Positions 1-64,000 of a stretch of 64,000 nucleotides of DNA are shown one piece after another. This DNA is from Schmidtea polychroa (Eukaryota). Under the pieces are notes generated by a model, which did no database searches, had not been told where the DNA came from, and saw only the letters and a program-made list of their open reading frames with translations. Every line of letters starts with the position of its first letter. Positions within the stretch are counted from its first letter, which is position 1. The DNA is taken from assembly GCA_044892525.1 (NCBI GenBank), contig CM097885.1, positions 29,202,001 through 29,266,000 of the forward strand. Direction: 5' to 3'. The position numbers were made by a program, and so were the translations under genes.

Positions 1-1909
1 ATTTTGAACATAATATTCAATCCATTCATCAATTTGAATTGAGATTTGGGCTCTTCTAAGTTCCATAGAGTGTAGTTTTTTTAAAAATTCAGATCCATTA
101 ACCATATCACTCTTATCTTATTGCCTGCTTCGACGCCTTTTAGGAACCAGATATTCTATATTTCCAATGACATCGACTGTTTTCAGATATTGATTTATCG
201 ATGTTATATCGAAAGGTTTGCGACGATTATCAAATTTGCATTCATATTCATTGGCCTAGCATCCTTGTTGTCATTGAAGTTTATACAATAATGATTTTCC
301 ATGCATATGCGTTACATTATTCTGCATTAAACGTTGATAATCATTTGCGTCAGTAATTATAGTTTTTTAAATTTGTATTATTTTTGCCAGTTGAAATAAT
401 TACATATAATTGAACATTTATATCCATAGAAGAAATTAACTTTTTAAACAAAAAATTTAAATTCCTCGGAAATTGACCTAATTCCAATATCAATTTCAAC
501 AATAATATGAAAAACTCACAAGAAATTGAACCATATCAAACAGGGGCATGCACACACACACACAATACAAAAAACAGGGAATATTCACGCAATAAATTGT
601 AAAAAAAACGTGTGTAATAGTGATAACAATTAAATAATTATAATAGTTAGATAATTATAACTTTTTATCAAACATTTATTTCTTTTTACAAAATTCTTTG
701 TTTATCATTGAATCTGTTTCTTTTGAAATTAAATTTGAAATATTGGATAAGCATAAGTTAAAATTCTTTTTTAATTTGAAAAACATAAACTTTTCAAACA
801 CTCGTTTCACAATCTTCGCAATTTCCTATGTAATGAAAAGTATCAGAAAATGACGTAATACGCTATTGCCCGTTTAAAGAAAGTCAATAATAATATATAC
901 AATATAAATGGAAAAGAAATTAGTGGTGAAATTTGAACAAAAATTAATAATGTTTTTACTATTAGTGTAATATTATATTTTTAAAATTGTATTAATTTTG
1001 TATGAAAATGTAATTCTAATATGAGTAAAGGTTGAGAGAATAATAAATTATTAATATTTAATTTGCAAAAAAGAAAAAATTATTTTTTATTAAAGAATGG
1101 TATTTGCAAATATATCGTCTCAAGCTTCGTGTTTGATTAGTGGGTTTCTAATGATTTTGGTAGGATTCAAACTTATCTCTGGCTTCGTGGGTTCTTGTAT
1201 AACTAACTCAATACAAAAAAAATTGGATAATTTTTTTTTTCACAGATCCAATCAACCGAACTTTAACAAATAAATTACAAGTTATAAACTTTAAATAATC
1301 CTCAAATTTGAAATTTCGACAATTACGCACTGAAACGCATTTTTTTCATTTTCCATAATTTGTAAAATTTAATTTTGGTTTTATCTCCAAATCAATAAAA
1401 ATACACATTTCAAACTTGTGTTTTCCAAAAAAAATAAATAATAACCAACGTCAACAGAAATTTTGTATTTTTTACAATTTCATCTTCCTAAGTTCGCCAC
1501 AGAAATTTCAAATTATATTTTCATATACTACCTGCCTTTACCTTCCCCGTCAGAAAATTATTGATTTATACATTTTTCCAATTTTTAATTAATTTTGCAC
1601 TCAAATTTTGATTTTTAGAATTTATATTAATTGCAAATTAATATGCAAATTTTAATTTTACACTTTATCATAATGTGTTTACGGACTTTTACAAATTATT
1701 TAAAAGTCATGAAAATGAAACATTTATTTATAGTTGCCTTATTTGTCTTTGTAAATGGTGTTATGAATTTCAGTAATCATGAGATGTCTTTGCAATATAT
1801 ATATATATATATATCGAATGAAATATTTGACATTTTTCGTTCTACTCGATTCTAAATTTCTAAAATTCTAAATTTGCATTTTCAAAAGAGTTATGCTATT
1901 CAATGTTAG

Positions 1910-2476
1910 GCAATGCAGGAAGTGGATCAGTGGGACCGAGTAATAAAAAACCAAAAATATCCAATCCCTCAAATCGTCAACCAGGGCGACCTCCTTTGAT
2001 GCCAGCACCTAGCTCGGCATATACCAGCCGGCCATACGTAGCTAATGTAATATTGACATGATGAAATCAGATATATCGTTTCAATATTTCCGTTTCTTAT
2101 TTAGGAAATATTCCACAGCAATCGAGCAATCAACACTATTTCATCGATTTCCGATACATCCACCACTGATTCGAATGGTTTAAAAATTAGCTCCATCAGC
2201 TCAGGAAGCCGTGGAGTCAGTGTAAACTCTTCACAGATCCGATCAAATTCATATTATCCAGTAAATCGTGGCAACGGCTTGCAACGAACAAACACTAGCA
2301 CCAGTTCAGTTGTACAATTGGGATCGGGTTCCCAGATTCTCACAGTTGACTCCTCGAGTAACGCAACCACAAACACGCTGAGGCCGAAAGTAAATTATAC
2401 AGTTTATCCTAGTTAAACCAGATGAAATATATCTTGAATTACTTTTCAGATTTCTTTTCATTTGTTATGTGAATAG
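1910..2476 (+). CDS. Last three exons (1910-2046, 2105-2389, 2450-2476) of an unidentified host gene with a Ser/Asn/Gly-rich C-terminus ending ISFHLLCE*
   Basis: Two GT-AG introns of 58 and 60 nt keep one frame open across all three exons to a TAG at 2474-2476. AATAAA follows near 2558. Upstream exons were not resolved. Confidence 0.7.
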
Positions 2477-2690
2477 CTATTGGCTAATGAAATTCGTGTT
2501 TTCATTGGCTGATATATAAATAGAAAGTAAATAGGTCAATTTTAGACATTTAAAAATCAATAAATATACATCATATGTTGGTTAATAAAAATAATATTTC
2601 TACTGTACAAAATACACTGATGAGAAAATCGATACTTCATAAATACTTCATGTTGTTATTGTGAACTACGTATTCATAGTTCTAACTGCT

Positions 2691-2955
2691 GTTGTCATGG
2701 TAACGATTTAATTATTTTATCGTTATGGTGAGCAATGACCTATTTTGGGTTGACCATAGTGACTAACTACTTTATGGTATGTGTAAATATATTTTTAAGG
2801 TTGCTATGGTAATTCTCGTATTTGAATGGTTGCTAAGAAAACCCTCGCGCTTTAATGGTTACTATGGTAATTCTCACGACCTAATGGTTGCTATGGTAAC
2901 TGTCGCACATTTTAATGGTTTCTATATTGGTTTATTTCCTAATTACCATAGTAAC
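2691..2955. repeat. ~29-bp degenerate tandem repeat carrying RFX X-box-like motifs
   Basis: GTTGTCATGGTAAC (2691), GTTGCTATGGTAAT (2800), GTTGCTAAGAAAAC (2829), GTTACTATGGTAAT (2858), GTTGCTATGGTAAC (2887) and a reversed copy at 2942. The central copies have a 29-nt period. Confidence 0.7.
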
Positions 2956-3769
2956 CAATGACTCATTTTGTGGTTTTTATTGTGAAAAATAATTTACTTC
3001 GATGACCAACTTTTCCTTAACTTAAAATTTGGTTGTGAAAAATCCTATTTTATTGAATTTATTCGATTTGTAAACTTCATAAGAACATTTACAATTTGCT
3101 TAAAAAAAGTAAGTAATTCCAAAGCAAAAAAAGTGAAAAAATAAATGAATACCAAGAATATATATGAAAATTAAAAATGAAAAGAATAAAAGTATTTAAA
3201 GAAAAACAAGTCTTGACAGTACTAATGATATCATCTCACTGATTATTATTAGTTTTTTGTTGTGATTTGTTGTCTTGTTCTAACTGGAAACTTGTTTAAA
3301 CAATTGAATACAAAGTTTGGCCCATTACAAAGTTATTTTTGTACAGTGAAACATTAATATTACATACCGAGTTGGACTGGCCTATCAAGCTACCGGCGGA
3401 CCGTGCCGAATGTTAAATAAAAAATGTTTCTCTTAACAAAAAATTTCCTCAGAAAAATGAAAACAAAATTAAAAACAAGAGCAATTTTAAATTTTATTAA
3501 AATTAATTACTTTCAATATGGAAGGATTTTTAATGGAATTTTAAAAAAATCTGAAAAAAAAGAAAATTTTCAAAATTCAAATACATCAGTAATGCCCACA
3601 ATATTTAAAATTTTCTTAAATAAATAGTGCTAATTTAAAAAATTTTCATTTTTATTAATACCATTCATTAATATTATTAGCTAATTTTTCAAAATCAATT
3701 GAATCATCATCGCTATTTTAAGTTGAATATTTAAATTTGAATTTAGTAATCGATTCCTGTGTTTATTTT

Positions 3770-3941
3770 NNNNNNNNNNNNNNNNNNNNNNNNNNNNNNN
3801 NNNNNNNNNNNNNNNNNNNNNNNNNNNNNNNNNNNNNNNNNNNNNNNNNNNNNNNNNNNNNNNNNNNNNNNNNNNNNNNNNNNNNNNNNNNNNNNNNNNN
3901 NNNNNNNNNNNNNNNNNNNNNNNNNNNNNNNNNNNNNNNNN
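3770..3941. other. Assembly gap (N run)
   Basis: Run of Ns. Confidence 1.
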
Positions 3942-5371
3942 GATATAAATTCCAAATTGATTTTTTACACATATTTTATCTTTTTAGTTTTTTAGTCTCT
4001 TTCGATTGTAGATTAATGATAAACAATAATTATTGATTTCAAGGTTAGGATAATTGTTTCGAAAACTTTAATAAATATGGAAGTTTAAAGAGTAGGCTAA
4101 CGCGTGTCAAGTAATCTGTTGAAAATATTGGTTGTTTCATGAAAATCGATTTTTTTTTTCATTTTACTTTTTTTATTGACTTTGATTTACCTCATATTGA
4201 TCAAGAAAGCGTAGAAAAATTTAATTTCTTTTGAAAGAATAAAAGAACTTTACCTGATTGTAAATTAATTCTCAGTCCAGTCCTGATTGCACATGGAAAC
4301 ATAGTTAAAATTAGAAATGCTTATATTTAAGTGTCGATTATTTATAATAAAATATGAAATAGGAAGTTTTTAACACTTCAAATTGATAATAATAAAATTT
4401 TATTGAAAATATAATTATTATGAATTCAGAAATCAATATTTGTAATGGTAATATTTGATATTTGCTGCTCCCATAATGCTTTTGTTTGCTATGGCTAGGT
4501 GATCTATTAGATTTTAAATAGGGTATTTTTTGTTTCAGGGAAAGTATTTGAAAAATAAGATAGCCAAAAGACGAAAAGCATTTATTTTTTACAGCGTCAA
4601 AGTTCTTAGTTTTCGCCTTTGTAAATATTTCTGCCTTCTGATGATTTTGGTTTAATGTTTTCCTCAATTTTACCCACTAGCGTAGTTTTTTAATTAAAAT
4701 CTTTCTTTTTGTTGTTTACTTGATTTGTTTACTTGTAATATTTTATTTTTATTAGCTATTGATCGAAAATTTATTTTCCAATTTAACACAAACTTTCTAT
4801 ACTGCTTTTAGCAATTGCAATATGCTTTATTGAATAATTTATGAAATAAATTATTAATTATTACTTGAATGGATTTTTATAGTTTGAATTTATAGTGCTC
4901 ATAAACATAATAATGTGCATTTAAATTTTATTCTAGGAAATTTTCATTTGTAAATTCCAGTTATTGATATTAAGAATCACAATAATAAATTCAATCAACT
5001 AATTAAATCTGTTACTTATGTCTCTAAAATTTCATGACGTAACAATAGAATTTATTTTTTAAATATTTATAAACCAATTGAAACGTTTTATTGGATTTTT
5101 AAACTTGAATTTATGATAAATAGTTTTTATAAAAAACTAGTTAACAAAACATGATAAATTCGACATTATTTAACAGTGGTTTATCACAAATCGTTTAATT
5201 TTCTGAGTGCTTAAGAGCGTTATCATGATCTTTTATACAGTCATAACACATGTTGTAGTAATTGGATAATGGCATTTTTTGGATATTGGAAAAATTGCGC
5301 TATGCACTTATATTATCTACAAAGTGAACACTAATAGGTTCACGTCATCAAAAATAGAACAAAATTGGTTA

Positions 5372-7955
5372 ATAGGAAGAATGAGTCCTATAGTTACAAG
5401 TTAAGGTGATTTTTGATTTTTTGCATAAATTAGCATGTATGCTTGGAGTGGTTATAAAATCAAACCTTTGTTTCAAATGTCTTCGGTGATATGTATTAGG
5501 AACATAAATGTTCATAATAGATAAATTTTCTAAAATAATTATTTTGAAATAATTTAGATTTTATTCGATATTTATGTACATGTATAAAACTGTAAATAAA
5601 ATATTTACCAAGTCATTTCTTCAAAAAATGTTGTCCCAGTAACCATTTTTTATTTTGCGCAATATGGGTCAAGGCAGTAGGGGTGGTTGGTACATTTGAT
5701 AAATGTAAATAAAAGTATTTTAAATTCATTATTATTATACTAGCCTAGAAAATAAAGTCTTTAGGTGGTCACGCATTTAGTACAGACAAACATATTTGTA
5801 AGAATTCAAAGATTTCATTAAAGATTTGTTAGTTCAAAATTTTGCCAGTTGTTAAGTCGATTATTTAAACAACTTTTATTCTGACTACTGGGTCGTTTCT
5901 TAAACATTACTGAATTAACATTACTACCTTAAATTACTCACATTGTTTTTTTATGTTTAATTTAATTATAATTGATTTTTGATATTACAATAATTCAGTG
6001 TCAATTAATTTAAAATCTGATTAATATAATATTAATAATCCTTACAGTGTTAATTGTAATTAACATATTTTTTCCAATTAAATAATAGAAATTCATTTTT
6101 TTCACCAAAAGATAAAAAAAATTTAATTAATACTAAGTATTTATCCGTGGAATGAATTTCTTTCGTGGAATGAAAATTTGTAAATTTGGACAACTGCTGA
6201 AATTAAAGAAAAAATAGATTAAACAAAAAGATAAAAAATAGTTAGTCATCTACCATTTCTTACACAAATTTCATTTTAACTAAAATAATAATTACAAACC
6301 GCTCATTTATTACAAGGAATAATAAGTTAGTAAGTATATCAAATACTTTTATACATATTTTACATTTTTGTAAAACGGTTGTTTCTATTGATGCAATGCC
6401 AGAGAAAAGAGAAATTGTCTAAAACCATTGAAATAAATTGTATATGAAAAAACATTAAGATTATGTTCCGTTAAAACTAGAAATTGTGCTGGGAGCTCAA
6501 GGTCAGGGACTCATATCGCCAGGGTTCAAAGGTTTATACATGTATCTTGCATAATCAGATGGTTGTTATCTAAAATAATGTGATGAAATATTTTAAAATT
6601 TTGCATTACTTCCACTTTATAATACAAATAAAGTCGTTCAATCATACGATGGATATTTCGAAAAATTACAAAGGTAAACATAAATGTAAGGAAATCGCTC
6701 TACTATAAGATGATTTTATCTGAATATTCTATATTAGAAAATGCCAATAAAATAATAATATAGTGTAGATAATTTGAAATTCTTATTACTGTATTTTCCG
6801 GACATTCAGTCCTTCTAAGATTTTTTAGTAATTAAAAAAAATTATATTATAGCTCTTTTCAGATCATCTATATTGAATAAAAAAAATCTATATCAGATGG
6901 ATTAATCATAGTTGCATCTTTATCGCTATCAGTAGCTACTTGATAAAATTGAATAATTTTTTAGTAAAAATTTCCCTTTTATATAATGATTAGAAGTAAA
7001 AAAAAGCTATTAGCTAGAGTATAAAATAAATATTGTCGAAGAATCAAAAGGCCAAAGCTTAACCGAATTCTGCAAAGAAAAAATGCTTGATTTAAGAATT
7101 GTCAGACAATGGGATGGGGAATATAATCTTATTCCACAAAAAAATAATGGAAATTTTAAAGTACGTTGAGTTGGCACACGAGCTAGAAGATATGATTTTT
7201 GAATGTTTACAACAGCAAAGATCGAAGTTTTTGTTGTTCGGAGATCAAACATTTAGAATCTTGCTATACAATTAGCAACACAATTCGATATTTCGTTGGA
7301 TAAATTTAAAGCATCGCAGCATTGTATAAATGGATTTTTAGAGAGATGTGAATTATCTTTAAGAAGATCAACGACATTATTTAAGCTGGACAATTTAATT
7401 TTTCAACAATATCAACAGTCAAAGCCAAATTATGATTCCATCAGGCATGACTGCTTATCTTCAAAGCTTAGACATTGGCATGAATAAGCCGTTTAAGGAT
7501 TTTATTCGAGAAGAAATAAACATTTATATTAAAACCAAAAGAGCGGAATAAAAAAGGTAAGTTTATTAAATCCAAGTTGAAGGAGGTTTTTGCCTGGGTC
7601 AAATATGCTACGAGTAAAATTTCGGGTGAATGTGTATCTAATGCTTTGCATTAGGGTATTTACATAGATCTTCTTCGTTTGTTACTTCTTCCGCCATCGT
7701 TAAATATAGTTAGAGTCACAGATGGGGCCTGCAGATCTTTCAGCTTTAGATGAGCAAAATGATGTTTTGGAAAAAGATGAAATGGTTATTCTTGAATAAA
7801 ATCATTTTAATTAAATTTATGCACATACTCCTCTGATGGAGTCTTTATAAAAAAAAGATAATTGGGTATTTTTTTAATAGTTTGCGAACTAATTTATGCA
7901 AACCGATGCCTTTCAAAATCACCTTAACTTGTAACTATAGGACTCATTTTTTCTA
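5372..7955 (+). mobile_element. Degenerate, internally deleted pogo-type (Tc1/mariner superfamily) DNA transposon
   Basis: Inverted repeat ATGAGTCCTATAGTTACAAGTTAAGGTGATTTT at 5381, with its reverse complement ending at 7947. Broken frames give a CENP-B-type HTH motif (FKASQHCINGFLERCELSLRRST) and a DDE_1 motif (IPSGMTAYLQSLDIGMNKPFKD) at about 7150-7520. Exact ends are uncertain. Confidence 0.65.
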
Positions 7956-10900
7956 GTATATATACGTTTCGTACTTGTTAAAGTCTCACAACCAGTTGCA
8001 TTAACACATCAAAAAAAATTGTATGTATATAAGATTCACGCCAATAAAACTTTCGCAAAATTTTTTAATGATAAATATAATTTATTATGAATGACTATTT
8101 GTAAGTCTCACTTATTTTTCACAATTTAATCTATTTTTACTCTATATTAACTTCTCCGATGTAAGTTTGTATGTGCCACGTAAATTTTGTGAGGCCAAAT
8201 TAACCTACTTTCCGTGATTGGATTGAGCTGAAATTTAGCAAGTAAATGCGTTGTCTAGAACACTGCATACTATCAAAATTTCAGATCGATCTGATCACGG
8301 AAAGCGGGTTAATTAAAAAAAATATTGATGTGTCAAATCTAGTGTTATTTACTTATTTCAATATAAATTCTTATTTATTCATTATCTTCGGATTAAAGAG
8401 ATAACGTAATTATATCTAAAATATGTTGAAATTAACCCAAATGTTGCCACCGTCCTTATATATTTTTTTATTTTGCATACGCTAGTTATTTAGAGATATC
8501 TATAATAAGAATGTGTTTAGCACATCACAATTACAAGTCTTTGTTTAAAACTTTGTTAAAACTTCTTTGTTTAAAATAACTTTATTTAGCTACTTTAAAT
8601 AAGATTTTACTAATTTTATGTTTTTTTTGAATAAAATAGTTTTGGCAACATCTGGGTTAAGGCAGTGAAATTTAGAAAGTTTCGAAAATCATGTTTTTTA
8701 TGGTTGATTTTCTATCTCTTAGTATTTTGAACGAATAAAAATGCAATGGTTTTTATTTACATTTCTTAAATTTAACGGAAATTTTTGACATCAGGGGACT
8801 CGAAACAAATAGATTTTTTGTACGTAAATATTACAAATAAATTGAGATCGAGATGATAGAATTAAAATTTTTTCGGTTGTGAGTTCCAAAATTTCCGTCT
8901 CCCTCGATTCAGAATTAGTTGTAGAATTTTTGAAATAGTTTTCGTTGATACAGTCAGCCTTGTTTTATTTCCTTTTATTACTTTGAATTCTTTCTGAACT
9001 TTTTGATCAAGGTGAAGAAACTTAACTGAAAGTAATATAGAGTTGTTTGTATTTTCAAGTCTATTTGACATAAAGATTAATCTAATTGTTTTAAATGATG
9101 ATTTACTCGAAGAAGAATGTATTTTATTCAATTTAAGGATAATTTTGGAATCATGAAATGAATACCAATCCAAACATTTACTCACTACTATTTTTTTTAA
9201 ACTTAGCCTTTTAATTTTTTCTTTTTAACAAAAATATTTATAAAATTTAAAAATCTTAAAACGTTATGGATTAATATGTTGATATTGAACTGTATTTTAA
9301 TAGAAAATTTATTTTTCACAATTTCAATACTTTTTTACAATGGATCGGGAGGGAGACGGTAGGTGAAATCGTTGTCTCTATATGAATAAGATTTAATCCA
9401 AATTATGTCATTATTTTATTTATAATATTCTAAATTTAATAATTTGTTTTAACTTATAATGAAATTTCAATTCTCGCTGATTTTTCTATGTCATTATTTA
9501 TTCAAAAAACTTTCTTTAGCTACTTTTACTGACTTCGAATTATCGTGTTTGTTTTCGTAAATGACTGGCTGTATATTTGGGATAAAATGAATTAAAATCA
9601 ACAATAATTGCCATGTGCGTGTGTATGCCTAATGTTTTAAATCGTATTTTCTCTATAATGTCTCTGTAATATCTACTTGAAAGATTTGTATCCGAATGTG
9701 CCATGAAAATATGTTTGAGAATTATTTCTTTTCTCTAATTAGAAGATGACTTATTTTATCTACAGTCACTGTTTCAGGGTAAAGGAAATTATTTTCTTTC
9801 GTGTAATACATATTTCTGGTTTACAATTCTGCATTGTTTTCATTCACAATATTTCGTGATTAAATATTTTATCAAACGCAGTAATTATTGATTTGCACTT
9901 TCAGTTATTTAATAAATCCCAGTAAAATACAAATATTTATTTATTTATTAGACTAAATTCAATTCAATTTAGACTTACTATTTTCTTATTAAATATACCT
10001 ATAAGACGGGCAGTTTTCTAGGTCTTCGGAGTGCAGTGTGCCAACTATGAAATAAGAACTACTAATACCAGATTCATACATGACAAGTAAAATAACAGAC
10101 AAGTTTAAACTTGACTATAAACATATCTAACACATGAAACGGAAGTGTCCGGCATTTTTCGCTTAAATATAATGAAATCGGATAAATACGGTCTTCGTCT
10201 ATTTGCCACGATTCTTTTTCATGGGAATATGCGGTCTTCGGCACGAAAAGGTTAAATAAAACAAAGTTAGAATTAGATTTAATTATCAAATTATTCCCTA
10301 AATAATACATCTTGTCATGTTTCTAAAAATACCTTCAAAATCAACAGTTATGATAAAAACACGACCATTTCAACCCCTAAAAGAAGTTTAATCTCCGTGT
10401 TAGGGTTTAGAAATAAAGAATATGGATGCAAATATTCATTTGCAAACTCACCTTCATTTATTAAACTTTTTGTGACGAGGAACATTGTCCATTATAAAAA
10501 ATTACATTTTTGTTATTATTACTAGTTAGATTTTACATTAAAACGATATATTCTATATTGAATTTCAAAAAATTCCTCTGTGAACATTATTAATATTTTA
10601 TAATGTATCTAAATAATTTTTTGAAGTTGTTAGAACAACCCTTATTCCAATTAACACATTTTTTGTTTATTTCAATAACATTCGATTTATTGTTTTATGA
10701 GTGATCTTGACAATAACTTAAATATAATGAACCTCAAGATTTTAAAATATTATCTAAAATTCATAATGATTCTCTATAAGTCAGTAAAATGCGCCTATCA
10801 AGATTTTTTTTTGAAAAATATGGGAAGAGTTGGAAGCATAAATTCCCTGAACTCATTGCAAAAAAGCTCGTGCTTTAAATTGGTCAGTTCAATGGCCTAT

Positions 10901-12388
10901 AATGCTTCTTTTGTCTTACAAACAAATCCATAATTTCTTGCTAAAAAGTTTGACATTACTCCTTAACTACCTCTGATGTTTCAGAAGGTAATGGGATCTT
11001 TCTAAAAAAAAATATATGTATTCATTTTTCGTTAGTTATTTATTGCCCTAACACACAGGATTAATTTTGAAGGAATAGATTATTGATTTGAAAACTAAGT
11101 TGCCTTTATTTAGCATGAATGCCTGGCTCCTTCCGTCTTTCGTTTAATGATAATAAAAAACAATAGAAAAATCTAAACTAGTCAAATAAAAATATAAATT
11201 ATAATGAATAAATAAGTTATATAAAATTCAATCTCAAACATCTAAGACTTTACGTCCACTATATGCCTTACAAAGTTCCAGTTATGTTTATACACTTTTG
11301 CCATAAAGTTGCTGTCAGACAACATTTATATTGAGCACGCGCGCAATATCTCCCAAATATGTAACCGAATATCGGTTGTTATAAACGACTACCATGGTGT
11401 AAAGTGCTTCATTTATTAAAGTATTCTTTTTTCTTCTTTCCGGTTGTTGTATCTAGCTCAAGTTGACGACGATTAATTTGATTGTAATATTGCTCATGTT
11501 GTAGTTTTGTTAGGGTCGGGTGAGCAAAATCAACATCATTGTTGAAAGCATTGTGCTAACCCTCGATTGGATTGAGGCAGGTTATCGATGAATCTGTAAT
11601 ATTGATTCCACAGCAATAATTAACTAACTACATTTAAAAAATAAACTTATTACTCTATTTAAATTAACTTAAATCTATACCATTTTGTATATTGTACCAG
11701 TTTGTCCGGTCACCATATAGAAACATTTATATTAAAATTGGAATCCAAATTAAAGACATTTATTTATAACTTTGAATTGCAAGTCGTTAATGTATAAGTT
11801 ATCAAATAGAAAGATCAAAATTTAAATAATACTATTTTATATAATTCACAATAATCCATTTAATTTATAATGTTACATGTTTTTTATCATGTTTTTTATC
11901 ATGTTTTTTATCAATGTTTTGTTTTTGTCTTACATATCATCCGGTTTCCGAAAATGGTTGTAAATTATTTAATAATTTTCTAAATTCTAAGGACCCAGAG
12001 TTTGTAACGTATATATTAAATTAGTCATTGAAATCCATATTTAATTGTATGAAAATTGTTCAGAATTGTGAAATTTTTGGAAAATAGCTACAATTATGGT
12101 AAAAACCACTTGCGGATTCGAAAACATCAATTGAGAAAAGTTTATCGGAGTCTGGCACATCTCTAATTAATTCCTTACTTAATCTTTCAAACATAAGGGT
12201 TTATAACACTTTATAACAGACATGCATATTCCGTAAATGTTCCTCTCTACTATTGCTATTTCATTCGTTGTTTTGTGGTTTAGTTTTTTAATAGGTGCTC
12301 TAATTCAATCCACTTGTAAAACTTCGTAGACATTTCAATATTATCGCAATATACTGAATATACGATTGAATTCGAATTTTTTATTCAG

Positions 12389-12574
12389 AATATCCAACCT
12401 GTTATTTCTGTGGTGCCTTTGAGTCCCAGAGGTTTGACTACAACTGACAGTGTGATTTCAAATGTATCCATTTTAGGAAATTCAAACAAAGACGACAATG
12501 AACATAGTGTAATGGACAAAGATTCGAGTTCCTTTAAAGTTACATCCAAGGATGAAGCGTATGCAAATCTAATA
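12389..12574 (+). CDS. Putative isolated host exon (62 codons, phase 0-0)
   Basis: TTTTATTCAG acceptor and GTATGT donor flank an open frame (NIQPVISVVP...AYANLI). No family recognised. Confidence 0.4.
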
Positions 12575-13259
12575 GTATGTTTATCGTATTAACTTTTAAT
12601 TTAATCCCAAAAACTCACTTTAAACTTCAAACTTCTATCTCTTAATAATAATAACAATAATTATAATAAATAGTTAAACATACATGGCAATGATTTAATT
12701 ATAAGATAACGCCAATCAAACATTCTTTTCACGATATATTTTGACAATTTTCCTTTCATCATCAGGTGGGATATAATAACTAATTAAATTAAGGATTTTA
12801 AACAAATTTATTAATTATATATAAAAAAAATTTTTATTTTATAAAAACATTTAATTATTTTTAAAAAAATTATACTTAAATTAATATATTATTTTTTTTT
12901 AAATTTTAGCATTTAAAATTTAATTTAATAATTTAAAAATTTTTTATTGATTATTTAATTTAATACAACAATCAATACATACAATATACAAAAATTATTA
13001 TTTAAAAACACTCAAAACACAAGTATTTACTGCATTCTGCACATTGATCTTCGGATTCAATGATTTTATCAACAACGCCTCACAAATCACACGTTCCCAA
13101 TAATTATCGAAATTTGTTAATAAAATTTTAAAATCAGACATACCTATTTTAATCTTACAGCCCTTATTGTAATTATAATAATAATTATAATAATAAATAC
13201 AATGTCAATGGAATTAAATCAGAGGTGAAAATTGAAAATAGTTCTTGTAATAATAATAC

Positions 13260-13572
13260 TATAAGAACTTTTTTTCCAATTTCACCACTGATTTCTTTTC
13301 GATCGTATTTCTTAAAAAAAGCCGAATATTCGTGAATATTAAAAAGATCGATATATTTATTGATCGTAGTCTTCAAGCTTTTTAATAAATTGTGTATAAT
13401 AATAATAATAATATTAATAATAATAATAATAAATAAATATTGAATTTATTATAAAGAGCTTGAAGACTACAAATCAGTAATATATCGATGTTTTTGATAT
13501 TCACGAATTCCGGCACTGCCTTTTTCAAGTGAAAAAAATATCAGTGGTGAAATTGGAAAAAAATTTCTTATA
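13260..13572. repeat. Imperfect foldback / MITE-like inverted repeat
   Basis: Arms of about 130 bp (e.g. TTCCAATTTCACCACTGAT vs ATCAGTGGTGAAATTGGAA; GTAGTCTTCAAGCT vs AGCTTGAAGACTAC) surround an (AAT)n loop. Confidence 0.7.
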
Positions 13573-15973
13573 ATAATAAATAATAATCATAATAAATTAT
13601 ATGATAAACCTTTATTGCAAGTTTCAAGTTTACTAAAAACAAAGATAAGAATTTTCGATTATAAATAGTTCACTTCATTTGCTTAAGAAATTGAATATGA
13701 ATATGAATATGAATTTGAAATTTTGATCATTTAACCTAGTTATATAAGTGTTTTCTATTATTAAAAAAAACATAAAATTTAGCATAATTTTTATCGATTT
13801 TGACAATTTTCTAGTAATTTAAAGATTTTTCTTAAAATCAATATAAAAATAAATAATCTGTTCCACAAAAATTGCAAAATTTTTAACACAAATCCAAAAT
13901 TAATTAATTTTTCAAAAATTAACAAAGTTTTCAAATTTTAAAAATTTCCATATGTCTCAAAAATTTGAATAATGACCTCTGGATCATCTTAAAACATTTT
14001 CCCCAGTATCCCCGTTTTTTTAATACTCTATTTTATGTCATAAGTAAAATAACTGATTCGAATAGATCATAATTTAGTATTTATTAATGGTAATAAGGAA
14101 ATGTTAAGAAATCAAAGTGAAACCATAGAATTTAAAATGAGAAGTGTGAAGTAAAAAAACTACATTGTTTTAGAAAAAACTTAATATTTTCCAACTAAAT
14201 CAAAAGGGAGGTAATTCAGTGAAAAATTTAGAAATCTTCAAATTCACTTGCAAGTTATATTCTTAAGCAAATTGTAGCCAATCATTTCATTATTATATTT
14301 TACAATCCTATCCAGGAAATGGCTTTTCCTGGTAAAATTTTTGAATAATTTTCTAAATTCTTGCCTGATTAATTACAAAATCTTGACAATACTATTTAAA
14401 TTTAACACATGTCAATTTTATAATCGAAAATGATGTTTCTAGGTAGCAGCATAAATTTAATACTAAACAAGTAAATTCCAAGATAAGCCTTGACTGTCAA
14501 AATATTTAATATGTGAAAATTGTCGATTTTAAAATAATCATTTATAATCGATAATATTTTCCTTTAATAAATATTTTTTGCAGCAGAAATTTGTCTTATT
14601 ATTTACTAGTTTGGGGAATTATTTCATGAATTTTAATGGTTTTTTTGTTTTATATTTGAGTTTATTTTTTAATTTTTATAAAACTTTCCACTTCTCAGAT
14701 TTTTATAACATTGCCTATAGAAATATATATTTTACAAATGACTAAATAATAATCCTCGCTTTTTATCTTTTGATTCCTTCTTTCAGTCAATTCGTTATTT
14801 GACATTCCTATCATTGATTTCAGGAGCGAAATAATCAACCACCAATGGTCTCTCTGAGTCAGACTGAAAATAAAATACAGTAATAAATTTATCGTATTTT
14901 AGTGATATCTTTTAAACTTTTGTAAATGGTGTATCTGGTTTTTGATTTTTTGTGAATGAGTTCTATAGATGAGTATGTGTATGATTTATTTCATGCATGT
15001 TTTATTCGCATTTAATGATTATGTTCACAATGTTTCTATCAAGTCAACTTTTATGTGTATAAGTGTGACTGTTTTAATCCCATAACTTGAATATATTAAT
15101 TTTTGGGATTCATTCAATTGGTTAAATTAAAGAAATCGAAATGTAGAAACTTTATTGAGAATCGAATGAAAGAAATGATAGAAATAATTGAAGAATTTTT
15201 GCTTTTTAATCACAATGAGAGTTAAATATAATTTTTTTTATTATTTCATGTATGTAAATTTATTTCTGATGGACATCAAAATGTTAAAAAAATTATTGAT
15301 TGAATTTATAATTTTATTTATTAAAATTGTAAGTCATTTTAACGAAAATGTAGTGTTTATAATCATAACTTAATGGATGTTGTTAATACGTATTATTTGC
15401 TATTTATGTAAATTCTTGATTCGAAGTGGTGAGCAAAAAAGTCTGATTTCTGTACATAGTTCAAATACTCCAGGAATTTATGGCCTGATATTTTGTTTGG
15501 GTTAGCAAATTGTATGTTGGTTATAGTTAATAAATTGTATTTCAAAAATATATTTGTCATCATTCAAATATATATATATATATATATATATATTGGAGGC
15601 AAATTAGGATTTTTAGGAATATTAGCTTATTTCTGGGAAGGTAATTTCTTTTTTAATTGTGAAATTGTGTTCAGTTCTATAATTGGTTATTCTAATTATC
15701 AATTTGCCATTGATCCCGTATCTATGCCATTTAGATATGAAACTAATAATTTTATGACCCTTTTGTATTCATCCTATGTTTAATCTCAGGGTCCAGGGTT
15801 CGGACGATATTATTTTCGATTTCCACATTCAATTTCTCAACACTATTGATTATTATTATTAAATCGTAGATTATTTGCACTTTTCGGTTTTCAATTTGAA
15901 TTTTATTGAAATCTGAATATCAACAATTTTACAGGACTAATTTAGCATTTTCTCATGAAACCTAACCTATTAC

Positions 15974-16210
15974 ATGATCTGCACATTGGACTGTTTCAGT
16001 TATACCTGGTCTTAATGCTAATACAGTCAAACCTCTATATATCGAAGTGGAAGGAACCAAGAAATTTCTTCTTGATAGCAGTAGCCAGATTTTTGAATGA
16101 TGTTGACTAAACCATACCAAGTCGTCGCTAGTTACCTTTTTAATACGCCTTAATTCTGAGTCACTAAATATTTGGGGCCACTGCACCCATAACCTTTCTC
16201 TTAGCATTAC
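15974..16210 (-). CDS. Putative isolated host exon (79 codons, phase 0-0)
   Basis: AG before VMLRERLWVQWPQIF... and GTAATA donor after ...QCADH. Open frame; family not recognised. Confidence 0.35.
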
Positions 16211-17737
16211 CTACATCTCTCGAGAATATAATCTTGTCTTTCAAAGTTAATATCTTTTGCGCTGACATATAAAAATAGATGCAGTTTGTTAAATGGTCGG
16301 CGTTGATGAAGAATATGAAGAATTATATATATTTATTATTGATATATATATATATATATTATTGAGCTTACACCCACCCACTTGACAACAAACTGCAGAT
16401 GCATGGAATATGTGGAATTACACGAGGATTTTCAAACCTTTGGTGGTCAAATTCCATTTACGTGAAACCATGCACACGCATACTAAGAGTCATTTACTTC
16501 ATTATAAAGAGGTTTCGTCAAAAATGGACACATACGCAAGATAACCCAAATTTTGAGCGAATGAATAATTTAGTTTATTAGAATAAAATATTTTTCATTG
16601 ATAATAAAATTTGATAAAATAATTATAAATAATGGTAATTAACGAGATATAGAATTCAATTAGGAATAGATCTGGTAGAAACGGCTGTAACCATCAAGTG
16701 ATTGCAGTATATAGATATCAATCCTGAAGTACGATCTGACAGATTTCCTTAATCGTTGGTGGGAAAAGGAATACTGTACACCTAACAATGAAGAAGTTAA
16801 GCGCGACACCCATTTCCTTGGCACTGTTAGATATTTGAATGGCTTCTATCGCTAAAATTAACTAAGCATTGTTATTTATTTATTTATAATAAATGCTATT
16901 AGAAGTTTATAAAAACAAAAAATAAAATAAAAACATTATGACTCACATGTGATAAATTGACTGATAAATACCTTGATAGAATTCATTCAATCAGAAAATT
17001 TTGCACATTGTTTCGTCCATTGCAAATTATTGGTGACTTTTAAGTAACAATCGTAAAATTGAAATCGTAAGTTCTTTCTTGAGAAAAAAATTAGTCCACT
17101 ATATTTAAAAAATTAAATTTAATTGGAATTTTAAAATTTGATTTGAGAACCATGAGACAGATAAAATTTAAATGTATTATACATTATATAGAGAGAAAAA
17201 TTTGAATTGCAAAACAATTAGAAATTAAATAATTTTTCCATGCAATTTAGAGAAAGATTATTTGGAGGCAGCTAAAAGACGGAGCCATTTGACCACACAA
17301 AAGACGTATAGTTGATAACCAAACACACCTTCTTTCCTAAAAAATGAAAACTGTAAATAAATGGCGAACAATACAACTGACGTTTAATCTAAATTCAGCC
17401 GAATCAATCAAGTTACTGAACCTGATCTAAAAAGTACGAAGAATATCACCGAAGTCTATTAAAACAAACCAATTACTGGAACTGGCATTACAATTTAGGC
17501 GAAAACTTTTATAAATAAATTTATTAATGCAATTTTTTATTTATTACAGTAACATTTTGCAGTCAGAAATATTGATGTAAAAGTCACTTATAAGTATCAA
17601 TGTCATAGAAATTTCAAATTTGCCAAACCTCATTTAGGTGATCCCTAATTTGTCTTTTGGTCCCTCACCTACACTGCTGGTAAATAATAATGCATTATAA
17701 TATTATTAATTGGGTCAACATAGTGAAATCAAATACC

Positions 17738-18020
17738 CAGTGCTCGAAGTGAGGCGGGATAGCCGGGATATTATCCCGGCATTGATTATGTAGGCGGAAT
17801 TGCATCCCGGCACTTCATTTCATATAATCTATAGGTTTATCCCGGTACTTATTTCATTTTATAGGCACACAAACACCCCCCCCCCCCCCAAAAAAAATTT
17901 GTTGGACACCCTCCAAAGTTTTGCAACACCCCCAGCTGAAAATTTCTGCATAAAAGCCTGGAATCCCGGGTGCCACAGCATGCCTATCCCGGCACATATT
18001 TTGTTCCACTTCGAGCACTG
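17738..18020. mobile_element. hAT-type MITE (283 bp)
   Basis: 14-bp TIR CAGTGCTCGAAGTG / CACTTCGAGCACTG, exact 8-bp TSD CAAATACC on both sides, and subterminal ATCCCGG repeats. Confidence 0.9.
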
Positions 18021-18599
18021 CAAATACCCATAATAAATAGGAAAATATGAAAAAAATTGTAAAATGAAATTCGCTGTCTTGAAAACGAAATAAATATTGA
18101 AAAAGAATTTCAATGCTATATGATATAACTTTTTGAAAAATTTGCATGATTTTGTGGAATTCCGGGTAATTGTTAATTTATGTAAGTAATAGTTTTATTT
18201 ATTAAACTTCTATGTACTCAATTATTATTTGTTTTTCTCATAAACGTATACTTCATTTGACAGATAATCTACAACAAATCCGAGTAAATATACTCATGAC
18301 ACAAATATTCAACTTAAAATAAACGAAAAGATTGAATAAACTATAATATATAAACAGCACCTGGACTATAATATATAAACAGCACCCATGGCAAACTGAA
18401 AAAAATACGAACAAAAAATGACAAATATAGAAGGACTATTAAAATTTTATTTTTCTTGCTTTCAGGCTGGAATATTTATCAATTACATTGTCAAAACTTA
18501 GACTGAGTTACATCAAATTCTATTGATAAAATACTTAAATTTGTCAATCTTTCTTGGCCTACTGCCGATTTTAAATAATTTTTAATTAATTTCATTTTG

Positions 18600-19200
18600 C
18601 TGAATGCTCTCTAACAAGAAGCAGATGTCACCGGTAATGTTAGAAATATTCGTAATATAATTTCAACTTTTGGATATGATTCTTTCATATCCAAATTGTA
18701 AATAAATTGAATAAGCTGAAGTGGAGTTGGAAAATTTTGTTTAAAATGTTCTGCTGTGAGATATTTAAAACTACAAATTTCAGAGAAAAATTCTTCAACA
18801 TTTAAATCACTTCTATATTTTAACGCCAAATTTGTTGCTGCATTTATAAGGTCTTTAGAATCAGCTTTAAAGAGATTTTTTGTGAATAAAAATTTGAAGT
18901 CTTCATTTATAAGTATGATTTCTGAATATCTAGAATTTAAATTTTCTTGTAATGTCTAAAATATCTTGTAAATTTCACAAAAAATACTTCTTTTTAGATA
19001 ATATGCAGACTGTATCTGCATTTTTATATTTCGAATTTGGCTTTCTAAAGCGACTATCTATTAAATTCGGCAATATGTTCAAATTCTTTGCTTTTTTCCT
19101 CAGCTGTTTCAAAAAATTTGATCCTTTTTTTAGTTGAATATCAGTTTTGATAAAGCTTTTGTTTGGCGCTTAGGGGTGTGTTTAACTTCTGGATGTCAGA
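18600..19200 (-). pseudogene. Degenerate hAT transposase C-terminal fragment (hATC dimerisation region)
   Basis: ESYPKVEIILRIFLTLPVTSASC matches the hATC motif. Upstream frames are broken by stops and frameshifts. Confidence 0.7.
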
Positions 19201-19302
19201 GGTAGTTGTAGGTGTCCTATGTAATTTATCAATTTCTATTCCTTAAAAGTAAAATGATATTGTAAACTCTGAGTAGACTCCTTCCTTAACGCAAATGATT
19301 TT

Positions 19303-19915
19303 TGTTGTCTTTACACCACCTGTGTACCCATGGCATAGACCATATTGGTGCTATACAAAATGGCTAGGAATTCATGACCAGGTGAGCTCCTTAGTTTGAT
19401 CTACTTCTCATGATATTCTCAATTCGAGTTCTAGAATGCCAATAGAAGATCTTACATCCGTATGGACTTCATGCAACATGCCACACTCGAGACCTTTGGT
19501 CCAGCGAGGATGATACCATTCCCTTTACTATTTAAACTCACATCACCGTGTCACCACGATATTGCCTCTCGGAAAACAGGTCGCCGAACCACATCATTTT
19601 ACTTTTAAGGAACAGAAATTGATAAATTACATATGACATTTATATTACATCAAGACATCATAAACATAAAGAGGGAATTCATCACTCACAAGTTCAAAGT
19701 AAATTACAATCAAATGTGTCGACTCGTGTCAGAACACTGAATAAATCTTTATGGCAGGGTATCTTGACTGCTTGACATTGAACAGAGATACTGAGTTCAC
19801 TCACACGCCTGGTTCGAATTGGTGGCTAAAACTCACTGCCCTCGGCTTCTCGCATCAGAGTGTCGATATCAATCTTTAGTTGCGGATCTATTACCCACGG
19901 GGTGTTTGTTGCCGG
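19303..19915 (-). mobile_element. Older diverged LTR related to the giant element, left part (interrupted by the insertion)
   Basis: Starts TGTTGTCTTTACACC vs TGTTGGGGTTACACC in the young LTR. Shares CAGGTGAGCT and TGCC(A/G)ATAGAAG..CTTAC at near-identical spacing (58 vs 59 nt). Contains a stop-terminated ORF end at an equivalent distance from the terminus. Confidence 0.7.
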
Positions 19916-22900
19916 TGTTGGGGTTACACCTCGGCTGACCACTCTACCATGTTGACGGGTCTAAGGGTTGATTGTCCATCTCGAATAAAAGGTGCCACCG
20001 ATTTGTCAACCTGGAGTGAAACCCCACATAACTTTCTTCCAACATAGTGCCCGTGAATCACTTCACGTTGGTACTGCACTATGCAGGCGAGACGCCAGCA
20101 AGCAGGTGAGCTTCTGCCTTAAAACTACTCCTTGCTGAGGCCTCGACTTCCCATTCACGACTGCCGATAGAAGGGCTTACGTCCATTTCCTTACACAACC
20201 GCTTATCGGGATTCGCTGAATGCAAATTGGGAATTTCTCACTAGATCTTGCGGGTTCTCTACTCGACCCACTTAATTAAAGTCTAATTATTCATGAACGA
20301 AGACGTGTAAGACAACAAGATTTATTAATTTCAATGTTATGACACAAGGATTCAGCTGTACACTTTACTAACGTTTGTCGAAAGAAGAGAAAACATCATA
20401 ATCAACATAGATCGGATCCTTGTTCCTCATCCTGACCGCCACTGGGATTTTATTGTTTCTCCCATTCAGTGTCGGCGAATAATTCGTCGAGGTTGAAAAA
20501 CTCGGAAGCGTTCTCTTCCCACCTTACGCCAGCGGCTGATATGATTCGTGCCGAGGGTCCCGTTGTTAGGTCGATGGACACGTGAGAGTTGCCACCGCTG
20601 GTTGAGTCCTCTATTGCTGGGATGTTTGGCTTTGTAGTAGCGCGCTCGCGCTGTCTCTTCTTGCGCTCTGCACGAGAGAGTTGTTTTCGCTTGGGTTTGC
20701 TTGAAGATGCCACTTGCAGAAGGGTGACTGATACGGATGGACTAGCAGTGGGGGGCTTACTGGTACCCGTGATGACAACATCTGGTCGCTTGGGGGACAA
20801 TTCGGTTTCGACGCAGTCTCGGCACGGTCTCTTGAATGGTGGAGATGGATTCGAGGAAAGGTTGTGATGAGGCGGAAAGATGTCATCGGCCTCTCGGATG
20901 GGAATTTGCACTATTTTCCGGGTTGTAGCCGCCTGCACGTAAACCTTATGCAGTGCCTCGGATTGTTCTCTGATTAGACTTCTTTGGGCACGGCTCTCAG
21001 ATATTAGCGCGTCCCGGCAATGCTCACTACGATCGAGCTTCTTTTGGATCTCTTTCATCCGAGCGGGACTAAACCATGTCCCTTCCAGCTCGTCTATCTT
21101 CCTCTTGTAACGTCCAATCTGAGTTTGTAGGTCCTTTATCACCGTATTTTTATCCGCGCACGAGAAGCACGGCCGTAATGCTGATTTAGTGGTTGGTAGC
21201 ATGCTTGCTATAAATAATACTAATGAAATGTAGAACATACGATTTTAGAATAAATTAGATACGACCTACGGCCATTCGTGGATGCTTGACCGACGAAAAA
21301 AAAAAAAGAAAACTTATTCTACAATCCGGTTTTACCACGGATCTTATTTGTTGAAACAATTTATTTGACCAAATGCCATCGGTTTGACGCATGCTATTAA
21401 CTTTGACTCTCTATTGATCTAACTGTATACATGAGGGGCGTAATAATTAATAGGGGGTAAATATAATATTGGTGAAACACTATAATAATGCTTTAGTAGA
21501 GGGACATTATAGTATGCGACTACACCTTGCTATAAATTATCTATTTAAATTTATTGCAAACAAATTACTATCGCTATTCTCAACATATTTTTTGATTCGA
21601 AATTTGTTATTGGAAGTGCACTTTTAATTCGGTAGTGAATGTGATTATCTATATTGTCTACCATTTGTCTGAGAATATGTGATGAGTTTACATCAGCCAT
21701 TACTTGAACCCCCTAATGGGATATCTCATCGGTCATAACACATGTCCAAATTTACGGATACTACTGTCGACTAGTTGATTACATTATCGACCTATTGTGA
21801 ATGTCACGTGTCGCGACTATTATGTATGCTAGTCTGATATTTTGTGCTCTCACCACATGGATTCGCGTATGGCTACTATCTTATCTCACTCACTTGGTGT
21901 ATGCCATTTTCACGGTGATTTTATCGATCCTGCTGTCGTATGATTTTCTCTGCACAGTGATTTATTTGAGTTATGATTTATGCTACCGCCAGTTCTCATC
22001 GCGGAATTTTACCCTTATCAACTTGTGTGAATGATCACCATCGTTTGGAAATTTATTGGATCTTTTCAGTGATCGTCGAGGGAATAATTCTACCAAATAT
22101 TGGAGCATATTACTACTCTCGTCATTCTACTCGGATTTTCCTATTCAGATGTAATGCCGTCTCGATGAAACCTGCCCTTAGCCATTCGAAATTTTCCCTC
22201 AGGTTCAATAATTTGGATATATACAGTGATGACCTGGCTCTTATTGTAGAAATAAATGTTATTAATTAAATTTGGTAATATTTTACCTGTTTATAATTTT
22301 TGAAATAACTAAGTCTATAAAAACTTTCTGATTATAATACTAGAGAGGTTTTCGTAGAATCTCGCATTTTATAGTTTCGAGTTAGTTAAAGTTTTTAGAA
22401 TACTTTCGTAACTTGACATACAATCTGGACAGGTTAGATGACATTGGGTCTATGATAACGGAATTTCATACGAAATTAGTTCTACTGAGTCCGGCAAATA
22501 GACGTTGTCGCAATTAATTTGATAAAACCATGTTTCCAGATGAAGTGTACTATGAGATGTTGTTATTTTTGACGAAGTTCACTAAATCGTGGTCTGGATC
22601 TCTTTTTTCAATAGGGGTAAGATTTACGAAAACGACTTGACGAAAGAAAAAGGAATGCGACGCCCTCAGTCACTGTGCAAATCCTTGAAAATCCCTTCAT
22701 TCGTACGACTATCTTTGTGAAATCATTGTCTACCGGTTATTTTTTATCCATACCCCATTGTGATAATTTAGTCGCATCTTCAGCGATAGGACCCGTGAAG
22801 AAGCCTTCACATTTCGGCCCAATCTAGCTGCGTGATTGAAATACTCCATGTCCACCGGCTGAGCTCCCGAAGGCACCTCATACCATGACATGGAGTATCT

Positions 22901-23784
22901 CAACTCCACGTTACTCGTTAAATGGAAATTCATAAAATCTTTAATTCAAATAAAATACGGACATCTGGATAAAAATATTTTATTGATTCTGAAATACTTA
23001 AATAATACAAATTCCATCAATACGTTAAAGTTATTAAAATGGAGAATCAAATGAAGAGAGCTAACTAAAATATTTAATCGTTAATATTTAACATTACTAT
23101 TAGCTTTGCAAATACTTAAATAAATCTATAAACAAATGAAATACCCCTTACTATTGTTTAGGCTGAGTCAAAATTCAATGTTGTTCGTTCCAAATAGTTT
23201 GAATGGTGGTCCGTTGGATGTCGATTATTGTGATGAATGGTATTTCGGTCTCTGAACTGGTTTTGAATAGTCGTGGAGTTTTCTGAATGACGGTTGCTTG
23301 GCTAGTAGTGTCGATCCTATGAAATGCTCGGGGTTAACAGTAAAAACAGTAAACATTTTTCTTACCTATGAAATGCTCGGGGTTAACAGTAAATTTAATG
23401 TTTTTGGTAGTTGTATATATATCAAATTCTTATTTGTGCGGACCAATCAGAGTTGAGTACCGCTTATTTCTATTAATTTAATATAATTTTCTTGTTTTTA
23501 GGTTGTTTTTTCCTTATTTTCTTTATTTTTAATATGTTTTTCTATTTATTTCCTTAATTTCCTTATTATTTCTTGAATTCCTCTTTATTTATTTGTCAAC
23601 TTGTTCTATTTTAATCTTTTCTTAATTTTATTTTTTGTTTTAATTCTTATGTCTTAATTATTATTTTCCTTATATCTTATTCTATTTTATTTCTGATTTT
23701 ATTTATTTTATTATTATTTTTCTTAATGTTCTACTTCCCTACTTTCTTATTTCTCAACGATTAAATTCTCGACTCAGCCCAACA
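19916..23784 (-). repeat. 3' LTR (3,869 bp)
   Basis: Direct repeat of 46096-49964. Same length, and all ORF-track translations match between the two copies. Confidence 0.97.
20450..21238 (-). CDS. LTR-encoded protein, 3' LTR copy (coiled coil, Pro/Ser linker, basic NLS-like KPKRKQLSRAERKKRQRER, acidic tail); likely start at 21202
   Basis: 262-codon ORF, GC-richer than its surroundings and identical to the 5' LTR copy. A TAG acceptor at 21208-21209 precedes the MLPTTK ATG. Confidence 0.75.
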   Translation of the reverse strand: MFYISLVLFIASMLPTTKSALRPCFSCADKNTVIKDLQTQIGRYKRKIDELEGTWFSPARMKEIQKKLDRSEHCRDALISESRAQRSLIREQSEALHKVYVQAATTRKIVQIPIREADDIFPPHHNLSSNPSPPFKRPCRDCVETELSPKRPDVVITGTSKPPTASPSVSVTLLQVASSSKPKRKQLSRAERKKRQRERATTKPNIPAIEDSTSGGNSHVSIDLTTGPSARIISAAGVRWEENASEFFNLDELFADTEWEKQ

Positions 23785-24013
23785 AATCACTCGGGGACCC
23801 ATCAAAATTGCGTCCCGCAATTGCATAATTAACTTAATTCATTCATTCAAAAAAAAAAAATATAACACGAACACGGAAAATTATACAACAATGATAAAAA
23901 TTTTATTGTAAGATCAAGGTCAAAGCAAGATCAAGCAAGTATCACTTAAGGTGATAGTTTGTACATACAATAAAAGTTTCCACATATAATAACACAAATG
24001 TTTGAGTTAGAGT

Positions 24014-24682
24014 TTATGAACTGTTAACCATTGATGCTTCTGCTGGCGGCTGTTGGTTGGTTTGGGTATTGATGTTGAGATAGGTCTGACTATTAGATTT
24101 CGGCTGGATTGGTTGATTACTCGGGGTTCGAGGTCGGAATGGGGTTGGGTTAAGATTTGTCAGGGGCACTTCTTGAGGATTTTGGTTCGAGGTTACTCTT
24201 ATTGATGTCGAGATTCTACATCTATTTCGAATTTCGTAAATTTTCATGAATATTGGTAGACATAGGAGGAGGGTCTCTGCGATCACCACATATATGAGAT
24301 AATGGGTGTCATTGATCTCGGGAGGTGTTTTTGGCTTTTCTACAAGATTTTCAAAATCCTCTTGTTGCATTTGTTGTTCCAACTGGTCGATCTGTTGGCT
24401 TTGTTCGAAGATTTGTTTGTTTATCATTTTACAATTGGGGTTCTTTTTACACATTGTTTGGATGTTGTTGATGTGGGATCGGGTTGATTGAATGGTTTGG
24501 ATGATATGGGTTTTCACGGTCATAGGGTATGTGCATTTGCCGGATTCTTGTTTAGGTTCTTGATTTTGATTGCGGTAATCTCGTACGATTTTCGGTTGGG
24601 CGTTTAATTGTTTGTTCTCCATCGGAATCATCAATACCATCATTGTTATCATCATCTCGCCTCGCATGATACTATTATACAT
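24014..24682 (-). CDS. Accessory type I membrane-like protein of unknown function
   Basis: N-terminal hydrophobic segment (MMITMMVLMIP), Cys-containing and coiled-coil ectodomain, TM YLIYVVIAETLLLCLPIFM, and a Pro/Gln/Asn-rich tail. Confidence 0.75.
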   Translation of the reverse strand: MYNSIMRGEMMITMMVLMIPMENKQLNAQPKIVRDYRNQNQEPKQESGKCTYPMTVKTHIIQTIQSTRSHINNIQTMCKKNPNCKMINKQIFEQSQQIDQLEQQMQQEDFENLVEKPKTPPEINDTHYLIYVVIAETLLLCLPIFMKIYEIRNRCRISTSIRVTSNQNPQEVPLTNLNPTPFRPRTPSNQPIQPKSNSQTYLNINTQTNQQPPAEASMVNSS

Positions 24683-24722
24683 TCATTATGTTTATTTACA
24701 ATTGGTTTTAATGACCCTTAAT

Positions 24723-25475
24723 TTAATGGTTCTGATTTGGATTATTTTCACCGATTCTCATCAAGGTGGACTCTGCTTTAATTACCCTGTGTCTTAACTC
24801 GGGCAGCATTTCCAATTGTCGGTCTTTTTCACGGGCTTCTCTCTTTAGATGTCTAATTTCTTTTTCCAAGCGTCTAATTTCTTCCCTTTTCTTTTCAAGG
24901 TTTCTTTTTAGCTCGATTTGTAGGAGATCTTGTTCGTTTTCTTGCAGGTAATTTTGTTGTTGATGTTTTCTTTCTATTTCTCTATATTTGCGGACCCACT
25001 TCCTCATTTCTTTACTTTCCCGTTGGTTTTCTTCTAGTTGTCGTTTTAATTTATTTATAGCTGTTTGGCGCTCCTTCGCCTCAGTTTTCCAGTAGTCTTG
25101 GATTACCTCCTTTGCTTTGAAGCTTGCCCTCTCTTTCCATAGCTCTTCCGCTATCTTTTCCCAGTTTTTCCCTCGCTTCCTTTGTTCGTGTAGCCATTCA
25201 TTTTCCTCTTCCGTTTCTCTTTTTATTTCCCCCAACGCTTCGCACTCTTTCTTTAACACCTTTATCATTTTCCGGTCCTCCAGGTATTTGTTTATTAATC
25301 TCCCGTTTTCGTATTTCTCTTCCCGTAACTCGGCCTTTAGCGTTTGTGTTTCTGTTGTTTCTGCCTCAATCTCTCCCTCTTCTACGTCGCTCATAATTTC
25401 TATCATTTCCTCGATTTTCATATCTATAATATGTACAGTTAATGGTGCGCTATAGTGCGACTTATACGTATACAT
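24723..25475 (-). CDS. Accessory coiled-coil protein (likely start 25421, MKIEE...)
   Basis: Long E/K/R-rich heptad ORF with the A-rich sense-strand bias of the element. TAG acceptor 2 nt before the ATG at 25421. Confidence 0.75.
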   Translation of the reverse strand: MYTYKSHYSAPLTVHIIDMKIEEMIEIMSDVEEGEIEAETTETQTLKAELREEKYENGRLINKYLEDRKMIKVLKKECEALGEIKRETEEENEWLHEQRKRGKNWEKIAEELWKERASFKAKEVIQDYWKTEAKERQTAINKLKRQLEENQRESKEMRKWVRKYREIERKHQQQNYLQENEQDLLQIELKRNLEKKREEIRRLEKEIRHLKREAREKDRQLEMLPELRHRVIKAESTLMRIGENNPNQNH

Positions 25476-25589
25476 TGATATAAAATTTAATAGTTTGGGT
25501 TACAGTCCCTTGAATACTTTTACAATACTTTAATTTTTTTGTTTGGGATATACGTCCCGGTTTTTAGTTTTTCATCTTTTCATCCACCC

Positions 25590-26645
25590 TCATACGAAGG
25601 TTTCCTCCTGGCCTACATAACCTTCATCACTATCGACCGCGGAATGTAACTGTATCGCAATAGGGTCGTATGGTAGGTAATATTGGGGAATTTGAGCTCT
25701 CAATTCACTAACTTCGTCTCTTAGAGCTCGAGTGATATTCAATTCCTCGTCGAGCAGATAGGTGAGATACCTTGTCTCTTCATCTTGCGCCTCTATCTGT
25801 TTGTCTAGGGCCTTGATTTTCTCGTCGCCCTTCCATTTTTCAATTTCTATTTCTAAGTTTTTAATATTTTCGGTGTACATTTTCCTTTCGTTTTCTAATT
25901 TTCTGTTTTTTCCTGCTAGGACCATGTTTCTTTGTTCCAGCGATCCTTGTAATCCATTAAGGTCTCTTTTCATCTCTTCTACCTGATTTACTAATTCCAC
26001 AACCCGTCCCGCTTGTTGGGTTATCATCTCTTCCATTGCGGCGTTCTCGTGCTCTCTTATGTCGCACTTCATTGCCAAATGTCGCTCAAACTCCATAGCC
26101 TTTGTTTGCCAGGTTTGGCTTCGGGCGGCGACCTTTCTCAACCTTTTCAATTCTTCCTTTATTATTAAATTCTCCTCCCATTTACCTTGTTCGCTTTCAT
26201 ATCCGAGTCTCATGGGCAATTCTTTCATCTCTTTTTTCATTTCTCTGTTTTGTCTTTTCCATTTCCTCGCTTCTGCCACTAAGTGCATCATTTTCCTGTC
26301 TTCTATTTGTTTTTCCGCTTCGCGCTTGGTGTTCTCATCGGTAAGTCTCTTTCTCGCTTCCTGCACTAGCTGCTTTAAGTAGTGGCTGTGTGCTTCTTGG
26401 CGGGTATTTTCTAGTGACGCCCATTTTGATGCTCTTTTGCATGCTTCTGCTTCCGCTCTTAAGTTGTGTATTAACCATTGGTATTGACTATTCTCATCTT
26501 CTCTAGTTTCTTCGATGTGATTTCGGGTGAGATTAGTTAGTTGGAACATTACTTTGTTCCATTTTTTGTTATGTTCTCGGGGAATTTGTGTCTTGTTGAC
26601 ATTGGTTGGGGCTATCGCAGTTTCGGTTATTTTCTCTTTTGTCAT
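25590..26645 (-). CDS. Accessory coiled-coil protein (351 aa)
   Basis: Long open frame, predominantly heptad and charged, with the same codon bias as the element. Confidence 0.8.
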   Translation of the reverse strand: MTKEKITETAIAPTNVNKTQIPREHNKKWNKVMFQLTNLTRNHIEETREDENSQYQWLIHNLRAEAEACKRASKWASLENTRQEAHSHYLKQLVQEARKRLTDENTKREAEKQIEDRKMMHLVAEARKWKRQNREMKKEMKELPMRLGYESEQGKWEENLIIKEELKRLRKVAARSQTWQTKAMEFERHLAMKCDIREHENAAMEEMITQQAGRVVELVNQVEEMKRDLNGLQGSLEQRNMVLAGKNRKLENERKMYTENIKNLEIEIEKWKGDEKIKALDKQIEAQDEETRYLTYLLDEELNITRALRDEVSELRAQIPQYYLPYDPIAIQLHSAVDSDEGYVGQEETFV

Positions 26646-26838
26646 CTCTAAATCATAGACATCGATTAATCTTTTTATTATGAAAAAGGAATTTATTCAT
26701 TATTTACTGTTTCTTGGGAAATTTTCGCATCATTTTTGGGTTTTCGTATTTATGGTTTTCATACTATTATTATATAATATTTTATTGGTTATATACACCG
26801 ATATATACAGATTATTATATACAACATTATTCGATTGG

Positions 26839-28227
26839 TTATTCCGTTCTACCCTTCTCCTCTTTCCTCACGGTCATCTTGATATATATGGTATCATTTC
26901 TCGCCATATCTTCCACTCTTTGTTGTGAGATGAACGTGGGTGCTCCTGTTGCTGATCCTTCTTCGTTGAGGGGCCTCTGGTAAGCTATTTGATTCCCCGT
27001 TGTTTTGAAGCTTTGCTCATGTATACTTTGGTTGTTCATCAGAGTAATATCGATTTTTGCCTGGAACGGCCATTCTAATATTTCGTCGTATTCTCCTTTA
27101 CATAACAGAAAGAAAATCGAAAAGTGCGTGTTTAATCCGGTTCCGTCCCCGTTGGGATATATCTTCATTTTCATTTTGTACCCATTTTTCCAAGAGTGGA
27201 ATGTAGGACTTGTTATTCTTGTCTCTTCTCCGGTTTTTGCTTTTCGTATTCTTTCTTTTACTCCCGTTATTTTCCATATGTAGGGTGCTGTTGGGGTTAT
27301 CTCATTTAGATTTATTTCCCGTATTTTCTGATGTAGCTCCTTGGCCTGATTATTACTGATTTCTGTTCGGTTTATTTGCATCTTTATGTTTGCTCGGGCT
27401 TCTTCGAACGCTTCCCTTTCTTCTAGTAGTTCTTTGACTAACACTTTCAACGATGTTATCTCTATCTCCATTTGTTTTACTTTCTCTTCGCTTTCTTGTA
27501 GCGCAGTCGACCACATTTCTGCGTGAGTTGAAGCATTTTCTACTAAATGATGTGGTAACTCACCTCGGTGTAGTAGTTTCTGACAACCCCATCTACCTAG
27601 TACACATGTCATTCTTTTCTTTGCGCATTCCCTTAGATGCTGTGCCACCTTCATTATTTCCCCTTGGTTACATCCGTTTGGGCATTCCCCACTGAACTCT
27701 GCACATACTCTCTCCTCTTGGACATTGTGATGTTTGAGGGTGAGATTTATCCACGTATCTATTTCTCCACAGTGTTCACATCTTTCCAATCTCTCTTCAC
27801 ACTGCCTTTGATGCTCTTTTTCTTCGCTTGCTCGAATGGTTTTATGGCACCTTTCACACTGGCCAATTCTGTACATACATTCTCCCATATGTTGTACTAC
27901 CTTCCATATTACTCCTTTCCATTCGCATGGGGCATTTTTGCATCCCAGGTTGGTGTTTAACATGTCTTTCACTGCGGCTTTATCCTCGTTAGTGTCTTCT
28001 AAACTCGATATTAGTGTCTCTTTACACACCGGGCACCTCTGTGGTCTATTCTTTATTGCTTCACTGATACATTCTTTACATACTCTGCATCCACATTGCG
28101 TTTGGTGAGGTTCCTTTAACAACTTTTCACATATTCCGCACATAACATGTTTGTGTATTCTGATCGTTGTAGATTTTCGGACTTGCTCGACAATCTCTCT
28201 GAACTCTTCTCTTTGTCGTTTATCCAT
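26839..28227 (-). CDS. Intronless TRAF (TNF receptor-associated factor) homologue: RING, TRAF zinc fingers, coiled coil, MATH domain
   Basis: RING CGICEKLLKEPHQTQCGCRVCKECI...CPVC, followed by repeated CxxC..H..C fingers. The MATH domain contains YIWKI, GYKMKMKIYPNGDG and GEYDEILEWPF. Confidence 0.95.
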   Translation of the reverse strand: MDKRQREEFREIVEQVRKSTTIRIHKHVMCGICEKLLKEPHQTQCGCRVCKECISEAIKNRPQRCPVCKETLISSLEDTNEDKAAVKDMLNTNLGCKNAPCEWKGVIWKVVQHMGECMYRIGQCERCHKTIRASEEKEHQRQCEERLERCEHCGEIDTWINLTLKHHNVQEERVCAEFSGECPNGCNQGEIMKVAQHLRECAKKRMTCVLGRWGCQKLLHRGELPHHLVENASTHAEMWSTALQESEEKVKQMEIEITSLKVLVKELLEEREAFEEARANIKMQINRTEISNNQAKELHQKIREINLNEITPTAPYIWKITGVKERIRKAKTGEETRITSPTFHSWKNGYKMKMKIYPNGDGTGLNTHFSIFFLLCKGEYDEILEWPFQAKIDITLMNNQSIHEQSFKTTGNQIAYQRPLNEEGSATGAPTFISQQRVEDMARNDTIYIKMTVRKEEKGRTE

Positions 28228-28312
28228 TCTATAATTATATGTACAAATAGTTCTTATCGATACAGGTTCGATATTTTATTTACAATTATTTACATTTTAA
28301 GCTAGGTTTGGT

Positions 28313-28672
28313 TTAGGGTTCGGAAGAGTCGGCTTCGTGCCCACTCTCCTCTCTATTCATTAGCCATTCCGACCAGTCTTCTATTTCTGTCTGTTCTGCT
28401 TCCTCCCTCATTCGGTCTATTTCAATTTCCTGTCGACGGCTATATTGGGTTATCCTCTCTATCTCTCTTTGCATTTGTTCGATTTTTAACCTCTGGTCTT
28501 CAATTATCTTCAAATAACTAAATCCTCTGTTCATACTCTCGATCAGGTTTCTGTGCATCGTCAGTCCTTGTTCTTGCAAATTGGACACTAATTGTGCTAA
28601 TACGGCACATTGTTGCTTCCATAATTCTTCAGTTACTGTATTGTGGTTCATTTCGTTATTTCCTTGATCCAT
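28313..28672 (-). CDS. Small accessory coiled-coil protein (about 119 aa from MDQGNN)
   Basis: Open frame immediately downstream of the polyprotein, with a TAG 2 nt before the ATG at 28672. The track start at 28696 is a TTG. Confidence 0.65.
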   Translation of the reverse strand: MDQGNNEMNHNTVTEELWKQQCAVLAQLVSNLQEQGLTMHRNLIESMNRGFSYLKIIEDQRLKIEQMQREIERITQYSRRQEIEIDRMREEAEQTEIEDWSEWLMNREESGHEADSSEP

Positions 28673-28832
28673 TCCTAATTTATATACACTTTTCAACTCT
28701 TATGTAAATTTAATTTTATTTTATGCTTCCCGTTATTGTATAATATTGATACCGCGCTTATATAGAGATATAGTACTGTTATATACATAAGATATACTTA
28801 CTTTTTACAATTATATACAGTCATATTCCTTT

Positions 28833-29837
28833 CTATATGCGTGAGTTTGGAGGGCGCTGAACGTTCCAGGCCTCCACCCACTGTCCTTGTTTGATATCAC
28901 TTGGTCGTTTCACTCGATGTTGGAAGTTTCTGATTCGGGTCATTTCTAGTTCTCCGCGATGTCGTTTATCTTTAATTATTTTTATTGTTCCCCCCGTTAT
29001 GATTAGGAATGCCCCTGTTATTATTATCCCACTGATCCACATCATCTGCTTCACGCTTATACTCTCTGGTTTTTCCTTGTTTGTTAATGTTGATATCGCT
29101 TCTGTACTTTTCTCGTTTCCTCTTTTGCCATTTCCTTTCATCATTTCCCGTATTCTTGCTATTTCCTCGTTCATACCCTCCTTTGCCATCTTTTGTATTT
29201 TTTCCATCTCTTCCTCCGAAACATAGTTGTCCTGAGCTTCCTCACCAGTTTTCTTGTGCTTTCCTCCTTCGTTCTTTTCGTCGTGGTTTTTTCTTTTCTT
29301 TCCTCTTTTCCCCGGGTATCGTCGGCATTCTCTTTTTGATTCATTCCTCCAGATACAAACCGTGTATTCTTTCGGCGGCTGCTGCTGCGTCACATATTGA
29401 TGGCATCTCTCACCTGGTCCTAATCTTGAAATACAGACTTTGTGCTCTTTTCTAGGTTGGATCTGCGTTATTACTACTTCACCACCTTTTCCTAGGTGTA
29501 CCTCTTTTCCTTTGACGTTCGTTATTCTCTTCCCGTCTCGATTTCGGTATGCTTCTTGTATTCTTACTTCTGTTATTGGTTCTGTGTCCTCATTTATCAG
29601 TACTAGTTTCTGATACGCTCTAGACATGCATCTTCCTAGTATGCACCTTTCCTTTAAGTCCCATTCTTCCTTTAAATCCCACTGCTGCTCTTGTGCTTGC
29701 TTTCTCTTTTCTTGTTTTAGTTCATCCTCTTTGCTATCTTGATTCTCCGCTTCTTTGGTTTCTTTTATCGTTCTCGTCCCTCCCTGAGCTGTTACTAACT
29801 CTATCATGGTAAGCATAATTATCATTAATATCATATT
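28833..29837 (-). other. Polyprotein domain: C-terminal type I membrane protein (internal signal peptide 29787-29837, TM about 28978-29046)
   Basis: MILMIIMLTMIELVTA|QGG is signal-peptide-like and MMWISGIIITGAFLIITGGTIKII is TM-like. The intervening region has two similar Cys motifs. Confidence 0.65.
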
Positions 29838-32800
29838 TGTCTCTATTTCTTTGTTAGTGAAAGGTAGGCATACCCTCTGTTTTCCATTATTCGATTTTTC
29901 CTCCTCTTTGGTCTTGGTTCTCGGGCTGTTTCCTTCTCTTTTCGTATCCGAATCCTTGTTTTCTGGTTTACCCTCCTCCGGTTCTCTTTTCTCTTTATCC
30001 TCCTTTCGGTCTTTTCCGTTATTGTCATCGTGTTTATCTCCCTCGCTGTCATTTAAAATGTCGTCCTCGACATTTATATCGTTCAATAATCTGCGATATG
30101 CTGTTAGCACTCTGTTTCTTGCTAATTTTGCTTCGAATTCAAACTCTTTTCTACCCGTTGCAGCATGTCTCTTTCTATTCCATTCTTTAACTAACTCTCT
30201 CAATTGCATACGACGATGTTTCCCAATTCGTTGTTGCTCGTTCTGATTTTGCGTGAATTTTAGGTCTTCTCTATTTAATACTATTAAAATAATTTTAGGC
30301 GTCCCCCCCTTAGTTAGGGTATTCTTTACCATCGCATTTTCTCCGTTTTCGTAGAATTCGTTTACATTTATCGCATATTTATTATTTGGTGGTACTCTCC
30401 AGGTTAATAATAATTTCATTGCTTCTAGATTTTTCCGTACCGTATTCCATTGAAACTGAGATGTGTTTTTGCACATATTTTCGACTTCTTCTTTTGTCGC
30501 ATTTTTGCAAATAAATCTGATCATTTCTAAGTTTGGCTGTATGGTTGCCCAGTCCAAGGTGGAATTTCCTTCATTGGACTTTTCGTCTAGTTTCGATCCT
30601 GATTGATGTAGGATGTGGAGTGTTTTTGGGTGTATTTTCGTTATAGCTGCATACATCATGGCGGTTTCACCTTGTTCATTTTTCGTGTTGGTTTCCTCGC
30701 CCATCTCTCCAAGGATTCTCACGATCGTTATTGCTCTATTTTCTTTCGCTGCTAGTATTGCTTGTTGTAGGGGTGTTCTGGAATCCTTCGTTACCATCGT
30801 AAATGCTCGAGGCAAGAAGGTTTTGATTTTCCCGATATCTAAACCCGTGGTTTGATCTCTTGCGTATGTGTGTACGGCTTTTATTATTTTGGACAATATT
30901 ATTTCGTCTGGCAGCTCTAGCATTTCCTCAAAGAACACTTCTTTTGCCTTGCGTATTATTGCCTCTTGATCTATACTCATTGATTTGGTTTCGATGACGT
31001 TGTTTGTGACCGTTTGGTTCGTTGTTGACTTTGATTCCCTGGATTTCTCATACCTTATTTTCGTTTTCTTTCCGTTTGGATTATTGATTCGTTCCTCTGC
31101 TGTAAGTATTTGGATAATATCCAGGTAATTCTCGCGGATGTTATTCATTGTGTCCATCATATATAACACACTTACCGTTTCCCAATATTTATTCCGTACT
31201 TGGTTAGTAAATTGGAATAGTGATTTTTCGAATGTGTCGATTCGCTTTTTTGTTAACTGTTCGTCTTTGTGATTTGTGAATTTTATCCCTCGTTCTAGTA
31301 ATTGATTCGGGATTTCGAATAAATGATGTCCTTTCATAGCTTCTCTCATCAGCGTGTTCTCTCCTCTCGTGAACGCTTCGTTTACGTTGATCATATAATC
31401 GTTTCGAATTGGATCTCTCCATGTAATTAATATTCCGGTAATTGTCGTCAGTTTTTCTTTGATCGCTGTTAACAATCCATCATACATGTTTCCGACTTCC
31501 CGATTGTCCTCATATGATAGTAGTTCCATCAATGACGTGAACGCCTCGGTACTTCTCCCTTCGATAGCATGGTGTAGAGCGTTTTTCCGCTCGTGGTCTT
31601 GTGTGGTTATTTTCGATCCGGTATCGAGTAATGCGGTTATAATGTCTTTTGTTTTGCCTCTGTTTGCGGCTATCATTAATGGTGTGTAACCTTGGTTGTT
31701 TGTTTGTTCTGTTGATCGCTTGCAGTCGTGAAATGCTTCTATTGTTTCTAGTATTTGCTCGTTGTTACCTACTTTCATGAGTTTGTGTAATGGTGTGTCT
31801 TCGTAATGATCTGTTATTGTAAATAATATTGGCCATTGGCTTTTGACTACTCGCAATAATGGGTGTGTCCTTTCTCTATTTGCATAGTTCTCGATCATCG
31901 TCAATAATCCTCCTAATATTTCGAAATCTAATCGATCTTTTGCCCATCCAGGTATTTTAATTTTTACCTCTTTTACAATCTTTTCCGCTTCTGATGGTTG
32001 GATACCTAATCGTCCAGTGATCGGTTCTGCGAGTTGTTGCATCATGTTCATTCGGTAGGTTTGCGAACGTGTGGTTAATGTACGGCCTTCTGGTTGACTA
32101 GTGGCTGTTTTTGGAATTGATTTGCATCGTGCCACGTTTACGTATATTGGTCTGGTAAAGGGGTTATTTACCAATTTCACTCTTACATTAGTTTCGCCTA
32201 CGAATAAGATCTCATATGGTCCTTTTCCGTTGCGTTGTAACTTTTTTGTGGTTCCTGGAATTAATTCCGGGGTTTCTATCATTACCCAATCACCTGTTTG
32301 GAACGTATGTTGCTTCACGTTTTTCTTTCGATCGTGTAAATCTTTATAACTTTCCTGGTAGAACTTGATATTTAATCCCGCAGTTTCCCAAATTTCTTGC
32401 ATTCTTTCCTTGAATTTCGTAACATAATCATCGATCTCCATATACTGCGATATCGGTGGTTGGTATTCCAGGTCCATTGGCATATTACATTCTCTTCCGT
32501 ACATTAATTTGAATGGGCTCATTTTCGTTGATGCGTGAATCGACATTCTGTACGCCATAAGACATAGGTTTATATATTCGTCCCAATCTCGTTGGTGACG
32601 GTCAACGTAGTTTGATAACATTTGTATAAGTGTTCCATTAAATCTTTCCGTCATCCCATTGGTTTGAGGGTGGTATGGAGATGTTCTTAGTTTTGCTATT
32701 TTGAAGTAATTTGTTACTTCGCTCATTATCTCACTCATAAAATTTGTTCCCTGATCGGTTAAGATTTGTTTTGGTGTTCCATATCGGCAACATATCTCTT

Positions 32801-35800
32801 CTACCAAAATTTTTGCGATTGTTTTAGCTTTTTGGTCTGGCATCGCGAATGCTTCTGGGAATTTCGTAAGAAAGTCTGTGATCACCAGAATGTAAACGTT
32901 TCCTTTATCTGACTCTGGTAGTGGACCAACTACGTCCATGGATATCATTGTCATTGGTTCTATTGGTACTGGCATTGGCGTTAAAGGTGCTTTCCATTTC
33001 GATCCCGTATTCTTCCTGGTTGCACAAGTTAGACAATTTTTTACCCATTCGGTTACATCTTCCGTTAACGTAGGCCAAAAATATTTCTGTTTCATTCTTG
33101 CTAACGTCTTTTTCGATGACATATGTCCTCCCAATCTCCCATCGTGATATTGCGTTAGTAACTCTTTTCGTCGGTTTTCCGGTATACACATTAATCGTTT
33201 TTCCCCATCCATTATCAGCAACCAATCTTTCTCTATAATATATCGGTGTCGGTGTTTATCCATATGTTCTTTTAATTTTTGGTCTTTCGCATATACATCT
33301 GTCTTTCCGGTTTTTACATAATCGATAATTTGTTTTAATTCCGCGTCCTCTTGTTGGTCCTTTCGTAATTGACAGAAATCCAAATCTTCCGCTACTATTA
33401 AGCATATGCGTTGCATTTCTGAATCCACCAAATCTGGGAAAATAAATCTTGACATACAATCGGCGTTGGCATTTGCTCTTCCCGCTTTGAATTTTATAAA
33501 TGGGGAGTATTCTTGCAATTGCATGGCCCATCGCATCAGTCTACTGGACGCTTCTTTATGTTGCCCTAACCACACTAATGGTTGATGATCCGTGGTTATG
33601 CATATCTCATGTCCCCATAGTAAATATCGGAAGTGTTTGATAGCTTGTATTATAGCCAATGCTTCTCGTTCTGTTACCGAATAGTTCTTTTCGTGCTTTT
33701 TGAATGTTCGACTGTAATACCCGATTACTCTCTCTTTTCCCTCATCGTCTAATTGTCCCAGAATCGCGCCTGCCGCGTACCCGCTTGCATCCGTTGCCAA
33801 TAGAAATGGCTTCTTAAAATCTGGGTGTACGAGGATAGGTGCTTCGATTAGTTTATCTCTCAGCGTTTCGAACGCCTGTTGTTGTTCTTTTTCCCAAATG
33901 AACGAAATATCCTTCTTTACTAATTCCTGGATTGGTTTTGCAATTCCTGCATAATTTTTGATAAATTTGCGATAGTATCCGCATAATCCTAGAAATTCCT
34001 GAACTTGGGTGACAGTTTTCGGTGCTGGACATGTTTTTATTTTCTCAATGTTTCTTGGATCTGGCTCCTTTCCTTTAGCTGACACTATGTGTCCTAAAAA
34101 CGTGACTTTTTCCTTTGCCCAATCGCATTTTGATGGTTTGAGTTTGAGTTTCCACTGTCTTAATCTAATAAATACGTTTCGGATATCTTCTAGATGTTGT
34201 TCAAATGTCGCTGAATAGATTAGTAAATCATCAATATATACCATACATTGTTTGATTCCATGGGTGACAAAGTTCATACACCGTTGAAATGATGCTGGTG
34301 CGTTAGTCAGTCCAAATGGCATTTTCCTGAATTGATATAGATCTCGTCCCAACGTGAAAGCTGTTTTCTCTTTGTCCTCATCTTTGACTTTAATCTGCCA
34401 GTATCCACTTTTTAGATCTAAAGAAGTAAAATATGCTGCCCCTTGCAACATCAATAACATCTCATTGATGTCCGGCAATGGATAGGTATCTCTCTTGGTC
34501 ACTGCGTTTAACTTCCGATAATCGATACAGAATCGTTGGGTGCCATCTTTCTTTTTTACCATGACCACTGGGAATTGCCAAGGTGAGCAACTTGGTTCGA
34601 TTACTTTTGCGTCTAGCATCTTTTGTACTTCTGTTTCGGCTATTTCTTTCTGCATTTCTGCTAGCTTGTATGGTCTCAATGCAATTGGGGTTTCGTCTAT
34701 GAGTGGTATTGCATGTAAGGTAACATCACATGTACCCAAGTCTAAATCTGAGATGGCGAATATATCTTTATATTCTACCAACAATCGGTGCAATTTTTTC
34801 TTTTCGTCATTCGTCAACAACATACTATCTATTGTCCATAATTCATCATCTTTGATCATCTCGTTGGTCACTTTCGGTAATTCTATGTCCATCATTGGGG
34901 TCAATCTTCCCAATTTTTCGTTCTCATAAATGATTTTGTCTTCCTCTTCGAAATTCGTGATGTTGAGCGGTATCACTCCTTCTTGGTTTATTGTGATTAT
35001 TTCTCTCGCGAGTGGTAATTCTCGTCGCTTTTCGAATGACTTGCTTGGTTCAAAGATAACTTCTCCTTCCATACCCGTATCCACTTTTATCTGACAAATC
35101 ATCTGCGATTTTGCTGGTACTATTATTTTTTCTGGACATCTGATGACTGCATTCATTTTGCATATTCTACCGGTTTTGTCTTTTAAACACATGGTTGTTA
35201 AGTCAATTACGACTTCCTTTAACAATTCTGGCATCAAATCCGTTCCGATTATGCATGGTACGCTAAGTTTTGGTATTACTGCCAAATACGTTTCAATTTC
35301 GTTGTCCTGGTATCTCAATGTAGTCCACCATCTTCCGACCACGTCCACTGTTTCTTTACTACATGCTATAATGTGAATTGTTGTTGATTCGATATCCTTC
35401 CAGTGTTTACTGGGGATTTGATTAATCGCTATCGCTGATACATTAGCTCCGGTGTCTATCATAGCATTGGTTTCTTTACCATTGATTTGAATCATAACTG
35501 TTACTGCTGGACCTCCAGGTAAACTCATCGCTGCTATTGTTCTTACGTCATCTGCTTGATCTACACTTTTGGTACGTCGTGTTGGCATATAATGCATACC
35601 GGGTTGACTCGGTAATTGCGGATACATATTTTGTGTCATGGTCAAAGCTGTTTGTGGTCCCACGATATCCGGTGGTATATAGCTTCCATTGGCGATCCAG
35701 GTGTTTGTCTTTTCCTTTTCCCAATATGGTGCCGTTTCCATTGGTTTTTCGTTTGGGTTTCTGTTTGGATAAAGACATTTATCGTTCCCGTTATCATCGT

Positions 35801-38800
35801 CGTCACTATCGCTGTTAGATGATTGGCTTCTAAATCGGTCCAAGAATTTTGGCTTATTCTTTTTCAATTGTCGTCTTGTTGCTTCATCGTACATTACTTT
35901 CCGGAATCGTCTGCCTACTTCCTCGTCGGTTCCTTTAATCTTTGTTAATATTTTAATCAATCGCTTTATCCGATGAATGTCTTTTGAGTGGCCATGTAAT
36001 ACCATGGTCTTAGCTAAAAATGGTAAGAAGCCTACTATCATTTTCCAATTAACTTTCTTTTCCCGCTTGTATATATCGAAACAAGCTAACATTTGTGTTA
36101 GTATTACTCTGACTATCTGAATTATGAGTATGATCCCTAATATCCCGGCCATCATTTGTCCAAAAACTAAGAATCTTCCCCACATTGCTTTCATCATGTT
36201 TGACGTAGCTTGTTGAAAATGGTCTGGCGATAATAGCAGCTCGTAATTCGGGCCTGATTGATAGTTTGTGCCCCCAGTTATTGTTACCATATTAGACAAA
36301 ATGGATTCTCGTCTGGCTGGAAAGAGTACGTTAAGTCGTGCTGTTTCTAGATCTTCCGGGGAATACATACCACCGTTTGACACGTCTATAGGTTTGAAAT
36401 CCAGCTCTGTGGCGAGTTCTATTAATCCAAATTTCTTGGGCTCCTCGGATATGGTTTTTCCCGGTAACATCATCCATTTCCCATCGGGCCTTTCATATAA
36501 AGGTCCGTATGCATTAGAACAGTTAAAGAGATTTGGGTAGAAACCCACTGGATTCATAATTCTAGTGACTGGTTGGACGAATCGATTTTGTCCTTTATAA
36601 CGGATTTCTAATTCATTTGCACATCTCTTTTCGGGTAGTATGGATTTTTCTGGCATTCGTGCATACGTCTTGGTACACTGGTATGTGTACATCACTTCTC
36701 CTACCATTCTACCAAAGTGTCCATCTGGTAATGGGAGTGATGGCATCGTGTTATCTGGGTGCGTTATCGCAATAGCTAGCTTTGTTTTCAATATTTCTTT
36801 ATTCAATGAACAATCGTTTTGTATCAGATCGTAATATACTTTTTGCAAGGTCGTTTGTCCACGATGAAATAGAAAATCCATTTTATTATTTGCATATAAG
36901 TATAGTTTTACGTCCTCCGTTGCTATCTTTCCCACTGCTCTATCGATTATTTGTCTCGACATATAGATGCCTGCGTAATTGGTTTTATATACTATACTGT
37001 CACATTTGGTGGTTTCTTTCTCTTTGATAAACCTCATACCTAGATCTGGATCGTCTGTGATTAATGCTGTTGGTGTCTTCTGCGTTGAAAGTCTCTTTTC
37101 TCTGGGAGATGGTGGCATTGGTTTTCCATTTCGCATCCTCACTCTGTCGTTTCCATCCTCGTCGTTCTCGTTCTCATATATTTCTCCTTTTACTTCATTG
37201 AACAAAGCACTTTTTAACAGTTGGAGTCGGCATTTTTGGGTATTAGCTTCATAGATTATAGTTGATACTCCTGTCCTACATACGTTTTCTGTAGCTCTAC
37301 ACGCTGGGTTGGTCTTCATTTGGTAATTATTTGCGTCAAATTGCGCTTCGTATTCTTTTAATTCGACCGTGTAAGACTCGATCACTACAACTCCCGATAT
37401 TACCTCGCCTCGGATCGTATACGTACCTCCGTTACATGACCCATCTGATGATTTTACTTTTCCGGATACGTAAACACTTTCGGTTTTAATCATTCCAGTT
37501 TGTCCGTGAATTGTCACTCCGTTATGCATTTTTAGCGCTCCGGTTCTAAATAGCTCTTTACAATCCTCTCGTTGTATTGATACGATTTCTTTATCCAGAC
37601 CGGGTAGTATAAGAGTCGAATACGAATATTGTCCACAGTAATATGCGAGTACCTTTTTTGATACTACGCATTCCCTTGCTTGCGTTCTGATGAAATCTGA
37701 TTCTTGATATACATGGTAAGTAACTTTTGTTCTCACGATGTCCAATTTGTTGGGTGAGGCTTGTCTGCATTCTTCTATGTCTCTCAATGAGTATTTATCT
37801 CTCATTATCATGTTATCACAATCGTAGATGGTGAAACCTGTTGCTCCACTTGTGCACAACATCCATATCATCATAGTCATCATTAACGAATTTATTGATG
37901 CTTTTCTGCTTGCGGGATCTTTCATCGGTAGTTCCCATTCTAGTTCATTTAACAATTTTTTCAATCTAACTTGCATCGACCTTTCTTGCTCATTTTTCCG
38001 TGGCGCTTGTATCAGTCTTTTCCATCCTCCTGCACGAATAATGTGTGGTTCAATAGTATTCTCTATGATTGAAACGGTCATTTCTACATGATTTGCAAAC
38101 TGTTTATTTGGTATTTTCCTCGCAGCTAGTCCCATCAAATTATACATCAAATAAGTGATTACCACTAGGTGATGCTCGTCATCATTTGCATTTGTCGTGA
38201 GCTGCTCAATCACTCTCTTTGTTTCGTCCCAATCCGTTTTGGTGGTTTTCGTTTTCTCTTTGATTAACTTTGGGATTATCCCCGAAATGGTGTGCCATAA
38301 TTGTCTAGCTTCCGTACTGGCTACTTTCCGTTGCCACAAACGTCTAAGTTGTGGGTTTGTTATTATTAACATATCTTTTAACAATTCTCGTATCCATTTT
38401 TCTCCTCTTTCGATCGTTGGTTGGGCTTCCTTTAGATCCCATACTATTTTATCCAATTTTTCTAATCGAACTTGCCCTTGTTCTTGCTTTAATTGTTCTT
38501 TGGTTTTGAACTCAGACTTTTCTCCTTGTTTCTTGGGTCTTCCTTTTGCCCGTTTTTCCATCATCGTTCCTGCTTCTCTGGTATTTTCGTAATTCGGATT
38601 TCTTTCGTTATCCGTTCTGGGTAATGAGCTATCGTTATTTCTTAGCCACTCATTCCATTCGTCTATTATTTTGTCGGTTTGACTTTCTGGTGTTACTTTC
38701 GTTGGTTCTCTTTGCTTCTGGAATTGTTCATCCGTTTCGGTTTCCGTAGTATTGTCGATGATTTCTTTGATGTTTAGTTTCGTGGGTTGTTGATAACTCG

Positions 38801-41800
38801 TTGATGGCTGGTTGTTAGTCCACATTTCGGCTCCTGTCGGCCATCTTACTAATAGCGGTGATCTTTCTCCTGATTCATCGTCACTATCTTCCAGGATTAT
38901 CTCTTCAACTTCTTCAGTTTCATTAGATTTACTTGGTGCTTTGTTCGGACTTGGAGTACTCAAGCTGCCTTTTGTTGGTTTAATTATTTTACTTTTCCTT
39001 TTTAACGGTTTTCCCAACGTTTCTGCCATTGTTAATACATTTGTCTCTTCCAATCTCATGGGGGTTATCCCGACGTCTGCATTATCGTCTAGTGATTTTC
39101 CGAACAGTTGCAGATGGAATGGAGTTTCATATGCTAATTTCTTTTTTAATTCTCTAATTTTTGTTGTTGGATGCACCTCTAGTTCCTCGATGCTCTTGTC
39201 TGGATACTTGATTCGGATGTGATACCCCTCCTGGGTGTCTTGTGCCCATTCCTGATTTCTCCATTTTCGAATAATTTGTTCTAGCTGTTCTGGATACCAT
39301 TCATTATATTGCCGGTATTCCTCTATTGCCTTTGCCATTCCTCTCAGATTGTGGATGTCCTCTGATGTCTTTAAGATGATGTTAGCCAACGCTACTACTT
39401 GGCGTCTTTGATTTTTCGCTCCCATTGCTAAGATATCGCCTAATTGTTTATATCTTTCTTTCTCTTCTCGTTCTCTTGCTTCCGTCGCTTCCTCGCCGTC
39501 CATATCAGCATATTCACGTTCCTTTTTCCTCATTGCATGAATATGTCTCGCTTCATTTTCGCTTTCTGATGTGACATCCGTCTCGCCTTCGTCATCTGAT
39601 GTCTGTTCCCTTGCTTCCTCTTCATATTTTGGAGGTTCCTCTTCTTCTTCCTCCGATTCACTTTCTGTCTCACCAATGTCTGTTTCCACGAAGGTTCCTT
39701 TCCGGATTTCCCATTCCTTACTTTCTGCATTCCACACTCTTTCCCATGGGGTTCGTCTGCAGGATCTGGTGCTTAATTTCGTGATTTTTCCTTGTAGTTC
39801 TTTTTCTTTTAACCATTGTTGGTGGATTTTAATTATTTCCGTAGATTTTTGATATAACGTTTTCATCCGGTCTCGTATTTCTTTTTGATAGGTTACATCT
39901 CTTGTTCGAAATTCATCCATTGGTACTATCCTGATTATCTGGTGATTGTCCCACATACCCATTTCGCTTAACGAGGTGTCGTCCTCCGCTCGTAATATTA
40001 TCTTATCGTACATCATGACTACATCATCCACCATACCATCACTACTTTCGCTACGTACCTTTTCCGTTATCTCTTGGTTTATTTTTGATACCAAGTCATC
40101 TACTGTACTCTGATTGCTCATTTTTATTCGTCGTTTTTCTTCGTTCGGTAACCATATGGTTATTTCCAACCTCTGTGGCTGGGTTTCTTTTAACCTTCCA
40201 TATTTGTGGATCAAATTTATGGTTCTCCAATCACTCATTCGGAGCATTTCTGTATCTCGCAACCGGCTCATTAGTTCGTACATGGCTGGGGCTCGTCTGG
40301 TGATGAGTAAATCCCAGTTGTCTTCTACTTGTTCTTGAATTTGTTTGATCAGCTTATCCAGGTTTCGTCTCAGAGTACATTGTTTTATTTGTTCTAATTT
40401 CAATTTGATATTAAAATCATATTCTGCCTTGGCATCTTTAGCCCAATCGTAAAGGTTGGCTGGTTGTTTTTCTTTATGCAACTTCAGTATTTGCGTTTCT
40501 CCTGGCCATATTAGTGCATCTACTAAGTGCATATCTGGTTTGATCTGTTCTCCTTGGTATTGATACAGATATTCTTTCTTTCTCGAACTTCCCAAATGCT
40601 CTCGTATCCAATCGAAAAGTTCGTCGGTGACTGTATTTTTTATCCACATTCTTTCAAGTCCTCTACTCGTTCCGATTTTTATTACATACCGCGTGGTATC
40701 GGCCTGCTTCATTTTTTCCATATAATTTTTTATAATTGATTTTTCCTCGTTTGGTATTAGATCTTTCTCGTTTCTTTCCAATTTCATCACTTTTTGCACG
40801 AATCGCCTGAATGGTATTACGTCGATGAACTCTTGGTTCCTCACTACTACTGGGAGTATTTCGGCTACCTGTTTTATCGCTTCCTCCCTTGCTTTTCTCA
40901 ACTTTATTTCGATATCTTCGTCTTCACTTTCACTGGTTATCTCGTTTCCGCTTTCTTCCTCTTTGATTTCCCCTTTTGGGGGTTCGCTTATTTCATTCGG
41001 CTGTAGTATTTCTCCACCCAAACTACTTACATAATCTTCTTCTTCGTCTGACGATGCTACATCTTTTGTCCTTTTCATCATATTGATTTGCAAGTTTCTC
41101 ATCCTTGGTACTCTCTTTAGTTTCTTTCTTTCGAATATTGTTGTTTCTTCCGATTCTGATTCTTGTAGCATTCGGTGGTTTAGTTGACTGGTTTGTTCCT
41201 TGCTCTTGTTATTTTCATCTTCTGTCTCGGTTTTCGCTTTATTATGTTCTTTTTCGATTTTATCCTTTATCTTTTTCCAGAATATTTTCTGAATTCTCTG
41301 GTTTCCTTTTAAAATCGTGGTTGAATTCTCTGTTTTCATTTCCGTTGTTATTTCTTTTACCTTTTCTGGTTCAGTCATGGGTACTACCCTTGGGCTTTTC
41401 CCGTAATTGTAGCAATACTGGCTCTTCATGTCTTTTACTAACCTCATCATATTTATTCGCAATGGTTGTTCTTGTCGTTGTTGGTTGCGTTCTTGTTTTA
41501 TCCTCTCTTCCTCGGCCTGTAGCCTTTGCCATTCTTGTACATGTTGATGCACTTCATAATTGTTGAGATTTTCGGTACTCCTCATCATACGTATATTCTG
41601 GGTTTGTTGTGGTGCTGATTCTTGTCTTGGTCTCATCATTTGCTGCATCATCTGTTTCATCTGCGAAATTTCCTGCATAACGTTCATTTGTTTTCCTTCG
41701 TTAGGGTTACTTTGTCGTTGCGGATTCGCTATATAATTATTATTTCGCTGTGGTGGTCGTTGTTGTTGGCCCCTTTCTCGGCAATCTCTGGAGATGTGAC

Positions 41801-42686
41801 CTGGCTGACCACAGTTAAAACAGCCTCGCAATTGGCATACATTTTCGGTATGTCCACGCCGTCCGCAACGATTACAATTTGAATTTCTATAACAATCTCT
41901 GTCCCAGTGTCCTGGTTTACCGCATGTTCGGCACTGCTTGTTATCGTTCATATTTCGCCGATTATTGAAATTGTTCTCATTATTCGGGTTGTTACGATTA
42001 CCATTATTCCCGTTTGATCGTCCTTGTGGTGGTTTGAAAATTTGGTGCGCTCCTGGTATAAATTGATTCATTTTCGGTTCTTGATTGTTGTTATCTCCGT
42101 TATCCGCTTTCGCTATTGCTGTCGCTATCCTTCCCTCCTCTTGCATAATATTCATTTGAGCTGGAAGGTGGAGCTCGCATCTTGTAGCCCAATCTATGGC
42201 TTCCTCTAATGTTTTGCACATTTGACAACCTACTGAGGCTCTTACTTCTTCTCGGCGTAATCCCTCTATGAAATAACCGATCAGATTTTCTTCGGGTAAT
42301 TTTCCATTCATTGCTTTCTTCGCTAATCTCCGCAATTCACTGGCATATAATGTTATCGATTCGTTTGCTCTTTGTTTCCTATTTGCTAGTTCGCCCAACG
42401 CCTGGTTGATTGGCTTACTGGCTCCGAAGGTTTTCTTCAGGAATGTTTTAATATCTTCCCACTTTTCTAATTTCGTGTCTCTCTCTTTAGCTTCTAAATA
42501 TACCTCTAATGCACTATCGCACAAAAACAACGGCATCCTTTTACTAATTGCTTCGGGTGTCCATCCACACACAGTGATATAGACTTCAAAATTAGTTATG
42601 AACGTTGCTAGCTTGTTTGCATTTCCGTTGAACGGTTCTCCTCTGAACTTCTCTTTATACTCGTCGGTTTTTACGACATTCGTCAT
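28833..42686 (-). CDS. 4,617-aa Gag-Env-Pol polyprotein with cargo domains
   Basis: One uninterrupted ORF containing capsid, three CCHC knuckles, a glycoprotein, the DTG protease motif, the YIDD RT motif, RNase H, an HHCC/DDE integrase with GPY motif, and ankyrin repeats. Confidence 0.97.
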   Translation of the reverse strand: MTNVVKTDEYKEKFRGEPFNGNANKLATFITNFEVYITVCGWTPEAISKRMPLFLCDSALEVYLEAKERDTKLEKWEDIKTFLKKTFGASKPINQALGELANRKQRANESITLYASELRRLAKKAMNGKLPEENLIGYFIEGLRREEVRASVGCQMCKTLEEAIDWATRCELHLPAQMNIMQEEGRIATAIAKADNGDNNNQEPKMNQFIPGAHQIFKPPQGRSNGNNGNRNNPNNENNFNNRRNMNDNKQCRTCGKPGHWDRDCYRNSNCNRCGRRGHTENVCQLRGCFNCGQPGHISRDCRERGQQQRPPQRNNNYIANPQRQSNPNEGKQMNVMQEISQMKQMMQQMMRPRQESAPQQTQNIRMMRSTENLNNYEVHQHVQEWQRLQAEEERIKQERNQQRQEQPLRINMMRLVKDMKSQYCYNYGKSPRVVPMTEPEKVKEITTEMKTENSTTILKGNQRIQKIFWKKIKDKIEKEHNKAKTETEDENNKSKEQTSQLNHRMLQESESEETTIFERKKLKRVPRMRNLQINMMKRTKDVASSDEEEDYVSSLGGEILQPNEISEPPKGEIKEEESGNEITSESEDEDIEIKLRKAREEAIKQVAEILPVVVRNQEFIDVIPFRRFVQKVMKLERNEKDLIPNEEKSIIKNYMEKMKQADTTRYVIKIGTSRGLERMWIKNTVTDELFDWIREHLGSSRKKEYLYQYQGEQIKPDMHLVDALIWPGETQILKLHKEKQPANLYDWAKDAKAEYDFNIKLKLEQIKQCTLRRNLDKLIKQIQEQVEDNWDLLITRRAPAMYELMSRLRDTEMLRMSDWRTINLIHKYGRLKETQPQRLEITIWLPNEEKRRIKMSNQSTVDDLVSKINQEITEKVRSESSDGMVDDVVMMYDKIILRAEDDTSLSEMGMWDNHQIIRIVPMDEFRTRDVTYQKEIRDRMKTLYQKSTEIIKIHQQWLKEKELQGKITKLSTRSCRRTPWERVWNAESKEWEIRKGTFVETDIGETESESEEEEEEPPKYEEEAREQTSDDEGETDVTSESENEARHIHAMRKKEREYADMDGEEATEAREREEKERYKQLGDILAMGAKNQRRQVVALANIILKTSEDIHNLRGMAKAIEEYRQYNEWYPEQLEQIIRKWRNQEWAQDTQEGYHIRIKYPDKSIEELEVHPTTKIRELKKKLAYETPFHLQLFGKSLDDNADVGITPMRLEETNVLTMAETLGKPLKRKSKIIKPTKGSLSTPSPNKAPSKSNETEEVEEIILEDSDDESGERSPLLVRWPTGAEMWTNNQPSTSYQQPTKLNIKEIIDNTTETETDEQFQKQREPTKVTPESQTDKIIDEWNEWLRNNDSSLPRTDNERNPNYENTREAGTMMEKRAKGRPKKQGEKSEFKTKEQLKQEQGQVRLEKLDKIVWDLKEAQPTIERGEKWIRELLKDMLIITNPQLRRLWQRKVASTEARQLWHTISGIIPKLIKEKTKTTKTDWDETKRVIEQLTTNANDDEHHLVVITYLMYNLMGLAARKIPNKQFANHVEMTVSIIENTIEPHIIRAGGWKRLIQAPRKNEQERSMQVRLKKLLNELEWELPMKDPASRKASINSLMMTMMIWMLCTSGATGFTIYDCDNMIMRDKYSLRDIEECRQASPNKLDIVRTKVTYHVYQESDFIRTQARECVVSKKVLAYYCGQYSYSTLILPGLDKEIVSIQREDCKELFRTGALKMHNGVTIHGQTGMIKTESVYVSGKVKSSDGSCNGGTYTIRGEVISGVVVIESYTVELKEYEAQFDANNYQMKTNPACRATENVCRTGVSTIIYEANTQKCRLQLLKSALFNEVKGEIYENENDEDGNDRVRMRNGKPMPPSPREKRLSTQKTPTALITDDPDLGMRFIKEKETTKCDSIVYKTNYAGIYMSRQIIDRAVGKIATEDVKLYLYANNKMDFLFHRGQTTLQKVYYDLIQNDCSLNKEILKTKLAIAITHPDNTMPSLPLPDGHFGRMVGEVMYTYQCTKTYARMPEKSILPEKRCANELEIRYKGQNRFVQPVTRIMNPVGFYPNLFNCSNAYGPLYERPDGKWMMLPGKTISEEPKKFGLIELATELDFKPIDVSNGGMYSPEDLETARLNVLFPARRESILSNMVTITGGTNYQSGPNYELLLSPDHFQQATSNMMKAMWGRFLVFGQMMAGILGIILIIQIVRVILTQMLACFDIYKREKKVNWKMIVGFLPFLAKTMVLHGHSKDIHRIKRLIKILTKIKGTDEEVGRRFRKVMYDEATRRQLKKNKPKFLDRFRSQSSNSDSDDDDNGNDKCLYPNRNPNEKPMETAPYWEKEKTNTWIANGSYIPPDIVGPQTALTMTQNMYPQLPSQPGMHYMPTRRTKSVDQADDVRTIAAMSLPGGPAVTVMIQINGKETNAMIDTGANVSAIAINQIPSKHWKDIESTTIHIIACSKETVDVVGRWWTTLRYQDNEIETYLAVIPKLSVPCIIGTDLMPELLKEVVIDLTTMCLKDKTGRICKMNAVIRCPEKIIVPAKSQMICQIKVDTGMEGEVIFEPSKSFEKRRELPLAREIITINQEGVIPLNITNFEEEDKIIYENEKLGRLTPMMDIELPKVTNEMIKDDELWTIDSMLLTNDEKKKLHRLLVEYKDIFAISDLDLGTCDVTLHAIPLIDETPIALRPYKLAEMQKEIAETEVQKMLDAKVIEPSCSPWQFPVVMVKKKDGTQRFCIDYRKLNAVTKRDTYPLPDINEMLLMLQGAAYFTSLDLKSGYWQIKVKDEDKEKTAFTLGRDLYQFRKMPFGLTNAPASFQRCMNFVTHGIKQCMVYIDDLLIYSATFEQHLEDIRNVFIRLRQWKLKLKPSKCDWAKEKVTFLGHIVSAKGKEPDPRNIEKIKTCPAPKTVTQVQEFLGLCGYYRKFIKNYAGIAKPIQELVKKDISFIWEKEQQQAFETLRDKLIEAPILVHPDFKKPFLLATDASGYAAGAILGQLDDEGKERVIGYYSRTFKKHEKNYSVTEREALAIIQAIKHFRYLLWGHEICITTDHQPLVWLGQHKEASSRLMRWAMQLQEYSPFIKFKAGRANANADCMSRFIFPDLVDSEMQRICLIVAEDLDFCQLRKDQQEDAELKQIIDYVKTGKTDVYAKDQKLKEHMDKHRHRYIIEKDWLLIMDGEKRLMCIPENRRKELLTQYHDGRLGGHMSSKKTLARMKQKYFWPTLTEDVTEWVKNCLTCATRKNTGSKWKAPLTPMPVPIEPMTMISMDVVGPLPESDKGNVYILVITDFLTKFPEAFAMPDQKAKTIAKILVEEICCRYGTPKQILTDQGTNFMSEIMSEVTNYFKIAKLRTSPYHPQTNGMTERFNGTLIQMLSNYVDRHQRDWDEYINLCLMAYRMSIHASTKMSPFKLMYGRECNMPMDLEYQPPISQYMEIDDYVTKFKERMQEIWETAGLNIKFYQESYKDLHDRKKNVKQHTFQTGDWVMIETPELIPGTTKKLQRNGKGPYEILFVGETNVRVKLVNNPFTRPIYVNVARCKSIPKTATSQPEGRTLTTRSQTYRMNMMQQLAEPITGRLGIQPSEAEKIVKEVKIKIPGWAKDRLDFEILGGLLTMIENYANRERTHPLLRVVKSQWPILFTITDHYEDTPLHKLMKVGNNEQILETIEAFHDCKRSTEQTNNQGYTPLMIAANRGKTKDIITALLDTGSKITTQDHERKNALHHAIEGRSTEAFTSLMELLSYEDNREVGNMYDGLLTAIKEKLTTITGILITWRDPIRNDYMINVNEAFTRGENTLMREAMKGHHLFEIPNQLLERGIKFTNHKDEQLTKKRIDTFEKSLFQFTNQVRNKYWETVSVLYMMDTMNNIRENYLDIIQILTAEERINNPNGKKTKIRYEKSRESKSTTNQTVTNNVIETKSMSIDQEAIIRKAKEVFFEEMLELPDEIILSKIIKAVHTYARDQTTGLDIGKIKTFLPRAFTMVTKDSRTPLQQAILAAKENRAITIVRILGEMGEETNTKNEQGETAMMYAAITKIHPKTLHILHQSGSKLDEKSNEGNSTLDWATIQPNLEMIRFICKNATKEEVENMCKNTSQFQWNTVRKNLEAMKLLLTWRVPPNNKYAINVNEFYENGENAMVKNTLTKGGTPKIILIVLNREDLKFTQNQNEQQRIGKHRRMQLRELVKEWNRKRHAATGRKEFEFEAKLARNRVLTAYRRLLNDINVEDDILNDSEGDKHDDNNGKDRKEDKEKREPEEGKPENKDSDTKREGNSPRTKTKEEEKSNNGKQRVCLPFTNKEIETNMILMIIMLTMIELVTAQGGTRTIKETKEAENQDSKEDELKQEKRKQAQEQQWDLKEEWDLKERCILGRCMSRAYQKLVLINEDTEPITEVRIQEAYRNRDGKRITNVKGKEVHLGKGGEVVITQIQPRKEHKVCISRLGPGERCHQYVTQQQPPKEYTVCIWRNESKRECRRYPGKRGKKRKNHDEKNEGGKHKKTGEEAQDNYVSEEEMEKIQKMAKEGMNEEIARIREMMKGNGKRGNEKSTEAISTLTNKEKPESISVKQMMWISGIIITGAFLIITGGTIKIIKDKRHRGELEMTRIRNFQHRVKRPSDIKQGQWVEAWNVQRPPNSRI
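30250..31950 (-). other. Polyprotein domain: two tandem ankyrin-repeat modules after integrase
   Basis: EDTPLHKLM, GYTPLMIAA, KNALHHAI (module 1) and SRTPLQQAI, GETAMMYAA, GNSTLDWAT (module 2). Both end with INVNE..GEN...KFT. Confidence 0.9.
32110..33200 (-). other. Polyprotein domain: integrase (HHCC, DDE core, GPY motif)
   Basis: YHDGRLGGH...CLTC; ISMDVVGP; LTDQGTNF; PYHPQTNGMTERFN; KGPYEI. Confidence 0.97.
33480..34700 (-). other. Polyprotein domains: reverse transcriptase and RNase H
   Basis: RFCIDYRKLN, LDLKSGYWQI, MPFGLTNAPASFQR, YIDD (34227-34238), FLGH. RNase H motifs LATDASGYAAGAIL, EREALAI and TDHQPL. Confidence 0.98.
35200..35500 (-). other. Polyprotein domain: aspartic protease
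   Basis: AMIDTGANVSAI (DTG at 35448-35456) and IIGTDLM. Confidence 0.95.
35985..37886 (-). other. Polyprotein domain: envelope glycoprotein resembling chuvirus G (class III-type), with internal signal peptide 37836-37886
   Basis: Signal LMMTMMIWMLCTSGATG then FTIYDC...YSLRDIEEC...YYCG and a Cys-rich ectodomain. C-terminal WGRFLVFGQMMAGILGIILII TM followed by a second hydrophobic stretch. The pattern recalls chuvirus-type glycoproteins (recognition from memory, no search run). Confidence 0.8.
38007..38470 (-). other. Polyprotein domain: divergent Bcl-2-like fold
   Basis: BH2-like TIEPHIIRAGGWKRLI. Spacing from VIEQL to GGW is 64 aa, against 63 aa from VVNEL to GGW in Bcl-xL. The NWGR motif is replaced by DDEHH. 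Confidence 0.7.
39027..40694 (-). other. Polyprotein domains: three ubiquitin-like domains (40476-40694, 39921-40172, 39027-39224) and a possible CARD-like helical segment (40191-40400)
   Basis: Each unit of about 70-85 aa shows the beta-grasp pattern, e.g. YHIRIKYPDKSIEELEVHPTTKIRELKKKL...LQLFGKSLDDN. TLRRNLDKLIKQI..VEDNWDLLI resembles the first CARD helices (weak). Confidence 0.6.
41781..42686 (-). other. Polyprotein domain: Gag capsid and three CCHC zinc knuckles (41781-41933)
   Basis: Retrotrans_gag-like QRANESITLYASELRRLA...FIEGL; knuckles CRTCGKPGHWDRDC, CNRCGRRGHTENVC and CFNCGQPGHISRDC. Confidence 0.95.
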
Positions 42687-43952
42687 GATTGGTGTTCTAG
42701 GTTCGTCTGTTTCTTTTAAATTGTCTAACGATGTGACTAAACTTTGGGCTGATAATTCCTCGGTTGACGTTGCTAAACTATTAGTGATATCGGACAGACT
42801 TTCTCTACTTCGAGATCGACTAGGGGTATATCCGAGATTTTCTTGGTCAAATATGGGTACTTGATTGGTTCTTCTGGATCCTTGTGATATTCCTCTTTGA
42901 TGTTTAATGGATCGTCCTCTTTTGAGTTGTTGTAATTCGTCTCCTGAAAATAATACGTCTCCTGGCTTACTAGAAGATCTAAGATTGGGTTTATCCGTGA
43001 TTCCTTTCTTACGCTTCTTGGTAATTAGCGGCTATTGAATCGGACGCGTTCGGTTCTGATTGTGTTTCTAATTCTTGGCAGATGGCTGCTAATACTTCTT
43101 CCGTTCTGGAGTCTTCCGGTCGCTGTGTCTCTCGGTGCGGGTTCTGAATGGATTTATCCTTGGTTGATTGTCGATTTTCTTCGAATTCCTTTTGTGCAGG
43201 TTCTGGATTGTCTTGGTTGGCTGGATTGGCTTGATATCTAAAATGAAAAAATGATCTCGTGTTGCATTTGCTTACACGACTTCATCATTCTTTCTACAAC
43301 ATTCAAAAACAGACACCTTTTAGGTTTCTGTTTGTGCTTCCCCTATCTTTTGTGAAATCCTGTCTGCGGTTTATAATATCCCATCAGCCCGTATTTTCCG
43401 TCGATTTTAAATTATCTATATGGGGTAGTAACAATTATCTATAAAGTCGTAATAATTATCTATTCGTTATCAATTATAGTAAAAATAGGTCGTTGTCGGT
43501 CTCTGCTTATTACCCCCCTTTCATTTTCCTAATCCTTTTGCGCTGTTGTCGCTATTTTACTTTTCATATTCACTATTATTACGCTCGGTTCTACTCTGGA
43601 ACCAATAAAATGCATTTTTCCCGGTTTAACCCAAAAAAAAAAAAAAATATTCCGTAGAGTTTCTCTACTTCACTGGGATCCCTTTAATTAGTTAGTTACT
43701 TTCCTCTTTACTCATTATCATCATTTCATCTATTCTTTATTTTCTATTATCTCTTTAATTCGTTTCCTTCTTCCCTTTCCTTTTTCATTATAATCTTATT
43801 TTCTTTTCCACGAGCTCGTTTATTCCCTCTCTAAACTCTAATTTTCAAAATTACATTCAATTTGTTCTAGCTAGCTTTAATATTCCATATCACTAGTAAT
43901 TTAAATATTATCTCATTGTAGCTTAACTGCTATCTCTCGCTTTTCTAGGCCT

Positions 43953-44692
43953 TTACGACTGGCTGGCACTATTCAACAGCTCAATCTTCTTCCTTCTGAT
44001 CGGTTGGACTATTCAACAACTCGATCTTACGACTGGCTGGCACTATTCAACAGCTCAATCTTCCTCCTTCCTGATCGGTTGGACTTTTCACAACTCGACC
44101 TTACGACTGGCTGGCACTATTCAACAGCTCAATCTTCCTCCTTCCTGATCGGTTGGACTTTTCACAACCCGACCTTACGACTGGCTGGCACTATTCAACA
44201 GCTCAATCTTCTTCCTTCTGATCGGTTGGACTATTCAACAACTCGATCTTACGACTGGCTGGCACTATTCAACAGCTCAATCTTCCTCCTTCTTGATCGG
44301 TTGGACTTTTCACAACTCGACCTTACGACTGGCTGGCACTATTCAACAGCTCAATCTTCCTCCTTCTTGATCGGTTGGACTTTTCACAACTCGACCTTAC
44401 GACTGGCTGGCACTATTCAACAGCTCAATCTTCCTCCTTCTTGATCGGTTGGACTTTTCACAACTCGACCTTACGACTGGCTGGCACTATTCAACAGCTC
44501 AATCTTCCTCCTTCTTGATCGGTTGGACTTTTCACAACTCGACCTTACGACTGGCTGGCACTATTCAACAGCTCAATCTTCCTCCTTCCTGATCGGTTGG
44601 ACTTTTCACAACTCGACCTTACGACTGGCTGGCACTATTCAACAGCTCAGTCTTCCTCCTTGACCGGCTGGATTATTCGACAGCTCGGCTTC
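43953..44692. repeat. Tandem array of about 10 x 74-bp units in the element leader
   Basis: TTACGACTGG recurs at 43953, 44027, 44101, 44175, 44249, 44323, 44397, 44471, 44545 and 44619. The last unit is degenerate. Confidence 0.97.
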
Positions 44693-45267
44693 AATATTCC
44701 TCGCTCTGCATGCTTCTATTTCTCTTTTCTTCTTTTACTCTAGTTTACCATTTTCTCTGTCTACTTTTAATTTGTCGACTTAATCTTTACCGCTTGGGAG
44801 TGTTTCCCCTTTCCCCCCTTGCTCAAAACGCACGACGATCGCGATGATCCATTTCTACATTGGCATGGTGATCAGTCATGTCGCAAAAACTTCTCATCAT
44901 ATGCGATGGTACCCCGCCCTACGCTTCTTACTTGGGTTGATCAGTTATCCCCTCCCAACGGGTTCTTGCAATAAGACGTACCGCCCGAAGGTGGCTCGGT
45001 TTGTACCCCTGCAGTCTATATTGGGACTAATTCCACGTTATTCAACCCTCTCTTCATTTGATTCCGAAGAAAAAGAATAAAACAAAACAAACACGCAAAT
45101 ATTCATTCGTCATGCAAATTTTATTAGTCCTAATCATCAAAACTTTTTAAAGACGAATTTATTTATCATAAACATAAAGATTGAATCATTAACAGTACGT
45201 GTTACTTCAACAATTTCATGCATTCTTGTTCAAACATCGTATACTTGCTGTTACATCGCCGGCCGTT

Positions 45268-45753
45268 TCATTCGCCATAATAGACCATATGGGTCTCTTT
45301 TATTTCATATTTGCACATCGTGCATCTTTTTAGGTCTTTTACACACTCTTCACAGTGACTGAGGTGTCCACACGGTAAGAATAATACGCGAATAGGACGG
45401 AGTTTGCAGGCTATACAAGTTCGTAATTGGTTAACTTTTTCCTGTATTTTTTGTTCGATTGCATCTGGTATTGTATTTAGTGAGTCTTTTAGACGCTGAT
45501 AATCTAGATTTAATGTTGGGTGGTTCAATCTCTCTTGATACCACTGATATACGGTTTCGGGGTTTATTTTTCCATCTGGGCGACTTAGGCCTGTGGCTAA
45601 TATCATATGATTAGGTACGACTGGTGTTTGTCCGATTGCTTGTAGTAATATCGCGTTGATTTTTTCTCTTTTATGCGTCAGTGTTGTTAGGGAGTCGTTT
45701 TCTATATCGATAAACTTGAGCAGTTGTTGCATTTGGTTCGCGAATTCTGTCAT
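45268..45753 (-). CDS. 161-aa protein with an IAP-type C-terminal RING (no BIR domain), upstream of gag
   Basis: EQKIQEKVNQLRTCIACKLRPIRVLFLPCGHLSHCEECVKDLKRCTMCKYEI matches the IAP RING pattern. Strong acceptor TTACTTTTCCAACAG|CT-ATG, and AATAAA at 45120-45125 followed by a GT/T-rich tract. Confidence 0.85.
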   Translation of the reverse strand: MTEFANQMQQLLKFIDIENDSLTTLTHKREKINAILLQAIGQTPVVPNHMILATGLSRPDGKINPETVYQWYQERLNHPTLNLDYQRLKDSLNTIPDAIEQKIQEKVNQLRTCIACKLRPIRVLFLPCGHLSHCEECVKDLKRCTMCKYEIKETHMVYYGE

Positions 45754-46070
45754 AGCTGTTGGAAAAGTAATGTTTTAATAATATGTAGTAAATTAATAGT
45801 TAATTCGTTAATTGGTTTCTTTAACCATTGTTAATTATTTAATTTGACTACTTTATCTCCTTTATTTATATATATCCTTAATTTTTCTATTATCTACATT
45901 TTGCTTTTCTCTACTTAGTTCCTAATATAATTTAATAATCAATAGTCAATTTGCATTCGTCAAGCAATGGTCGGTCGAAAACAGAAAATCGATGTGATAA
46001 ATCCCTTTAATTTTTTATGAAAATCCCGGTGAATTTCGCATTCGTTAATAGAAATTTCAATCGACTGTAG

Positions 46071-46088
46071 ATCCCGGCTGAGCCCCCA
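46071..46088 (-). promoter_or_regulatory. Primer-binding site complementary to the 3' end of tRNA-Pro
   Basis: TGGGGGCTCAGCCGGGAT, 16/18 identical to the MLV tRNA-Pro PBS (TGGGGGCTCGTCCGGGAT), located 7 nt inside the 5' LTR boundary. Confidence 0.9.
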
Positions 46089-46629
46089 AAAATCATGTTG
46101 GGGTTACACCTCGGCTGACCACTCTACCATGTTGACGGGTCTAAGGGTTGATTGTCCATCTCGAATAAAAGGTGCCACCGATTTGTCAACCTGGAGTGAA
46201 ACCCCACATAACTTTCTTCCAACATAGTGCCCGTGAATCACTTCACGTTGGTACTGCACTATGCAGGCGAGACGCCAGCAAGCAGGTGAGCTTCTGCCTT
46301 AAAACTACTCCTTGCTGAGGCCTCGACTTCCCATTCACGACTGCCGATAGAAGGGCTTACGTCCATTTCCTTACACAACCGCTTATCGGGATTCGCTGAA
46401 TGCAAATTGGGAATTTCTCACTAGATCTTGCGGGTTCTCTACTCGACCCACTTAATTAAAGTCTAATTATTCATGAACGAAGACGTGTAAGACAACAAGA
46501 TTTATTAATTTCAATGTTATGACACAAGGATTCAGCTGTACACTTTACTAACGTTTGTCGAAAGAAGAGAAAACATCATAATCAACATAGATCGGATCCT
46601 TGTTCCTCATCCTGACCGCCACTGGGATT

Positions 46630-47418
46630 TTATTGTTTCTCCCATTCAGTGTCGGCGAATAATTCGTCGAGGTTGAAAAACTCGGAAGCGTTCTCTTCCC
46701 ACCTTACGCCAGCGGCTGATATGATTCGTGCCGAGGGTCCCGTTGTTAGGTCGATGGACACGTGAGAGTTGCCACCGCTGGTTGAGTCCTCTATTGCTGG
46801 GATGTTTGGCTTTGTAGTAGCGCGCTCGCGCTGTCTCTTCTTGCGCTCTGCACGAGAGAGTTGTTTTCGCTTGGGTTTGCTTGAAGATGCCACTTGCAGA
46901 AGGGTGACTGATACGGATGGACTAGCAGTGGGGGGCTTACTGGTACCCGTGATGACAACATCTGGTCGCTTGGGGGACAATTCGGTTTCGACGCAGTCTC
47001 GGCACGGTCTCTTGAATGGTGGAGATGGATTCGAGGAAAGGTTGTGATGAGGCGGAAAGATGTCATCGGCCTCTCGGATGGGAATTTGCACTATTTTCCG
47101 GGTTGTAGCCGCCTGCACGTAAACCTTATGCAGTGCCTCGGATTGTTCTCTGATTAGACTTCTTTGGGCACGGCTCTCAGATATTAGCGCGTCCCGGCAA
47201 TGCTCACTACGATCGAGCTTCTTTTGGATCTCTTTCATCCGAGCGGGACTAAACCATGTCCCTTCCAGCTCGTCTATCTTCCTCTTGTAACGTCCAATCT
47301 GAGTTTGTAGGTCCTTTATCACCGTATTTTTATCCGCGCACGAGAAGCACGGCCGTAATGCTGATTTAGTGGTTGGTAGCATGCTTGCTATAAATAATAC
47401 TAATGAAATGTAGAACAT
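46630..47418 (-). CDS. LTR-encoded protein, 5' LTR copy (likely start 47382)
   Basis: Same translation as 20450-21238. Acceptor TAG at 47388-47389; the stop codon overlaps an AATAAA. Confidence 0.75.
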   Translation of the reverse strand: MFYISLVLFIASMLPTTKSALRPCFSCADKNTVIKDLQTQIGRYKRKIDELEGTWFSPARMKEIQKKLDRSEHCRDALISESRAQRSLIREQSEALHKVYVQAATTRKIVQIPIREADDIFPPHHNLSSNPSPPFKRPCRDCVETELSPKRPDVVITGTSKPPTASPSVSVTLLQVASSSKPKRKQLSRAERKKRQRERATTKPNIPAIEDSTSGGNSHVSIDLTTGPSARIISAAGVRWEENASEFFNLDELFADTEWEKQ

Positions 47419-49544
47419 ACGATTTTAGAATAAATTAGATACGACCTACGGCCATTCGTGGATGCTTGACCGACGAAAAAAAAAAAAGAAAACTTATTCT
47501 ACAATCCGGTTTTACCACGGATCTTATTTGTTGAAACAATTTATTTGACCAAATGCCATCGGTTTGACGCATGCTATTAACTTTGACTCTCTATTGATCT
47601 AACTGTATACATGAGGGGCGTAATAATTAATAGGGGGTAAATATAATATTGGTGAAACACTATAATAATGCTTTAGTAGAGGGACATTATAGTATGCGAC
47701 TACACCTTGCTATAAATTATCTATTTAAATTTATTGCAAACAAATTACTATCGCTATTCTCAACATATTTTTTGATTCGAAATTTGTTATTGGAAGTGCA
47801 CTTTTAATTCGGTAGTGAATGTGATTATCTATATTGTCTACCATTTGTCTGAGAATATGTGATGAGTTTACATCAGCCATTACTTGAACCCCCTAATGGG
47901 ATATCTCATCGGTCATAACACATGTCCAAATTTACGGATACTACTGTCGACTAGTTGATTACATTATCGACCTATTGTGAATGTCACGTGTCGCGACTAT
48001 TATGTATGCTAGTCTGATATTTTGTGCTCTCACCACATGGATTCGCGTATGGCTACTATCTTATCTCACTCACTTGGTGTATGCCATTTTCACGGTGATT
48101 TTATCGATCCTGCTGTCGTATGATTTTCTCTGCACAGTGATTTATTTGAGTTATGATTTATGCTACCGCCAGTTCTCATCGCGGAATTTTACCCTTATCA
48201 ACTTGTGTGAATGATCACCATCGTTTGGAAATTTATTGGATCTTTTCAGTGATCGTCGAGGGAATAATTCTACCAAATATTGGAGCATATTACTACTCTC
48301 GTCATTCTACTCGGATTTTCCTATTCAGATGTAATGCCGTCTCGATGAAACCTGCCCTTAGCCATTCGAAATTTTCCCTCAGGTTCAATAATTTGGATAT
48401 ATACAGTGATGACCTGGCTCTTATTGTAGAAATAAATGTTATTAATTAAATTTGGTAATATTTTACCTGTTTATAATTTTTGAAATAACTAAGTCTATAA
48501 AAACTTTCTGATTATAATACTAGAGAGGTTTTCGTAGAATCTCGCATTTTATAGTTTCGAGTTAGTTAAAGTTTTTAGAATACTTTCGTAACTTGACATA
48601 CAATCTGGACAGGTTAGATGACATTGGGTCTATGATAACGGAATTTCATACGAAATTAGTTCTACTGAGTCCGGCAAATAGACGTTGTCGCAATTAATTT
48701 GATAAAACCATGTTTCCAGATGAAGTGTACTATGAGATGTTGTTATTTTTGACGAAGTTCACTAAATCGTGGTCTGGATCTCTTTTTTCAATAGGGGTAA
48801 GATTTACGAAAACGACTTGACGAAAGAAAAAGGAATGCGACGCCCTCAGTCACTGTGCAAATCCTTGAAAATCCCTTCATTCGTACGACTATCTTTGTGA
48901 AATCATTGTCTACCGGTTATTTTTTATCCATACCCCATTGTGATAATTTAGTCGCATCTTCAGCGATAGGACCCGTGAAGAAGCCTTCACATTTCGGCCC
49001 AATCTAGCTGCGTGATTGAAATACTCCATGTCCACCGGCTGAGCTCCCGAAGGCACCTCATACCATGACATGGAGTATCTCAACTCCACGTTACTCGTTA
49101 AATGGAAATTCATAAAATCTTTAATTCAAATAAAATACGGACATCTGGATAAAAATATTTTATTGATTCTGAAATACTTAAATAATACAAATTCCATCAA
49201 TACGTTAAAGTTATTAAAATGGAGAATCAAATGAAGAGAGCTAACTAAAATATTTAATCGTTAATATTTAACATTACTATTAGCTTTGCAAATACTTAAA
49301 TAAATCTATAAACAAATGAAATACCCCTTACTATTGTTTAGGCTGAGTCAAAATTCAATGTTGTTCGTTCCAAATAGTTTGAATGGTGGTCCGTTGGATG
49401 TCGATTATTGTGATGAATGGTATTTCGGTCTCTGAACTGGTTTTGAATAGTCGTGGAGTTTTCTGAATGACGGTTGCTTGGCTAGTAGTGTCGATCCTAT
49501 GAAATGCTCGGGGTTAACAGTAAAAACAGTAAACATTTTTCTTA

Positions 49545-49630
49545 CCTATGAAATGCTCGGGGTTAACAGTAAATTTAATGTTTTTGGTAGTTGTATATAT
49601 ATCAAATTCTTATTTGTGCGGACCAATCAG
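49545..49630 (-). promoter_or_regulatory. Putative LTR core promoter (CCAAT and TATA-like) and first splice donor
   Basis: A CCAAT box at about 49623-49627 lies about 25 nt upstream of a TATATATAC tract (minus strand). CATAG|GTAAGA donor at 49545. The same arrangement occurs in the 3' LTR (23365-23450). Confidence 0.5.
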
Positions 49631-49964
49631 AGTTGAGTACCGCTTATTTCTATTAATTTAATATAATTTTCTTGTTTTTAGGTTGTTTTTTCCTTATTTT
49701 CTTTATTTTTAATATGTTTTTCTATTTATTTCCTTAATTTCCTTATTATTTCTTGAATTCCTCTTTATTTATTTGTCAACTTGTTCTATTTTAATCTTTT
49801 CTTAATTTTATTTTTTGTTTTAATTCTTATGTCTTAATTATTATTTTCCTTATATCTTATTCTATTTTATTTCTGATTTTATTTATTTTATTATTATTTT
49901 TCTTAATGTTCTACTTCCCTACTTTCTTATTTCTCAACGATTAAATTCTCGACTCAGCCCAACA

Positions 49965-50160
49965 CCGGCATGATCCTGTAAGAAGGTGGAGCTGTTGCTA
50001 CTCGAGTTGGATCTGGCCTGGGCTTGGTGGACAGCAGGCTGCAAACAGTACGGCTTCGACAGTAGCTAGTTCGTCTCTTTTCCACTTGGATCGCTCCACG
50101 CGCGTGAGACGCTTTCGTTCCGATCGGACAACGAGAATTCTCTTCTCCTGTTATAATTAA
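49965..50160 (-). mobile_element. Older diverged LTR, right part (continuation of 19303-19915)
   Basis: Encodes ERKRLTRVERSKWKRDELAT, similar to KRKQLSRAERKKRQRERAT in the young LTR ORF, at an equivalent distance from the LTR end (about 730 vs 750 nt). Confidence 0.6.
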
Positions 50161-51304
50161 GGGTTGTACATTTATCTGCTCAACCTATGCATTCAGATTC
50201 CAGTGACTCAAAAGCAAATTCATCTGTGCTGTTGACTTCGGTCACTGAATCTGAATCAATCAGAATATAAAAATAGTTAAAGGATATTAATTGGATAAAA
50301 TAACAAAAACCAAATAAACACTGGATGGTTGAAGATTCAATTGCGTGGTACGAGTCTTTCCTATATGCACCTGATATACGTTACACTCTAAATCTAACTC
50401 ATATTTCCAAAATATATTGCATTTCAAAATCCTAATTTTCCACCTGACCATATTTTTTAAGAAGTGATTTTATAATGTTTCACAACTAGAAACATTTTTA
50501 CCATCATAATTGAATTTCTCATCTGTAATAGAACTTCTAAACAACTTTTAAAAATCTTAATCGCTCTGTGCAACCACTTCTCTTGCCATGATAAAGTAGC
50601 ATCCACTCATTATGTACAGATTATAACAATCTTTGCATTAATTTTTCAAAAATAAATCATGCTCCAAAATAAATTTAATACTTTTTGACAATTATATTAA
50701 TTTTTTCATGTTTTTTATTATCCGATTTAATAATTAAAATTCTTATAAAAATTTATGACATATATTTTCGCTTGAAGCTTCCGTCATTTAATTTAAATCC
50801 ATCTTTAAATTTCGCAGCAAAAATCTTGAAACTAACAATATATATTTAATCAAAGAATTTATAAATAACAACTTTTAATTAATTCACAAAAACCGCCAAT
50901 TCCAAATTATTTAAACAAAAAGATATCTAACTATTTATATTTTTAACAATTTTTTCATTGTAAATTATTTTTAACTATATAATAAAAAATATTTTAAGCT
51001 TCTAATATAATTAATTTTGCTTTGTTTAAATAGTCTCCATGATAATTTAAATTTAAGTAATCAAGATTTTGATAATTTTCTGTGAAAATTCAGAAACTAC
51101 CTTATAAGGTTATATTTGCATGCTTAACAATATTATTTGCTTATTTTTTACAGAAATATATCTTTTAGAGTAGATACAATTTTCGAAATAAATCAGTTTT
51201 AAATTCATTGAATTTGAGGTATATTTTATAATTATAAAACTTCAGATTTTATGCTCAGTTATTTAACAAAGTCGTTTAAAAGTAAAACATACCAGTCATT
51301 TTTC

Positions 51305-52642
51305 ATGTCATATGTTGTTATTGGAAATAATAAAAAATTAGGATTTTATGATGTAATTATTTCTAACAAATATTTTAAACTTTATTGTTGTTTAGTCACT
51401 ATCGTTAAATATTTCTAATGAATTGGAAAATCGAGTTGATATAGTTCAAAATACTGATGGTAATGTTCTTGTTTCACCAAGTTCTAGTGAAAATTCCATA
51501 TTATTGCGAGTATGAATTTTGAATGATATTTTGTAATTTTAACTTTTAAATTTACTATTATTTATAAATAAAATCAATAATCACTTTTTAATATTCATAA
51601 TGAAAATTCTTTGTCACTTTGGGGTTTTTATTTCGATTTATTTTAATACGAAAATGAAAGGTTAATTCTCTTAGTGTTGCAAAATTTATGCAACGTTATA
51701 ATAATTGGTAAAATAAGGGCTGTAAACCGAGGGTTTTGTGGGATATATATATATATATCCCAAGTTACTTGTATTACAAATCTCCATTGCATTTTATAAT
51801 CCATTAAAAAATCAGGTTTACCGGTACGCCATCAAATTTTTTACAACGTACCGGTACGGAACTATGAAAATGTTGTGAACCCCTTTATTAAAGGCTTTTA
51901 GTCTCATCAAGATATACAATTCAAAGGAAATGTAATTTTTCAGAATTTTCTCGATATTTAATTTGAATTAGCTCCGATCTAAATAATATTTTGAAAATTA
52001 TTAATTAAAATTAGCTTAAGAGATTATTAGAATAAATTAGAATGAATTATAGAGACCCAGTTTTTGTCCATTTGCTACATTAACGACAATGAGTAACTCT
52101 AATCTTCAACCTTTAAAATCACAATGGATAGCAGTTGCATCGGTTGCAATCCTTCAGAGCAATGATGGTTTGATTTTGTTGACTAGACGAGCATCTCATC
52201 TCAGAACATTTCCAAATGTTTGGGTAGCAGCTGGTGGACATGTTGATACAAACGAAGATCTAGAAGTTACCTTTTATCCCACTTTTTGTGTATATCATAA
52301 TTTTTAAAGGATACTGCATTGCGTGAACTTATGGAAGAAACAGGTCTTCAATTGTCTCGGAATGATTTGGACATTACCCTTCTTTGCGCTTGGGAAAGCA
52401 CTTATCCAACTATTTTAGATTTGGGAATGCCTAAATCTCATCATTTAGTTCTTTATTTTAAAATAGTTATAAAAGGCAAGAATTATAACTTGGAGAAATT
52501 GATGGTTAATGTCGACGAAGTCCAGGAATACTGCTGGTTAGATAAAAATAAAGTCACCGCCATAGTTCAATCGTTTCCCGATCCACTGGACATGAGTTTT
52601 TCTAAGGATATCAATGTAAAAATAGACGAGAATTTCGAGTAA
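51305..52642 (+). CDS. NUDT17: Nudix hydrolase, NUDT17-like (exons 51305-51352, 51396-51509, 52053-52265, 52310-about 52640; 3' end uncertain)
   Basis: GT-AG introns join RPSFCPF, VAILQS..LLTRR, GGHVD..E.LE|DTALRELMEETG (Nudix box) and LCAWESTYP..L..G.PKSHHLVLYF, which are hallmarks of NUDT17. Confidence 0.85.
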
Positions 52643-52672
52643 TATTTTATTTTGATTTTTATCAATAGTTTT

Positions 52673-53762
52673 GGTACTTCCGTGTTATCTTACCCCCAAA
52701 AATTAAATTAAAAAAGAACACAATTATTATATTTATTTTCTAAATCACAGTTACAAACTCAGCAAATGTTTGTAAAGAGTTTGTAAATGGTCATCCAGGT
52801 GGCCAGAAAACCACAACGTCGTTGAGAATAGTGTCGGACACATCGGCACTGTTGCTTAGAACACGTTTGCGCCACATAAACTCGCACATGTTCGAGTCAA
52901 TCATCTGTCTATGAGTTACATTTTGTCGTTTGTTCCTTTCCTTTGCCGCCCTCCACGTTCTCTCAATTGTCTGTGTGTGGGCACCGGTAACAGGGTTTAA
53001 AAAATTTTGTGAATGGTTAACTGTGCTGTGTGTGTAACCTCGTCCTGGTATCTCAGCAATTCCAGCGTACGCCCTCCACTCGTCTGATACGATGTTACTC
53101 CCTGGTGCAATAGACTAAGTTATTATTGGCATCAAAGTAGCTGAAAGTTCGATCTGGGACAGTGTACAAAAAACAATCACCAGTTTCTTTACAGATACCA
53201 CCAAAAACCCATTGTTGGGGAAACACACGACCGACTTGGTTTTTGCGCCGTGAAAATAAACTTTCATCTATTTCAACTGTTGTGTTAGGACCTCCAATTA
53301 TCATTGGATTAACCAGTAATGTATTTGCACAGACCTCACGGAGATACATGTTCCAGTCAACGACACTGCTTTCGCCAATATCTAGTTCATTTTCGCAGAA
53401 ATTAATACTTGTCAACTGCTTTGACCAACAATAAATGAACAGTACAATTTGTCTGAAAGGCAATTTGGAGCCTTGTAGTCATGTTCCTCGTCGAACTTGT
53501 ACATCTTCCCGGTATTCACGTCGTATTCAGCGGTCGTGATGGCCATTAAGTGACAAAGTCATGGCGTGATTATTGCTACAAATACGCGGGTTGTGCAAAA
53601 TTCCATGTTGCTGCAAAAACTGCACAGCACTGGCTTTGTCGTTTACTAACGCTGATAGCCTTAATAAATTCATGTTCAATAATGTATTCTCTCATTTTTA
53701 TATTGTTATTTTAATTGTATTTTATAATTTAATTTTTGGGGGTAAGATAACACGGAAGTACC
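52673..53762 (-). mobile_element. Merlin (IS1595/ISXO2-like) DNA transposon, 1,090 bp, with pseudogenised transposase (about 52791-53673)
   Basis: Perfect 38-bp TIR starting GGTACTTCCGTG and 8-bp TSD ATAGTTTT. Motifs VEIDESLF, WVFGG, VSDEWRAY, TVNHS.NF and HTQTIE are present, with a frameshift and an in-frame stop near 53110-53150. Confidence 0.92.
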
Positions 53763-54063
53763 ATAGTTTTAAGCAAAAAAATAACGTTAAATTCCTGGAA
53801 AATACGAATCTTATAAAAATATATATTTTAAATTTAACCCTTAATTACATTGTGTAGCAAATTTGCAACATACCAGCATTTCGCCTAAAATCAATAAGAT
53901 CTAACCATTTCATAGTGTTGCTTGTCAGCTACAAAGCTGTTTAACGGATTTTAAATTTTACATTAGATTTTTTAAATTATTTTTATAATTATCTATTTAG
54001 TCAAAGGAACGTTATTTTATTTTATTCAAAATAAATAAAAAAAATGCTATTAAGGGTTAAAAT

Positions 54064-56949
54064 CAGTGTTTCGAACCCCGAAAATTATGGGTTCGGGTTC
54101 GGGTTCGGGTTCAATGGAATAAAATTTAATGGGTTCGGGTTCGGTTCGGGTTTGGGTTCAGGTTCAAATTAAAAAAAGCGAAATTTTTAATTAATATTTT
54201 ATTTTGAATATATAGAAATATATATCAGTATTAAAGTATTATATAATTTTATTTAATTTATTTTTGGAAAAAATTTTCATTAAGTCTAACAAATAAAATG
54301 TTTCTTAAAGAATCAACACTTAAATGTATTCTTTGTGGAGCTAAAATTAGTTTCAGCGCAGAAAATGCCCTCTCGACGCTGACTTGTGTAGCAGGAACAG
54401 CAAATACAATCTGAGCAGCTTCATAAAGTAATGGTGTTTCCATTTTTTTTTGCTCCCAGAATTCTAAAATATTTTTGTCTTTAGGAAGCCTGGGATAGGT
54501 TTCATAAATATCGATTTCGGTTTTGAAAGCCATACAAGCATTGGATTTGTTAAAATTTTTCGGCATTGATGCTGCAGCTGATATAGAATTTTTTTCTTTG
54601 TTCTTTAGCATTTCTTCCAGCATGTCTGCTTCTTCATCTGAGGAACTAGAGATTAAATTGGAAGTGATAGTAGTTTCGCTAGTTCGTGCTTTATTTTCAG
54701 TTTCCAGATGTAAATCTTTTAATTTTCTTATTGTGGATAAAATGTGATTTTGAGCTTTGGTTGTATTATCATCATTAAGCATCAATTTGAATCTAGGATC
54801 TAAATATATGGCGGCGTTTAAAAGTTCATTATCTATAAATGATTTTTCTCGTTTAATAATATTTGAATATAAATCTGCACATAATTTTTTATTCCTGATT
54901 TTTTGTAAATCTAATTTAAACTTCAACCACAGCCCATAAAAATCTCCTAAATTCATCTGCTCATTTTGTAACTGCAAAGTTAACTTTTTAACTGGCTCTA
55001 AAATTTCAACAAAATCTGAAATAAATTGCCACATATTTTCATTCATGTTTAGATCAGGATCTACTACATCTAAACAAAAAGTTTTATAATCCAACAAGCG
55101 TTTGAGCATATCGAAGGTGGAATTCCACCGAGTTGGACAATCCAACATAGCTTTCTTTAAGCCCAACTTTTTAGCTAATGAAGCTCTATTAGGTGTCCTC
55201 AACTTTTTGGAAATATCTCTGCATGTGGCAATCTTTTTTTTTACTGAAGAGTTGCTAGTAGTGTCATAAACTGCTAATTGAGCAATATGGGCTACGCACC
55301 TAAAATGAATAATATTACCATATAAATTAGACAACATTTCCAGAGCTTCTTCTTCATTCTCAACTATTAATCCCTCATCTTCATCTTCTACTTCTTCAAG
55401 GTCAGAAACTTCTTGAAACTCATCTCTTAACAGCTCAGCCGCTTTAAGCATGTTTCTACCATTATCTGAAGTAACTGAATAAACTTGGCTTAATTGTATA
55501 TCGTAAGATTGGATTACTTCAATTATCACATTTTTTATGTAATTAGCTGTTTGACGATCGTCAACCTCATGCATGGCTAAAGTTCTCAAATTAATTTTTC
55601 CATTGTTAATGATCTGAATATTTATGCCAATTACGCTTCTACCAAGCCGGGATGCTGAATCAATTTTTACAGATATTAATTTTTTTTTCAACTCGCCTTT
55701 AATCAAATTTTTCATTTCAATAGCCTTATTATTTACTAAATCCTTAATATTTTCAGAATTTACAGCCAGTTTTAATGATTTCATTATCGGTTTTATTATA
55801 TCACGCATGCCAGCATCTTTGAAAATAGTAAACGGGCGCCCATTAACGGTAACTAATTTTATGCAGGCATCAGTGAAATATTTTGATGACATATTAATTT
55901 TAATCAAATTGAAATAATTTTCAATGGAAACTGAATTTGTATCCTGAAGTTTAAACTTTTTGGTGGTTTGTGATGTAGACTCTTATATTTCGATATTCAT
56001 CAGGATGTTTCCGTTTGATATGGCGACCCAGATTTGCAGTATGTTTACCTTTCATAGAAAAAGAGCATTTTGTACATATTGACTGGTCTTTGATAGAATC
56101 ATATTCGAAAAATTTTTTTACATGGTTTGCTGACATCTGAAGGACAAAAATTTTTTTTTAATATAATTTATAATTAAAAATAAAAACCGTAAAATGGAAA
56201 ATTTTTTAATTAATTACTACAAAAATTTAAGCACCTAAATTTATGTTAAAAAAGTTCCCACAAACATATATTCGAAGAAATATATTCGCAAGTTAAAAAA
56301 AAATTAATTAAAAAAGCGCGCTGGAATTAAACAAATGCATACATAAGCTGTAGTTAGTTATAGTTACCTTAATGTTTTATCCAAGTTTTTTCTGTAATAC
56401 AGTATTTTTAATTTTTTAATATTTATTTTCAATTAATTAATTTATTTAGCATCACACTTTTTTAAATATTACACACTTTTTAAATAATAGTATAATAATC
56501 AGGTTACAAATTTCTTTGACTTTTGAAATTGGAATAATTTTTCTTTCTGATTTTTAAATTTAATTTGAAAATGGAGAAAATAATACAATCACTATAACAA
56601 CAATCTAGATTTGATGAACACTAGATGAAAATGATAAAAATAATATACATAAATCGCGACGATGTAATCAATACAAAACCAAATGTAAATTTGTTCATGT
56701 TCATTCACGCACGATTGACGGAATATTCATGTTCTGAGAAACTAACAAAAAATAAGAAAAATGTTTCTTAGAAAAACATACATTTTTTCATTTTTTTTGT
56801 TATTCAGGAATAAAAACTTTCTCAAAAAAAATTAAAAAAATGTTTTTTTTATTGAACCTGAACCCGGTTTTTGAATGGGTTCGGGTTCGGTTCGGGTTCA
56901 CAAATTTGTTTGAACCGGAGCGGGTTTTGAGTTCGGGTTCGAAACACTG
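54064..56949 (-). mobile_element. hAT DNA transposon (2,886 bp)
   Basis: 15-bp TIR CAGTGTTTCGAACCC, 8-bp TSD GTTAAAAT and subterminal GGGTTC repeats. Confidence 0.95.
54258..56136 (-). CDS. hAT transposase (BED zinc finger, DDE core, hATC), with one frameshift near 55985
   Basis: BED finger CTKC...NLGRHIKRKH; core motifs KIDSASR, VTSDNGRNM, CVAHIAQL, TRWNST and PATQVSVERAFS. The BED frame stops at 55951 while the core frame opens just after 55985. Confidence 0.85.
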
Positions 56950-58049
56950 GTTAAAATCATAATAAAATTTGAAAACTTTAAATTAAATTATTCGATTATC
57001 AATATTAATTTATAATTCGATTGTATGAAATTAATTTCATTGAACCTTATAAATTAATAATAAAATAAATGTTGAGGTCTCAAATAAACTGAATTTGATA
57101 TTCTCAACGTTAGACTGGTGTTTATCTATATATGTTTATTCAAATATGCAACAAAACGAAGTAAGGTTTTAAAATATTTATTTTATGAAAAATGTTTAAC
57201 AAATTTAATTTCCTAAATTCTTTGTAACTTTCTTTGACAACTGAATCTATTACTTCAAATTCAAATCACAAAAATTGCATGTTGGGTGTAATATTTTCTA
57301 AGAAGTATTAACCTTTCTAGACCACTGTATAATACGGGTTTATTTTTGGGCGATTAGTCTAAATTTTATACGCGCTTATATAGTAAATTTTTATTATGGG
57401 TAATGTAAATATTTATATATTTGATATTTCTTACGTGGCTAATATTCAATGATTGAAAATAGTAGTGTAAATAAACTTTATATTCCAAAATGTTCCACAT
57501 TAACTGATTAGTATTTACTCATTTCAACGATCGAAAATTTGCATTCTTGTATTTCCTAATTGGTGAATACTTCGAAATATTCTAATAATTGTACTTTGTT
57601 ATTAACTATAATATTCTTACATTATTTTATTTAAATATTTACTCGGACCCGGCACGCAAAGGATTTTTACAAGTTTATGATTGACTGGCCCGTGATCTCA
57701 TGTTAAATAAAGCTATAATAATATTAATAAACAAAAGTTGTTTTAATATTCAATATTTAAATTTTAAATTAACTCATGAATTCAAAAATGAAGAAAGTAG
57801 ATGGCGAATGTAGAAATTTTCAATATACTTGTATGTTAGATTTTTTTTTTTCGAACAAAATGGAAAGTCAACATGTCTTATTTGCCTTGAAAAGGTTGCT
57901 GTGAATAAAGTGGCATATATTACATGGCACACCATTTTGAATATTTTGAAAAAATTACTGGAGAATCAAAAAGAGATTAAGTTAAGCAGGTGAAATCAAA
58001 TTTTGAAAAGCAGACATGAATAATGTACAAGTTTCTATGCCTTGAGATC

Positions 58050-59250
58050 ATTTTAATCGACCCCGCTTCTTAATTCGAATTTCTGATGTTAGTATTGTCG
58101 GCTTTTCGCCTTCTTCAATTAGGGATGTCTTTATTTTGTGGCATAACATCTGAATAAATGGAGTTTTTATTTCTGTGATTATTTTTTGATATTTTCGTCG
58201 AGTTGTCTTTCTCTCGTTGGTCGAATATACTTTGTACAGGTTTTCGATTTCGATTGTACACACGATCAGGATCATCATAGCTTCTGGCCATATCCCAATT
58301 TCTACCTTATACATTTAGTTGTTTGTCCAGATTATTTACACGGTTTTCTACGAATTTTACGCCTCAATTTTGTTATTTGTTTGAGTTTCTTGTTGGCTTT
58401 CTGTTGTCCAATTCGCCATTGTTATCTCCACGCTCAGTAATAGTCTTTTGAATTCTGGGGTTATATTTAAAATATGATATATCTTCAGTTGGAACAGATT
58501 TTTTACAATTGATCAAATTACAGAGTTGCATACAATTTGAAATAAAGGTGACGATGAAGAATGTGAATATTTAAACAAAGTAATTTTTTGTATATTATAT
58601 CGATAATGCATTTGTAAATTTTAATTTAATTAATTAAAAAAAACTGCGTTATACGATTTCCAGGTTGTTCATTGTTTCATTAAGTCGTAATTGTTTATTG
58701 GACTCATCAAATCCATTTTTCCCAATCGTGACTCTTATTCTTTTCTTGTAATGACAGTTTATGTGATTTCCATTGGCATGATTAATCTCTTATATGGTTT
58801 ATGATTCATGGGTGCTCATTTATTACGAGAATAACTTTTACTTTGTTTGGCTTCTGTATTTCCATTTCTTGGTCATATTTGTTTATAATATATAAAGGTT
58901 CTGCTTCACGCCCTATTTCTTATTGGTTATTTTCGTTGTATTTTTTTTGGATTTTGGACTTGTCGCCTTGCTTTACAATTTATTTAGATTGTGGTTCCCA
59001 TAAGGTTTTCGTGTTCTTTACTCTGTTCTACTGAATCCATTTTTCAATGTTAGTTTAATTTAGAACGTATGGTGCTTTACGTAATTCCATAAGCTAGTTT
59101 GTTGGGTAAACTTGGGTGCTCCCATAGCTATTCCGTCATTACAAGGTGATCCCTTGAAACATGCTCCGATTCTTTTTGCCATAAATGAATCTGGTTATGT
59201 TTCCACTATTACTCTATTAAATGTCATAAAAATAGATCAACTCAGTAATT
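58050..59250 (-). pseudogene. Possible highly decayed retroelement relic (Penelope-like?)
   Basis: Broken minus-strand frames include GIAMGAP (similar to the Penelope RT GxAMGSP motif) and a downstream Cys/Lys-rich segment. Weak support only. Confidence 0.25.
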
Positions 59251-62200
59251 TTAATCACATTCACATGTCATATTTAGTGTATCTGTTCATTATTTGTATT
59301 AACAAATAATGAACAGATACAAAAAGTGGTAACACTAAGATAAAATCTAAAACAGAACTTATTCGATCACAAAGACTAAAACTCTGTAGCATTTCAGTTA
59401 TTTCATTTTTTGAGTGCATACGCATTGTTGCAATACCAATTTTTAATAAATATAAAAAGGTCGAACCTCTATGATTACCTAAGTATTCATGTTTTTACCC
59501 GTATGCCTGACCTTAAACGACGATCGTCCTGCATATTGTACTACTTTTAAAATGCTCATAGTTTAAAATTTAAAAAATGGAATAAAGAAAAGTTCCAAAA
59601 TTAAATGACTAAGATTTTAATCAGAATCATAAGAAAATTTTCATATAAGCTGGATAATAACAAACAATTAGTAGACTCCATCGGAACAATATGTCATTTC
59701 ATAAAGATATTATCATCCCAGCGTTATCTTAGGGTTCGACAAATGTGCACTTAAAATAATCAAAAATCACAACTATCATAATTAGGATCAATTATAATTA
59801 TATGAACGTTCCAATCGAGAAAGGATAGGCATCATAGCTAAAAAGAAAACTGGAAATGCACAGGATTGAGTCCCCGACCCTGAATTGACAATTTTGTGTT
59901 GATAACTAATTATCAAATTACCTAAAAATTAATTTAAAAAGTAAGATAAATTGATGTTTTCGAAGGTCGAATTCATTAAACAGCACTTCCGCAATAAGAG
60001 TAAATAAATTCCGCTTAGCCGAAGGCATGAACGAGAGATACTTAATATTGAAAATTTTCGAAAATGACAGAACGGGAAAACTTTTCAGCCCAACTCCATT
60101 GTCAATATGGTAACTTGTGATCGACATAAAATCTATCGAGCTAAGCTGGATTCCTGAAAACCTAAAATGAAGATCGTAAATACTTAATCACCCACTGGTA
60201 TGGTGAGGTAACCAAACCCATGGGCTCGGTAACTGAGGTTTGTATTAAGCAGAACAACGATATCTAAACGAGGACGAATTAAGGATGGAATCCAATAACT
60301 CGTCCATCGCCGATGTAAATAATAAATAAATAAATGCAAATATAAATAAACTTAATTTATAATTTTTAAAAAAACTATGTCCTAAAGGAATTAAATTAAA
60401 ATTTAATATAATATATAAGAAAAAAGATCGAAAATAATAAGATTTACATAATAACCAATAAAAGTAAGTATTAACGGCTTATTATTACATATCGTATTAT
60501 TACATGATTTCAATATTACTATCATGGTTTTTTTTTCATTTGTTTGTTTTGTGATAAACAATGGGGGATAGACTGATACCTCCGTTGTTGACAACTTTCA
60601 GCACGATATCCCAGCCAACACATCTATATTATTCATGAAGAGGTCCACAACCTGTTAAGGCAAGCACTAAAATGAACAACAACCTGTAGTGGCGGTTGGC
60701 TGCGCTGTGTGTGAGAGTGGATTTTTCAACTCTTCGTTTAAAAACGAAAGATAGAAATGAATTAAATGTTGAGAATAATATGATTTTGGCGTTAACAAAA
60801 ACCCAACCTCAAATTTCGAGGATGATTAATAACATGCAATTTAAACCATCGCATTAAATTGATTATTAAACAAAATAATTTTTGTTTTTTCATTTAAGTA
60901 ACGATAGTTTTTGTAAGGATCAATGTAGAGCTCTCGATTTGTTTATTACACTTTCAATAAAGTTAAACTTCTATAGTAAATTAGGCAAAGCCCAGCGAAG
61001 CCCATCCCGAAGTGCTTATATGGAACTCTGGGTTACGCTGGAAACAGCTCGAAAAGATAAGATGTGGTCTACCCGTAACCCACCAATAAGAATAAAAGTA
61101 ATATTTAGAAAATTTAAATCAAAATTATAATAAAATTGGAAATCTTTAAATTAAATTATTCGATTATTAATACAATGAAATTAATAATTTTAATTATTAA
61201 TTATAATAAATATTTTAATTAATTTAATGCTATATTAACAGTCATCATAAATATTTAGAACAAAACATATAAGGTGTTAATAAATTTATACCAAAAAATA
61301 TGAAATCCGTCATTTTGACGTGTTACTAGTTCTGGTCTTAAAATATAAATATTCTACATGCGTTGACATCACAGTCTCTATGTGTAACATATTGTTGGCG
61401 CTTACGGATACATAAGTTTGAAGAGGTGGTAGGAAAGAAATGTTAGTGAGAGTAAAGTACTAGGTCGTGATGAGTACGATTTCCCGAAGGCTGCCACATG
61501 ACTATTTCAAAACGACTAAGCACCCATTATCGTAACCATGTTTGAATTGTGCTAATTCGGCGAAAGCTACAGAGCAGATATTAGGACTAATCCTCTGCAG
61601 ACCTTCTCTACATCCTGCCGATAGAAGGTACTATGTCGATGATTTTACAAAGCTCGGCCCTTTCATTTCCGAACGAGACCAAATCCTGGAAGGTAGTGTG
61701 AGATTGGTGAGATTGATGTTAAAATCTGCGATGAATTAATTATGCGTCTCAAAAATTAGGTTGACAATCTAATCTAATTCCAAATATCGATAGGAATTTC
61801 AAAGTATATCGTGATTCCAAATAAAATGTCCATAAGTGAAGAAATTCAAATTGCTAGATGTAAATCATACCTATTTTTCTTCTGTACTAAAAAGCTAAAT
61901 ACAGTGTCGTCCTTTTCCCCTATATATAATATTTTATTACTTAATAAACTTTACTCTAAAAAGTGGTTATAAATGTCTAATAATGTTTTGTCCTTAATAT
62001 ACTTGTGACGATTCTTTTACTAGTTGTCTCCGACCCCAGCATATATACATGCCCTTATACTTTACAATAAGCAGCATTGTAGGACCAGAAAGAATTTTTA
62101 AATATTTTCCAAACTCCAGGCAAATACGATTAAATGCTTAAAGTTTTACGGCTTGAATATTATGCCGATCATATTTAATTCAACTAAATAATATGTATAT

Positions 62201-64000
62201 TTTATCTGCGGTATAGAAAATTACATTTAGATTCATTAAGAATTAAGAGAAGTCGTTAGTTAGATGTTGTAATTTTTTAATCCAAAGTATTTATCAAGAT
62301 AATCTATCGTATGTAGTAATATATAAACCATTTAAGAATGGGCAATTTATTTTCATTTAATTTATTTTTTTGTTTAATAATAAAAATATTTATTTAAAAA
62401 TAACTCATTCGAAATTTTAAAATACAAAACTAATTTTACTTATTTAACAAATTGTAGATTTGAGTAAATTAAATATACATTTACTAGCTATTCAAAATTA
62501 AAAAGTAACAAAACCAATTTTAACTTAGCTTATTTAACATATTTTAATTTTAAACTAATTCTAAATAAACTTAATTATAAATGACTAATAATTAATATAC
62601 TTGTGACTGTTCATTTTCTAGAAGTCACCGGCCCCTCAAAAATGCACAGAACAAGCGTAACATTATTCAGTAACATAATACATGCCCTTATAACTAACAA
62701 TAAGCAGCATTATAGGACCAGAATGAATTTTATTCCCTAATTATATATAATCTTTTAATCTAATTTATTATTTAGTGTGATAATTTAGTTTTAATACTCG
62801 TTGATAATTATGTCCAAATATCCTCACATCGCTAATGAACGTTTTCGGCAAAAATCGAAAATAAGAAACTGATGATCTTAAACATAGCAAAAATAGAAAA
62901 GATAATTTTAGTCGAGTAATTCACTACACTTAATGATAATTCAAATGAAATAACATGCATTAACGACTCTTCACTTTATTACTCATTTATCATTGGAAGT
63001 CTTCACAGAATCTACGAACATTACTCATTTTAGACTCTTATAACATTTTTGAGCTGTAATTATCAACTGTTTACCTAATTCAGTAAACACTGTTGTTCAA
63101 ACAGTGTAGCCAACTGGATCCTAAGATTAATTATAAATAAGGCCGAGGACATCAAGACCAAACTAAAAAACTTGACTCGAAATCTGACAAGAAGTTAAAG
63201 TTTTTGTATTAAATCGAAATAATAATAAAATTTGCATTGAATAAGAAATCCGAAAACTATTTAGGTCCTCTTATGCATCATTACTAAACTTCCATTAATG
63301 CATAAATTAGGATAATGAAAAATATGGTATTATAATAAAAATTTTAGAAGCTGAGAATAAAAATTTAATTGTTTATTGCACTTTTTAAGAACAAAACAAT
63401 GAAATTTATTAATAAAATCATTTATAGGTAATAATTCCTTTAAATATGCACAAAACCACCGTAAAATGATTCAGTATAACTACTAAGAAAATCTTGCGTC
63501 TTAGGTTTCTAAGTTTTAAAGACTAAAATATTAAACCAAAGCTTTCAATAACATTTATTAGTATAGTCTCTGGTGAATGAAATTTGATCTTTAAAAATTT
63601 TTATTTTGTGTACAATTATTTATATAACTAACCAAATTTTTATAACTTATAACCTCGAAATTTGTACTAAAAACTAACTTCAAGGATAAAATTCAAATAA
63701 TAGATATAATTTGTAGAGACTCCAGAGTAGAGTCAAACTCCCGAGATAAAATTATCGCGTAGAATAGATTAAGAAATAGATAAGATTTGAAATATGTATT
63801 CAAACATAAAATGCTGTAATCGTTTGTGATAATCGTGCGATTAATCTGATAACTTTGGGTAATAGATACTGGATTGTTTGTTGAGAATATTGGCTTTGTA
63901 GGTGCTTCGGATTGGAGTTAAAACTCGGTGATAATATTATGTCGTAAAATAGATTGAGAATAAAATAGAATCTCCAATATAAATTTGGGCATATAATAAT

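Follow-up and report, generated by a model that had tools for sequence, protein, structure and literature searches.

Retroelements normally lose an intron that is spliced from their genomic RNA, and the first jump of retroviral reverse transcription usually comes after a few hundred bases. Open reading frames (ORFs) that overlap a long terminal repeat (LTR), such as MMTV sag and HIV nef, lie in U3, upstream of the start site. Basic regulators with a structured response RNA are known from HIV (Rev/RRE, Tat/TAR), HTLV-1 (Rex/RxRE) and MMTV (Rem). In planarians, the giant elements Burro1/GYPSM1 measure about 30 kb and encode a 4,600-aa polyprotein with TRAF/MATH and RING cargo; the Burro section of the review describing them names no LTR gene, introns or R/U5 layout (PMC6431247). 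Burro1 has also been reported to aid regeneration (Lee et al. 2026, as cited in PMC13465017). No account of an LTR gene or an LTR intron in such elements was found in the literature searched, whose scope left out most subscription papers.

The window analysed here (64,000 nucleotides of Schmidtea polychroa contig CM097885.1) holds an element that is Burro-like by its described architecture, i.e. a length of about 30 kb, an in-frame Env between Gag and Pol, ankyrins and TRAF/MATH (Table 1). It shares with Burro the Gag, CCHC, mononegavirus-type fusion glycoprotein between Gag and protease, RT, RH, IN and ankyrins (PMC6431247). Burro1 differs in having an IAP with a BIR domain, whereas no BIR was found in the window element, which has a RING-only ORF without BIR match (45753-45268) and a TRAF as a separate ORF after pol. 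The TG..CA ends of the LTRs, a 4-bp target duplication around the element, the tRNA primer site and the domain order PR-RT-RH-IN are those of a Ty3/gypsy LTR retrotransposon. Comparison of the two LTRs over their 3,869 bp gave 0 mismatches. No polypurine tract was found before the 3' LTR, and a conserved non-purine block stands there instead in the 3/3 junctions inspected.

Table 1. Features of the window element, listed along its strand, with the parts of the LTR given for the 3' copy
Feature	Position	Strand	Remarks
Window element		-	30,049 bp; Burro-like Ty3/gypsy retrotransposon with two LTRs
5' LTR	46096..49964	-	Same parts as 3' LTR, coordinates +26,180
Primer-binding site for tRNA-Pro	46071..46088	-	Begins 7 nt past 5' LTR
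Polyprotein, 4,617 aa	28833..42686	-	Gag - fusion glycoprotein - PR - RT - RH - IN - ankyrin
3' LTR	19916..23784	-	3,869 bp; 100% identical to 46096-49964
U3 (inferred)	23391..23784	-	394 nt, A-rich, contains promoter
LTR first 20 nt	23765..23784	-	Complementary to stretch ahead of donor 2 (23175-23155, exon 2)
CCAAT box and TATA box	23414..23447	-	ATTGG 23447-23443; TATA 23421-23414; kept in 23 aligned LTRs
Exon 1 (unit U1), 25 nt	23366..23390	-	Initiator A position; identity with U2 starts at 23390
Intron 1, 49 nt	23317..23365	-	GT..AG; exon 1 repeated in its last 25 nt (unit U2, 23341-23317)
Mutation hotspot	23342..23351	-	Inferred first strand-transfer junction; directly before U2
Exon 2, 165 nt	23152..23316	-	Non-coding; ATG-free in 120/122 copies
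Intron 2, 1,944 nt	21208..23151	-	Donor and acceptor conserved; middle subfamily-specific
PAS1, AATAAA	22979..22984	-	Within intron 2; candidate end of short R
Two-hairpin RNA structure	22779..22910	-	Within intron 2; z -4.6
CDS, 250 aa	20450..21202	-	dN/dS 0.09-0.14 in 8 between-subfamily pairs
CDS features			CxxC; predicted coiled coil 15-98; second CxxC; Lys/Arg-rich motif 168-188; acidic-hydrophobic tail
PAS2, AATAAA	20321..20326	-	Past ORF; LTR nt 3459; predicted end of spliced mRNA
Donor 3, GAC|GTAAG	20180	-	Within 20037..20181; 93/101 copies
Second covarying RNA structure	20037..20181	-	10/47 pairs changed on both sides, 22 sequences

The LTR reading frame and its predicted protein

A first-pass annotation of this DNA had proposed that the LTR is itself a gene with promoter, introns, ORF and poly(A) signal. 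The DNA of about 140 genomic LTR copies supports such a unit, since conservation far beyond controls is seen in the CCAAT box, the TATA box, the initiator, a poly(A) signal and two GT-AG introns. Given a frame under selection and these conserved motifs, the LTR is likely a spliced gene. The copies are related, so that their counts overstate independence, and likeness to the ORF was the criterion for the first 100 loci. Solo LTRs carry the whole ORF, as had also been suggested, target duplications flanking 9 of the 60 loci fetched on both sides. Contigs from four runs guessed to be RNA were compared with most of the LTR; two gave no matches and two gave patchy, mostly diverged ones (12 and 118 records), with two joints that lack GT..AG ends and may be unaligned middles; these matches were taken as evidence neither for nor against transcription.

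The frame originally noted, 262 codons from ATG to stop (21238-20450), exists in both LTRs, but its start had to be moved. Codons 1-12 are open only in the subfamily of the window, the ATG at codon 13 (21202) is present in 101/101 copies examined, and a YAG acceptor lies 4-12 nt ahead of it in 100/101; we therefore reject the 262-aa start and take the protein to have 250 residues. Across LTR copies the frame is under strong purifying selection (dN/dS about 0.1), and neutral evolution was not seen: over codons 9-98 in 10 diverged copies, pS was 0.59-0.90 against a pN of 0.05-0.07.

The promoter-like motifs previously placed 350-400 nt from the LTR start proved to be above chance. They include ATTGG at LTR nt 338 and TATATATA at nt 364; a search of the genome with a degenerate 26-nt motif spanning the CCAAT box gave 789 exact matches (0 with the control), and an initiator A lies 31 nt past the TATA box in 75/80 copies. 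Pol II would very probably initiate at 23390, about LTR nt 395, where the identity between exon 1 and its downstream copy begins; this start lies upstream, not downstream, of the ORF (from nt 2583). Further on, the donor of intron 2 reads GTRAG in 122/133 copies (controls 3 and 8), and the window copy has 40 ATGs in intron 2 and 0 in exons 1 and 2. A genome probe for a copy without intron 2 found 2 matches, against 4 for its control. The protein could come from the hundreds of LTRs counted by the promoter motif, among them solo LTRs, a point of relevance to the persistence of Burro in planarian stem cells.

An analogy to MMTV sag, drawn in the first-pass annotation, is apt insofar as the ORF is borne by the LTR and, as with sag and nef, duplicated in both LTRs and present in solo ones. 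It is otherwise loose: the ORF, in U5 or R and not in U3, is found past the strand-transfer junction and 2.2 kb downstream of the start (start and junction at nt 395-444). A selected protein gene downstream of the start within the LTR is not the known sag/nef arrangement, and no sequence likeness of the LTR protein to MMTV sag or HIV nef was found.

Modelling predicts that the protein is a coiled-coil dimer with an Arg-rich motif. The dimer model scored 0.57 (best control 0.00), with runs agreeing in at least 88% of contacts and a pLDDT of at least 73; the mark for a dimer was reached by 21/30 solved pairs and 17/29 eukaryotic pairs but by 0/23 single chains. The Arg-rich motif, conserved among copies, holds 11 K/R per 21 residues, and a helix is predicted at 177-189. 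Searches of Pfam, by words, of the Atlas (best 0.84), and of viral and PDB folds gave no protein match, and weak matches of the disordered tail to haemagglutinin HA2 (E 0.004 or worse) were taken as chance. The GTW motif is kept in 11 remote relatives, most of which also have an Arg-rich run downstream. The link to Rev comes from a single weak match in a relative (E 0.0013; 19.1 bits, below a cut-off of 22), and the families shown for the aligned members (25 of 28) do not include Rev. The 13 remote relatives are without names and resemble chimeric gene models.

Judged by covariation among copies, two RNA structures flank the ORF. In the one within intron 2, 13/48 pairs changed on both sides among 29 sequences; an Rfam search of it gave no match. 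A 67-codon frame over the hairpin was rejected, as changes there occur in pairs, as base pairs. The first nucleotides of the LTR also covary with the stretch of exon 2 to which they are complementary, which was their best pairing site in 59/59 variants.

The protein is small and basic, and its predicted source is a fully spliced mRNA; together with the modelled oligomerising helices and the Arg-rich motif, this recalls Rev, Rex, Rem and Tat, and the conserved structured RNA kept only in unspliced RNA would be a candidate response element as for Rev and Rex (the RxRE of HTLV-1 is mentioned in PMC3694450). Homology to these factors does not rise above threshold, and the host here is a Ty3/gypsy element; one literature search gave no account of a Rev-like protein in such an element. 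Tentatively, and as a lead only, the protein may be a factor like Rev/Rex or Tat whose targets would be the unspliced RNA or the promoter of its own element. It could quite conceivably be a host-directed accessory factor instead, like the TRAF, RING and ankyrin cargo, its basic motif only a nuclear signal and the RNA structures binding Gag or host proteins. Burro elements do carry apoptosis and ubiquitin modules (PMC6431247; PMC13465017), and neither sequence nor fold searches connect the protein to Rev, Rex or Tat above threshold; however, the placement in the LTR, the dependence on full splicing and the Arg-rich helix would suit an early regulator. The question concerns function only, and the anatomy of our best model is compatible with either answer.

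The repeated first exon and the probable junction before its copy

Intron 1 has GT..AG ends in 80/80 two-unit copies, with lengths of 45-51 nt. Exon 1 and its repeat at the intron end are identical within the same copy in 76/80, across 17 unit types including rare variants, while the units differ between subfamilies; in a sample selected by promoter alone, the identity holds in 20/27. A start at the second unit without splicing was discarded: that unit lies 80 nt from the TATA box, and its tracking of both unit U1 and U3 would be left unaccounted for.

In two subfamilies, variability over 10-nt windows of the LTR peaks directly before the second unit, with G-rich changes. Among 46 copies of one unit type, 1 five-mer precedes the first unit and 12 precede the second, and the first differing base before the latter is G in 27/44, at a linker G content of 14%. 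Among LTR pairs whose U3 is at least 95% alike (118 in all), exon 2 falls below 85% likeness in 82; since 0/33 pairs with like exon 2 have unlike U3, this breakpoint signal comes mostly from one U3 type. A weaker variable patch occurs near LTR nt 3550-3570, in one subfamily only.

From the sequences, hotspot and unit identity fit reverse transcription of a 5'-spliced RNA that jumps to an unspliced 3' copy. Copying of the cap at the start site has been shown in HIV-1 (PMC12172438), mismatch at the U3-R junction is described for Ty1 and MLV (PMC5399748), and breakpoints at that junction have been reported for fission-yeast elements (10.1101/2022.12.06.519325). As in HIV-1, Ty1 and MLV, an extra G and small errors lie immediately before the copied RNA 5' end; unlike there, the scar is 49 nt downstream of the start, before the exon 1 copy that ends the intron.

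With good confidence, we propose that splicing of the genomic RNA would remove the cap-proximal intron from the 5' end and leave the 3' copy untouched. The strong-stop DNA, about 3.4 kb long, would end in exon 1 and land on the exon-like intron end of the 3' copy, so that the units would stay equal, a cap-derived G and other errors would enter at the join, and the intron would occasionally be lost. Intron 1 is likely kept because each round of reverse transcription would restore it; the repetition of the first exon would be a simple way to escape intron loss, readable in the copies. The 11/91 copies that have lost intron 1 are explained equally well by slippage between the repeats. With either of the poly(A) sites discussed below, reverse transcription would run for about 3.4 kb before its first jump, a length far above the retroviral norm.

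Poly(A) signals and the extent of R

The first-pass annotation had derived an R region of about 3 kb from AATAAA signals in the ORF stop and shortly past it. The latter, PAS2, stands, with conservation in 98/101 copies and in 12/12 sequence types (0.42 in shuffled sequence). The one overlapping the stop codon (LTR nt 3331) is not conserved, being present in 44/101 copies, and is rejected as a poly(A) signal. A 3-kb R is not established, because a conserved signal within intron 2, PAS1, had been overlooked. It lies 406 nt after the start site in AT-rich surroundings and is found as AATAAA in 26/29 sequence types, at shifting positions (shuffled mean 10.3; 0/1000 shuffles as high); the other three types include the young 30-copy B/C subfamily, and the two checked have ATTAAA or AGTAAA. 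Its conservation at this distance makes an R of about 0.43 kb, with the gene in a 3-kb U5, more likely, and on sequence grounds we consider this layout at least as likely as a 3-kb R. The conservation of PAS2 does not decide the length of R, since the spliced mRNA needs PAS2 in any case. No genomic copy with a poly(A) tail behind PAS1 or PAS2 was found by probing (0 matches for each).

In the short-R layout, which we mildly favour for this step, the genome would be the RNA retaining intron 2; it would pass PAS1 of the 5' LTR via U1 snRNP bound at donor 2 and end at PAS1 of the 3' LTR. Each RNA structure would then be present a single time, at the 5' end, as expected of a packaging or export signal. 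Foamy virus similarly has a donor upstream of a poly(A) signal within R in both LTRs, where U1 snRNP binding would suppress the 5' site; its R ends at +193 with no gene behind, whereas here there are two introns, two signals and a gene (PMC3694450). Its structural switch was not reproduced by folding of the window copy with U3, which left donor 2 unpaired at 0.60 against 0.44, and direct masking of this donor by the LTR start was accordingly rejected. As donor 2 precedes PAS1 in both LTRs and folding does not hide it, the switch between 5' and 3' sites is unexplained. RNA spliced at intron 2, devoid of PAS1 and of the first structure, would with good probability end at PAS2 and be translated into the protein; its source could be either LTR of an element or a solo one.

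The model as a whole, i.e. a selected 250-codon frame, a likely two-intron mRNA, a U5 of probably 3 kb behind a short R and an intron 1 that is likely kept, has in our judgement somewhat the better of the case. We would regard it as unlikely that a Ty3/gypsy element is organised like a complex retrovirus within its own LTR, with a Rev/Tat-like gene in a 3-kb U5 expressed only from fully spliced RNA, a response element in a retained intron, a 3.4-kb run before the first jump and a cap-proximal intron made self-renewing by the repeated first exon, so that splicing of the genome would not cost the element this intron.

Perhaps, with rather less probability than the short-R model, the genomic RNA ends at PAS2 and an R of about 3.07 kb holds the whole gene, PAS1 being a site of early termination or nothing. 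PAS2 is indeed the better conserved signal, donor 2 could silence PAS1 in both LTRs, and donor 3 follows PAS2 by 146 nt in an HIV-1-like order (PMC3694450). Yet donor 3 is present in both LTRs too, the conservation of PAS2 is expected anyway, PAS1 is retained despite its shifting positions, and many copies have the join at the extreme 5' end, a position that jumps would tend to miss if the overlap were 3 kb long. Very improbable is a sag-like gene in U3, its ORF having its own upstream promoter and the genomic RNA coming from another promoter close to PAS2 and having a very short R: strong-stop DNA would be of ordinary size, there would be no read-through problem and U3 signals are known for RSV, MMTV and HTLV-1 (PMC3694450), but no conserved TATA box or initiator was seen by eye between stop and PAS2, and the hotspot, extra G and unit homogenisation at LTR nt 395-468 require reverse-transcribed RNA that starts there. 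That chance motifs in AT-rich DNA surround a neutral passenger ORF is extremely improbable: AATAAA is common (the first 400 nt have 9 and the internal region 38), but synonymous change is saturated while non-synonymous change is low, and the motifs are conserved far above controls.

The element and its LTR copies

The gene-like LTR under study is the 3' LTR of a 30,049-bp minus-strand element with the target duplication CCGG at its ends. Its 18-nt primer site, 7 nt past the 5' LTR, matches the 3' end of tRNA-Pro from this genome, and its 4,617-aa polyprotein reads Gag, CCHC, fusion glycoprotein, PR, RT, RH, IN and ankyrins, with TRAF and RING ORFs on either side. The element is Burro-like, a known kind, agreeing in this architecture with planarian Burro elements as given in excerpts of PMC6431247. 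The literature covered contained no description of this LTR layout; the two primary Burro papers and their supplements, outside that scope, may already note the ORF. The acceptor at the RING ORF is likely to partner an LTR splice donor.

Features of the element and neighbouring sequence (window positions)
Feature	Position	Strand	Remarks
LTRs	19916-23784, 46096-49964	minus	3,869 bp each, identical, TG..CA ends
TRAF (whole: RING, zinc fingers, MATH) and 4 further ORFs, 2 coiled-coil-like	26839-28227, 25590-26645, 24723-25475, 24014-24682, 28313-28672	minus	between pol and 3' LTR
RING ORF	45268-45753	minus	161 aa; BIR absent; strong acceptor 2 nt upstream of ATG
5' internal leader	43950-44690		~10 tandem copies, 74-nt unit
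38-nt block	23785-23822	minus	small hairpin
TTTTCRYTTGATCC	23056-23044	minus	in intron 2
Two-hairpin element	22910-22779		in intron 2
Possible pseudoknot in block after donor near 20180	~20075-20030	minus	
CTCAGCC	46088-46071, 23175-23155, ~22865-22855	minus	primer site, before intron 2 donor, hairpin loop
CTCAGCC complement	23784-23765	minus	LTR start
hAT-type transposase frame	54258-55892	minus	544 aa, intact
Inverted repeats	52672-52715, 53720-53763		1.1-kb stretch with inverted ends near hAT frame

No polypurine tract was found ahead of the 3' LTR in the window copy, L113 or L116; the 38-nt block stands there instead, identical across three diverged copies. TGATT occurs both ahead of the 3' LTR and past the 5' LTR. 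Elsewhere in the genome, tRNA-Pro(TGG) genes form a long tandem array with a 475-bp unit (G000:C1:130,901,000-130,952,000, L091), and the tRNA-Pro motif has 2,164 matches genome-wide.

Searching the genome with the ORF gave 146 scored matches among 7,002 candidates, arranged as 64 pairs, 2 triples and 12 unpaired. We fetched 60 copies from this search, 40 older ones from a second, and a further 40 chosen by promoter motif alone out of 789 genome matches. A target duplication flanks 9 of the first 60 loci in solo-LTR fashion. The ORF is still visible in 32 of the 40 promoter-picked copies; in the other 8 the LTR likeness stops within ~1.1 kb, 7 of them continuing as unrelated frames or simple repeats. 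Tandem elements with three LTRs in common occur at G000:C4:12.79-12.81 Mb and C2:177.68-177.73 Mb. LTRs are mosaic (L031, L044, L103 and L106 against the window), with extra breakpoints that fall within the ORF and close to the two structured blocks.

The LTR as a probable gene

As the first-pass annotation proposed, the LTR is very probably itself a gene, judging from its conserved promoter, splice signals and selected ORF. CCAAT, TATA, initiator and AG/GTAAG line up in 23 LTRs whose ORFs fall to ~70% DNA identity. A second donor, that of intron 2, is present in 122 of 133 LTRs (3 and 8 in control windows), and the exon upstream of it is ATG-free in 120 of the 122; the window's intron 2 holds 40 ATGs. 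In the predicted mRNA the coding exon would be preceded by exon 1, of 25 nt, and exon 2, of 165 nt. TTTTCRYTTGATCC, retained in intron 2 of most LTR sequence types, may pair with U2 snRNA or with exon 2. Four copies (L150, L159, L172, L138) have lost a large part of intron 2, yet retain the hairpin and an ATG preceded by a pyrimidine tract.

Subfamilies become alike only from the 13th codon of the ORF onward, where an ATG stands in all 101 tallied copies with a YAG acceptor just upstream in 100; the preceding 12 codons are open in the window's subfamily only. This conserved ATG and acceptor set the protein, as read from the alignment, at 250 aa instead of the 262 codons first annotated. The dN/dS comparison suggested with that annotation gave 0.09-0.14 for eight between-subfamily pairs, so the ORF is not neutral, and 0.24 for one within-subfamily pair; codons 9-98 against 10 diverged copies gave pS 0.59-0.90 and pN 0.05-0.07. 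These copies were chosen by ORF likeness, which accounts for the intact frames, not for the excess of silent change.

Structure prediction places helices at residues 15-40, 46-98 and 177-189, the remainder being disordered (mean pLDDT 62). A two-fold coiled coil is predicted, residues 8-116 scoring 0.57 as such against 0.00 for the best control, and 11 K/R fall within residues 167-187. Unnamed relatives retrieved by a profile search number 11, with E between 1e-8 and 5e-4, all having a GTW motif and most running on into an Arg-rich stretch; one has a sub-threshold Pfam REV match, and protein family and fold searches otherwise returned no match. A putative Rev/Rex- or Tat-like role is a tentative best guess, and a host-directed role is just as likely.

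Probable RNA start and strand transfer

Intron 1 ends in a 25-nt repeat (unit U2) of exon 1 (unit U1). Among 100 loci, 80 carry both units and 11 one, with 9 unclassed. In all 80 two-unit copies intron 1 is GT..AG and 45-51 nt long, and in 76, spanning 17 unit types, the units are identical, rare variants occurring in both together (L055, L060, L066, L106, L124). Identity starts at the initiator A or 1-3 nt upstream; in 75 of the 80 this A lies 31 nt past TATA. The most variable LTR bases adjoin U2 upstream (in two subfamilies, 12-13 haplotypes for every 10 nt, the median being 2), and the first differing base there is G in 27 of 44 cases (linker G content 14%); bases ahead of U1 are constant. 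U3, U1 and U2 are common to LTRs with unlike exon 2 in 82 of 118 pairs, the reverse in 0 of 33.

Unit identity, hotspot, extra G and shared U3/U1/U2 would all arise if the reverse-transcribed RNA started at U1 and were spliced there, its strong-stop DNA landing on the U2 unit in the 3' copy, which is unspliced: a start and landing that we infer from related copies. Strong-stop DNA would be ~3.43 kb long. In HIV-1, cap copying and junction errors have been demonstrated (excerpts of PMC12172438). The ORF is outside U3, the probable RNA start lying upstream of it, and the MMTV sag analogy of the first-pass annotation is a loose one.

Poly(A) signals, R and RNA structures

Two AATAAA signals had been annotated: the one after the ORF (PAS2, 20326-20321) is conserved in 98 of 101 copies, the one within the stop codon, in 44, is not. 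Testing for earlier signals found another inside intron 2 (PAS1, 22984-22979), present in 26 of the 29 types, against a mean of 10.3 after shuffling. A genome ending at PAS1 would have an R of ~0.43 kb, with the gene in a 3-kb U5 and PAS2 serving spliced mRNA only. We lean towards this arrangement. In foamy virus, according to excerpts of PMC3694450, U1 snRNP suppresses the 5' poly(A) site, with a donor upstream of the poly(A) signal in both LTRs; the intron 2 donor and PAS1 stand likewise here. Against the short R, three types, one a young subfamily, lack AATAAA at PAS1, and no switch was found that would free PAS1 in the 3' LTR. The 3-kb R annotated earlier, with genomic RNA ending at PAS2, is, given the conservation of PAS1, probably wrong, if still a serious contender.

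The LTR's initial 20 nt find their best pairing site in the stretch before the intron 2 donor in 59 of 59 variants, and the two covary (own -27.8, swapped -24.9 kcal/mol; 0/5,000); folding the window copy did not show this pairing hiding the donor. The CTCAGCC sites and their complement could draw RNA ends close to each other or bind tRNA-Pro.

The two-hairpin element has a folding z of -4.6 and both-side changes in 13 of 48 pairs (29 sequences), against 8.0 shuffled and 0-4 in slid controls; splicing would remove it along with intron 2, in the manner of a packaging or export signal. In the block after the donor near 20180, 10 of 47 pairs changed on both sides (22 sequences; a figure without control), and a bulge WCCAAC pairing with GTTGGA just behind the stem could form a pseudoknot. 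Neither structure matched Rfam. A more diverged hairpin copy, from another element, lies beside an LTR at L073:5255-5330 (plus strand).

What the first reader, a model, noticed from the sequence alone, without database searches (positions are those of the whole stretch)
19916..49964. A 30-kb enveloped retrotransposon carrying a virus-like TNF/NF-kB/apoptosis manipulation toolkit
One element encodes a TRAF, an IAP-type RING protein, a Bcl-2-like fold, IkB-like ankyrin modules, three ubiquitin-like domains, a possible CARD, a fusion glycoprotein and two more membrane proteins. TRAF, IAP RING, Bcl-2 and ankyrin proteins all act in death-receptor, innate-immune and apoptosis pathways, and large DNA viruses (pox-, baculo-, polydnaviruses) carry such mimics. 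Giant planarian Burro elements are known, and I recall IAP and MATH cargo being reported for some. This full combination with an envelope suggests an infectious particle that also rewires host-cell survival. That interpretation is inference.
Basis: partly seen in the sequence, partly recalled or inferred. Interest (0 to 1): 0.95.

Follow-up and report, generated by a model that had tools for sequence, protein, structure and literature searches.

The report
Intact giant Burro-type planarian retroelement
This is an intact, very recently inserted 30-kb copy of a giant "Burro"-type flatworm retrovirus-like element. It does carry an envelope gene plus TRAF, IAP-type RING, ubiquitin-like and ankyrin modules, but this cargo and the idea that it tampers with host cell-death signalling were already published in 2007-2019.

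Summary
The element is real and its bounds are exact. Two 3,869-bp, 100% identical LTRs sit at 19916-23784 and 46096-49964, with TG..CA ends and a 4-bp target duplication. All genes are on the minus strand and none is broken.

Confirmed:
- a 4,617-aa polyprotein ordered Gag, 3 zinc knuckles, 3 ubiquitin-like domains, in-frame fusion glycoprotein (Pfam 5e-70), PR, RT, RNase H, IN, 2 ankyrin modules and a C-terminal membrane module;
- a separate full-length TRAF;
- a small protein with an IAP-type RING but no BIR;
- a 222-aa membrane protein.

The Bcl-2-like domain is only weakly supported: sub-threshold but concordant hits here and in a distant relative. A CARD and any specific IkB likeness are not supported.

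Arkhipova & Yushenova 2019, citing Jurka 2007 and Grohme 2018, already describe this architecture for Burro/GYPSM1. It includes the in-frame env and the idea that the element meddles with apoptosis and ubiquitination. The Gag-Env-Pol backbone in flatworms was published in 2026.

Three modest additions:
- TRAF moves between an in-frame and a stand-alone position across families;
- the ubiquitin-like, probable Bcl-2-like and Env block is shared with ~16-kb metagenomic relatives that lack TRAF and RING;
- a membrane-threading model for the polyprotein.

Function remains inference.

The parts
19912..19915 (.). Target-site duplication, left copy (CCGG)
   Evidence: Read directly from the sequence.
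19916..23784 (-). 3' LTR (3,869 bp, TG..CA ends). It contains a 262-aa ORF at 20450-21238.
   Evidence: 100% identical to 46096-49964.
24014..24682 (-). Accessory ORF, 222 aa, with one predicted transmembrane segment (aa 128-146)
   Evidence: No Pfam family at significance.
24723..25475 (-). Accessory ORF, 250 aa, highly charged and coiled-coil-like
   Evidence: 48% E/K/R/Q; only weak coiled-coil family hits.
25590..26645 (-). Accessory ORF, 351 aa, coiled-coil-like
26839..28227 (-). Full-length TRAF gene, 462 aa: RING, TRAF zinc fingers, coiled coil and TRAF-C/MATH
   Evidence: Pfam MATH 1.6e-27 and RING. PDB TRAF2/1/3 at 5e-28 and TRAF6/5 RING-ZnF at 1e-14.
28313..28696 (-). Accessory ORF, 127 aa, coiled-coil-like (TTG start as listed; the true start is uncertain)
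28833..42686 (-). Giant polyprotein ORF, 4,617 aa, uninterrupted
   Evidence: PR DTGA, RT YIDD, IN HHCC and three CCHC knuckles are all present.
42252..42533 (-). Gag domain (aa 52-145)
   Evidence: PF03732 3e-9.
41781..41933 (-). Three CCHC zinc knuckles (aa 252-302)
   Evidence: PF00098; pattern count.
40467..40697 (-). Ubiquitin-like domain 1 (aa 664-740)
   Evidence: Profile A1 against PDB; beta-beta-alpha pattern in the model; homologous to P0002.
39921..40175 (-). Ubiquitin-like domain 2 (aa 838-922)
   Evidence: Model pLDDT is 74-78 here, and Foldseek hits SUMO1, NEDD8 and ubiquilin UBLs.
39027..39233 (-). Ubiquitin-like domain 3 (aa 1152-1220)
   Evidence: PF00240 at E 0.0028; profile A1. 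The homologous stretch of relative P0082 passes the Pfam ubiquitin and Rad60-SLD cut-offs.
37899..38465 (-). All-helical region with a weak Bcl-2-family match (aa 1408-1596; Pfam match aa 1483-1555)
   Evidence: Inconclusive: every score is below threshold.
37839..37898 (-). Hydrophobic segment (aa 1597-1616), read as an internal signal or signal-anchor for Env
   Evidence: Read from the sequence. An equivalent hydrophobic segment is present in all aligned relatives. Its function is inferred.
36099..37838 (-). Fusion glycoprotein (Env), ectodomain plus transmembrane segment (aa 1617-2196)
   Evidence: PF24664 5.4e-70; TM aa 2178-2196; 14 Cys and one RxKR site.
35223..35498 (-). Aspartic protease (aa 2397-2488)
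   Evidence: PF00077 2e-9; DTGA motif.
34083..34559 (-). Reverse transcriptase (aa 2710-2868)
   Evidence: PF00078 1e-35; YIDD motif.
33507..33896 (-). RNase H (aa 2931-3060)
   Evidence: PF17917 7e-39 and PF17919 4e-37.
32616..33185 (-). Integrase: zinc-binding domain plus catalytic core (aa 3168-3357)
   Evidence: PF17921 4e-20 and PF00665 2e-12.
30912..32057 (-). Ankyrin module 1 (aa 3544-3925)
   Evidence: Ank_2 2e-17. PDB hits are generic ankyrin proteins.
29856..30911 (-). Ankyrin module 2 (aa 3926-4277), a paralogue of module 1
   Evidence: 25% identity over 226 aa to module 1, E 2e-13.
28836..29855 (-). C-terminal membrane module (aa 4278-4617): signal-like segment, ~250-aa Cys-containing stretch, TM and short tail
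   Evidence: Hydropathy; 6 Cys; no family hit.
43879..44692 (.). Tandem array of a 74-bp unit (about 10 copies) in the leader between the RING ORF and gag
45268..45753 (-). 161-aa ORF with a C-terminal IAP-type RING and no BIR
   Evidence: PF13920 3.4e-11. The cIAP2, cIAP1, ML-IAP and XIAP RINGs are the best PDB hits. No BIR on this strand upstream of gag.
46070..46088 (-). Candidate primer-binding site: a TGG-initiated 19-mer, 7 nt after the 5' LTR
   Evidence: Read from the sequence. The matching tRNA was not identified; the window holds no tRNA gene.
46096..49964 (-). 5' LTR (3,869 bp). It contains the same 262-aa ORF at 46630-47418.
49965..49968 (.). Target-site duplication, right copy (CCGG)

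Best explanation
The region is one complete copy of a giant Ty3/gypsy (Metaviridae) LTR retroelement of the planarian 'Burro'/GYPSM1 kind, on the minus strand and inserted very recently.

Shown:
- Two identical 3.9-kb LTRs, a target duplication, and an unbroken 4,617-aa polyprotein with intact protease, reverse transcriptase, RNase H and integrase motifs.
- A viral-type fusion glycoprotein encoded in frame between Gag and Pol.
- Three ubiquitin-like domains, two ankyrin modules, a separate full-length TRAF gene and a small IAP-type RING protein.
- Three coiled-coil ORFs, a small membrane protein and an ORF inside each LTR.

Inferred, replication: it replicates like a retrovirus-like element, by transcription from the 5' LTR, tRNA-primed reverse transcription and integration.

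Inferred, membrane topology:
- The polyprotein is threaded through the ER membrane.
- The hydrophobic segment at aa 1597-1616 starts translocation of the Env ectodomain.
- The Env TM (aa 2178-2196) stops translocation, leaving PR-RT-IN-ANK in the cytosol.
- A second signal-like/TM pair (aa 4281-4303 and 4553-4571) places the C-terminal module in the membrane.
- Protease and host signal peptidase then release the parts.

Inferred, weaker (about 0.4): the TRAF, IAP-type RING, ubiquitin-like, ankyrin and probable Bcl-2-like modules engage host ubiquitin, TRAF-dependent signalling and cell-death pathways to favour survival of expressing cells. This was already proposed for Burro in 2019.
For: - LTRs, target duplication and strand.
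- ORF statistics.
- Backbone domains and motifs.
- Env: PF24664 5.4e-70 with a flanking signal-like segment and a TM.
- TRAF.
- RING.
- Ubiquitin-like domains.
- Ankyrin modules.
- Cargo is old, not a chance passenger. UniParc fragments P0001-P0003 carry the same helix+UBL modules and TRAF parts at only 31-36% identity, with TRAF in frame inside the polyprotein.
- The UBL and the weak Bcl-2 match recur at the same place in relative P0082, which is 29% identical.
- Literature match: 30-kb size, three CCHC knuckles, tandem repeats, in-frame env between BCL2 and PR, and MATH_TRAF, ankyrin, Ubi2/SUMO and BCL2-like motifs (PMC6431247).
- GAG-ENV-POL order with gB-type Env in Platyhelminthes: PMC13524379.
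- BURRO1 is transcribed and under PIWI control: PMC8532177.
Against: - No reference Burro sequence could be fetched, so family membership rests on architecture and on three distant UniParc fragments. The host species is inferred, not shown.
- BIR and dUTPase-like motifs reported for Burro1 were not found here.
- Every Bcl-2 score is below significance, and both AF2 models are poor.
- Nothing here shows expression, processing, particles or any effect on host pathways.
- LTR identity could be inflated by assembly polishing or gene conversion.
- The membrane topology comes from hydropathy alone.
Confidence: 0.85

Rival explanations
1. The cargo serves the element's own particle assembly and trafficking rather than manipulation of host immunity or apoptosis. 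On this reading, ubiquitin-like domains next to Gag and RING/TRAF E3-type modules would supply ubiquitin-dependent sorting or budding signals. The trimeric TRAF coiled coil and the coiled-coil ORFs would act as scaffolds. The ankyrin modules would act as adaptors.
For: - The ubiquitin-like domains sit inside the Gag-proximal part of the polyprotein and are the most widely conserved cargo. They are also found in relatives that lack TRAF and RING.
- Three further accessory ORFs are plain coiled coils.
- It is established that retroviral budding uses ubiquitin and ESCRT.
Against: A complete TRAF with a receptor-binding TRAF-C domain, an IAP-type RING and a probable Bcl-2-like domain are all signalling or death-pathway parts. 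No late-domain or ESCRT link was tested.
Confidence: 0.3
2. The cargo genes are inert passengers: host gene fragments transduced by a bloated element, with no selected function.
For: - No functional data exist.
- Cargo content differs between families: TRAF is in frame or separate, BIR is present or absent, and the ANK position differs.
Against: - All seven accessory reading frames and the 4,617-codon ORF are open in an A+T-rich genome where shuffles never exceed 206 codons.
- TRAF and UBL modules persist at 31-36% identity in other families, which implies long retention.
Confidence: 0.07
3. The 30-kb unit is an artefact: a nested or chimeric assembly of several elements and host genes between two unrelated LTRs.
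For: Planarian genomes are repeat-rich and hard to assemble (PMC11410931).
Against: - Identical LTRs are flanked by a matching 4-bp duplication.
- All ORFs lie on one strand, tightly packed with 40-193-nt spacers, and 83% of the internal region is coding.
- There is no internal LTR or second RT.
- The architecture matches the published one.
Confidence: 0.02

Closest known systems
[quoted passage not shown] 2018; Arkhipova & Yushenova 2019, PMC6431247)
   Same: - Total length over 30 kb, multi-kb LTRs and tandem repeats.
- A single giant ORF1 with Gag, three CCHC knuckles, and env in frame between a BCL2-like motif and PR, followed by PR-RT-RH-IN and ankyrin repeats.
- MATH/TRAF and ubiquitin/SUMO-like cargo, plus accessory ORFs.
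- The hypothesis of a provirus that tampers with apoptosis and ubiquitination.
   Different: - ORF1 is 4,617 aa here, against 4,873 aa in Burro1.
- TRAF is a complete stand-alone gene after pol, not a MATH domain inside ORF1 (Burro1) nor an upstream ORF (the Dugesia/Girardia tigrina element).
- No BIR and no dUTPase-like match were found. The IAP likeness is a RING-only 161-aa ORF upstream of gag.
- Identity to the only retrievable fragments is 31-36%. Which named Burro family this is could not be tested.
GAG-ENV-POL 'errantiviruses' with HSV/gB-type Env of Platyhelminthes, Nematoda and Bryozoa (PMC13524379, 2026), and the 14 metagenomic polyproteins found here (P0080-P0107)
   Same: - Ty3/gypsy pol, 42-46% identical.
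- The PF24664 glycoprotein lies in frame between gag and pol, preceded by a hydrophobic segment.
- Some have a ubiquitin-like domain and a weak Bcl-2 match before Env, and ankyrin repeats (P0082).
- They carry accessory ORFs after pol.
   Different: - They are about half the size: LTR-like repeats lie ~15-16 kb apart in L001 and L002.
- No TRAF/MATH or RING was detected.
- They carry RNase_T-like exonuclease ORFs instead.
- Their hosts are unknown.
Drosophila gypsy and other insect errantiviruses (Metaviridae)
   Same: An LTR retroelement of the Ty3/gypsy lineage that has acquired a viral fusion glycoprotein.
   Different: - Their env is a separate spliced ORF after pol, mostly of the F type.
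- They are 7-8 kb long and carry no host-signalling cargo.
Host-mimic genes of large DNA viruses (baculovirus IAPs, herpesvirus/poxvirus Bcl-2 homologues, poxvirus ankyrin proteins)
   Same: Analogy only: a mobile or viral genome carrying homologues of host cell-death and ubiquitin-pathway proteins.
   Different: - This is a reverse-transcribing element rather than a DNA virus.
- No BIR is present, and the Bcl-2 likeness is unproven.
- No function has been tested.
Complex retroviruses and foamy-like fish endogenous retroviruses with accessory ORFs (up to 17 kb; cited in PMC6431247)
   Same: Accessory ORFs beyond gag-pol-env enlarge the genome.
   Different: - Those are Retroviridae, with env after pol.
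- They are much smaller, and their cargo is not fused into one polyprotein.

Membership tests
Ty3/gypsy (Metaviridae) LTR retroelement | Long terminal repeats with TG..CA ends and a short target-site duplication | tested here: met
   3,869-bp LTRs, 100% identical; TG..CA ends; CCGG duplication.
Ty3/gypsy (Metaviridae) LTR retroelement | Gag followed by PR-RT-RNase H-IN in that order, with integrase after RT | tested here: met
   Pfam domains in this order, with catalytic motifs present.
Ty3/gypsy (Metaviridae) LTR retroelement | tRNA primer-binding site next to the 5' LTR | tested here: inconclusive
   A TGG-initiated 19-mer lies 7 nt after the LTR. No host tRNA was available to match it.
Burro / GYPSM1 | Total length above 30 kb with a giant single ORF1 polyprotein | tested here: met
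   30,049 bp; a 4,617-aa ORF.
Burro / GYPSM1 | env in frame between gag and pol | tested here: met
   PF24664 at aa ~1600-2207 of the same ORF, upstream of PR.
Burro / GYPSM1 | Cargo: MATH/TRAF, ankyrin and ubiquitin/SUMO-like motifs | tested here: met
   TRAF is a separate ORF here.
Burro / GYPSM1 | BCL2-like motif just before env | tested here: inconclusive
   PF00452 at E 0.033-0.14. The same weak hit occurs in relative P0082. Bcl-xL dominates a non-significant PDB list.
Burro / GYPSM1 | BIR and dUTPase-like motifs (reported for Burro1) | tested here: not met
   No PF00653 or PF00692 hit in any ORF or segment. These are not stated to be universal in the family.
Burro / GYPSM1 | Sequence similarity to the reference Burro1-4 / GYPSM1 entries | not testable with these tools
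   Repbase entries and the planarian genome are not in any searchable collection, and Grohme 2018 is not held. Only three UniParc fragments at 31-36% identity were found.
TRAF | N-terminal RING, TRAF zinc fingers, coiled coil and C-terminal TRAF-C/MATH | tested here: met
   Query aa 28-155 align to TRAF6/5 RING-ZnF, and aa 246-454 to TRAF2/1/3 coiled coil plus TRAF-C. Pfam MATH and RING.
IAP (inhibitor of apoptosis) | At least one BIR domain | tested here: not met
   No BIR anywhere. Only the C-terminal RING resembles IAPs, so this is not filed as an IAP.
Bcl-2 family | Significant match to the Bcl-2 family profile or fold | tested here: inconclusive
   All sequence scores are below cut-offs. 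The model has pLDDT 45 and the Foldseek result is meaningless. A hydrophobic C-terminal segment follows the region.
IkB | Ankyrin domain specifically related to IkB proteins | tested here: not met
   The best 60 PDB hits are ankyrin-1/2, Kidins220, NOMPC, TRPA1, gankyrin and DARPins; none is IkB.
CARD / death-fold | Match to a CARD, DD, DED or PYD profile | tested here: not met
   No such Pfam hit at E up to 1-10 in any ORF or segment. The fold could not be tested because the models are poor.
Viral fusion glycoprotein PF24664 (gB-type/class III according to PMC13524379) | Profile match, plus a signal-like segment, a Cys-rich ectodomain and a C-terminal TM | tested here: met
   5.4e-70 over profile positions 3-579 of 653; TM at aa 2178-2196; 14 Cys. 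The fusion class itself was not tested here: no PDB sequence hit.

The most novel reading that the evidence does not exclude
Three points go beyond what I could find in print.

1. The ubiquitin-like, probable Bcl-2-like, hydrophobic-segment and Env block is an old, conserved unit of a wider GAG-ENV-POL lineage. The hydrophobic tail after the helical domain may double as the internal signal for Env, so the polyprotein would be threaded through the ER membrane like a flavivirus polyprotein.

2. TRAF and RING are later planarian additions that shuttle between an in-frame and a stand-alone position.

3. A sizeable part of the reported planarian 'TRAF/MATH expansion' (99-121 transcripts; PMC6109357) is retroelement-borne rather than host signalling genes.
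Probability: 0.35. Interest if true: 0.5.

Novelty: already known. Interest (0 to 1): 0.25.

Why it matters
Burro-type elements are the largest known LTR retroelements. They are among the few reverse-transcribing elements that carry homologues of host cell-death, TRAF and ubiquitin-pathway proteins next to an envelope gene. A copy with identical LTRs and no broken gene is a clean exemplar for descriptive work on transcripts, proteome, structure and population distribution.

The discovery itself is not new, because both the cargo list and the 'tinkerer' hypothesis are in print. The cargo's function has apparently never been examined, which keeps some value in the locus. One practical point concerns planarian gene-family counts: the reported TRAF expansion may be inflated by such elements.

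Tried and rejected
- Relatives of TRAF and Env. The word-indexed protein search gave one distant TRAF hit and no Env hit. Scans of IMG/VR and JGI metagenome contigs with Env found nothing. PDB had no Env sequence hit. A PHROGs scan of Env was pointless and empty.
- Exhaustive HMMER of aa 600-1600 against 1.84 billion representatives found only two UniParc fragments. Their contigs are not on record, so no genomic context and no deep alignment were available.
- AF2 of the Bcl-2-like region as a single sequence gave pLDDT 45, and the Foldseek hits were meaningless. This was rejected as evidence either way.
- AF2 of aa 600-1230 with a 2-row alignment gave a mean pLDDT of 44. Only the UBL2 block is usable. 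The helical modules before each UBL, where a CARD might hide, stay unresolved.
- Rfam and tRNA scans of the window were empty.
- The self-comparison found no paralogy among the accessory ORFs or the tested polyprotein segments, apart from the two ankyrin modules.
- Grohme 2018 could not be read, so assignment to Burro-1/2/3/4 was not possible.
- Considered and rejected: a true IAP (no BIR), an IkB mimic (generic ankyrin only), a CARD (no signal) and an assembly chimera (target duplication plus identical LTRs plus a single coding strand).
I stopped and used them in no tool call, note or conclusion. The Bcl-2 assessment rests only.

Full report
**Observation**

The window holds a single complete LTR retroelement at exactly the coordinates given.
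- A self-comparison finds two direct repeats of 3,869 bp, at 19916-23784 and 46096-49964. They are 100% identical with no gaps.
- They begin with TG and end with CA, and are flanked on both sides by CCGG, a 4-bp target-site duplication.
- The element is 39-43% G+C, in a host background of about 25-30%.
- Its coding strand, the minus strand, is 41% A.
- All long reading frames lie on the minus strand. Stop-free stretches there reach 4732, 478, 368, 258 and 222 codons. The antisense strand has none of 200 or more, and 200 shuffles never exceeded 206.
- 83% of the internal region is coding, with spacers of 40-193 nt between the downstream ORFs.
- No gene is broken: I count zero internal stops or frameshifts in the eight reading frames.

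**Anatomy, 5' to 3' on the minus strand**

1. The 5' LTR, which holds a 262-aa ORF with a hydrophobic N-terminus and basic clusters.
2. A TGG-initiated candidate primer-binding site, 7 nt after the LTR.
3. A 161-aa ORF whose C-terminus is a PF13920 RING (3.4e-11). Its best solved-structure matches are the RINGs of cIAP2, cIAP1, ML-IAP and XIAP. There is no BIR domain here or anywhere else in the element.
4. A 74-bp tandem array of about 10 copies.
5. A 4,617-aa ORF, described below.
6. Five further ORFs downstream of the polyprotein: a 127-aa coiled-coil protein, a 462-aa TRAF, 351-aa and 250-aa coiled-coil proteins, and a 222-aa protein with one transmembrane segment.
7. The 3' LTR.

**The polyprotein**

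In order it contains:
- Gag (aa 52-145).
- Three CCHC knuckles (aa 252-302).
- A long charged region.
- Three repeats of 'helical module plus ubiquitin-like domain' (UBLs at aa 664-740, 838-922 and 1152-1220).
- An all-helical region with a weak Bcl-2 match (aa 1408-1596).
- A hydrophobic segment (aa 1597-1616).
- A fusion glycoprotein, PF24664 at 5.4e-70 (aa ~1600-2207, with its TM at 2178-2196).
- Protease (DTGA), reverse transcriptase (YIDD), RNase H and integrase (HHCC plus core).
- Two paralogous ankyrin modules, 25% identical to each other, E 2e-13.
- A C-terminal module with a signal-like segment, about 250 residues with six Cys, a TM and a short tail.

**The TRAF gene**

The TRAF is complete. 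Its aa 28-155 align to the TRAF6/TRAF5 RING-zinc-finger structures (1e-14). Its aa 246-454 align to the TRAF2/1/3 coiled coil plus TRAF-C (5e-28).

- TRAF, IAP-type RING, ankyrin repeats, fusion glycoprotein and additional membrane segments are confirmed as above.
- Ubiquitin-like domains are supported by several results.
  - Each single Pfam score is below threshold; the best is PF00240 at E 0.0028 for UBL3.
  - A profile of the three domains retrieves almost only ubiquitin-family structures (ubiquitin, ISG15, RAD23, ubiquilin, DSK2) down to E 1e-4.
  - In the otherwise poor AF2 model of aa 600-1230, the UBL2 block reaches pLDDT 74-78. All three regions show the beta-beta-alpha-beta pattern.
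  - A Foldseek search with the whole aa 600-1230 model returns ubiquilin, SUMO1, NEDD8, ISG15, BAG6 and Ddi1 UBLs, with target-normalised TM-scores of 0.7-0.8.
  - The stretch of relative P0082 that aligns with UBL3 passes the Pfam cut-offs for ubiquitin and Rad60-SLD.
- The Bcl-2-like fold remains inconclusive.
  - PF00452 scores E 0.033-0.14, over profile positions 28-100.
  - phmmer against PDB finds nothing.
  - The single-sequence AF2 model is all-helical but has pLDDT 45, and its fold search is meaningless.
  - In its favour, P0082 (29% identical over this part) gets the same weak hit (E 0.069, profile positions 25-100) at the same place just before Env.
  - A four-sequence profile of the homologous regions lists Bcl-xL in 28 of 33 rows, though at E about 1-2.
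  - The Pfam match ends at a G-G-W motif that is kept as G-G-W/L in three of the four sequences aligned (ours, L003, L004).
  - The literature reports a BCL2-like motif at this position in Burro elements.
- No CARD or other death-fold profile matched at lenient thresholds.
- The ankyrin modules match generic ankyrin proteins. No IkB is among the best 60 hits.

**What it is**

The architecture matches the published description of the giant planarian Burro/GYPSM1 elements (Arkhipova & Yushenova 2019, PMC6431247).
- That description gives a length over 30 kb with LTRs, an enormous ORF1, a typical Gag with three CCHC knuckles in S. mediterranea, and tandem repeats.
- It lists MATH_TRAF_C, BIR, ankyrin, BCL2-like and Ubi2/SUMO-like motifs.
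- The same text proposes that the elements are integrated proviruses and 'tinkerers' meddling with apoptosis and ubiquitination.

Two further papers add context. A 2026 paper reports that flatworm, nematode and bryozoan env-carrying Ty3/gypsy elements have gB-type Env in GAG-ENV-POL order (PMC13524379). BURRO1 is known to be abundant, transcribed in a tissue-biased way and repressed by SMEDWI-2 (PMC8532177).

The host is therefore most likely a dugesiid planarian. This is inferred from the architecture and the A+T-rich flanks; no tool could test it.

**Relatives found here**

The protein collections hold almost nothing close.
- Three UniParc fragments (P0001-P0003) are 31-36% identical.
  - P0002 has the same two helix+UBL modules, then a MATH domain, then the third helical module.
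  - P0003 continues from the post-UBL2 region straight into TRAF zinc fingers.
  - So in other families TRAF parts sit in frame between UBL2 and the third module. At that point this element has only an acidic linker, and its TRAF is a separate gene after pol. The 2019 review noted such alternation in general terms.
- A search with the pol region found 14 metagenome-derived polyproteins that are the closest by identity (42-46%). All carry PF24664 in frame between gag and pol.
  - Two of their contigs show LTR-like repeats 15-16 kb apart.
  - None has a recorded or detectable MATH, RING or BIR domain.
  - Several carry RNase_T-like exonuclease ORFs after pol.
  - P0082 has its ankyrin module between Env and PR.
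  - All aligned relatives have a hydrophobic segment directly before the Env ectodomain.

My reading is that the backbone plus the UBL, the probable Bcl-2-like region and Env are old. TRAF, the RING, the coiled-coil ORFs and the very long LTRs would be additions of the planarian lineage that roughly double the size.

**How it most likely works**

Shown: every part needed for an LTR-retroelement cycle is intact. The LTRs have no differences, which points to a very recent insertion. With an assumed neutral rate of 1e-9 to 1e-8 per site per year, fewer than one expected difference corresponds to roughly 13,000-130,000 years. Polishing or gene conversion could also keep the LTRs identical.

Inferred, membrane topology: because Env is in the middle of a cytosolic polyprotein, the hydrophobic segment at aa 1597-1616 should act as an internal signal or signal-anchor, and the Env TM as a stop-transfer. 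A second signal-like/TM pair would place the C-terminal module in the membrane. The element's protease and host signal peptidase would release the parts. A single RxKR site lies in the Env ectodomain, in the stretch between the two blocks that match the Pfam profile.

Inferred, more weakly (about 0.4): TRAF, the IAP-type RING, the UBLs, the ankyrin modules and the probable Bcl-2-like domain act on host TRAF-dependent signalling, ubiquitination and cell death.

A serious rival (about 0.3) is that the ubiquitin-like and E3-type parts serve particle assembly and sorting. Inert passengers (about 0.07) and an assembly artefact (about 0.02) are unlikely, for the reasons given under rival explanations.

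**Novelty and verdict**

What may be new is modest:
- the stand-alone complete TRAF and the RING-only IAP-like ORF in this family;
- the shared UBL and pre-Env block in smaller metagenomic relatives;
- the membrane-threading model;
- the possibility that part of the reported planarian TRAF/MATH expansion (PMC6109357) is retroelement-borne.

Interest is 0.25.

No repaired, consensus or joined sequence was built. The N run at 3770-3941 was left alone.

Noticed in passing
window 54258-55907 (-): A 549-aa ORF with a hAT-family C-terminal dimerisation domain (PF05699, 1.9e-13). It is a DNA-transposon transposase in the right flank.
   Followed up: partly
window 52319-52642 (+): A 107-aa ORF with a borderline NUDIX match (E 3e-4), possibly an exon or fragment of a host gene.
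   Followed up: no
window 3770-3941: A run of 172 N (assembly gap or masked stretch). It was left as it is.
   Followed up: no
window 20450-21238 and 46630-47418 (-): Each LTR contains the same 262-aa ORF, with a hydrophobic N-terminus, a coiled-coil-like stretch and basic clusters. It has no family match. Whether it lies in U3 or R/U5, and whether it is expressed, is unknown.
   Followed up: partly
window 43879-44692: About 10 copies of a 74-bp unit (96% matches) in the leader between the RING ORF and gag. There is no minus-strand ORF of 40 aa or more here. Tandem repeats are drawn in the published Burro figure, but their role is unexplained.
   Followed up: no
L002 19559-21613; L005 12169-13473; L006 13798-14982 and 15113-16390: The metagenomic GAG-ENV-POL relatives carry one or two ORFs after pol with RNase_T-like (DEDD exonuclease) matches; the best is E 3.4e-6. 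The window's element has none.
   Followed up: partly
L002 2334-5753; protein P0102: Fragmented bacterial-type efflux and regulator genes (MacB, ABC, YknX, TetR) lie beside a retroelement on one long-read contig. One relative is labelled as a Flavobacteriaceae MAG protein. This is probably a chimeric contig or mis-binning.
   Followed up: no
L001 16872-18689: A protein-primed DNA polymerase B ORF (PF03175), typical of Polinton/Maverick-like elements, lies next to the relative's retroelement.
   Followed up: no
L003 (protein P0082 aa ~2082-2299): In this relative the ankyrin module sits between Env and the protease rather than after the integrase. This shows module shuffling within the polyprotein.
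   Followed up: partly
one search hit list: The highest bit scores belong to dozens of 2,500-6,000-aa 'hypothetical proteins' of the pseudoscorpion Cordylochernes scorpioides, many listed with both Ty3/gypsy and copia-type families (35-37% identity). They look like gene models that fuse neighbouring retroelements, not relatives of the cargo.
   Followed up: no
literature, PMC6109357: A reported planarian-specific expansion of TRAF/MATH transcripts (99-121) is discussed without reference to Burro elements. Some of these transcripts may be element-borne.
   Followed up: no

Follow-up and report, generated by a model that had tools for sequence, protein, structure and literature searches.

The locus raises the question of how a giant LTR retroelement could express a string of small genes beside its polyprotein. 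In the 64,000-nt stretch of Schmidtea polychroa DNA analysed here (the window), we found such an element with 8 distinct ORFs, the polyprotein and seven accessory ORFs, five of which form a co-oriented cassette (Table 1). The element had TG...CA termini and a 4-bp target duplication (CCGG), and its LTRs were 100% identical across 3,869 bp. We take the 18-mer next to the 5' LTR to resemble the 3' end of tRNA-Pro. The polyprotein of 4,617 aa contained, by Pfam matches in the expected succession, retrotrans_gag, CCHC knuckles, PR-RT-RH-IN and ankyrins. A mononegavirus-like env (PF24664, E 5e-70, residues 1868-2207) lay in frame between gag and pol, with the protease following at residue 2397. Matches to ubiquitin (E 0.009) and Bcl-2 (E 0.032) were in the expected order, but both were weak and short of the cut-off; these two stretches had no PDB match, and no dUTPase or BIR motif was matched by Pfam in the element proteins.

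Table 1. Features of the retroelement, in window positions.
Feature	Position	Strand	Basis
Whole Burro-type LTR retroelement, 30,049 bp	19916..49964	-	LTR pair, ends, domain content
5' LTR, 3,869 bp, LTR ORF inside	46096..49964	-	LTR pair comparison
Candidate LTR promoter: reversed CCAAT box 49629, TATA-like box 49601	49595..49629	-	motif match, putative function
Candidate non-coding exon 1, ~30 nt, ending at donor AG/GTAAGA (GT at 49545)	49540..49578	-	
LTR ORF, 250 aa from ATG 47382; T-rich acceptor ending at 47388	46630..47390	-	Met position in homologues
Primer-binding-site-like 18-mer	46071..46088	-	sequence inspection
RING ORF, 161 aa, PF13920; CAG acceptor 2 nt before ATG 45753	45268..45758	-	Pfam
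AATAAA and GU/U-rich downstream element after RING ORF	45070..45125	-	second of 98 by downstream T
74-bp tandem array, 9.6 copies, no ATG, GTAAG in each unit	43953..44661	-	
Polyprotein leader: T-rich acceptor candidate (exon start 43237), then 551 ATG-free nt to polyprotein ATG; overlapping coding-like frames	42687..43251	-	
Polyprotein, 4,617 aa: gag, 3 CCHC knuckles, weak ubiquitin-like and Bcl-2-like matches, fusion glycoprotein, PR, RT, RH, IN, ankyrins	28833..42686	-	
Spacer 1, 160 nt: 3 TGTAHATA, AATAAA, TAG acceptor 2 nt before ATG	28673..28832	-	
Cassette ORF 1, 119 aa, no Pfam match	28313..28672	-	
Spacer 2, 85 nt: 3 TGTAHATA, AATAAA, TAG acceptor 1 nt before ATG	28228..28312	-	
Cassette ORF 2, 462-aa TRAF-like protein (RING, MATH)	26839..28227	-	Pfam
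Spacer 3, 193 nt: 3 TGTAHATA, 3 AATAAA, TAG acceptor 2 nt before ATG	26646..26838	-	
Cassette ORF 3, 351 aa, coiled-coil-like, no clear family	25590..26645	-	
Spacer 4, 168 nt: 1 TGTAHATA, ATTAAA only, TAG acceptor 2 nt before second ATG	25422..25589	-	
Cassette ORF 4, 232 aa from second ATG, coiled-coil-like	24723..25421	-	
Spacer 5, 55 nt: 1 TGTAHATA overlapping AATAAA, TAG acceptor 4 nt before second ATG	24668..24722	-	
Cassette ORF 5, 217 aa, hydrophobic N-terminus and one transmembrane-like segment	24014..24667	-	
AATAAA and GU/U-rich downstream element, 123 nt upstream of 3' LTR; candidate shared 3' end of cassette mRNAs	23847..23907	-	rank 1 of 98
3' LTR, identical copy; LTR ORF copy at 20450-21202	19916..23784	-	LTR pair comparison

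The element is intact and young, and its domain order is that of the planarian Burro retroelements; this architecture and the AT-rich flanks point to a planarian host. Excerpts of PMC6431247 describe the Burro / GYPSM1 elements of dugesiid planarians as sharing the size (~30 kb or more, with multi-kb LTRs), the huge ORF with gag, 2-3 CCHC knuckles, env between gag and pol, PR-RT-RH-IN and ankyrins, the TRAF and RING accessory functions and a tandem repeat. MATH/TRAF and RING, which may lie in the polyprotein or in accessory ORFs of Burro elements, were found here at 26839-28227 and 45268-45753. However, TRAF occupies a downstream accessory ORF, as opposed to a position inside the polyprotein in Burro1 and upstream in the D. 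tigrina element, and the polyprotein is shorter than the 4,873 and 5,140 aa of Burro / GYPSM1 elements (PMC6431247, in excerpt). No close sequence relative was found, and no named Burro-1 to -4 or GYPSM1 record matched the element in the collections searched. Exact look-up of 10 ORF versions in the protein collection returned 0/10, and polyprotein residues 1-420 had no match among proteins of 2,602-8,281 aa. The TRAF ORF had one homologue (36%) and ORF 4 none among 732 candidates, and atlas searches with ORFs 3 and 5 returned solely unnamed or generic coiled-coil look-alikes.

An earlier note on this DNA had placed a YAG acceptor 1-5 nt before the ATG of every ORF. All seven contexts that it listed were present, with distances of 2, 1, 2, 2 and 4 nt in the cassette, 2 nt at the RING ORF and 5 nt at the LTR ORF, but the polyprotein is an exception (7/8 ORFs), the nearest YAG to its ATG (42686) being 10 nt away and none lying within 5 nt. 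The note had also counted four ATGs as chosen to fit, and there are really three: 28672, 28227, 26645 and 45753 are first in-frame ATGs, and 25421, 24667 and 47382 are second ones. YAG preceded 10-16% of background ATGs (38/236 internal in-frame, 29/248 out-of-frame, 18/113 non-coding, and 59/581 and 75/611 in the flanks). A strict count of first ATGs (4/8) gave P values of 0.011-0.021 at p = 0.125-0.15 and of 0.056 at p = 0.2; with the second ATG allowed, the excess reached P = 1.4e-5 to 4.8e-5, for a 1-5 nt window that was chosen post hoc. The three second-ATG choices are independently supported. The stretches before them scored as non-coding (-0.08, -0.63 and -0.33 bits/codon vs 0.46-0.56 in ORF bodies), and a Met lay 39-43 residues before the core in 6/8 LTR-ORF homologues with a visible core, which fits the second Met (40) and not the first (52). 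The YAG-before-ATG pattern is real, and all seven accessory ORFs have, within 5 nt and at the level of sequence, the arrangement of complex retroviruses, in which the start is the first AUG after an upstream acceptor.

The pattern might nevertheless be a by-product of a -3 purine context, AT-rich spacers and a post hoc choice of ATG and window. The strict first-ATG count (P 0.01-0.06) points that way, as do the 5/7 starts whose -3 purine is supplied by the AG. This explanation appears very doubtful, given the support for the second ATGs and the occurrence of TGT at -14 to -18 in 5/5 spacers (0/20,000 shuffles, also post hoc); furthermore, the ORFs would still need some expression route.

As splice sites, the cassette acceptors are poor: no pyrimidine tract precedes them (Y 0.25-0.56 at -5 to -20, lowest at ORF 1), and part of their high T rank among 745 YAGs comes from a comparison set made up largely of A-rich coding sequence. 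The polyprotein ATG is the first AUG after the T-rich candidate acceptor 43237, and correction for TG depletion leaves little significance to the lack of ATGs in its leader (P = 0.087). An in-frame TAG at 43032-43034, which would place a spliced-leader (SL) AUG in frame, was rejected as the polyprotein acceptor, being merely the upstream stop of the frame and low in T (0.19).

A candidate donor that could serve these acceptors was found in the 5' LTR. Apart from the reversed CCAAT box, the LTR has no full reversed NF-Y-type match, and the TATA-like box is the first of its three TATAWAW. Transcription would start near 49575, giving a U5 of ~3 kb. The donor at 49545 sits 56 nt behind the TATA box and is one of three distinct AG/GT(A/G)AG sites on the sense strand, the other two lying inside ORFs; it falls within the top 18 of 1,254 GTs and is not unique. 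The 419 nt before it contained 0 ATG vs 5.1 expected (2/3,000 shuffles). The same donor could alternatively pair with a TAG 49 nt downstream. In an alternative layout, also possible, R would be short and lie near 46500, with the donors at 46360-46552.

The AATAAA hexamers that the earlier note had seen in the spacers were indeed present in 4/5 of them, but they were not above chance (6 vs 4.97 in dinucleotide shuffles, P = 0.38). All ten spacer hexamers were followed by A-rich sequence without a U-rich downstream element (downstream T 0.18-0.36 vs 0.58-0.64 at two strong sites). The strong sites, 23907 and 45125, were the best of 98 hexamers, the former ranking first by downstream T (0.64 vs a median of 0.22). 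Both lie outside the LTR, and their use would depart from the retroviral rule of 3' ends in the 3' LTR.

These data bear on the idea, also raised in the earlier note, of an operon resolved by host SL trans-splicing, with cleavage at the spacer AATAAA and addition of the SL to the next ORF at the AG. Such an operon would account for the YAG-ATG excess and for the AATAAA 25-52 nt before the AG in 4/5 spacers, and would need no introns of 21-25 kb. The co-oriented ORFs, the acceptor before the start and the spacers of 55-193 nt resemble flatworm operons, whose spacing is ~100 bp (PMC8629364 and PMC12582326, in excerpt) and was judged here with a threshold of <300 nt taken from the latter source. 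According to the same excerpts, however, those operons consist of host genes reliant on 3' cleavage between cistrons, and a sequence-level test found no good signal for this in the spacers, where AATAAA is neither enriched nor accompanied by U-rich downstream sequence, unlike the U-flanked cleavage sites of planarians (PMC5068929). Flatworm SLs end in AUG, and 0/7 distances would put this AUG in frame (chance ~0.06), yielding uORFs of 1-39 codons instead. In addition, a candidate cis donor lies upstream, and cis-splicing is said to out-compete the SL (PMC4558846); cleavage at each spacer would also destroy the genomic RNA. We therefore consider SL resolution unlikely, although one part of it persists: on average, 66% of flatworm SL sites share their acceptor between cis- and trans-splicing (excerpts of PMC12582326), and low-level SL use is therefore compatible with cis-splicing too. 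If the SL reading were true, the locus would be a mobile element built like a host operon.

The spacers contained another signal. TGTAHATA occurred 11 times in the sense and 0 times in the antisense orientation in 665 spacer bases (~0.5 expected) and was absent from 18 kb of ORFs; it was the top pattern, equalled by 1/1,000 shuffles after look-elsewhere correction. Its fifth base was T in 6, A in 3 and C in 2 cases and never G, which fits the consensus UGUAHAUA of Pumilio response elements (PMC4995099). The clusters are possible Pumilio-type control sites, and their placement in 3' UTRs would depend on the proposed end at 23907. Three TGTAHATA lie at -16 to -18 and may belong to the acceptors instead of being Pumilio sites. 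A CFIm (UGUA) reading of the motif was rejected because planarian poly(A) sites show no UGUA enrichment (PMC5068929).

Six of the 11 motifs double as TATA boxes, and each spacer might instead combine a compact TATA promoter with a terminator, in the manner of large DNA viruses, with the TAG incidental or part of an initiator. The spacers hold 9 strand-specific TATAWAW; spacer 1 carries TATATAAG ~92 nt before an ATG-free leader, and spacer 3 opens with CCAAT followed by TATA boxes. There are precedents in Oikopleura Tor3b/4b, where env is so driven according to 5' RACE, and in foamy viruses, which have one internal promoter (PMC4402516 and PMC3694450, both in excerpt). However, TATAWAW was not enriched (9 vs 6.3 in shuffles, P = 0.19), and 5/11 TGTAHATA are not TATA boxes. 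The established TATA spacing is ~30 nt, and boxes at -14 to -18 are too near the ATG. Transcripts from internal promoters would retain the out-of-frame ATGs just before the start of ORF 3, and the YAG excess and the RING and LTR acceptors would be left unexplained. Internal promoters are thus an improbable route. Baculovirus-type ATAAG late promoters were also rejected (4 observed vs 2.4 expected).

Expression from one polycistronic RNA by termination-reinitiation or leaky scanning, with the TAG as the stop of a small uORF beside the start, is less probable still. It agrees with the preponderance of TAG (6/7), with the TAG of spacer 3, which closes a 4-codon uORF 2 nt before the ATG, and with the single strong poly(A) signal at the cassette end. 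The other spacers, however, have no uORF ending at the TAG, the RING ORF has CAG, and the stop-to-start gaps of 55-193 nt hold extra ATGs. A structured RNA or IRES was rejected as well: four spacer segments tested gave no folding signal (z from -0.84 to 1.89), and Rfam had 0 matches across 32 kb.

We favour, with a probability of about 0.55, the production of the accessory ORFs as cis-spliced subgenomic mRNAs from the LTR promoter, the five cassette mRNAs having one internal 3' end. The earlier note had offered spliced subgenomic RNAs, as in complex retroviruses, as an option; the candidate LTR promoter and donor, the poly(A) signal after the cassette and the non-coding composition before the ATGs lend it support. 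From these features and their statistics we infer the start site, every junction, the use of the poly(A) sites and the binding of Pumilio. Transcription would begin early in the 5' LTR, and a short AUG-free exon ending at donor 49545 would be joined to one of several weak acceptors (47387, 45755, 43237, 28674, 28228, 26647, 25423 and 24671), each positioned such that one ORF begins at the AUG that follows. The RING mRNA would terminate at its own signal, 45125, and the cassette mRNAs would form a nested set with a common end at 23907; ending before the 3' LTR, they would therefore not be reverse-transcribable as genomes. The spacers would thus sit in the 3' UTRs of upstream mRNAs, with 11 Pumilio-type elements downstream of the polyprotein and 8, 5, 2, 1 and 0 downstream of ORFs 1 to 5, and this number might permit graded post-transcriptional control. 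Splicing would also take out the two out-of-frame ATGs of spacer 3 that lie <=17 nt from the start of ORF 3. Against the cis-splicing model, its introns would span 21-25 kb. A hybrid seems unlikely, in which the far cassette acceptors, with UGUAHAUA replacing the pyrimidine tract, would be served partly by the host spliced leader or switched by Pumilio or the UGU-binding CELF protein Bruli; the retroelement would then draw on the operon processing and the stem-cell regulators of its host in deciding whether genomic RNA or the seven accessory mRNAs are made.

The closest parallels to the cis-splicing model share parts of it. Adenovirus has a major late unit with one promoter, a common non-coding leader, many acceptors before ORFs and families sharing poly(A) sites. 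The likeness is one of layout only, adenovirus being a DNA virus with no full-length RNA to spare for reverse transcription. Foamy viruses likewise have a major donor that lies in R, upstream of their poly(A) signal, as well as separate LTR-spliced mRNAs; however, they are Retroviridae and not Gypsy-like, their mRNAs end in the 3' LTR, and their accessory genes use an internal promoter (excerpts of PMC3694450); the element here has seven accessory ORFs, and its candidate poly(A) sites lie outside the LTR. The Arabidopsis Ty1/Copia shGAG mRNA is made by splicing coupled to internal termination, but it is one subgenomic RNA and encodes Gag (excerpts of PMC5580714), whereas at least 7 are predicted here, for accessory proteins. 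The Oikopleura Tor elements are env-bearing invertebrate LTR elements that express a downstream ORF, env, by LTR splicing (Tor3a) or an internal promoter (Tor3b/4b); they have one such ORF, and the excerpts of PMC4402516 do not mention trans-splicing.

In planarians, Burro elements are numerous and active and are kept under PIWI control (PMC6431247 and PMC8532177, in excerpt), and the literature searched, partly in excerpt, gave no account of the expression of their accessory ORFs. The model makes exact predictions: one donor, eight acceptors and, outside the LTR, two poly(A) sites. If it is true, a Gypsy-like element has evolved a common-leader transcription unit with internal 3' ends, its accessory mRNAs being kept from reverse transcription, and the Pumilio-type elements in the spacers would add a layer of control besides piRNAs. 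Burro elements carry TRAF, RING and Bcl-2-like modules. In the flank, one host intron of 44 nt (52266-52309) is predicted, with a weak donor and an AAG acceptor.

The cassette of five accessory ORFs (ORFs 1 to 5, each preceded by the spacer of the same number) sits within a 30,049-bp LTR element. Its two LTRs of 3,869 bp are 100% identical, the ends are TG...CA and a CCGG target duplication is present, indicating a young insertion. A single 4,617-aa ORF carries, in order, gag, zinc knuckles, a Monjiviricetes-type fusion protein, protease, RT, RNase H, integrase and ankyrins, with weak matches to ubiquitin (E 0.009) and Bcl-2 (E 0.032) ahead of env. The same architecture has been described for planarian Burro elements (PMC6431247), which are already known, and suggests a planarian host. 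The seven accessory ORFs all share one orientation. One lies within the LTR, the RING ORF follows the primer site, and the other five come after the polyprotein, the second of these being TRAF-like. The literature found, mostly judged by listing entry, contained nothing on Burro transcript structure, on spliced-leader (SL) use by an autonomous retroelement or on Pumilio elements within a retroelement; passages of PMC8532177, PMC11410931, PMC10899757 and PMC6880638 add no transcript map.

Features of the element and its flanks (window positions)
Feature	Position	Strand	Remark
Element	19916-49964	-	Burro type
LTRs	46096-49964, 19916-23784	-	5', 3'
CCAAT match, reversed	49629		only full match in LTR
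TATA-like box	49601	-	first in LTR
Candidate donor	49545	-	AG/GTAAGA
30-nt block, duplicated	49497-49575	-	around candidate donor; copy 2 lacks GT, ends in TAG, bounds possible 49-nt intron
LTR poly(A) candidates	49258, 49164	-	downstream of donor
LTR ORF	46630-47382	-	homologues 29-42% over ~90 aa
Primer-site-like 18-mer	46071-46095	-	7 nt offset from LTR; similar to LTR's own first bases; presumably tRNA-Pro-like
RING ORF ATG	45753	-	
RING poly(A) signal	45125	-	
Donor-like CAA/GTAAGA	44931	-	may be chance
74-bp tandem array	43953-44661	-	9.6 copies, between RING poly(A) signal and leader acceptor; longest ATG-free stretch of element (795 nt); donor-like GTAAG in every unit
GTAAGC	43275	-	would give 38-nt intron
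Leader acceptor	43237	-	T-rich; candidate
Leader frames	42687-43281	-	three, overlapping, AUG-less
ORF 5	24014-24667	-	resembles small single-pass membrane protein, signal-like N-terminus; no family found
Cassette 3' end, candidate	23907	-	AATAAA
Region ahead of 3' LTR	23785-23805	-	no typical polypurine tract
GC-richer island	19700-19915, 49965-50160		at insertion point; may be another repeat or exon
Nudix hydrolase exons	52053-52642	+	TGTATAT ~20 nt upstream of the intron's AAG acceptor
Host intron	52266-52309		44 nt
1.1-kb element	52672-53763		44-nt inverted ends, transposase-like fragments inside
hAT transposase ORF	54258-55982	-	PF05699; looks intact

The YAG-ATG pattern is real. The earlier note had placed a YAG acceptor 1-5 nt before each accessory ATG, and all 7/7 contexts stand as written, with distances of 2, 1, 2, 2 and 4 nt for ORFs 1 to 5, 2 nt for the RING ORF and 5 nt for the LTR ORF. 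However, the polyprotein ATG has no YAG within 5 nt, which makes 7/8 once it is counted. The background rate was 38/236, 29/248 and 18/113 for other ATG classes within the element, and 59/581 and 75/611 in the flanks. The accessory ATG is the first in frame for four ORFs and the second for three. With the distance window chosen post hoc, the strict count of 4/8 gave P of 0.011-0.021 (0.056 if p is set generously to 0.2), and 7/8 with a second try allowed gave P of 1.4e-5 to 4.8e-5.

Judged from sequence, the three second-ATG choices hold up on independent grounds. The extensions before them scored -0.08, -0.63 and -0.33 bits per codon, compared to 0.46-0.56 in ORF bodies, and were T-rich like the spacers. 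Among ten distant homologues of the LTR ORF, eight showed a conserved core by pattern, with a Met 39-43 residues before it in six of the eight; in the LTR ORF itself the second Met lies 40 residues before the core and the first 52, so that the homologue spacing fits the second. This support is modest, since the homologues are mostly chimeric-looking gene models fused to unrelated host proteins, as expected if LTR copies had inserted in genes. The single homologue of the TRAF ORF starts at the equivalent Met (first Cys 31 vs 30).

The likeliest cause of the pattern would be cis-splicing of a mini-exon in the LTR, combined with internal 3' ends (probability roughly 0.55); all mechanism statements here derive from one element copy. 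The layout is analogous to the adenovirus major-late unit. The candidate donor is one of three distinct sense-strand AG/GT(A/G)AG sites, of which the other two fall inside ORFs, and the chance of a landing ≤60 nt from the TATA-like box for three such sites in 26 kb is ~0.007 (simple arithmetic, post hoc). Furthermore, the 419 nt ahead of it hold 0 ATG vs 5.1 expected (2/3,000 shuffles), and an AUG-less first exon would explain why each ORF needs its start directly after its acceptor. In foamy viruses, too, the donor lies in R ahead of the poly(A) signal (PMC3694450), and splicing plus internal termination is already known from Ty1/Copia (PMC5580714). However, by U1 match the donor is among the top 18 of 1,254 GTs, a TAG 49 nt downstream, from the duplicated block, could be its partner instead, and an LTR start near 49575 implies a U5 of ~3 kb. 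A short R near 46500 with donors at 46360-46552 would supply all internal acceptors by cis-splicing too.

The Y fraction at -5 to -20 was 0.62-0.69 for the RING, LTR and leader acceptors and 0.25-0.56 for the cassette acceptors. In the Nudix gene, the single inferred host intron combines a weak donor with an AAG acceptor, which makes degenerate sites plausible, although a single case cannot stand for a model; a published splice table covers 8,609 planarian introns (PMC3022928). For ORFs 1 and 4 and the LTR ORF, a close upstream AG would yield the identical first AUG, which leaves the precise junction ambiguous.

The AATAAA hexamers in the spacers, cited earlier as support, are no more frequent than chance (6 observed; dinucleotide shuffles gave 4.97; P=0.38). 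U-rich elements lie on either side of planarian cleavage sites (PMC5068929), and we ranked all 98 AATAAA/ATTAAA of the element by downstream T (median 0.22). The candidate cassette end, located after ORF 5 and 123 nt short of the 3' LTR, ranked first (0.64), and the signal past the RING ORF second (0.58). The ten spacer hexamers showed downstream T of 0.18-0.36 and A of 0.33-0.53; two, in spacers 2 and 4, came close to the 90th percentile and may see weak use. The simplest reading would be one 3' end common to the cassette mRNAs, outside the LTR. The donor-like site past the strong RING signal is 194 nt from it; a similar distance, 195 nt, has been reported for poly(A) suppression in HIV-1 (PMC3694450).

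Processing of an operon by host SL trans-splicing would also place acceptors before ORFs; the spacer lengths match flatworm operons (PMC8629364, PMC12582326), and flatworm acceptors often serve both cis and trans splicing (PMC12582326). We consider it unlikely, however: the internal signals for cleavage are weak, a cis donor reportedly wins over the SL (PMC4558846), and flatworm SLs end in AUG (PMC12582326), whereas 0/7 distances are in frame (chance ~0.06) and an SL-supplied AUG would start uORFs of 8, 2, 1, 1, 39, 1 and 22 codons.

The spacers hold a highly significant motif of apparent Pumilio type, TGTAHATA, identical to the element UGUAHAUA (PMC4995099). Eleven copies occur in 665 spacer bases, in 5/5 spacers; base composition predicts 0.19, and 5,000 dinucleotide shuffles gave 0.56, with 6 at most. 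Among 8-mers with one free position it ranks first, and any pattern was as frequent in 1/1,000 shuffles. The fifth base is T in 6, A in 3, C in 2 and G in 0. None occurred on the antisense strand of the spacers, and none in 18,016 coding bases; the flanks held 12 and 7 per strand in 33,971 bases. With a shared end at the candidate cassette signal, 11, 8, 5, 2, 1 and 0 elements would follow the stops of the polyprotein and ORFs 1 to 5. Alternatively, a share of the copies may act as acceptor elements, since TGT begins 14-18 nt before the ATG in 5/5 spacers (0/20,000 shuffles, post hoc); planarian Bruli is a UGU binder that regulates stem-cell splicing (PMC4978528). CFIm is an improbable explanation of the motif in planarians (PMC5068929).

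Six copies double as TATA boxes, although TATAWAW itself shows no enrichment (9 observed, 6.3 in shuffles, P=0.19). Boxes 14-18 nt ahead of the ATG lie nearer to it than the usual TATA spacing of ~30 nt would allow. Internal promoters have precedent in Tor3b/4b (PMC4402516) and are compatible with spacer 1, but spacer 3, which has two out-of-frame ATGs ≤17 nt from the start, speaks against them; they are improbable. Termination-reinitiation on one RNA, which spacer 3 fits and no other spacer does, is less probable still: four spacer segments lacked folding excess. Rfam gave 0 matches across 32 kb.

Downstream of the leader acceptor, the first AUG is that of the polyprotein, 551 nt away. TG dinucleotides are scarce in this leader (4 in 551 nt), and the ATG absence has P=0.087. 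The three leader frames, of 83-115 codons, show coding-like codon use; one starts at the leader acceptor.

Follow-up and report, generated by a model that had tools for sequence, protein, structure and literature searches.

The window, by which we mean the whole 64,000-nucleotide stretch of DNA that was analysed, contains a complete Burro-type LTR element on the reverse strand, the parts of which are listed in Table 1. The absence of any mismatch between the two LTRs, together with the CCGG target duplication, indicates that the insertion is recent. The probable primer-binding site is one that we take to resemble a tRNA-Pro site. The 4,732-codon frame encodes, in order, Gag, an accessory region, a Bcl-2-like domain, Env, protease, reverse transcriptase, RNase H and integrase (PR-RT-RH-IN), ankyrin repeats and a second membrane protein. 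In an own-genome search, 150 of 970 candidates were scored, all of them 94-100% identical, and 24 of the best 39 rows, the window copy among them, lay in a frame of 4,732 codons.

Table 1. Features of the Burro-type element, in window coordinates
Feature	Position	Strand	Evidence or remark
Whole Burro-type Ty3/gypsy LTR element	19916..49964	-	30,049 bp; TG...CA ends; 4-bp target-site duplication CCGG
5' LTR	46096..49964	-	3,869 bp; zero mismatches vs 3' LTR
Probable primer-binding site	46071..46088	-	read from sequence
Single 4,732-codon frame	28833..43031	-	first Met at 42686
Gag core and CCHC zinc knuckles (aa 167-418)	41778..42533	-	PF03732 E 3.2e-9; PF00098 E 8.5e-10
Ubiquitin-like domain	39027..39248	-	PF00240 E 0.0035, below cut-off; ends at candidate protease site VLTM|A
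Basic KGRPKK motif	38529..38546	-	read from sequence
Predicted Bcl-2-fold domain (aa 1520-1679)	37995..38474	-	profiles, Pfam, predicted structure, selection
BH1-equivalent stretch LTTNANDDEHHLVVI, without NWGR	38157..38201	-	alignment, sequence
BH2-like motif EPHIIRAGGW (aa 1661-1670)	38022..38051	-	alignment, sequence
Polar linker	37911..38000	-	no protease-site rule match
Internal signal peptide 1 (aa 1708-1732), proposed tail anchor	37836..37910	-	basic n-region, 11-residue Met-rich core, A-x-G at -3/-1
Env ectodomain, gB/class III type (aa 1733-2287)	36171..37835	-	PF24664 E 5.8e-70; 14 Cys; furin-like REKR at aa 1977
Env transmembrane helix	36099..36170	-	hydrophobicity
Protease, reverse transcriptase, RNase H, integrase, gypsy order	32040..35525	-	PF00077, PF00078, PF17917, PF17921, PF00665
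Ankyrin repeats	30513..31763	-	PF12796 E 2.6e-17
Internal signal peptide 2	29787..29834	-	hydrophobicity
C-terminal transmembrane helix, second unnamed membrane protein	28989..29045	-	hydrophobicity
Accessory ORF, TRAF-like (RING plus MATH)	26839..28275	-	PF21355 E 1.7e-27; RING E 9.1e-5
3' LTR	19916..23784	-	3,869 bp

Several parts of the element were less readily assigned. For the ubiquitin-like domain, Atlas rows of ubiquitin families at 0.88-0.89 were taken as a lead only. The KGRPKK motif is, we assume, AT-hook-like; GRP in a basic context lies 154-173 residues ahead of the BH2 Trp in element families A, B and F and is absent from families C, D and E (family A being that of the window). 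After integrase and the ankyrin repeats, positions 28989-29834 (-) encode signal peptide 2 and the C-terminal membrane protein, a layout common to all six families and to the related polyprotein P0002. This protein is possibly a second envelope or receptor-binding protein; the part between signal 2 and the transmembrane helix gave only a weak thionin row in Pfam (E 0.053). Five accessory ORFs lie between the polyprotein and the 3' LTR (24014-28699 (-)), one of them TRAF-like and the other four with weak Pfam matches only. A 264-codon open frame without a good family match is found within each LTR (20450-21244 and 46630-47424 (-)), and the 5' leader carries a tandem array with 74-bp spacing (43879-44692).

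The earlier note had placed a Bcl-2-like domain at 38007-38470. Frame 1 of the forward strand is closed there; the reverse strand is open, as part of the frame running from 43031 to 28833 (residues ~1521-1675). The BH2-like motif that it named is present at 38051-38022 (-), and its reading that NWGR is lost from BH1 also holds, as no NWGR occurs at the BH1 position (38201-38157). NWGR at BH1 is the motif of the canonical pro-survival Bcl-2/Bcl-xL subgroup, whose members bind BH3 motifs and block Bak/Bax. It is present in the PDB Bcl-2/Bcl-xL chains matched by the element profile and absent from 14/14 alignment rows from the six families, and because of this absence we class the domain as Bcl-2-fold and not as a Bcl-xL-type member. 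An almost residue-for-residue match to Bcl-xL had also been claimed. The spacing agrees well, the BH1 Leu and BH2 Trp being 59 residues apart (L1611 to W1670) vs 58 in a PDB Bcl-xL chain by hand count, but the identity does not: 6 of the 10 BH2 residues equal those of Bcl-xL, the first BH2 Trp is replaced by His, and the structure-based identity to Bcl-2-family chains is 5-18%. Conservation of GGW in sibling elements, which had been proposed as a test, was found in 5/6 families for this W-x5-GGW-type BH2; family F has KFW, and the last Trp is invariant in 14/14 rows. The absence of NWGR from all six families and of GGW from family F makes canonical BH3 binding doubtful.

Taken alone, the window domain gave little signal. 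It matched Pfam PF00452 at E 0.027 and 15.4 bits, under the curated cut-off of 31.4, and the best sister family reached 29.0 bits, still under that value. Single-sequence searches returned no match in the PDB at E<=10 and none among 1.84 billion representatives, the best Atlas match was 0.76 with none at 0.9, and a profile (A1) found no match among 7,999 scored longer proteins, which is weak evidence. The domain rises above chance through its sister families. Pfam Bcl-2 was the best family for all five domains scanned (E 1.6e-6 to 0.027, all below cut-off), and two element-only profiles built from the six families retrieved Bcl-2/Bcl-xL from the PDB in 60/60 listed rows, out of 149 and 123 matched, with best E values of 5.5e-4 and 4.4e-4, the latter to Bcl-xL.

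Structure prediction followed the same pattern. The single-sequence model had a pLDDT of 45 and no Foldseek match at E<=0.001, and the model from a 14-sequence element-only alignment had eight helices and a modest pLDDT of 58. Proteins of the Bcl-2 family fold as bundles in which as many as eight helices surround a hydrophobic helix 5. With the latter model, Foldseek listed Bcl-2-family entries in 41/41 rows (prob 0.85-1.00), none of these 41 at E<=0.001. In VIA-align, the Bcl-2 family took ranks 1-25 of the 50 listed (Z 10.5 to 6.7), led by BAK (Z 10.5, rmsd 3.0 over 127 residues); the first unrelated row had Z 6.4 and vaccinia A52 was among the fold matches at Z 5.7, on a scale where Z <13 may be common for helical bundles. 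The unanimity of the structure rows and the independent sequence signal make a chance likeness unlikely, and we consider it almost certain, from models and profiles together, that the domain has a Bcl-2 fold. The fold test set by the earlier note, run here with Foldseek and VIA-align, returned a Bcl-2-like fold and not an unrelated one.

Own-genome searches in which the top candidates were scored yielded at least six element families, A to F. In the Bcl-2-like domain, families B-F are 15-23% identical to A, which is too low for a tree, and the domain lies directly ahead of Env in 6/6 families. In this domain, the window copy and a subfamily copy (L108) share 94% identity, with dN/dS ~0.02 at a near-saturated dS of ~2.5; four other within-family pairs gave dN/dS of 0.12-0.47. 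dS was saturated for A/A2 and between families, two partner copies have stops outside the domain, and the family A pair has a one-codon offset at the Env start. By these codon comparisons, the Bcl-2-like domain is under purifying selection. Neighbouring regions are also constrained, which suggests a maintained protein and not a special role of the domain, and the frame stays open and selected across the linker.

The element profile was also run against 281 frames taken from 13 further Bcl-2 loci in the genome. The best was L042 (32.9 bits), an apparent host gene without NWGR, followed by L053 (22.4 bits), a Polinton-borne gene. These scores hint that the domain was captured from some divergent Bcl-2 lineage of flatworms, and we claim no donor. 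The Polinton/Maverick Bcl-2 genes and L042 are of the same non-NWGR type as the window domain. They are stand-alone genes, and the Polinton ones end in a short hydrophobic tail of their own, unlike the window domain.

The layout of the element is that of known transposons. Burro, or GYPSM1, elements are giant gypsy-like LTR retrotransposons of planarians, as described in passages of PMC6431247 that cite Jurka 2007 and Grohme et al. 2018. According to the same passages, a BCL2-like motif noted by Grohme et al. 2018 lies directly upstream of env in Burro-2, -3 and -4, env stands between this motif and the protease in the polyprotein, and meddling of Burro with host apoptosis is "worthy of experimental confirmation". 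Compared by described layout, the window element resembles Burro in its size (~30 kb), its one polyprotein near 4,700-5,100 aa, its Gag with CCHC knuckles, its gypsy-order pol, the in-frame succession of ubiquitin-like, BCL2-like and env parts ahead of PR, its ankyrin repeats and its MATH/TRAF cargo. The TRAF-like part differs in place: in the window it has an ORF of its own, located downstream of the polyprotein, whereas MATH is inside ORF1 in Burro1 and in an upstream ORF in the Dugesia element. BIR and dUTPase-like domains have been published for Burro elements from HHpred; Pfam matched no BIR domain in the 12 stretches scanned and no dUTPase-like domain among the ORFs scanned, each a subset of the element ORFs. 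A nematode gag-env-pro-pol element, the first identity considered, was ruled out by the Burro literature match and by the TRAF, ankyrin and Bcl-2 cargo.

Because of this match, the novelty claimed by the earlier note, which knew of no Bcl-2 fold in an LTR polyprotein, fails: the BCL2-like motif of Burro is already in print (PMC6431247). A Bcl-2 domain in an LTR polyprotein has been reported, and the present result is mainly confirmation. Beyond that it supplies structural support, evidence of purifying selection, a comparison across six families and a concrete topology with four membrane segments. The word signal peptide has no occurrence in the Burro passages of PMC6431247, and passages of PMC11410931 name Burro once. 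GAG-ENV-POL elements with a gB-type Env have been described in flatworms in PMC13524379, the main text of which has no occurrence of "bcl" or "burro"; as there described, they resemble the window element in having Env between gag and pol and a gB-type ectodomain with a signal peptide or TM on one side and a TM on the other. Viral Bcl-2 proteins (BHRF1, KsBcl-2, A179L, CNP058, M11L and F1L) share with the window domain the fold and a low identity to cellular members. They are encoded by separate genes, and many have a C-terminal anchor of their own according to passages of PMC7022251, whereas the window domain lies within a polyprotein and has the Env signal as its sole anchor candidate.

We examined that signal by the n/h/c rule. 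By this rule, signal peptide 1 has the features of a cleavable signal, namely a basic n-region, a short hydrophobic core and small residues at -3/-1. Its n-region begins 38 residues, and its hydrophobic core 46 residues, past the BH2 Trp, in agreement with the ~40 aa given by the earlier note. A tripartite signal is present in 6/6 families, with 27-52 residues between the BH2 Trp and the hydrophobic core; the n-region is basic in five of the six, and the -3/-1 residues are small or neutral in all. Three stand-alone Bcl-2 proteins of the same genome have tails that start 19-30 residues past BH2 and are not more hydrophobic than the element signals. Conservation is higher in signal 1 than in the Bcl-2 domain in 8/8 pairs, and higher than in signal 2 in 5/6 pairs; the pairs are non-independent and span 23 residues, and the signal-2 comparison leaves out family F vs L132 (no alignment) and D vs L134.

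Scored position-free with Hessa-scale values, the four best membrane-insertion segments of the polyprotein are signal 1 (aa 1716), the Env TM (2293), the second signal (4400) and the C-terminal TM (4664). Signal 1, which comes earliest in the chain, has the weakest score of the four, and the hydrophobic Bcl-2 helix 5 ranks just below it. A second internal signal follows integrase in every family (five by threshold, D by alignment), which counts against the anchor reading. The alternating order of the four segments would make Env luminal, and Gag, the Bcl-2 domain and Pol cytosolic. The topology argument of the earlier note, that a signalase cut leaves the Bcl-2 domain on the cytosolic ER face, is coherent with the n/h/c reading and the segment order. 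The relative P0002 (3,865 aa, from an ENA record), which has a Gag-Env-Pol layout and three protease-like DTG motifs, carries the same internal signal and no detectable Bcl-2 domain, so that the signal needs no explanation beyond Env targeting.

The domain borders of the polyprotein share a recurring hydrophobic tetrapeptide, which probably marks the protease sites of the element. The matrices drawn from it rest on inferred domain borders and form a rough model, in which the RH/IN border falls to rank 804-859 when left out. The candidate upstream site VLTM|A (aa 1332-1336) ranks 16 of 4,727 as a training site and 64 when left out, and VLTM at aa 1332 is the nearest upstream rule match in family A. 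None of the six polar linkers matched the rule, which is weak evidence given that no more than 2.7 matches were expected, and the rule was drawn from inferred borders; in family D, a rule-fitting VLTI closes helix 8, immediately beyond the scored linker. At the start of signal 1, family A has a weak protease-like INSL|M (rank 78 and 100 of 4,727) and the other five families have no match. Inside signal 1, family A has a strong protease-like MTMM (rank 9 and 15 of 4,727).

At the level of sequence comparison and modelling, these data establish that the domain is homologous to Bcl-2, shares its fold and is under purifying selection, that its place in the order of parts is constant across the six families, and that four membrane segments alternate, beginning with signal peptide 1. 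As the best overall explanation we propose, with evenly balanced confidence, a captured Bcl-2 domain anchored through the Env signal. The diverged Bcl-2-fold domain would be an accessory part of the Burro polyprotein and the last cytosolic domain ahead of Env. Signal peptide 1 would enter the ER translocon with its N-terminus cytosolic, signal peptidase would cut after Gly1732, and the cut peptide would tether everything upstream to the cytosolic ER face, at least temporarily; taken jointly, ER entry, this cut and a tether at birth are probable. The element protease would cut upstream at VLTM|A (aa 1335), a step we slightly favour, giving a protein of ~400 residues with a disordered N-terminus, the Bcl-2 domain and the tail. 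A predicted product with such defined ends makes the question of Burro and apoptosis directly testable. A mechanistic precedent is described in the relevant passages of PMC7601889, where the signal of the next glycoprotein anchors an upstream cytosolic protein, flavivirus anchored capsid or HCV core, after the signal peptidase cut. The mechanism there is alike and the proteins are unrelated, and the anchor is removed afterwards (PMC7601889).

During particle production by the element, the protein may protect the host cell from death by engaging Bcl-2-family or stress proteins of the host at the ER, via a surface other than NWGR. Host-cell survival is the most likely purpose because of the fold and the TRAF-like/ankyrin company, and our confidence that it is achieved through such ER engagement falls just short of even. 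Modelled in complex with a Bak-like BH3 stretch of the host (L136), with the alignment input unused, the domain scored 0.01, a result that speaks neither for nor against binding. Most Bcl-2 proteins have tail anchors and the mitochondrial membrane is their central site, some members being also at the ER, as stated in passages of PMC7022251; an anchor inserted via signal 1 would start at the ER and not at the mitochondrion. That signal peptide 1 stays as a lasting, working anchor we regard as possible and lean mildly against. If it does last, it would be a signal peptide with a second job, which would explain a Bcl-2 domain working from the middle of a polyprotein. The fuller proposal, in which one peptide serves as Env signal and lasting Bcl-2 tail anchor so that each Env entering the ER leaves behind an ER-bound death or stress suppressor, is put forward more tentatively still. 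On our analysis, a signal peptide with this dual use is plausible but unproven; as a refinement it is sound and can be tested, and it has a known mechanistic precedent. If true, protection would be coupled to glycoprotein load in a retroelement still spreading in a planarian-like genome. This idea was not found in the open literature, most subscription papers and the Grohme supplements lying outside the reach of the search.

The main competing account, which we judge unlikely though a serious contender, is that the tether is temporary: the signal would hold the precursor until signal peptide peptidase or the element protease removes it, as with HCV core and flavivirus capsid, and the mature Bcl-2 domain would be soluble, perhaps nuclear via the basic GRP motif, or packed into particles. 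For this account speak the short core of the signal and the Gly, Ser, Cys and Asn near it, a composition that favours intramembrane cleavage. The protease-like tetrapeptides at and inside the family A signal and the presence of the same signal without Bcl-2 in P0002 point in the same direction, as do the precedents, in both of which the anchor is later removed by a viral protease or signal peptide peptidase (PMC7601889, in the passages concerned). However, the protease rule is unmatched in 6/6 polar linkers and at the signal start in 5/6 families, and signal 1 is unusually conserved. Also against it, Bcl-xL activity drops on TM deletion and many viral Bcl-2 proteins need membranes (passages of PMC7022251).

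The domain could instead be a signalling decoy and not a BH3 trap. Poxvirus A52/N1-type Bcl-2-fold proteins are such decoys. Acting with the TRAF-like and ankyrin cargo of the same element, a decoy would be compatible with the presence or the absence of an anchor, and it would account for the loss of NWGR in 6/6 families and of GGW in one; the A52 fold match also speaks for it. The best fold and sequence matches are nevertheless BH3-binding members (BAK, KsBcl-2, Bcl-xL and BHRF1), and L042, the closest in sequence among the tested Bcl-2 genes of the genome, also lacks NWGR, so that the loss may be inherited. We rate this role a little lower than the temporary tether.

Improbable is the view that most Env comes from an RNA, spliced or internally initiated, that starts at a Met just ahead of the signal, which would then be N-terminal and unjoined to Bcl-2. 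Families A and B do have a Met ~30 residues ahead of the cut, and in D, E and F a Met stands at the signal start or close to it, but family C has none ahead of the core and P0002 has none in the segment. The frame is open and selected through the linker, and gag-env-pol in one frame is a described layout (PMC6431247 and PMC13524379, in the passages on these elements). Weakest and largely refuted is a chance likeness of GGW to BH2 in an otherwise ordinary helical bundle. Although the window domain alone is sub-threshold, its single-sequence model matchless and its Atlas search empty at 0.9, the profile, Pfam and two structure searches single out Bcl-2 and a previous published annotation agrees (PMC6431247, Burro passages).

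Other observations concern Bcl-2 genes elsewhere in the genome and the surroundings of the element. Stand-alone Bcl-2 genes with their own hydrophobic tails are carried by Polinton/Maverick-type elements (L101/L102 at G000:C1:15391001-15411000, L098, L105, L046, L049 and L053), which were typed by their protein-primed polymerase, integrase and A32-type ATPase. One type of Polinton Bcl-2 gene apparently has an intron, and a TBP-like ORF (PF00352, E 2e-14) adjoins a Polinton Bcl-2 gene. Seven near-identical copies of an NWGR-type Bcl-2 gene (L031-L037) lie within ~0.9 Mb at G000:C4:89.9-90.8 Mb. In the window, outside the element, a hAT-type transposase ORF is found at 54258-55982 (-) (PF05699, E 1.9e-13).

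Follow-up and report, generated by a model that had tools for sequence, protein, structure and literature searches.

The 161-aa RING ORF (P0001) that lies ahead of gag in a giant LTR retroelement of Schmidtea polychroa is best explained as a real, conserved accessory gene of Burro-type retroelements, one that, judged by comparison with its homologues, has probably lacked a BIR domain since before the families diverged. By analogy to MDMX, its product may be a partner (pseudo-ligase) RING, with an unrelated helical N-terminus as the adaptor; to this reading we give slightly less than an even chance.

The element spans 30,049 bp on the minus strand of a 64-kb stretch of S. polychroa DNA (the window, to which all coordinates refer; Table 1). 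It is flanked on both sides by a CCGG target-site duplication, which, together with the identity of the two LTRs, indicates that the insertion is recent. The PBS-like 18-mer presumably resembles tRNA-Pro. In addition to the domains given in Table 1, the 4,732-aa polyprotein frame encodes protease, RT, RNase H, integrase, and ankyrins, and its Bcl-2-like match is below the Pfam cut-off (E 0.083). The MATH domain of the element-encoded TRAF matches TRAF1/2/3 (E about 5e-28). The first-pass annotation had placed the RING ORF between the PBS and gag, and this location was confirmed: from ATG to stop, the minus-strand ORF sits between the PBS-like 18-mer and gag.

TABLE 1 Features of the retroelement and of its RING ORF, in window positions
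Feature	Position	Strand	Remarks
5' LTR	46096..49964	-	3,869 bp, 100% identical to 3' LTR; contains 250-aa ORF
3' LTR	19916..23784	-	3,869 bp
PBS-like 18-mer	46071..46088	-	7 nt inside 5' LTR boundary; complement terminates in CCA
TATA-like run, overlaps AATAAA	45861..45874	-	About 120 nt upstream of ATG; candidate
Acceptor-like pyrimidine tract + CAG	45756..45770	-	2 nt before ATG; candidate
BIR-less helical-domain + RING ORF (P0001), 161 aa	45268..45753	-	ATG 45753, stop 45270-45268; Pfam + homologues
N-terminal 112 aa	45418..45753	-	Predicted helical, no known family; long helix 79-110 runs into RING
C3HC4 RING, C113-C147	45313..45417	-	Altered E2 face: A115, K117, T145, M146
C-terminal tail	45271..45312	-	K148 at linchpin position; Y158 equivalent to cIAP1 F616
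Two AATAAA	45163-45158 and 45125-45120	-	104 and 142 nt after stop
74-bp tandem array, 9.6 copies	43953..44661		Between RING gene and gag
Polyprotein open frame, 4,732 aa	28833..43031	-	Pfam: gag, CCHC knuckles, Bcl-2-like, fusion glycoprotein
TRAF ORF, full-length	26839..28227	-	RING, zinc fingers, coil, MATH; separate ORF downstream of polyprotein

Several other features of the element were recorded. The element has four more accessory ORFs at 28699-24014 (minus strand), which measure 128, 368, 258, and 222 aa from stop to stop; they gave no Pfam match at the cut-off and are mostly coiled-coil-like, the last one having two hydrophobic stretches. The 250-aa ORF of each LTR (47382-46630 and 21202-20450, minus strand) has a strong acceptor-like site before it at 47400 and encodes an arginine-rich basic stretch, two CxxC pairs, and an acidic C-terminus. 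No convincing family was found for it, and it may be likened to a transactivator. Elsewhere in the LTR, a consensus donor (49545-49497, minus strand) lies between two short direct-repeat copies, and the duplication around it could define a 49-nt intron (49545-49497), with a TATA-like run just upstream. In the leader, a GTAAG donor-like site is present on the sense strand in 9 copies of the 74-bp array. A 90-codon open frame (43281-42970, minus strand), which follows the element's strongest acceptor (43238), terminates at GTAAG, and a candidate 43-nt intron (43012-42970, minus strand) has the phase to join the polyprotein frame; the polyprotein may start upstream of its first ATG (42686). Rfam gave no matches in positions 19000-51000 of the window. 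Outside the element, a piece of a host NUDIX gene (52053-52642, plus strand) is interrupted by a candidate intron of 44 nt whose donor is weak, making short introns plausible in the S. polychroa genome. Also present are an IS1595/Merlin-like element, whose inverted ends measure 44 nt and whose transposase is split, and a hAT transposase ORF on the minus strand (52672-53763 and 54258-55982).

Pfam analysis of P0001 revealed a RING (PF13920; E 3.7e-11; 43.1 bits versus a cut-off of 27) with all eight zinc ligands in C3HC4 spacing (C113, C116, C128, H130, C134, C137, C144, and C147), and no BIR. Furthermore, when the six-frame fragments of the window (3,235 in all) were scanned with a BIR profile made from 23 domains, none was matched (best E 0.81). 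Since the same profile detected held-out half-BIRs at E 4.5e-10 and 1.9e-7, we conclude that there is no BIR exon within the 64-kb window. The original description of the gene as BIR-less is thus upheld by both Pfam and the custom profile, and the spliced upstream BIR exons that had been named as a possible objection to it were looked for in the window and not found. From the LTR to the acceptor there are 340 nt, in which no open stretch exceeds 44 codons. The defining feature of an IAP is at least one BIR domain; P0001 has none and is by this definition, as given in the accessible text of PMC7290580, not an IAP. The same text describes caspase and IBM binding as dependent on BIRs (PMC7290580); neither such binding nor direct caspase inhibition would be expected of P0001.

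Homologues were searched among 1.84 billion representatives, which gave 991 matches at E ≤0.001, and the best 150 of the 991 were used. The best match of all was P0002, a protein of 160 aa with 28% identity over P0001 residues 9-158 (E 5.8e-18). Together with P0152, P0022 (matched to P0001 residues 9-141), and P0160, a further family member that is 84% identical to P0002, it belongs to four homologues at about 26% identity to P0001. The alignment of P0001, P0002, P0152, and P0022 spans 140 columns and contains a single gap, of one residue; the four have the first Met in common. Between P0001 and P0002, 23/112 residues of the N-terminus and 19/48 of the RING plus tail are identical. No BIR was detected in a scan of P0002, P0022, and P0152, and P0160 is collinear with them. 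Since the homologues are collinear, begin at the same Met, and are without a BIR, the BIR-less form is old and conserved and not a recent truncation. Longer or shorter forms of the family are covered only by this search and not by the word-index searches, which gave 0/12 candidates with P0001, 2/7 with P0002, and 8/2,394 with A2, the last missing P0002. Four scans of viral contigs for relatives confirmed nothing.

In the database protein P0022, the homologue precedes a Burro-type gag that is 45% identical to gag of the P0001 element, showing that the gene precedes gag in a second, divergent family. P0022 is the only homologue tied to gag; P0002, P0152, and P0160 are on contigs of 655-1,137 nt. 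The conservation across divergent families means that this cargo is maintained and not freshly captured. P0022 joins the homologue, cut inside the RING, to gag, and P0001 has a donor-like site just after the C137 codon (45342), which could be used with the strongest acceptor of the element at 43238. The ORF might therefore also serve as a 5' exon of gag, with a RING-Gag fusion as the spliced product. However, P0022 is without the last two zinc ligands and resembles a gene-prediction join, P0001, P0002, P0152, and P0160 each have a complete RING, tail, and stop, and the 45342-43238 join, read by eye, hits a stop after 27 codons. We consider such a fusion very improbable.

By sequence, the RING of P0001 is closest to cIAP1/2. 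In a PDB sequence search, IAP RINGs made up 10 of the 13 matches and took the top ten places (best E 2.4e-10), with weaker matches to the RINGs of IDOL (E 2.9e-5) and CGRRF1 (E 4e-6), and the family profile also favored cIAP. In the structure comparison, Foldseek ranked IDOL first for the P0001 model, VIA-align gave a tie between IDOL (Z 8.9; rmsd 1.2; 63 aligned) and BIRC7 (Z 8.7; rmsd 0.9; 57 aligned), and the MDM2/MDMX RINGs ranked below IDOL and IAP. A two-profile IAP-versus-other score was positive for 55/56 IAP RINGs and 7/34 non-IAP RINGs in a leave-one-out analysis, the 34 non-IAP RINGs being mostly Mind bomb, with IDOL, CGRRF1, and MDM2 not in the set. P0001 scored +4.3 bits, which lies in the overlap zone (9/56 IAP RINGs lower, 2/34 non-IAP RINGs higher), whereas P0002 (+8.3) and P0152 (+9.2) outscored all 34 non-IAP RINGs. 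A quick tree of 103 rows and 65 columns, which took only matches with a domain label and included a few non-RING rows, left the family in an open fork.

The Foldseek rank, the tie in VIA-align, and the position of P0001 in the overlap zone would suit a host IAP that was captured and is now a fragment in neutral decay, or a derivative of a non-IAP ligase (IDOL, CGRRF1) unrelated to apoptosis. We assign hardly any probability to this explanation. Neutral decay is excluded by the conservation of length, start, and zinc ligands at 26% identity, which leaves a non-IAP origin as the possible part of this explanation; against the latter stand the top ten PDB places of IAP RINGs and the scores of P0002 and P0152. 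The IAP-like coil-RING C-terminus postulated previously is indeed present in P0001 in the form of a C-terminal RING with a pre-RING helix and an aromatic tail. Descent of the RING from IAPs is likely, with sequence favoring cIAP and structure tying with IDOL.

The N-terminal 112 aa were less informative. The P0001 model had a mean pLDDT of 63.4 overall, with values mostly <70 across this region, and the structure matches of this low-confidence model were generic helical bundles (Z ≤8.5). The N-terminus matched no PDB sequence at E 10 and had no usable match in the Atlas, and PHROGs and NCBIfam yielded nothing below E 0.001 for P0001. A UBA-like N-terminus, as suggested initially, was not recovered: a profile of 12 IAP UBA-like segments, which a very diverged UBA may escape, gave no match to P0001 and an hhalign E of 0.3 to the family N-terminus. 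The sole hint that the N-terminus could contain a degenerate IAP linker came from P0084, a BIR-RING protein that matched it at E 1.2e-5 among 158 proteins. We treat this match as selection bias, since it was not reproduced with the family profile (the 115 aa before the P0084 RING did not reach the first ten places among 131 controls) and BIR ligands are not conserved in the family.

The residues of the RING were compared with those of cIAP1 and cIAP2, using the cIAP1 numbering of PMC6349121. According to the accessible text of that source, cIAP1 dimerizes via the pre-RING helix, the RING, and the tail; the E2 contacts are V573 and M575, the linchpin is R606, and F616 of one subunit packs on ubiquitin in trans, a position that is Phe or Tyr also in BIRC7, RNF4, and MDM2-MDMX (PMC6349121). 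For cIAP2, V568 is described as needed for dimers and L585/I590 for E2 binding (PMC3172091). P0001 has kept the dimer-type residues L124 (cIAP2 V568) and Y158 (cIAP1 F616) and the E2-contact residues L141 (L585) and M146 (I604). Its E2 face is changed at A115 (V573), K117 (M575), T145 (Pro, P603), and K148 (the R606 linchpin). Thus, P0001 shares the eight zinc ligands, the dimer residue, and the tail Phe/Tyr with active dimeric RING E3s, and with A115 and K148 it has neither the hydrophobic V573 contact nor the linchpin Arg of an active cIAP-type RING. P0002, P0152, and P0160 have Ile at the V573 position, Asp at the linchpin, and Met at the cIAP2 V568 position, and the tail Tyr is kept in these three and in P0001. 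Among 20 C-terminal RINGs of BIR proteins, the linchpin was Lys in 4 and Asp in 1, Lys was found at the M575 position in 6, and the Pro was lost in 5, showing that single E2-face changes are common in invertebrate IAPs. P0001 and the P0002 group do not carry the same damaging change, and no inactivating residue is common to both.

The combination of a kept dimer face and an eroded E2 face points to a partner RING, which would complete the active site of another RING. MDMX is a poor ligase that is not known to be active on its own. By analogy, P0001 would use the pre-RING helix and tail to dimerize with a catalytically competent IAP/IDOL-class RING, most probably that of a host IAP. P0001, itself a poor E2 binder, would give this partner its tail aromatic in trans, in the way in which MDMX assists MDM2. 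The helical N-terminus would take over from the BIRs as the targeting module, and the outcome could be that host ubiquitination is redirected or tuned in cells expressing the element. The idea of RING heterodimerization with host IAPs had been put forward in the first-pass annotation, and the kept dimer residues are compatible with it. A two-copy complex prediction of P0001, run without an alignment, was uninformative, with a score of 0.01.

It is also possible, but less probable, that P0001 is an autonomous homodimeric E3 whose N-terminus binds the substrate (e.g., a host restriction or silencing factor) and whose RING uses a tolerant E2. The eight zinc ligands, L141, the hydrophobic M146, a basic linchpin residue, and the tail Tyr are all in place for this, similar-sized BIR-less RING proteins occur in large DNA viruses and in the Polinton-like contig L001, and RNF8, a coil-plus-RING ligase, weakly matches profile positions 48-156 (E 0.0019). 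However, Ala at the V573 position, the main E2 contact, was found in 0/20 C-terminal RINGs of BIR proteins (and in 4/198 non-family RINGs), and three homologues have the linchpin Asp.

The element encodes a full TRAF, and long helices are predicted in both this protein and P0001. A pairing of the two, like that of cIAP and TRAF2, had been proposed initially. However, in the accessible text of PMC3172091 and PMC7290580 the cIAP-TRAF2 contact goes via BIR1, which binds the TRAF2 trimer. No BIR was found here, this module is absent, and the proposal cannot be maintained in its original form. P0001 as a partner of the element's own TRAF would require a new type of contact, and we regard this as improbable.

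Concerning expression, the acceptor and poly(A) motifs noted originally are present, and their occurrence is modestly above chance. On the sense strand, 41/859 YAG sites are as pyrimidine-rich (at least 9 pyrimidines) as that at 45756, and such an acceptor-like site is found ≤10 nt upstream of 99/5,388 non-coding positions. The chance of AATAAA in the 200 nt concerned is 0.28 for at least one and 0.04 for two; the sense strand of the element contains 70 AATAAA, two of them inside the P0001 ORF and 17 inside the polyprotein ORF. An AATAAA is located ≤130 nt after the stop in 7/8 element ORFs, and the eighth has ATTAAA. In a pattern noticed after the fact, 4/8 element ORFs have a YAG at 1-2 nt ahead of their first ATG, versus about 8% of other ATGs (P about 0.002).

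The YAG sites in question, including one before the second ATG of a fifth ORF, are at 28675, 28229, 26648, 25424, and 45756 (minus strand). Each of them is 30-115 nt after A(A/T)TAAA, which fits operon-like processing. Leader trans-splicing has been reported in Schmidtea, and flatworm spliced leaders end in AUG (PMC12582326, accessible text); at all these YAG sites the leader AUG would be out of frame. In Macrostomum, trans-splicing is described as resolving operons with spacers of about 100 nt (PMC8629364).

A separate mRNA for the P0001 ORF is likely on these signals, and it could arise from an internal promoter, LTR-initiated splicing, or leader trans-splicing. The independent transcription unit envisaged earlier is one option, and the acceptor at 45756 would be just as compatible with leader trans-splicing or with splicing from the LTR promoter. 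In our model, P0001 would be made from its own short mRNA, spliced at 45756 and with a 3' end after 45163/45125. Since the genomic RNA must read through these poly(A) and splice sites, they would be leaky or regulated. A more far-reaching proposal has two halves: an MDMX-like pseudo-ligase that hijacks and retargets host IAP RINGs via a new helical adaptor, and accessory genes that are cut operon-style from a polycistronic RNA by polyadenylation and SL trans-splicing. The second half rests on the YAG (4/8 ORFs) and AATAAA (7/8 stops) patterns, and we consider the combination doubtful. Its hijack-and-retarget logic is that of retroviral accessory proteins, here in an invertebrate LTR element.

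Burro elements are already known from the literature to carry apoptosis and ubiquitin cargo, and what appears to be new is this BIR-less RING variant with its proposed partner-RING mechanism. Burro interference with ubiquitin and apoptosis has been proposed, and an accessory ORF upstream of the polyprotein was reported for one Burro-like element in one species (PMC6431247, accessible text). A BIR-less RING gene in front of gag was not found described for Burro-type elements in the literature searched, including the accessible text of PMC6431247; the figures or supplements of Grohme 2018 and Jurka 2007 may show the ORF. The published idea is narrowed here to a small, tractable protein for which pairing with host IAP RINGs, and a dependence on them for its activity, are predicted. 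In planarians that have lost SMEDWI-2, live cells of differentiated tissues express BURRO1 (PMC8532177, accessible text), which makes a survival or anti-restriction function open to an RNAi test.

Among the matches listed, BIR-less RING genes are common in viruses, and adintoviruses carry IAP and Bcl2 homologues (PMC8502044). Like the P0001 element, large DNA viruses, adintoviruses, and Polintons have small accessory genes of the helical-plus-RING type in which the E2 face is altered (P0056/P0153, P0020/P0154). Kinship of the N-terminus with the Polinton-like proteins was considered and rejected, as its score of 11.7 was within that of shuffles (median 10.4; 95th percentile 14.0). The N-termini being no closer than shuffles, the likeness represents parallel capture, and kinship beyond the RING is rejected. 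On L001 (82-2104), an A32-like ATPase (E 4.3e-7) directly follows a BIR-less RING gene; a pX-like protein (E 0.03) and, by eye, the start of an integrase mark this contig as Polinton/adintovirus-like.

Compared to the cIAP1, cIAP2, XIAP, and BIRC7 RINGs, P0001 shares the pre-RING helix, the C3HC4 spacing, the dimer residue, and the tail aromatic, but it has no BIR or CARD and no recognizable UBA, its helical N-terminus is unrelated, and its tail is one residue longer. IDOL/MYLIP and CGRRF1 are an equal structural match, and the tails of the homologues end in YLP; unlike these proteins, P0001 is without a FERM or membrane domain. MDMX in MDM2-MDMX is similar only in the way it works, with a tail aromatic able to act in trans, and has no sequence kinship to P0001 beyond the RING class.

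The P0001 element has the layout of Burro/GYPSM1, giant gypsy-like planarian elements for which BIR, TRAF, Bcl-2-like, and ankyrin cargo is described (PMC6431247, accessible text). In common with them, the P0001 element has a length of about 30 kb, long LTRs, a single gag-env-pol polyprotein, Bcl-2-like and ankyrin cargo, a TRAF, tandem repeats, and accessory ORFs (PMC6431247). Burro1 has BIR and MATH/TRAF motifs and a 4,873-aa ORF1 (PMC6431247), whereas the P0001 element lacks in every frame the BIR motif reported for Burro1-4, carries its TRAF as a separate downstream ORF, and has the BIR-less RING before gag. Since the D. tigrina element also differs in its cargo (PMC6431247), the missing BIR separates the P0001 element from Burro1, but not from the Burro type.
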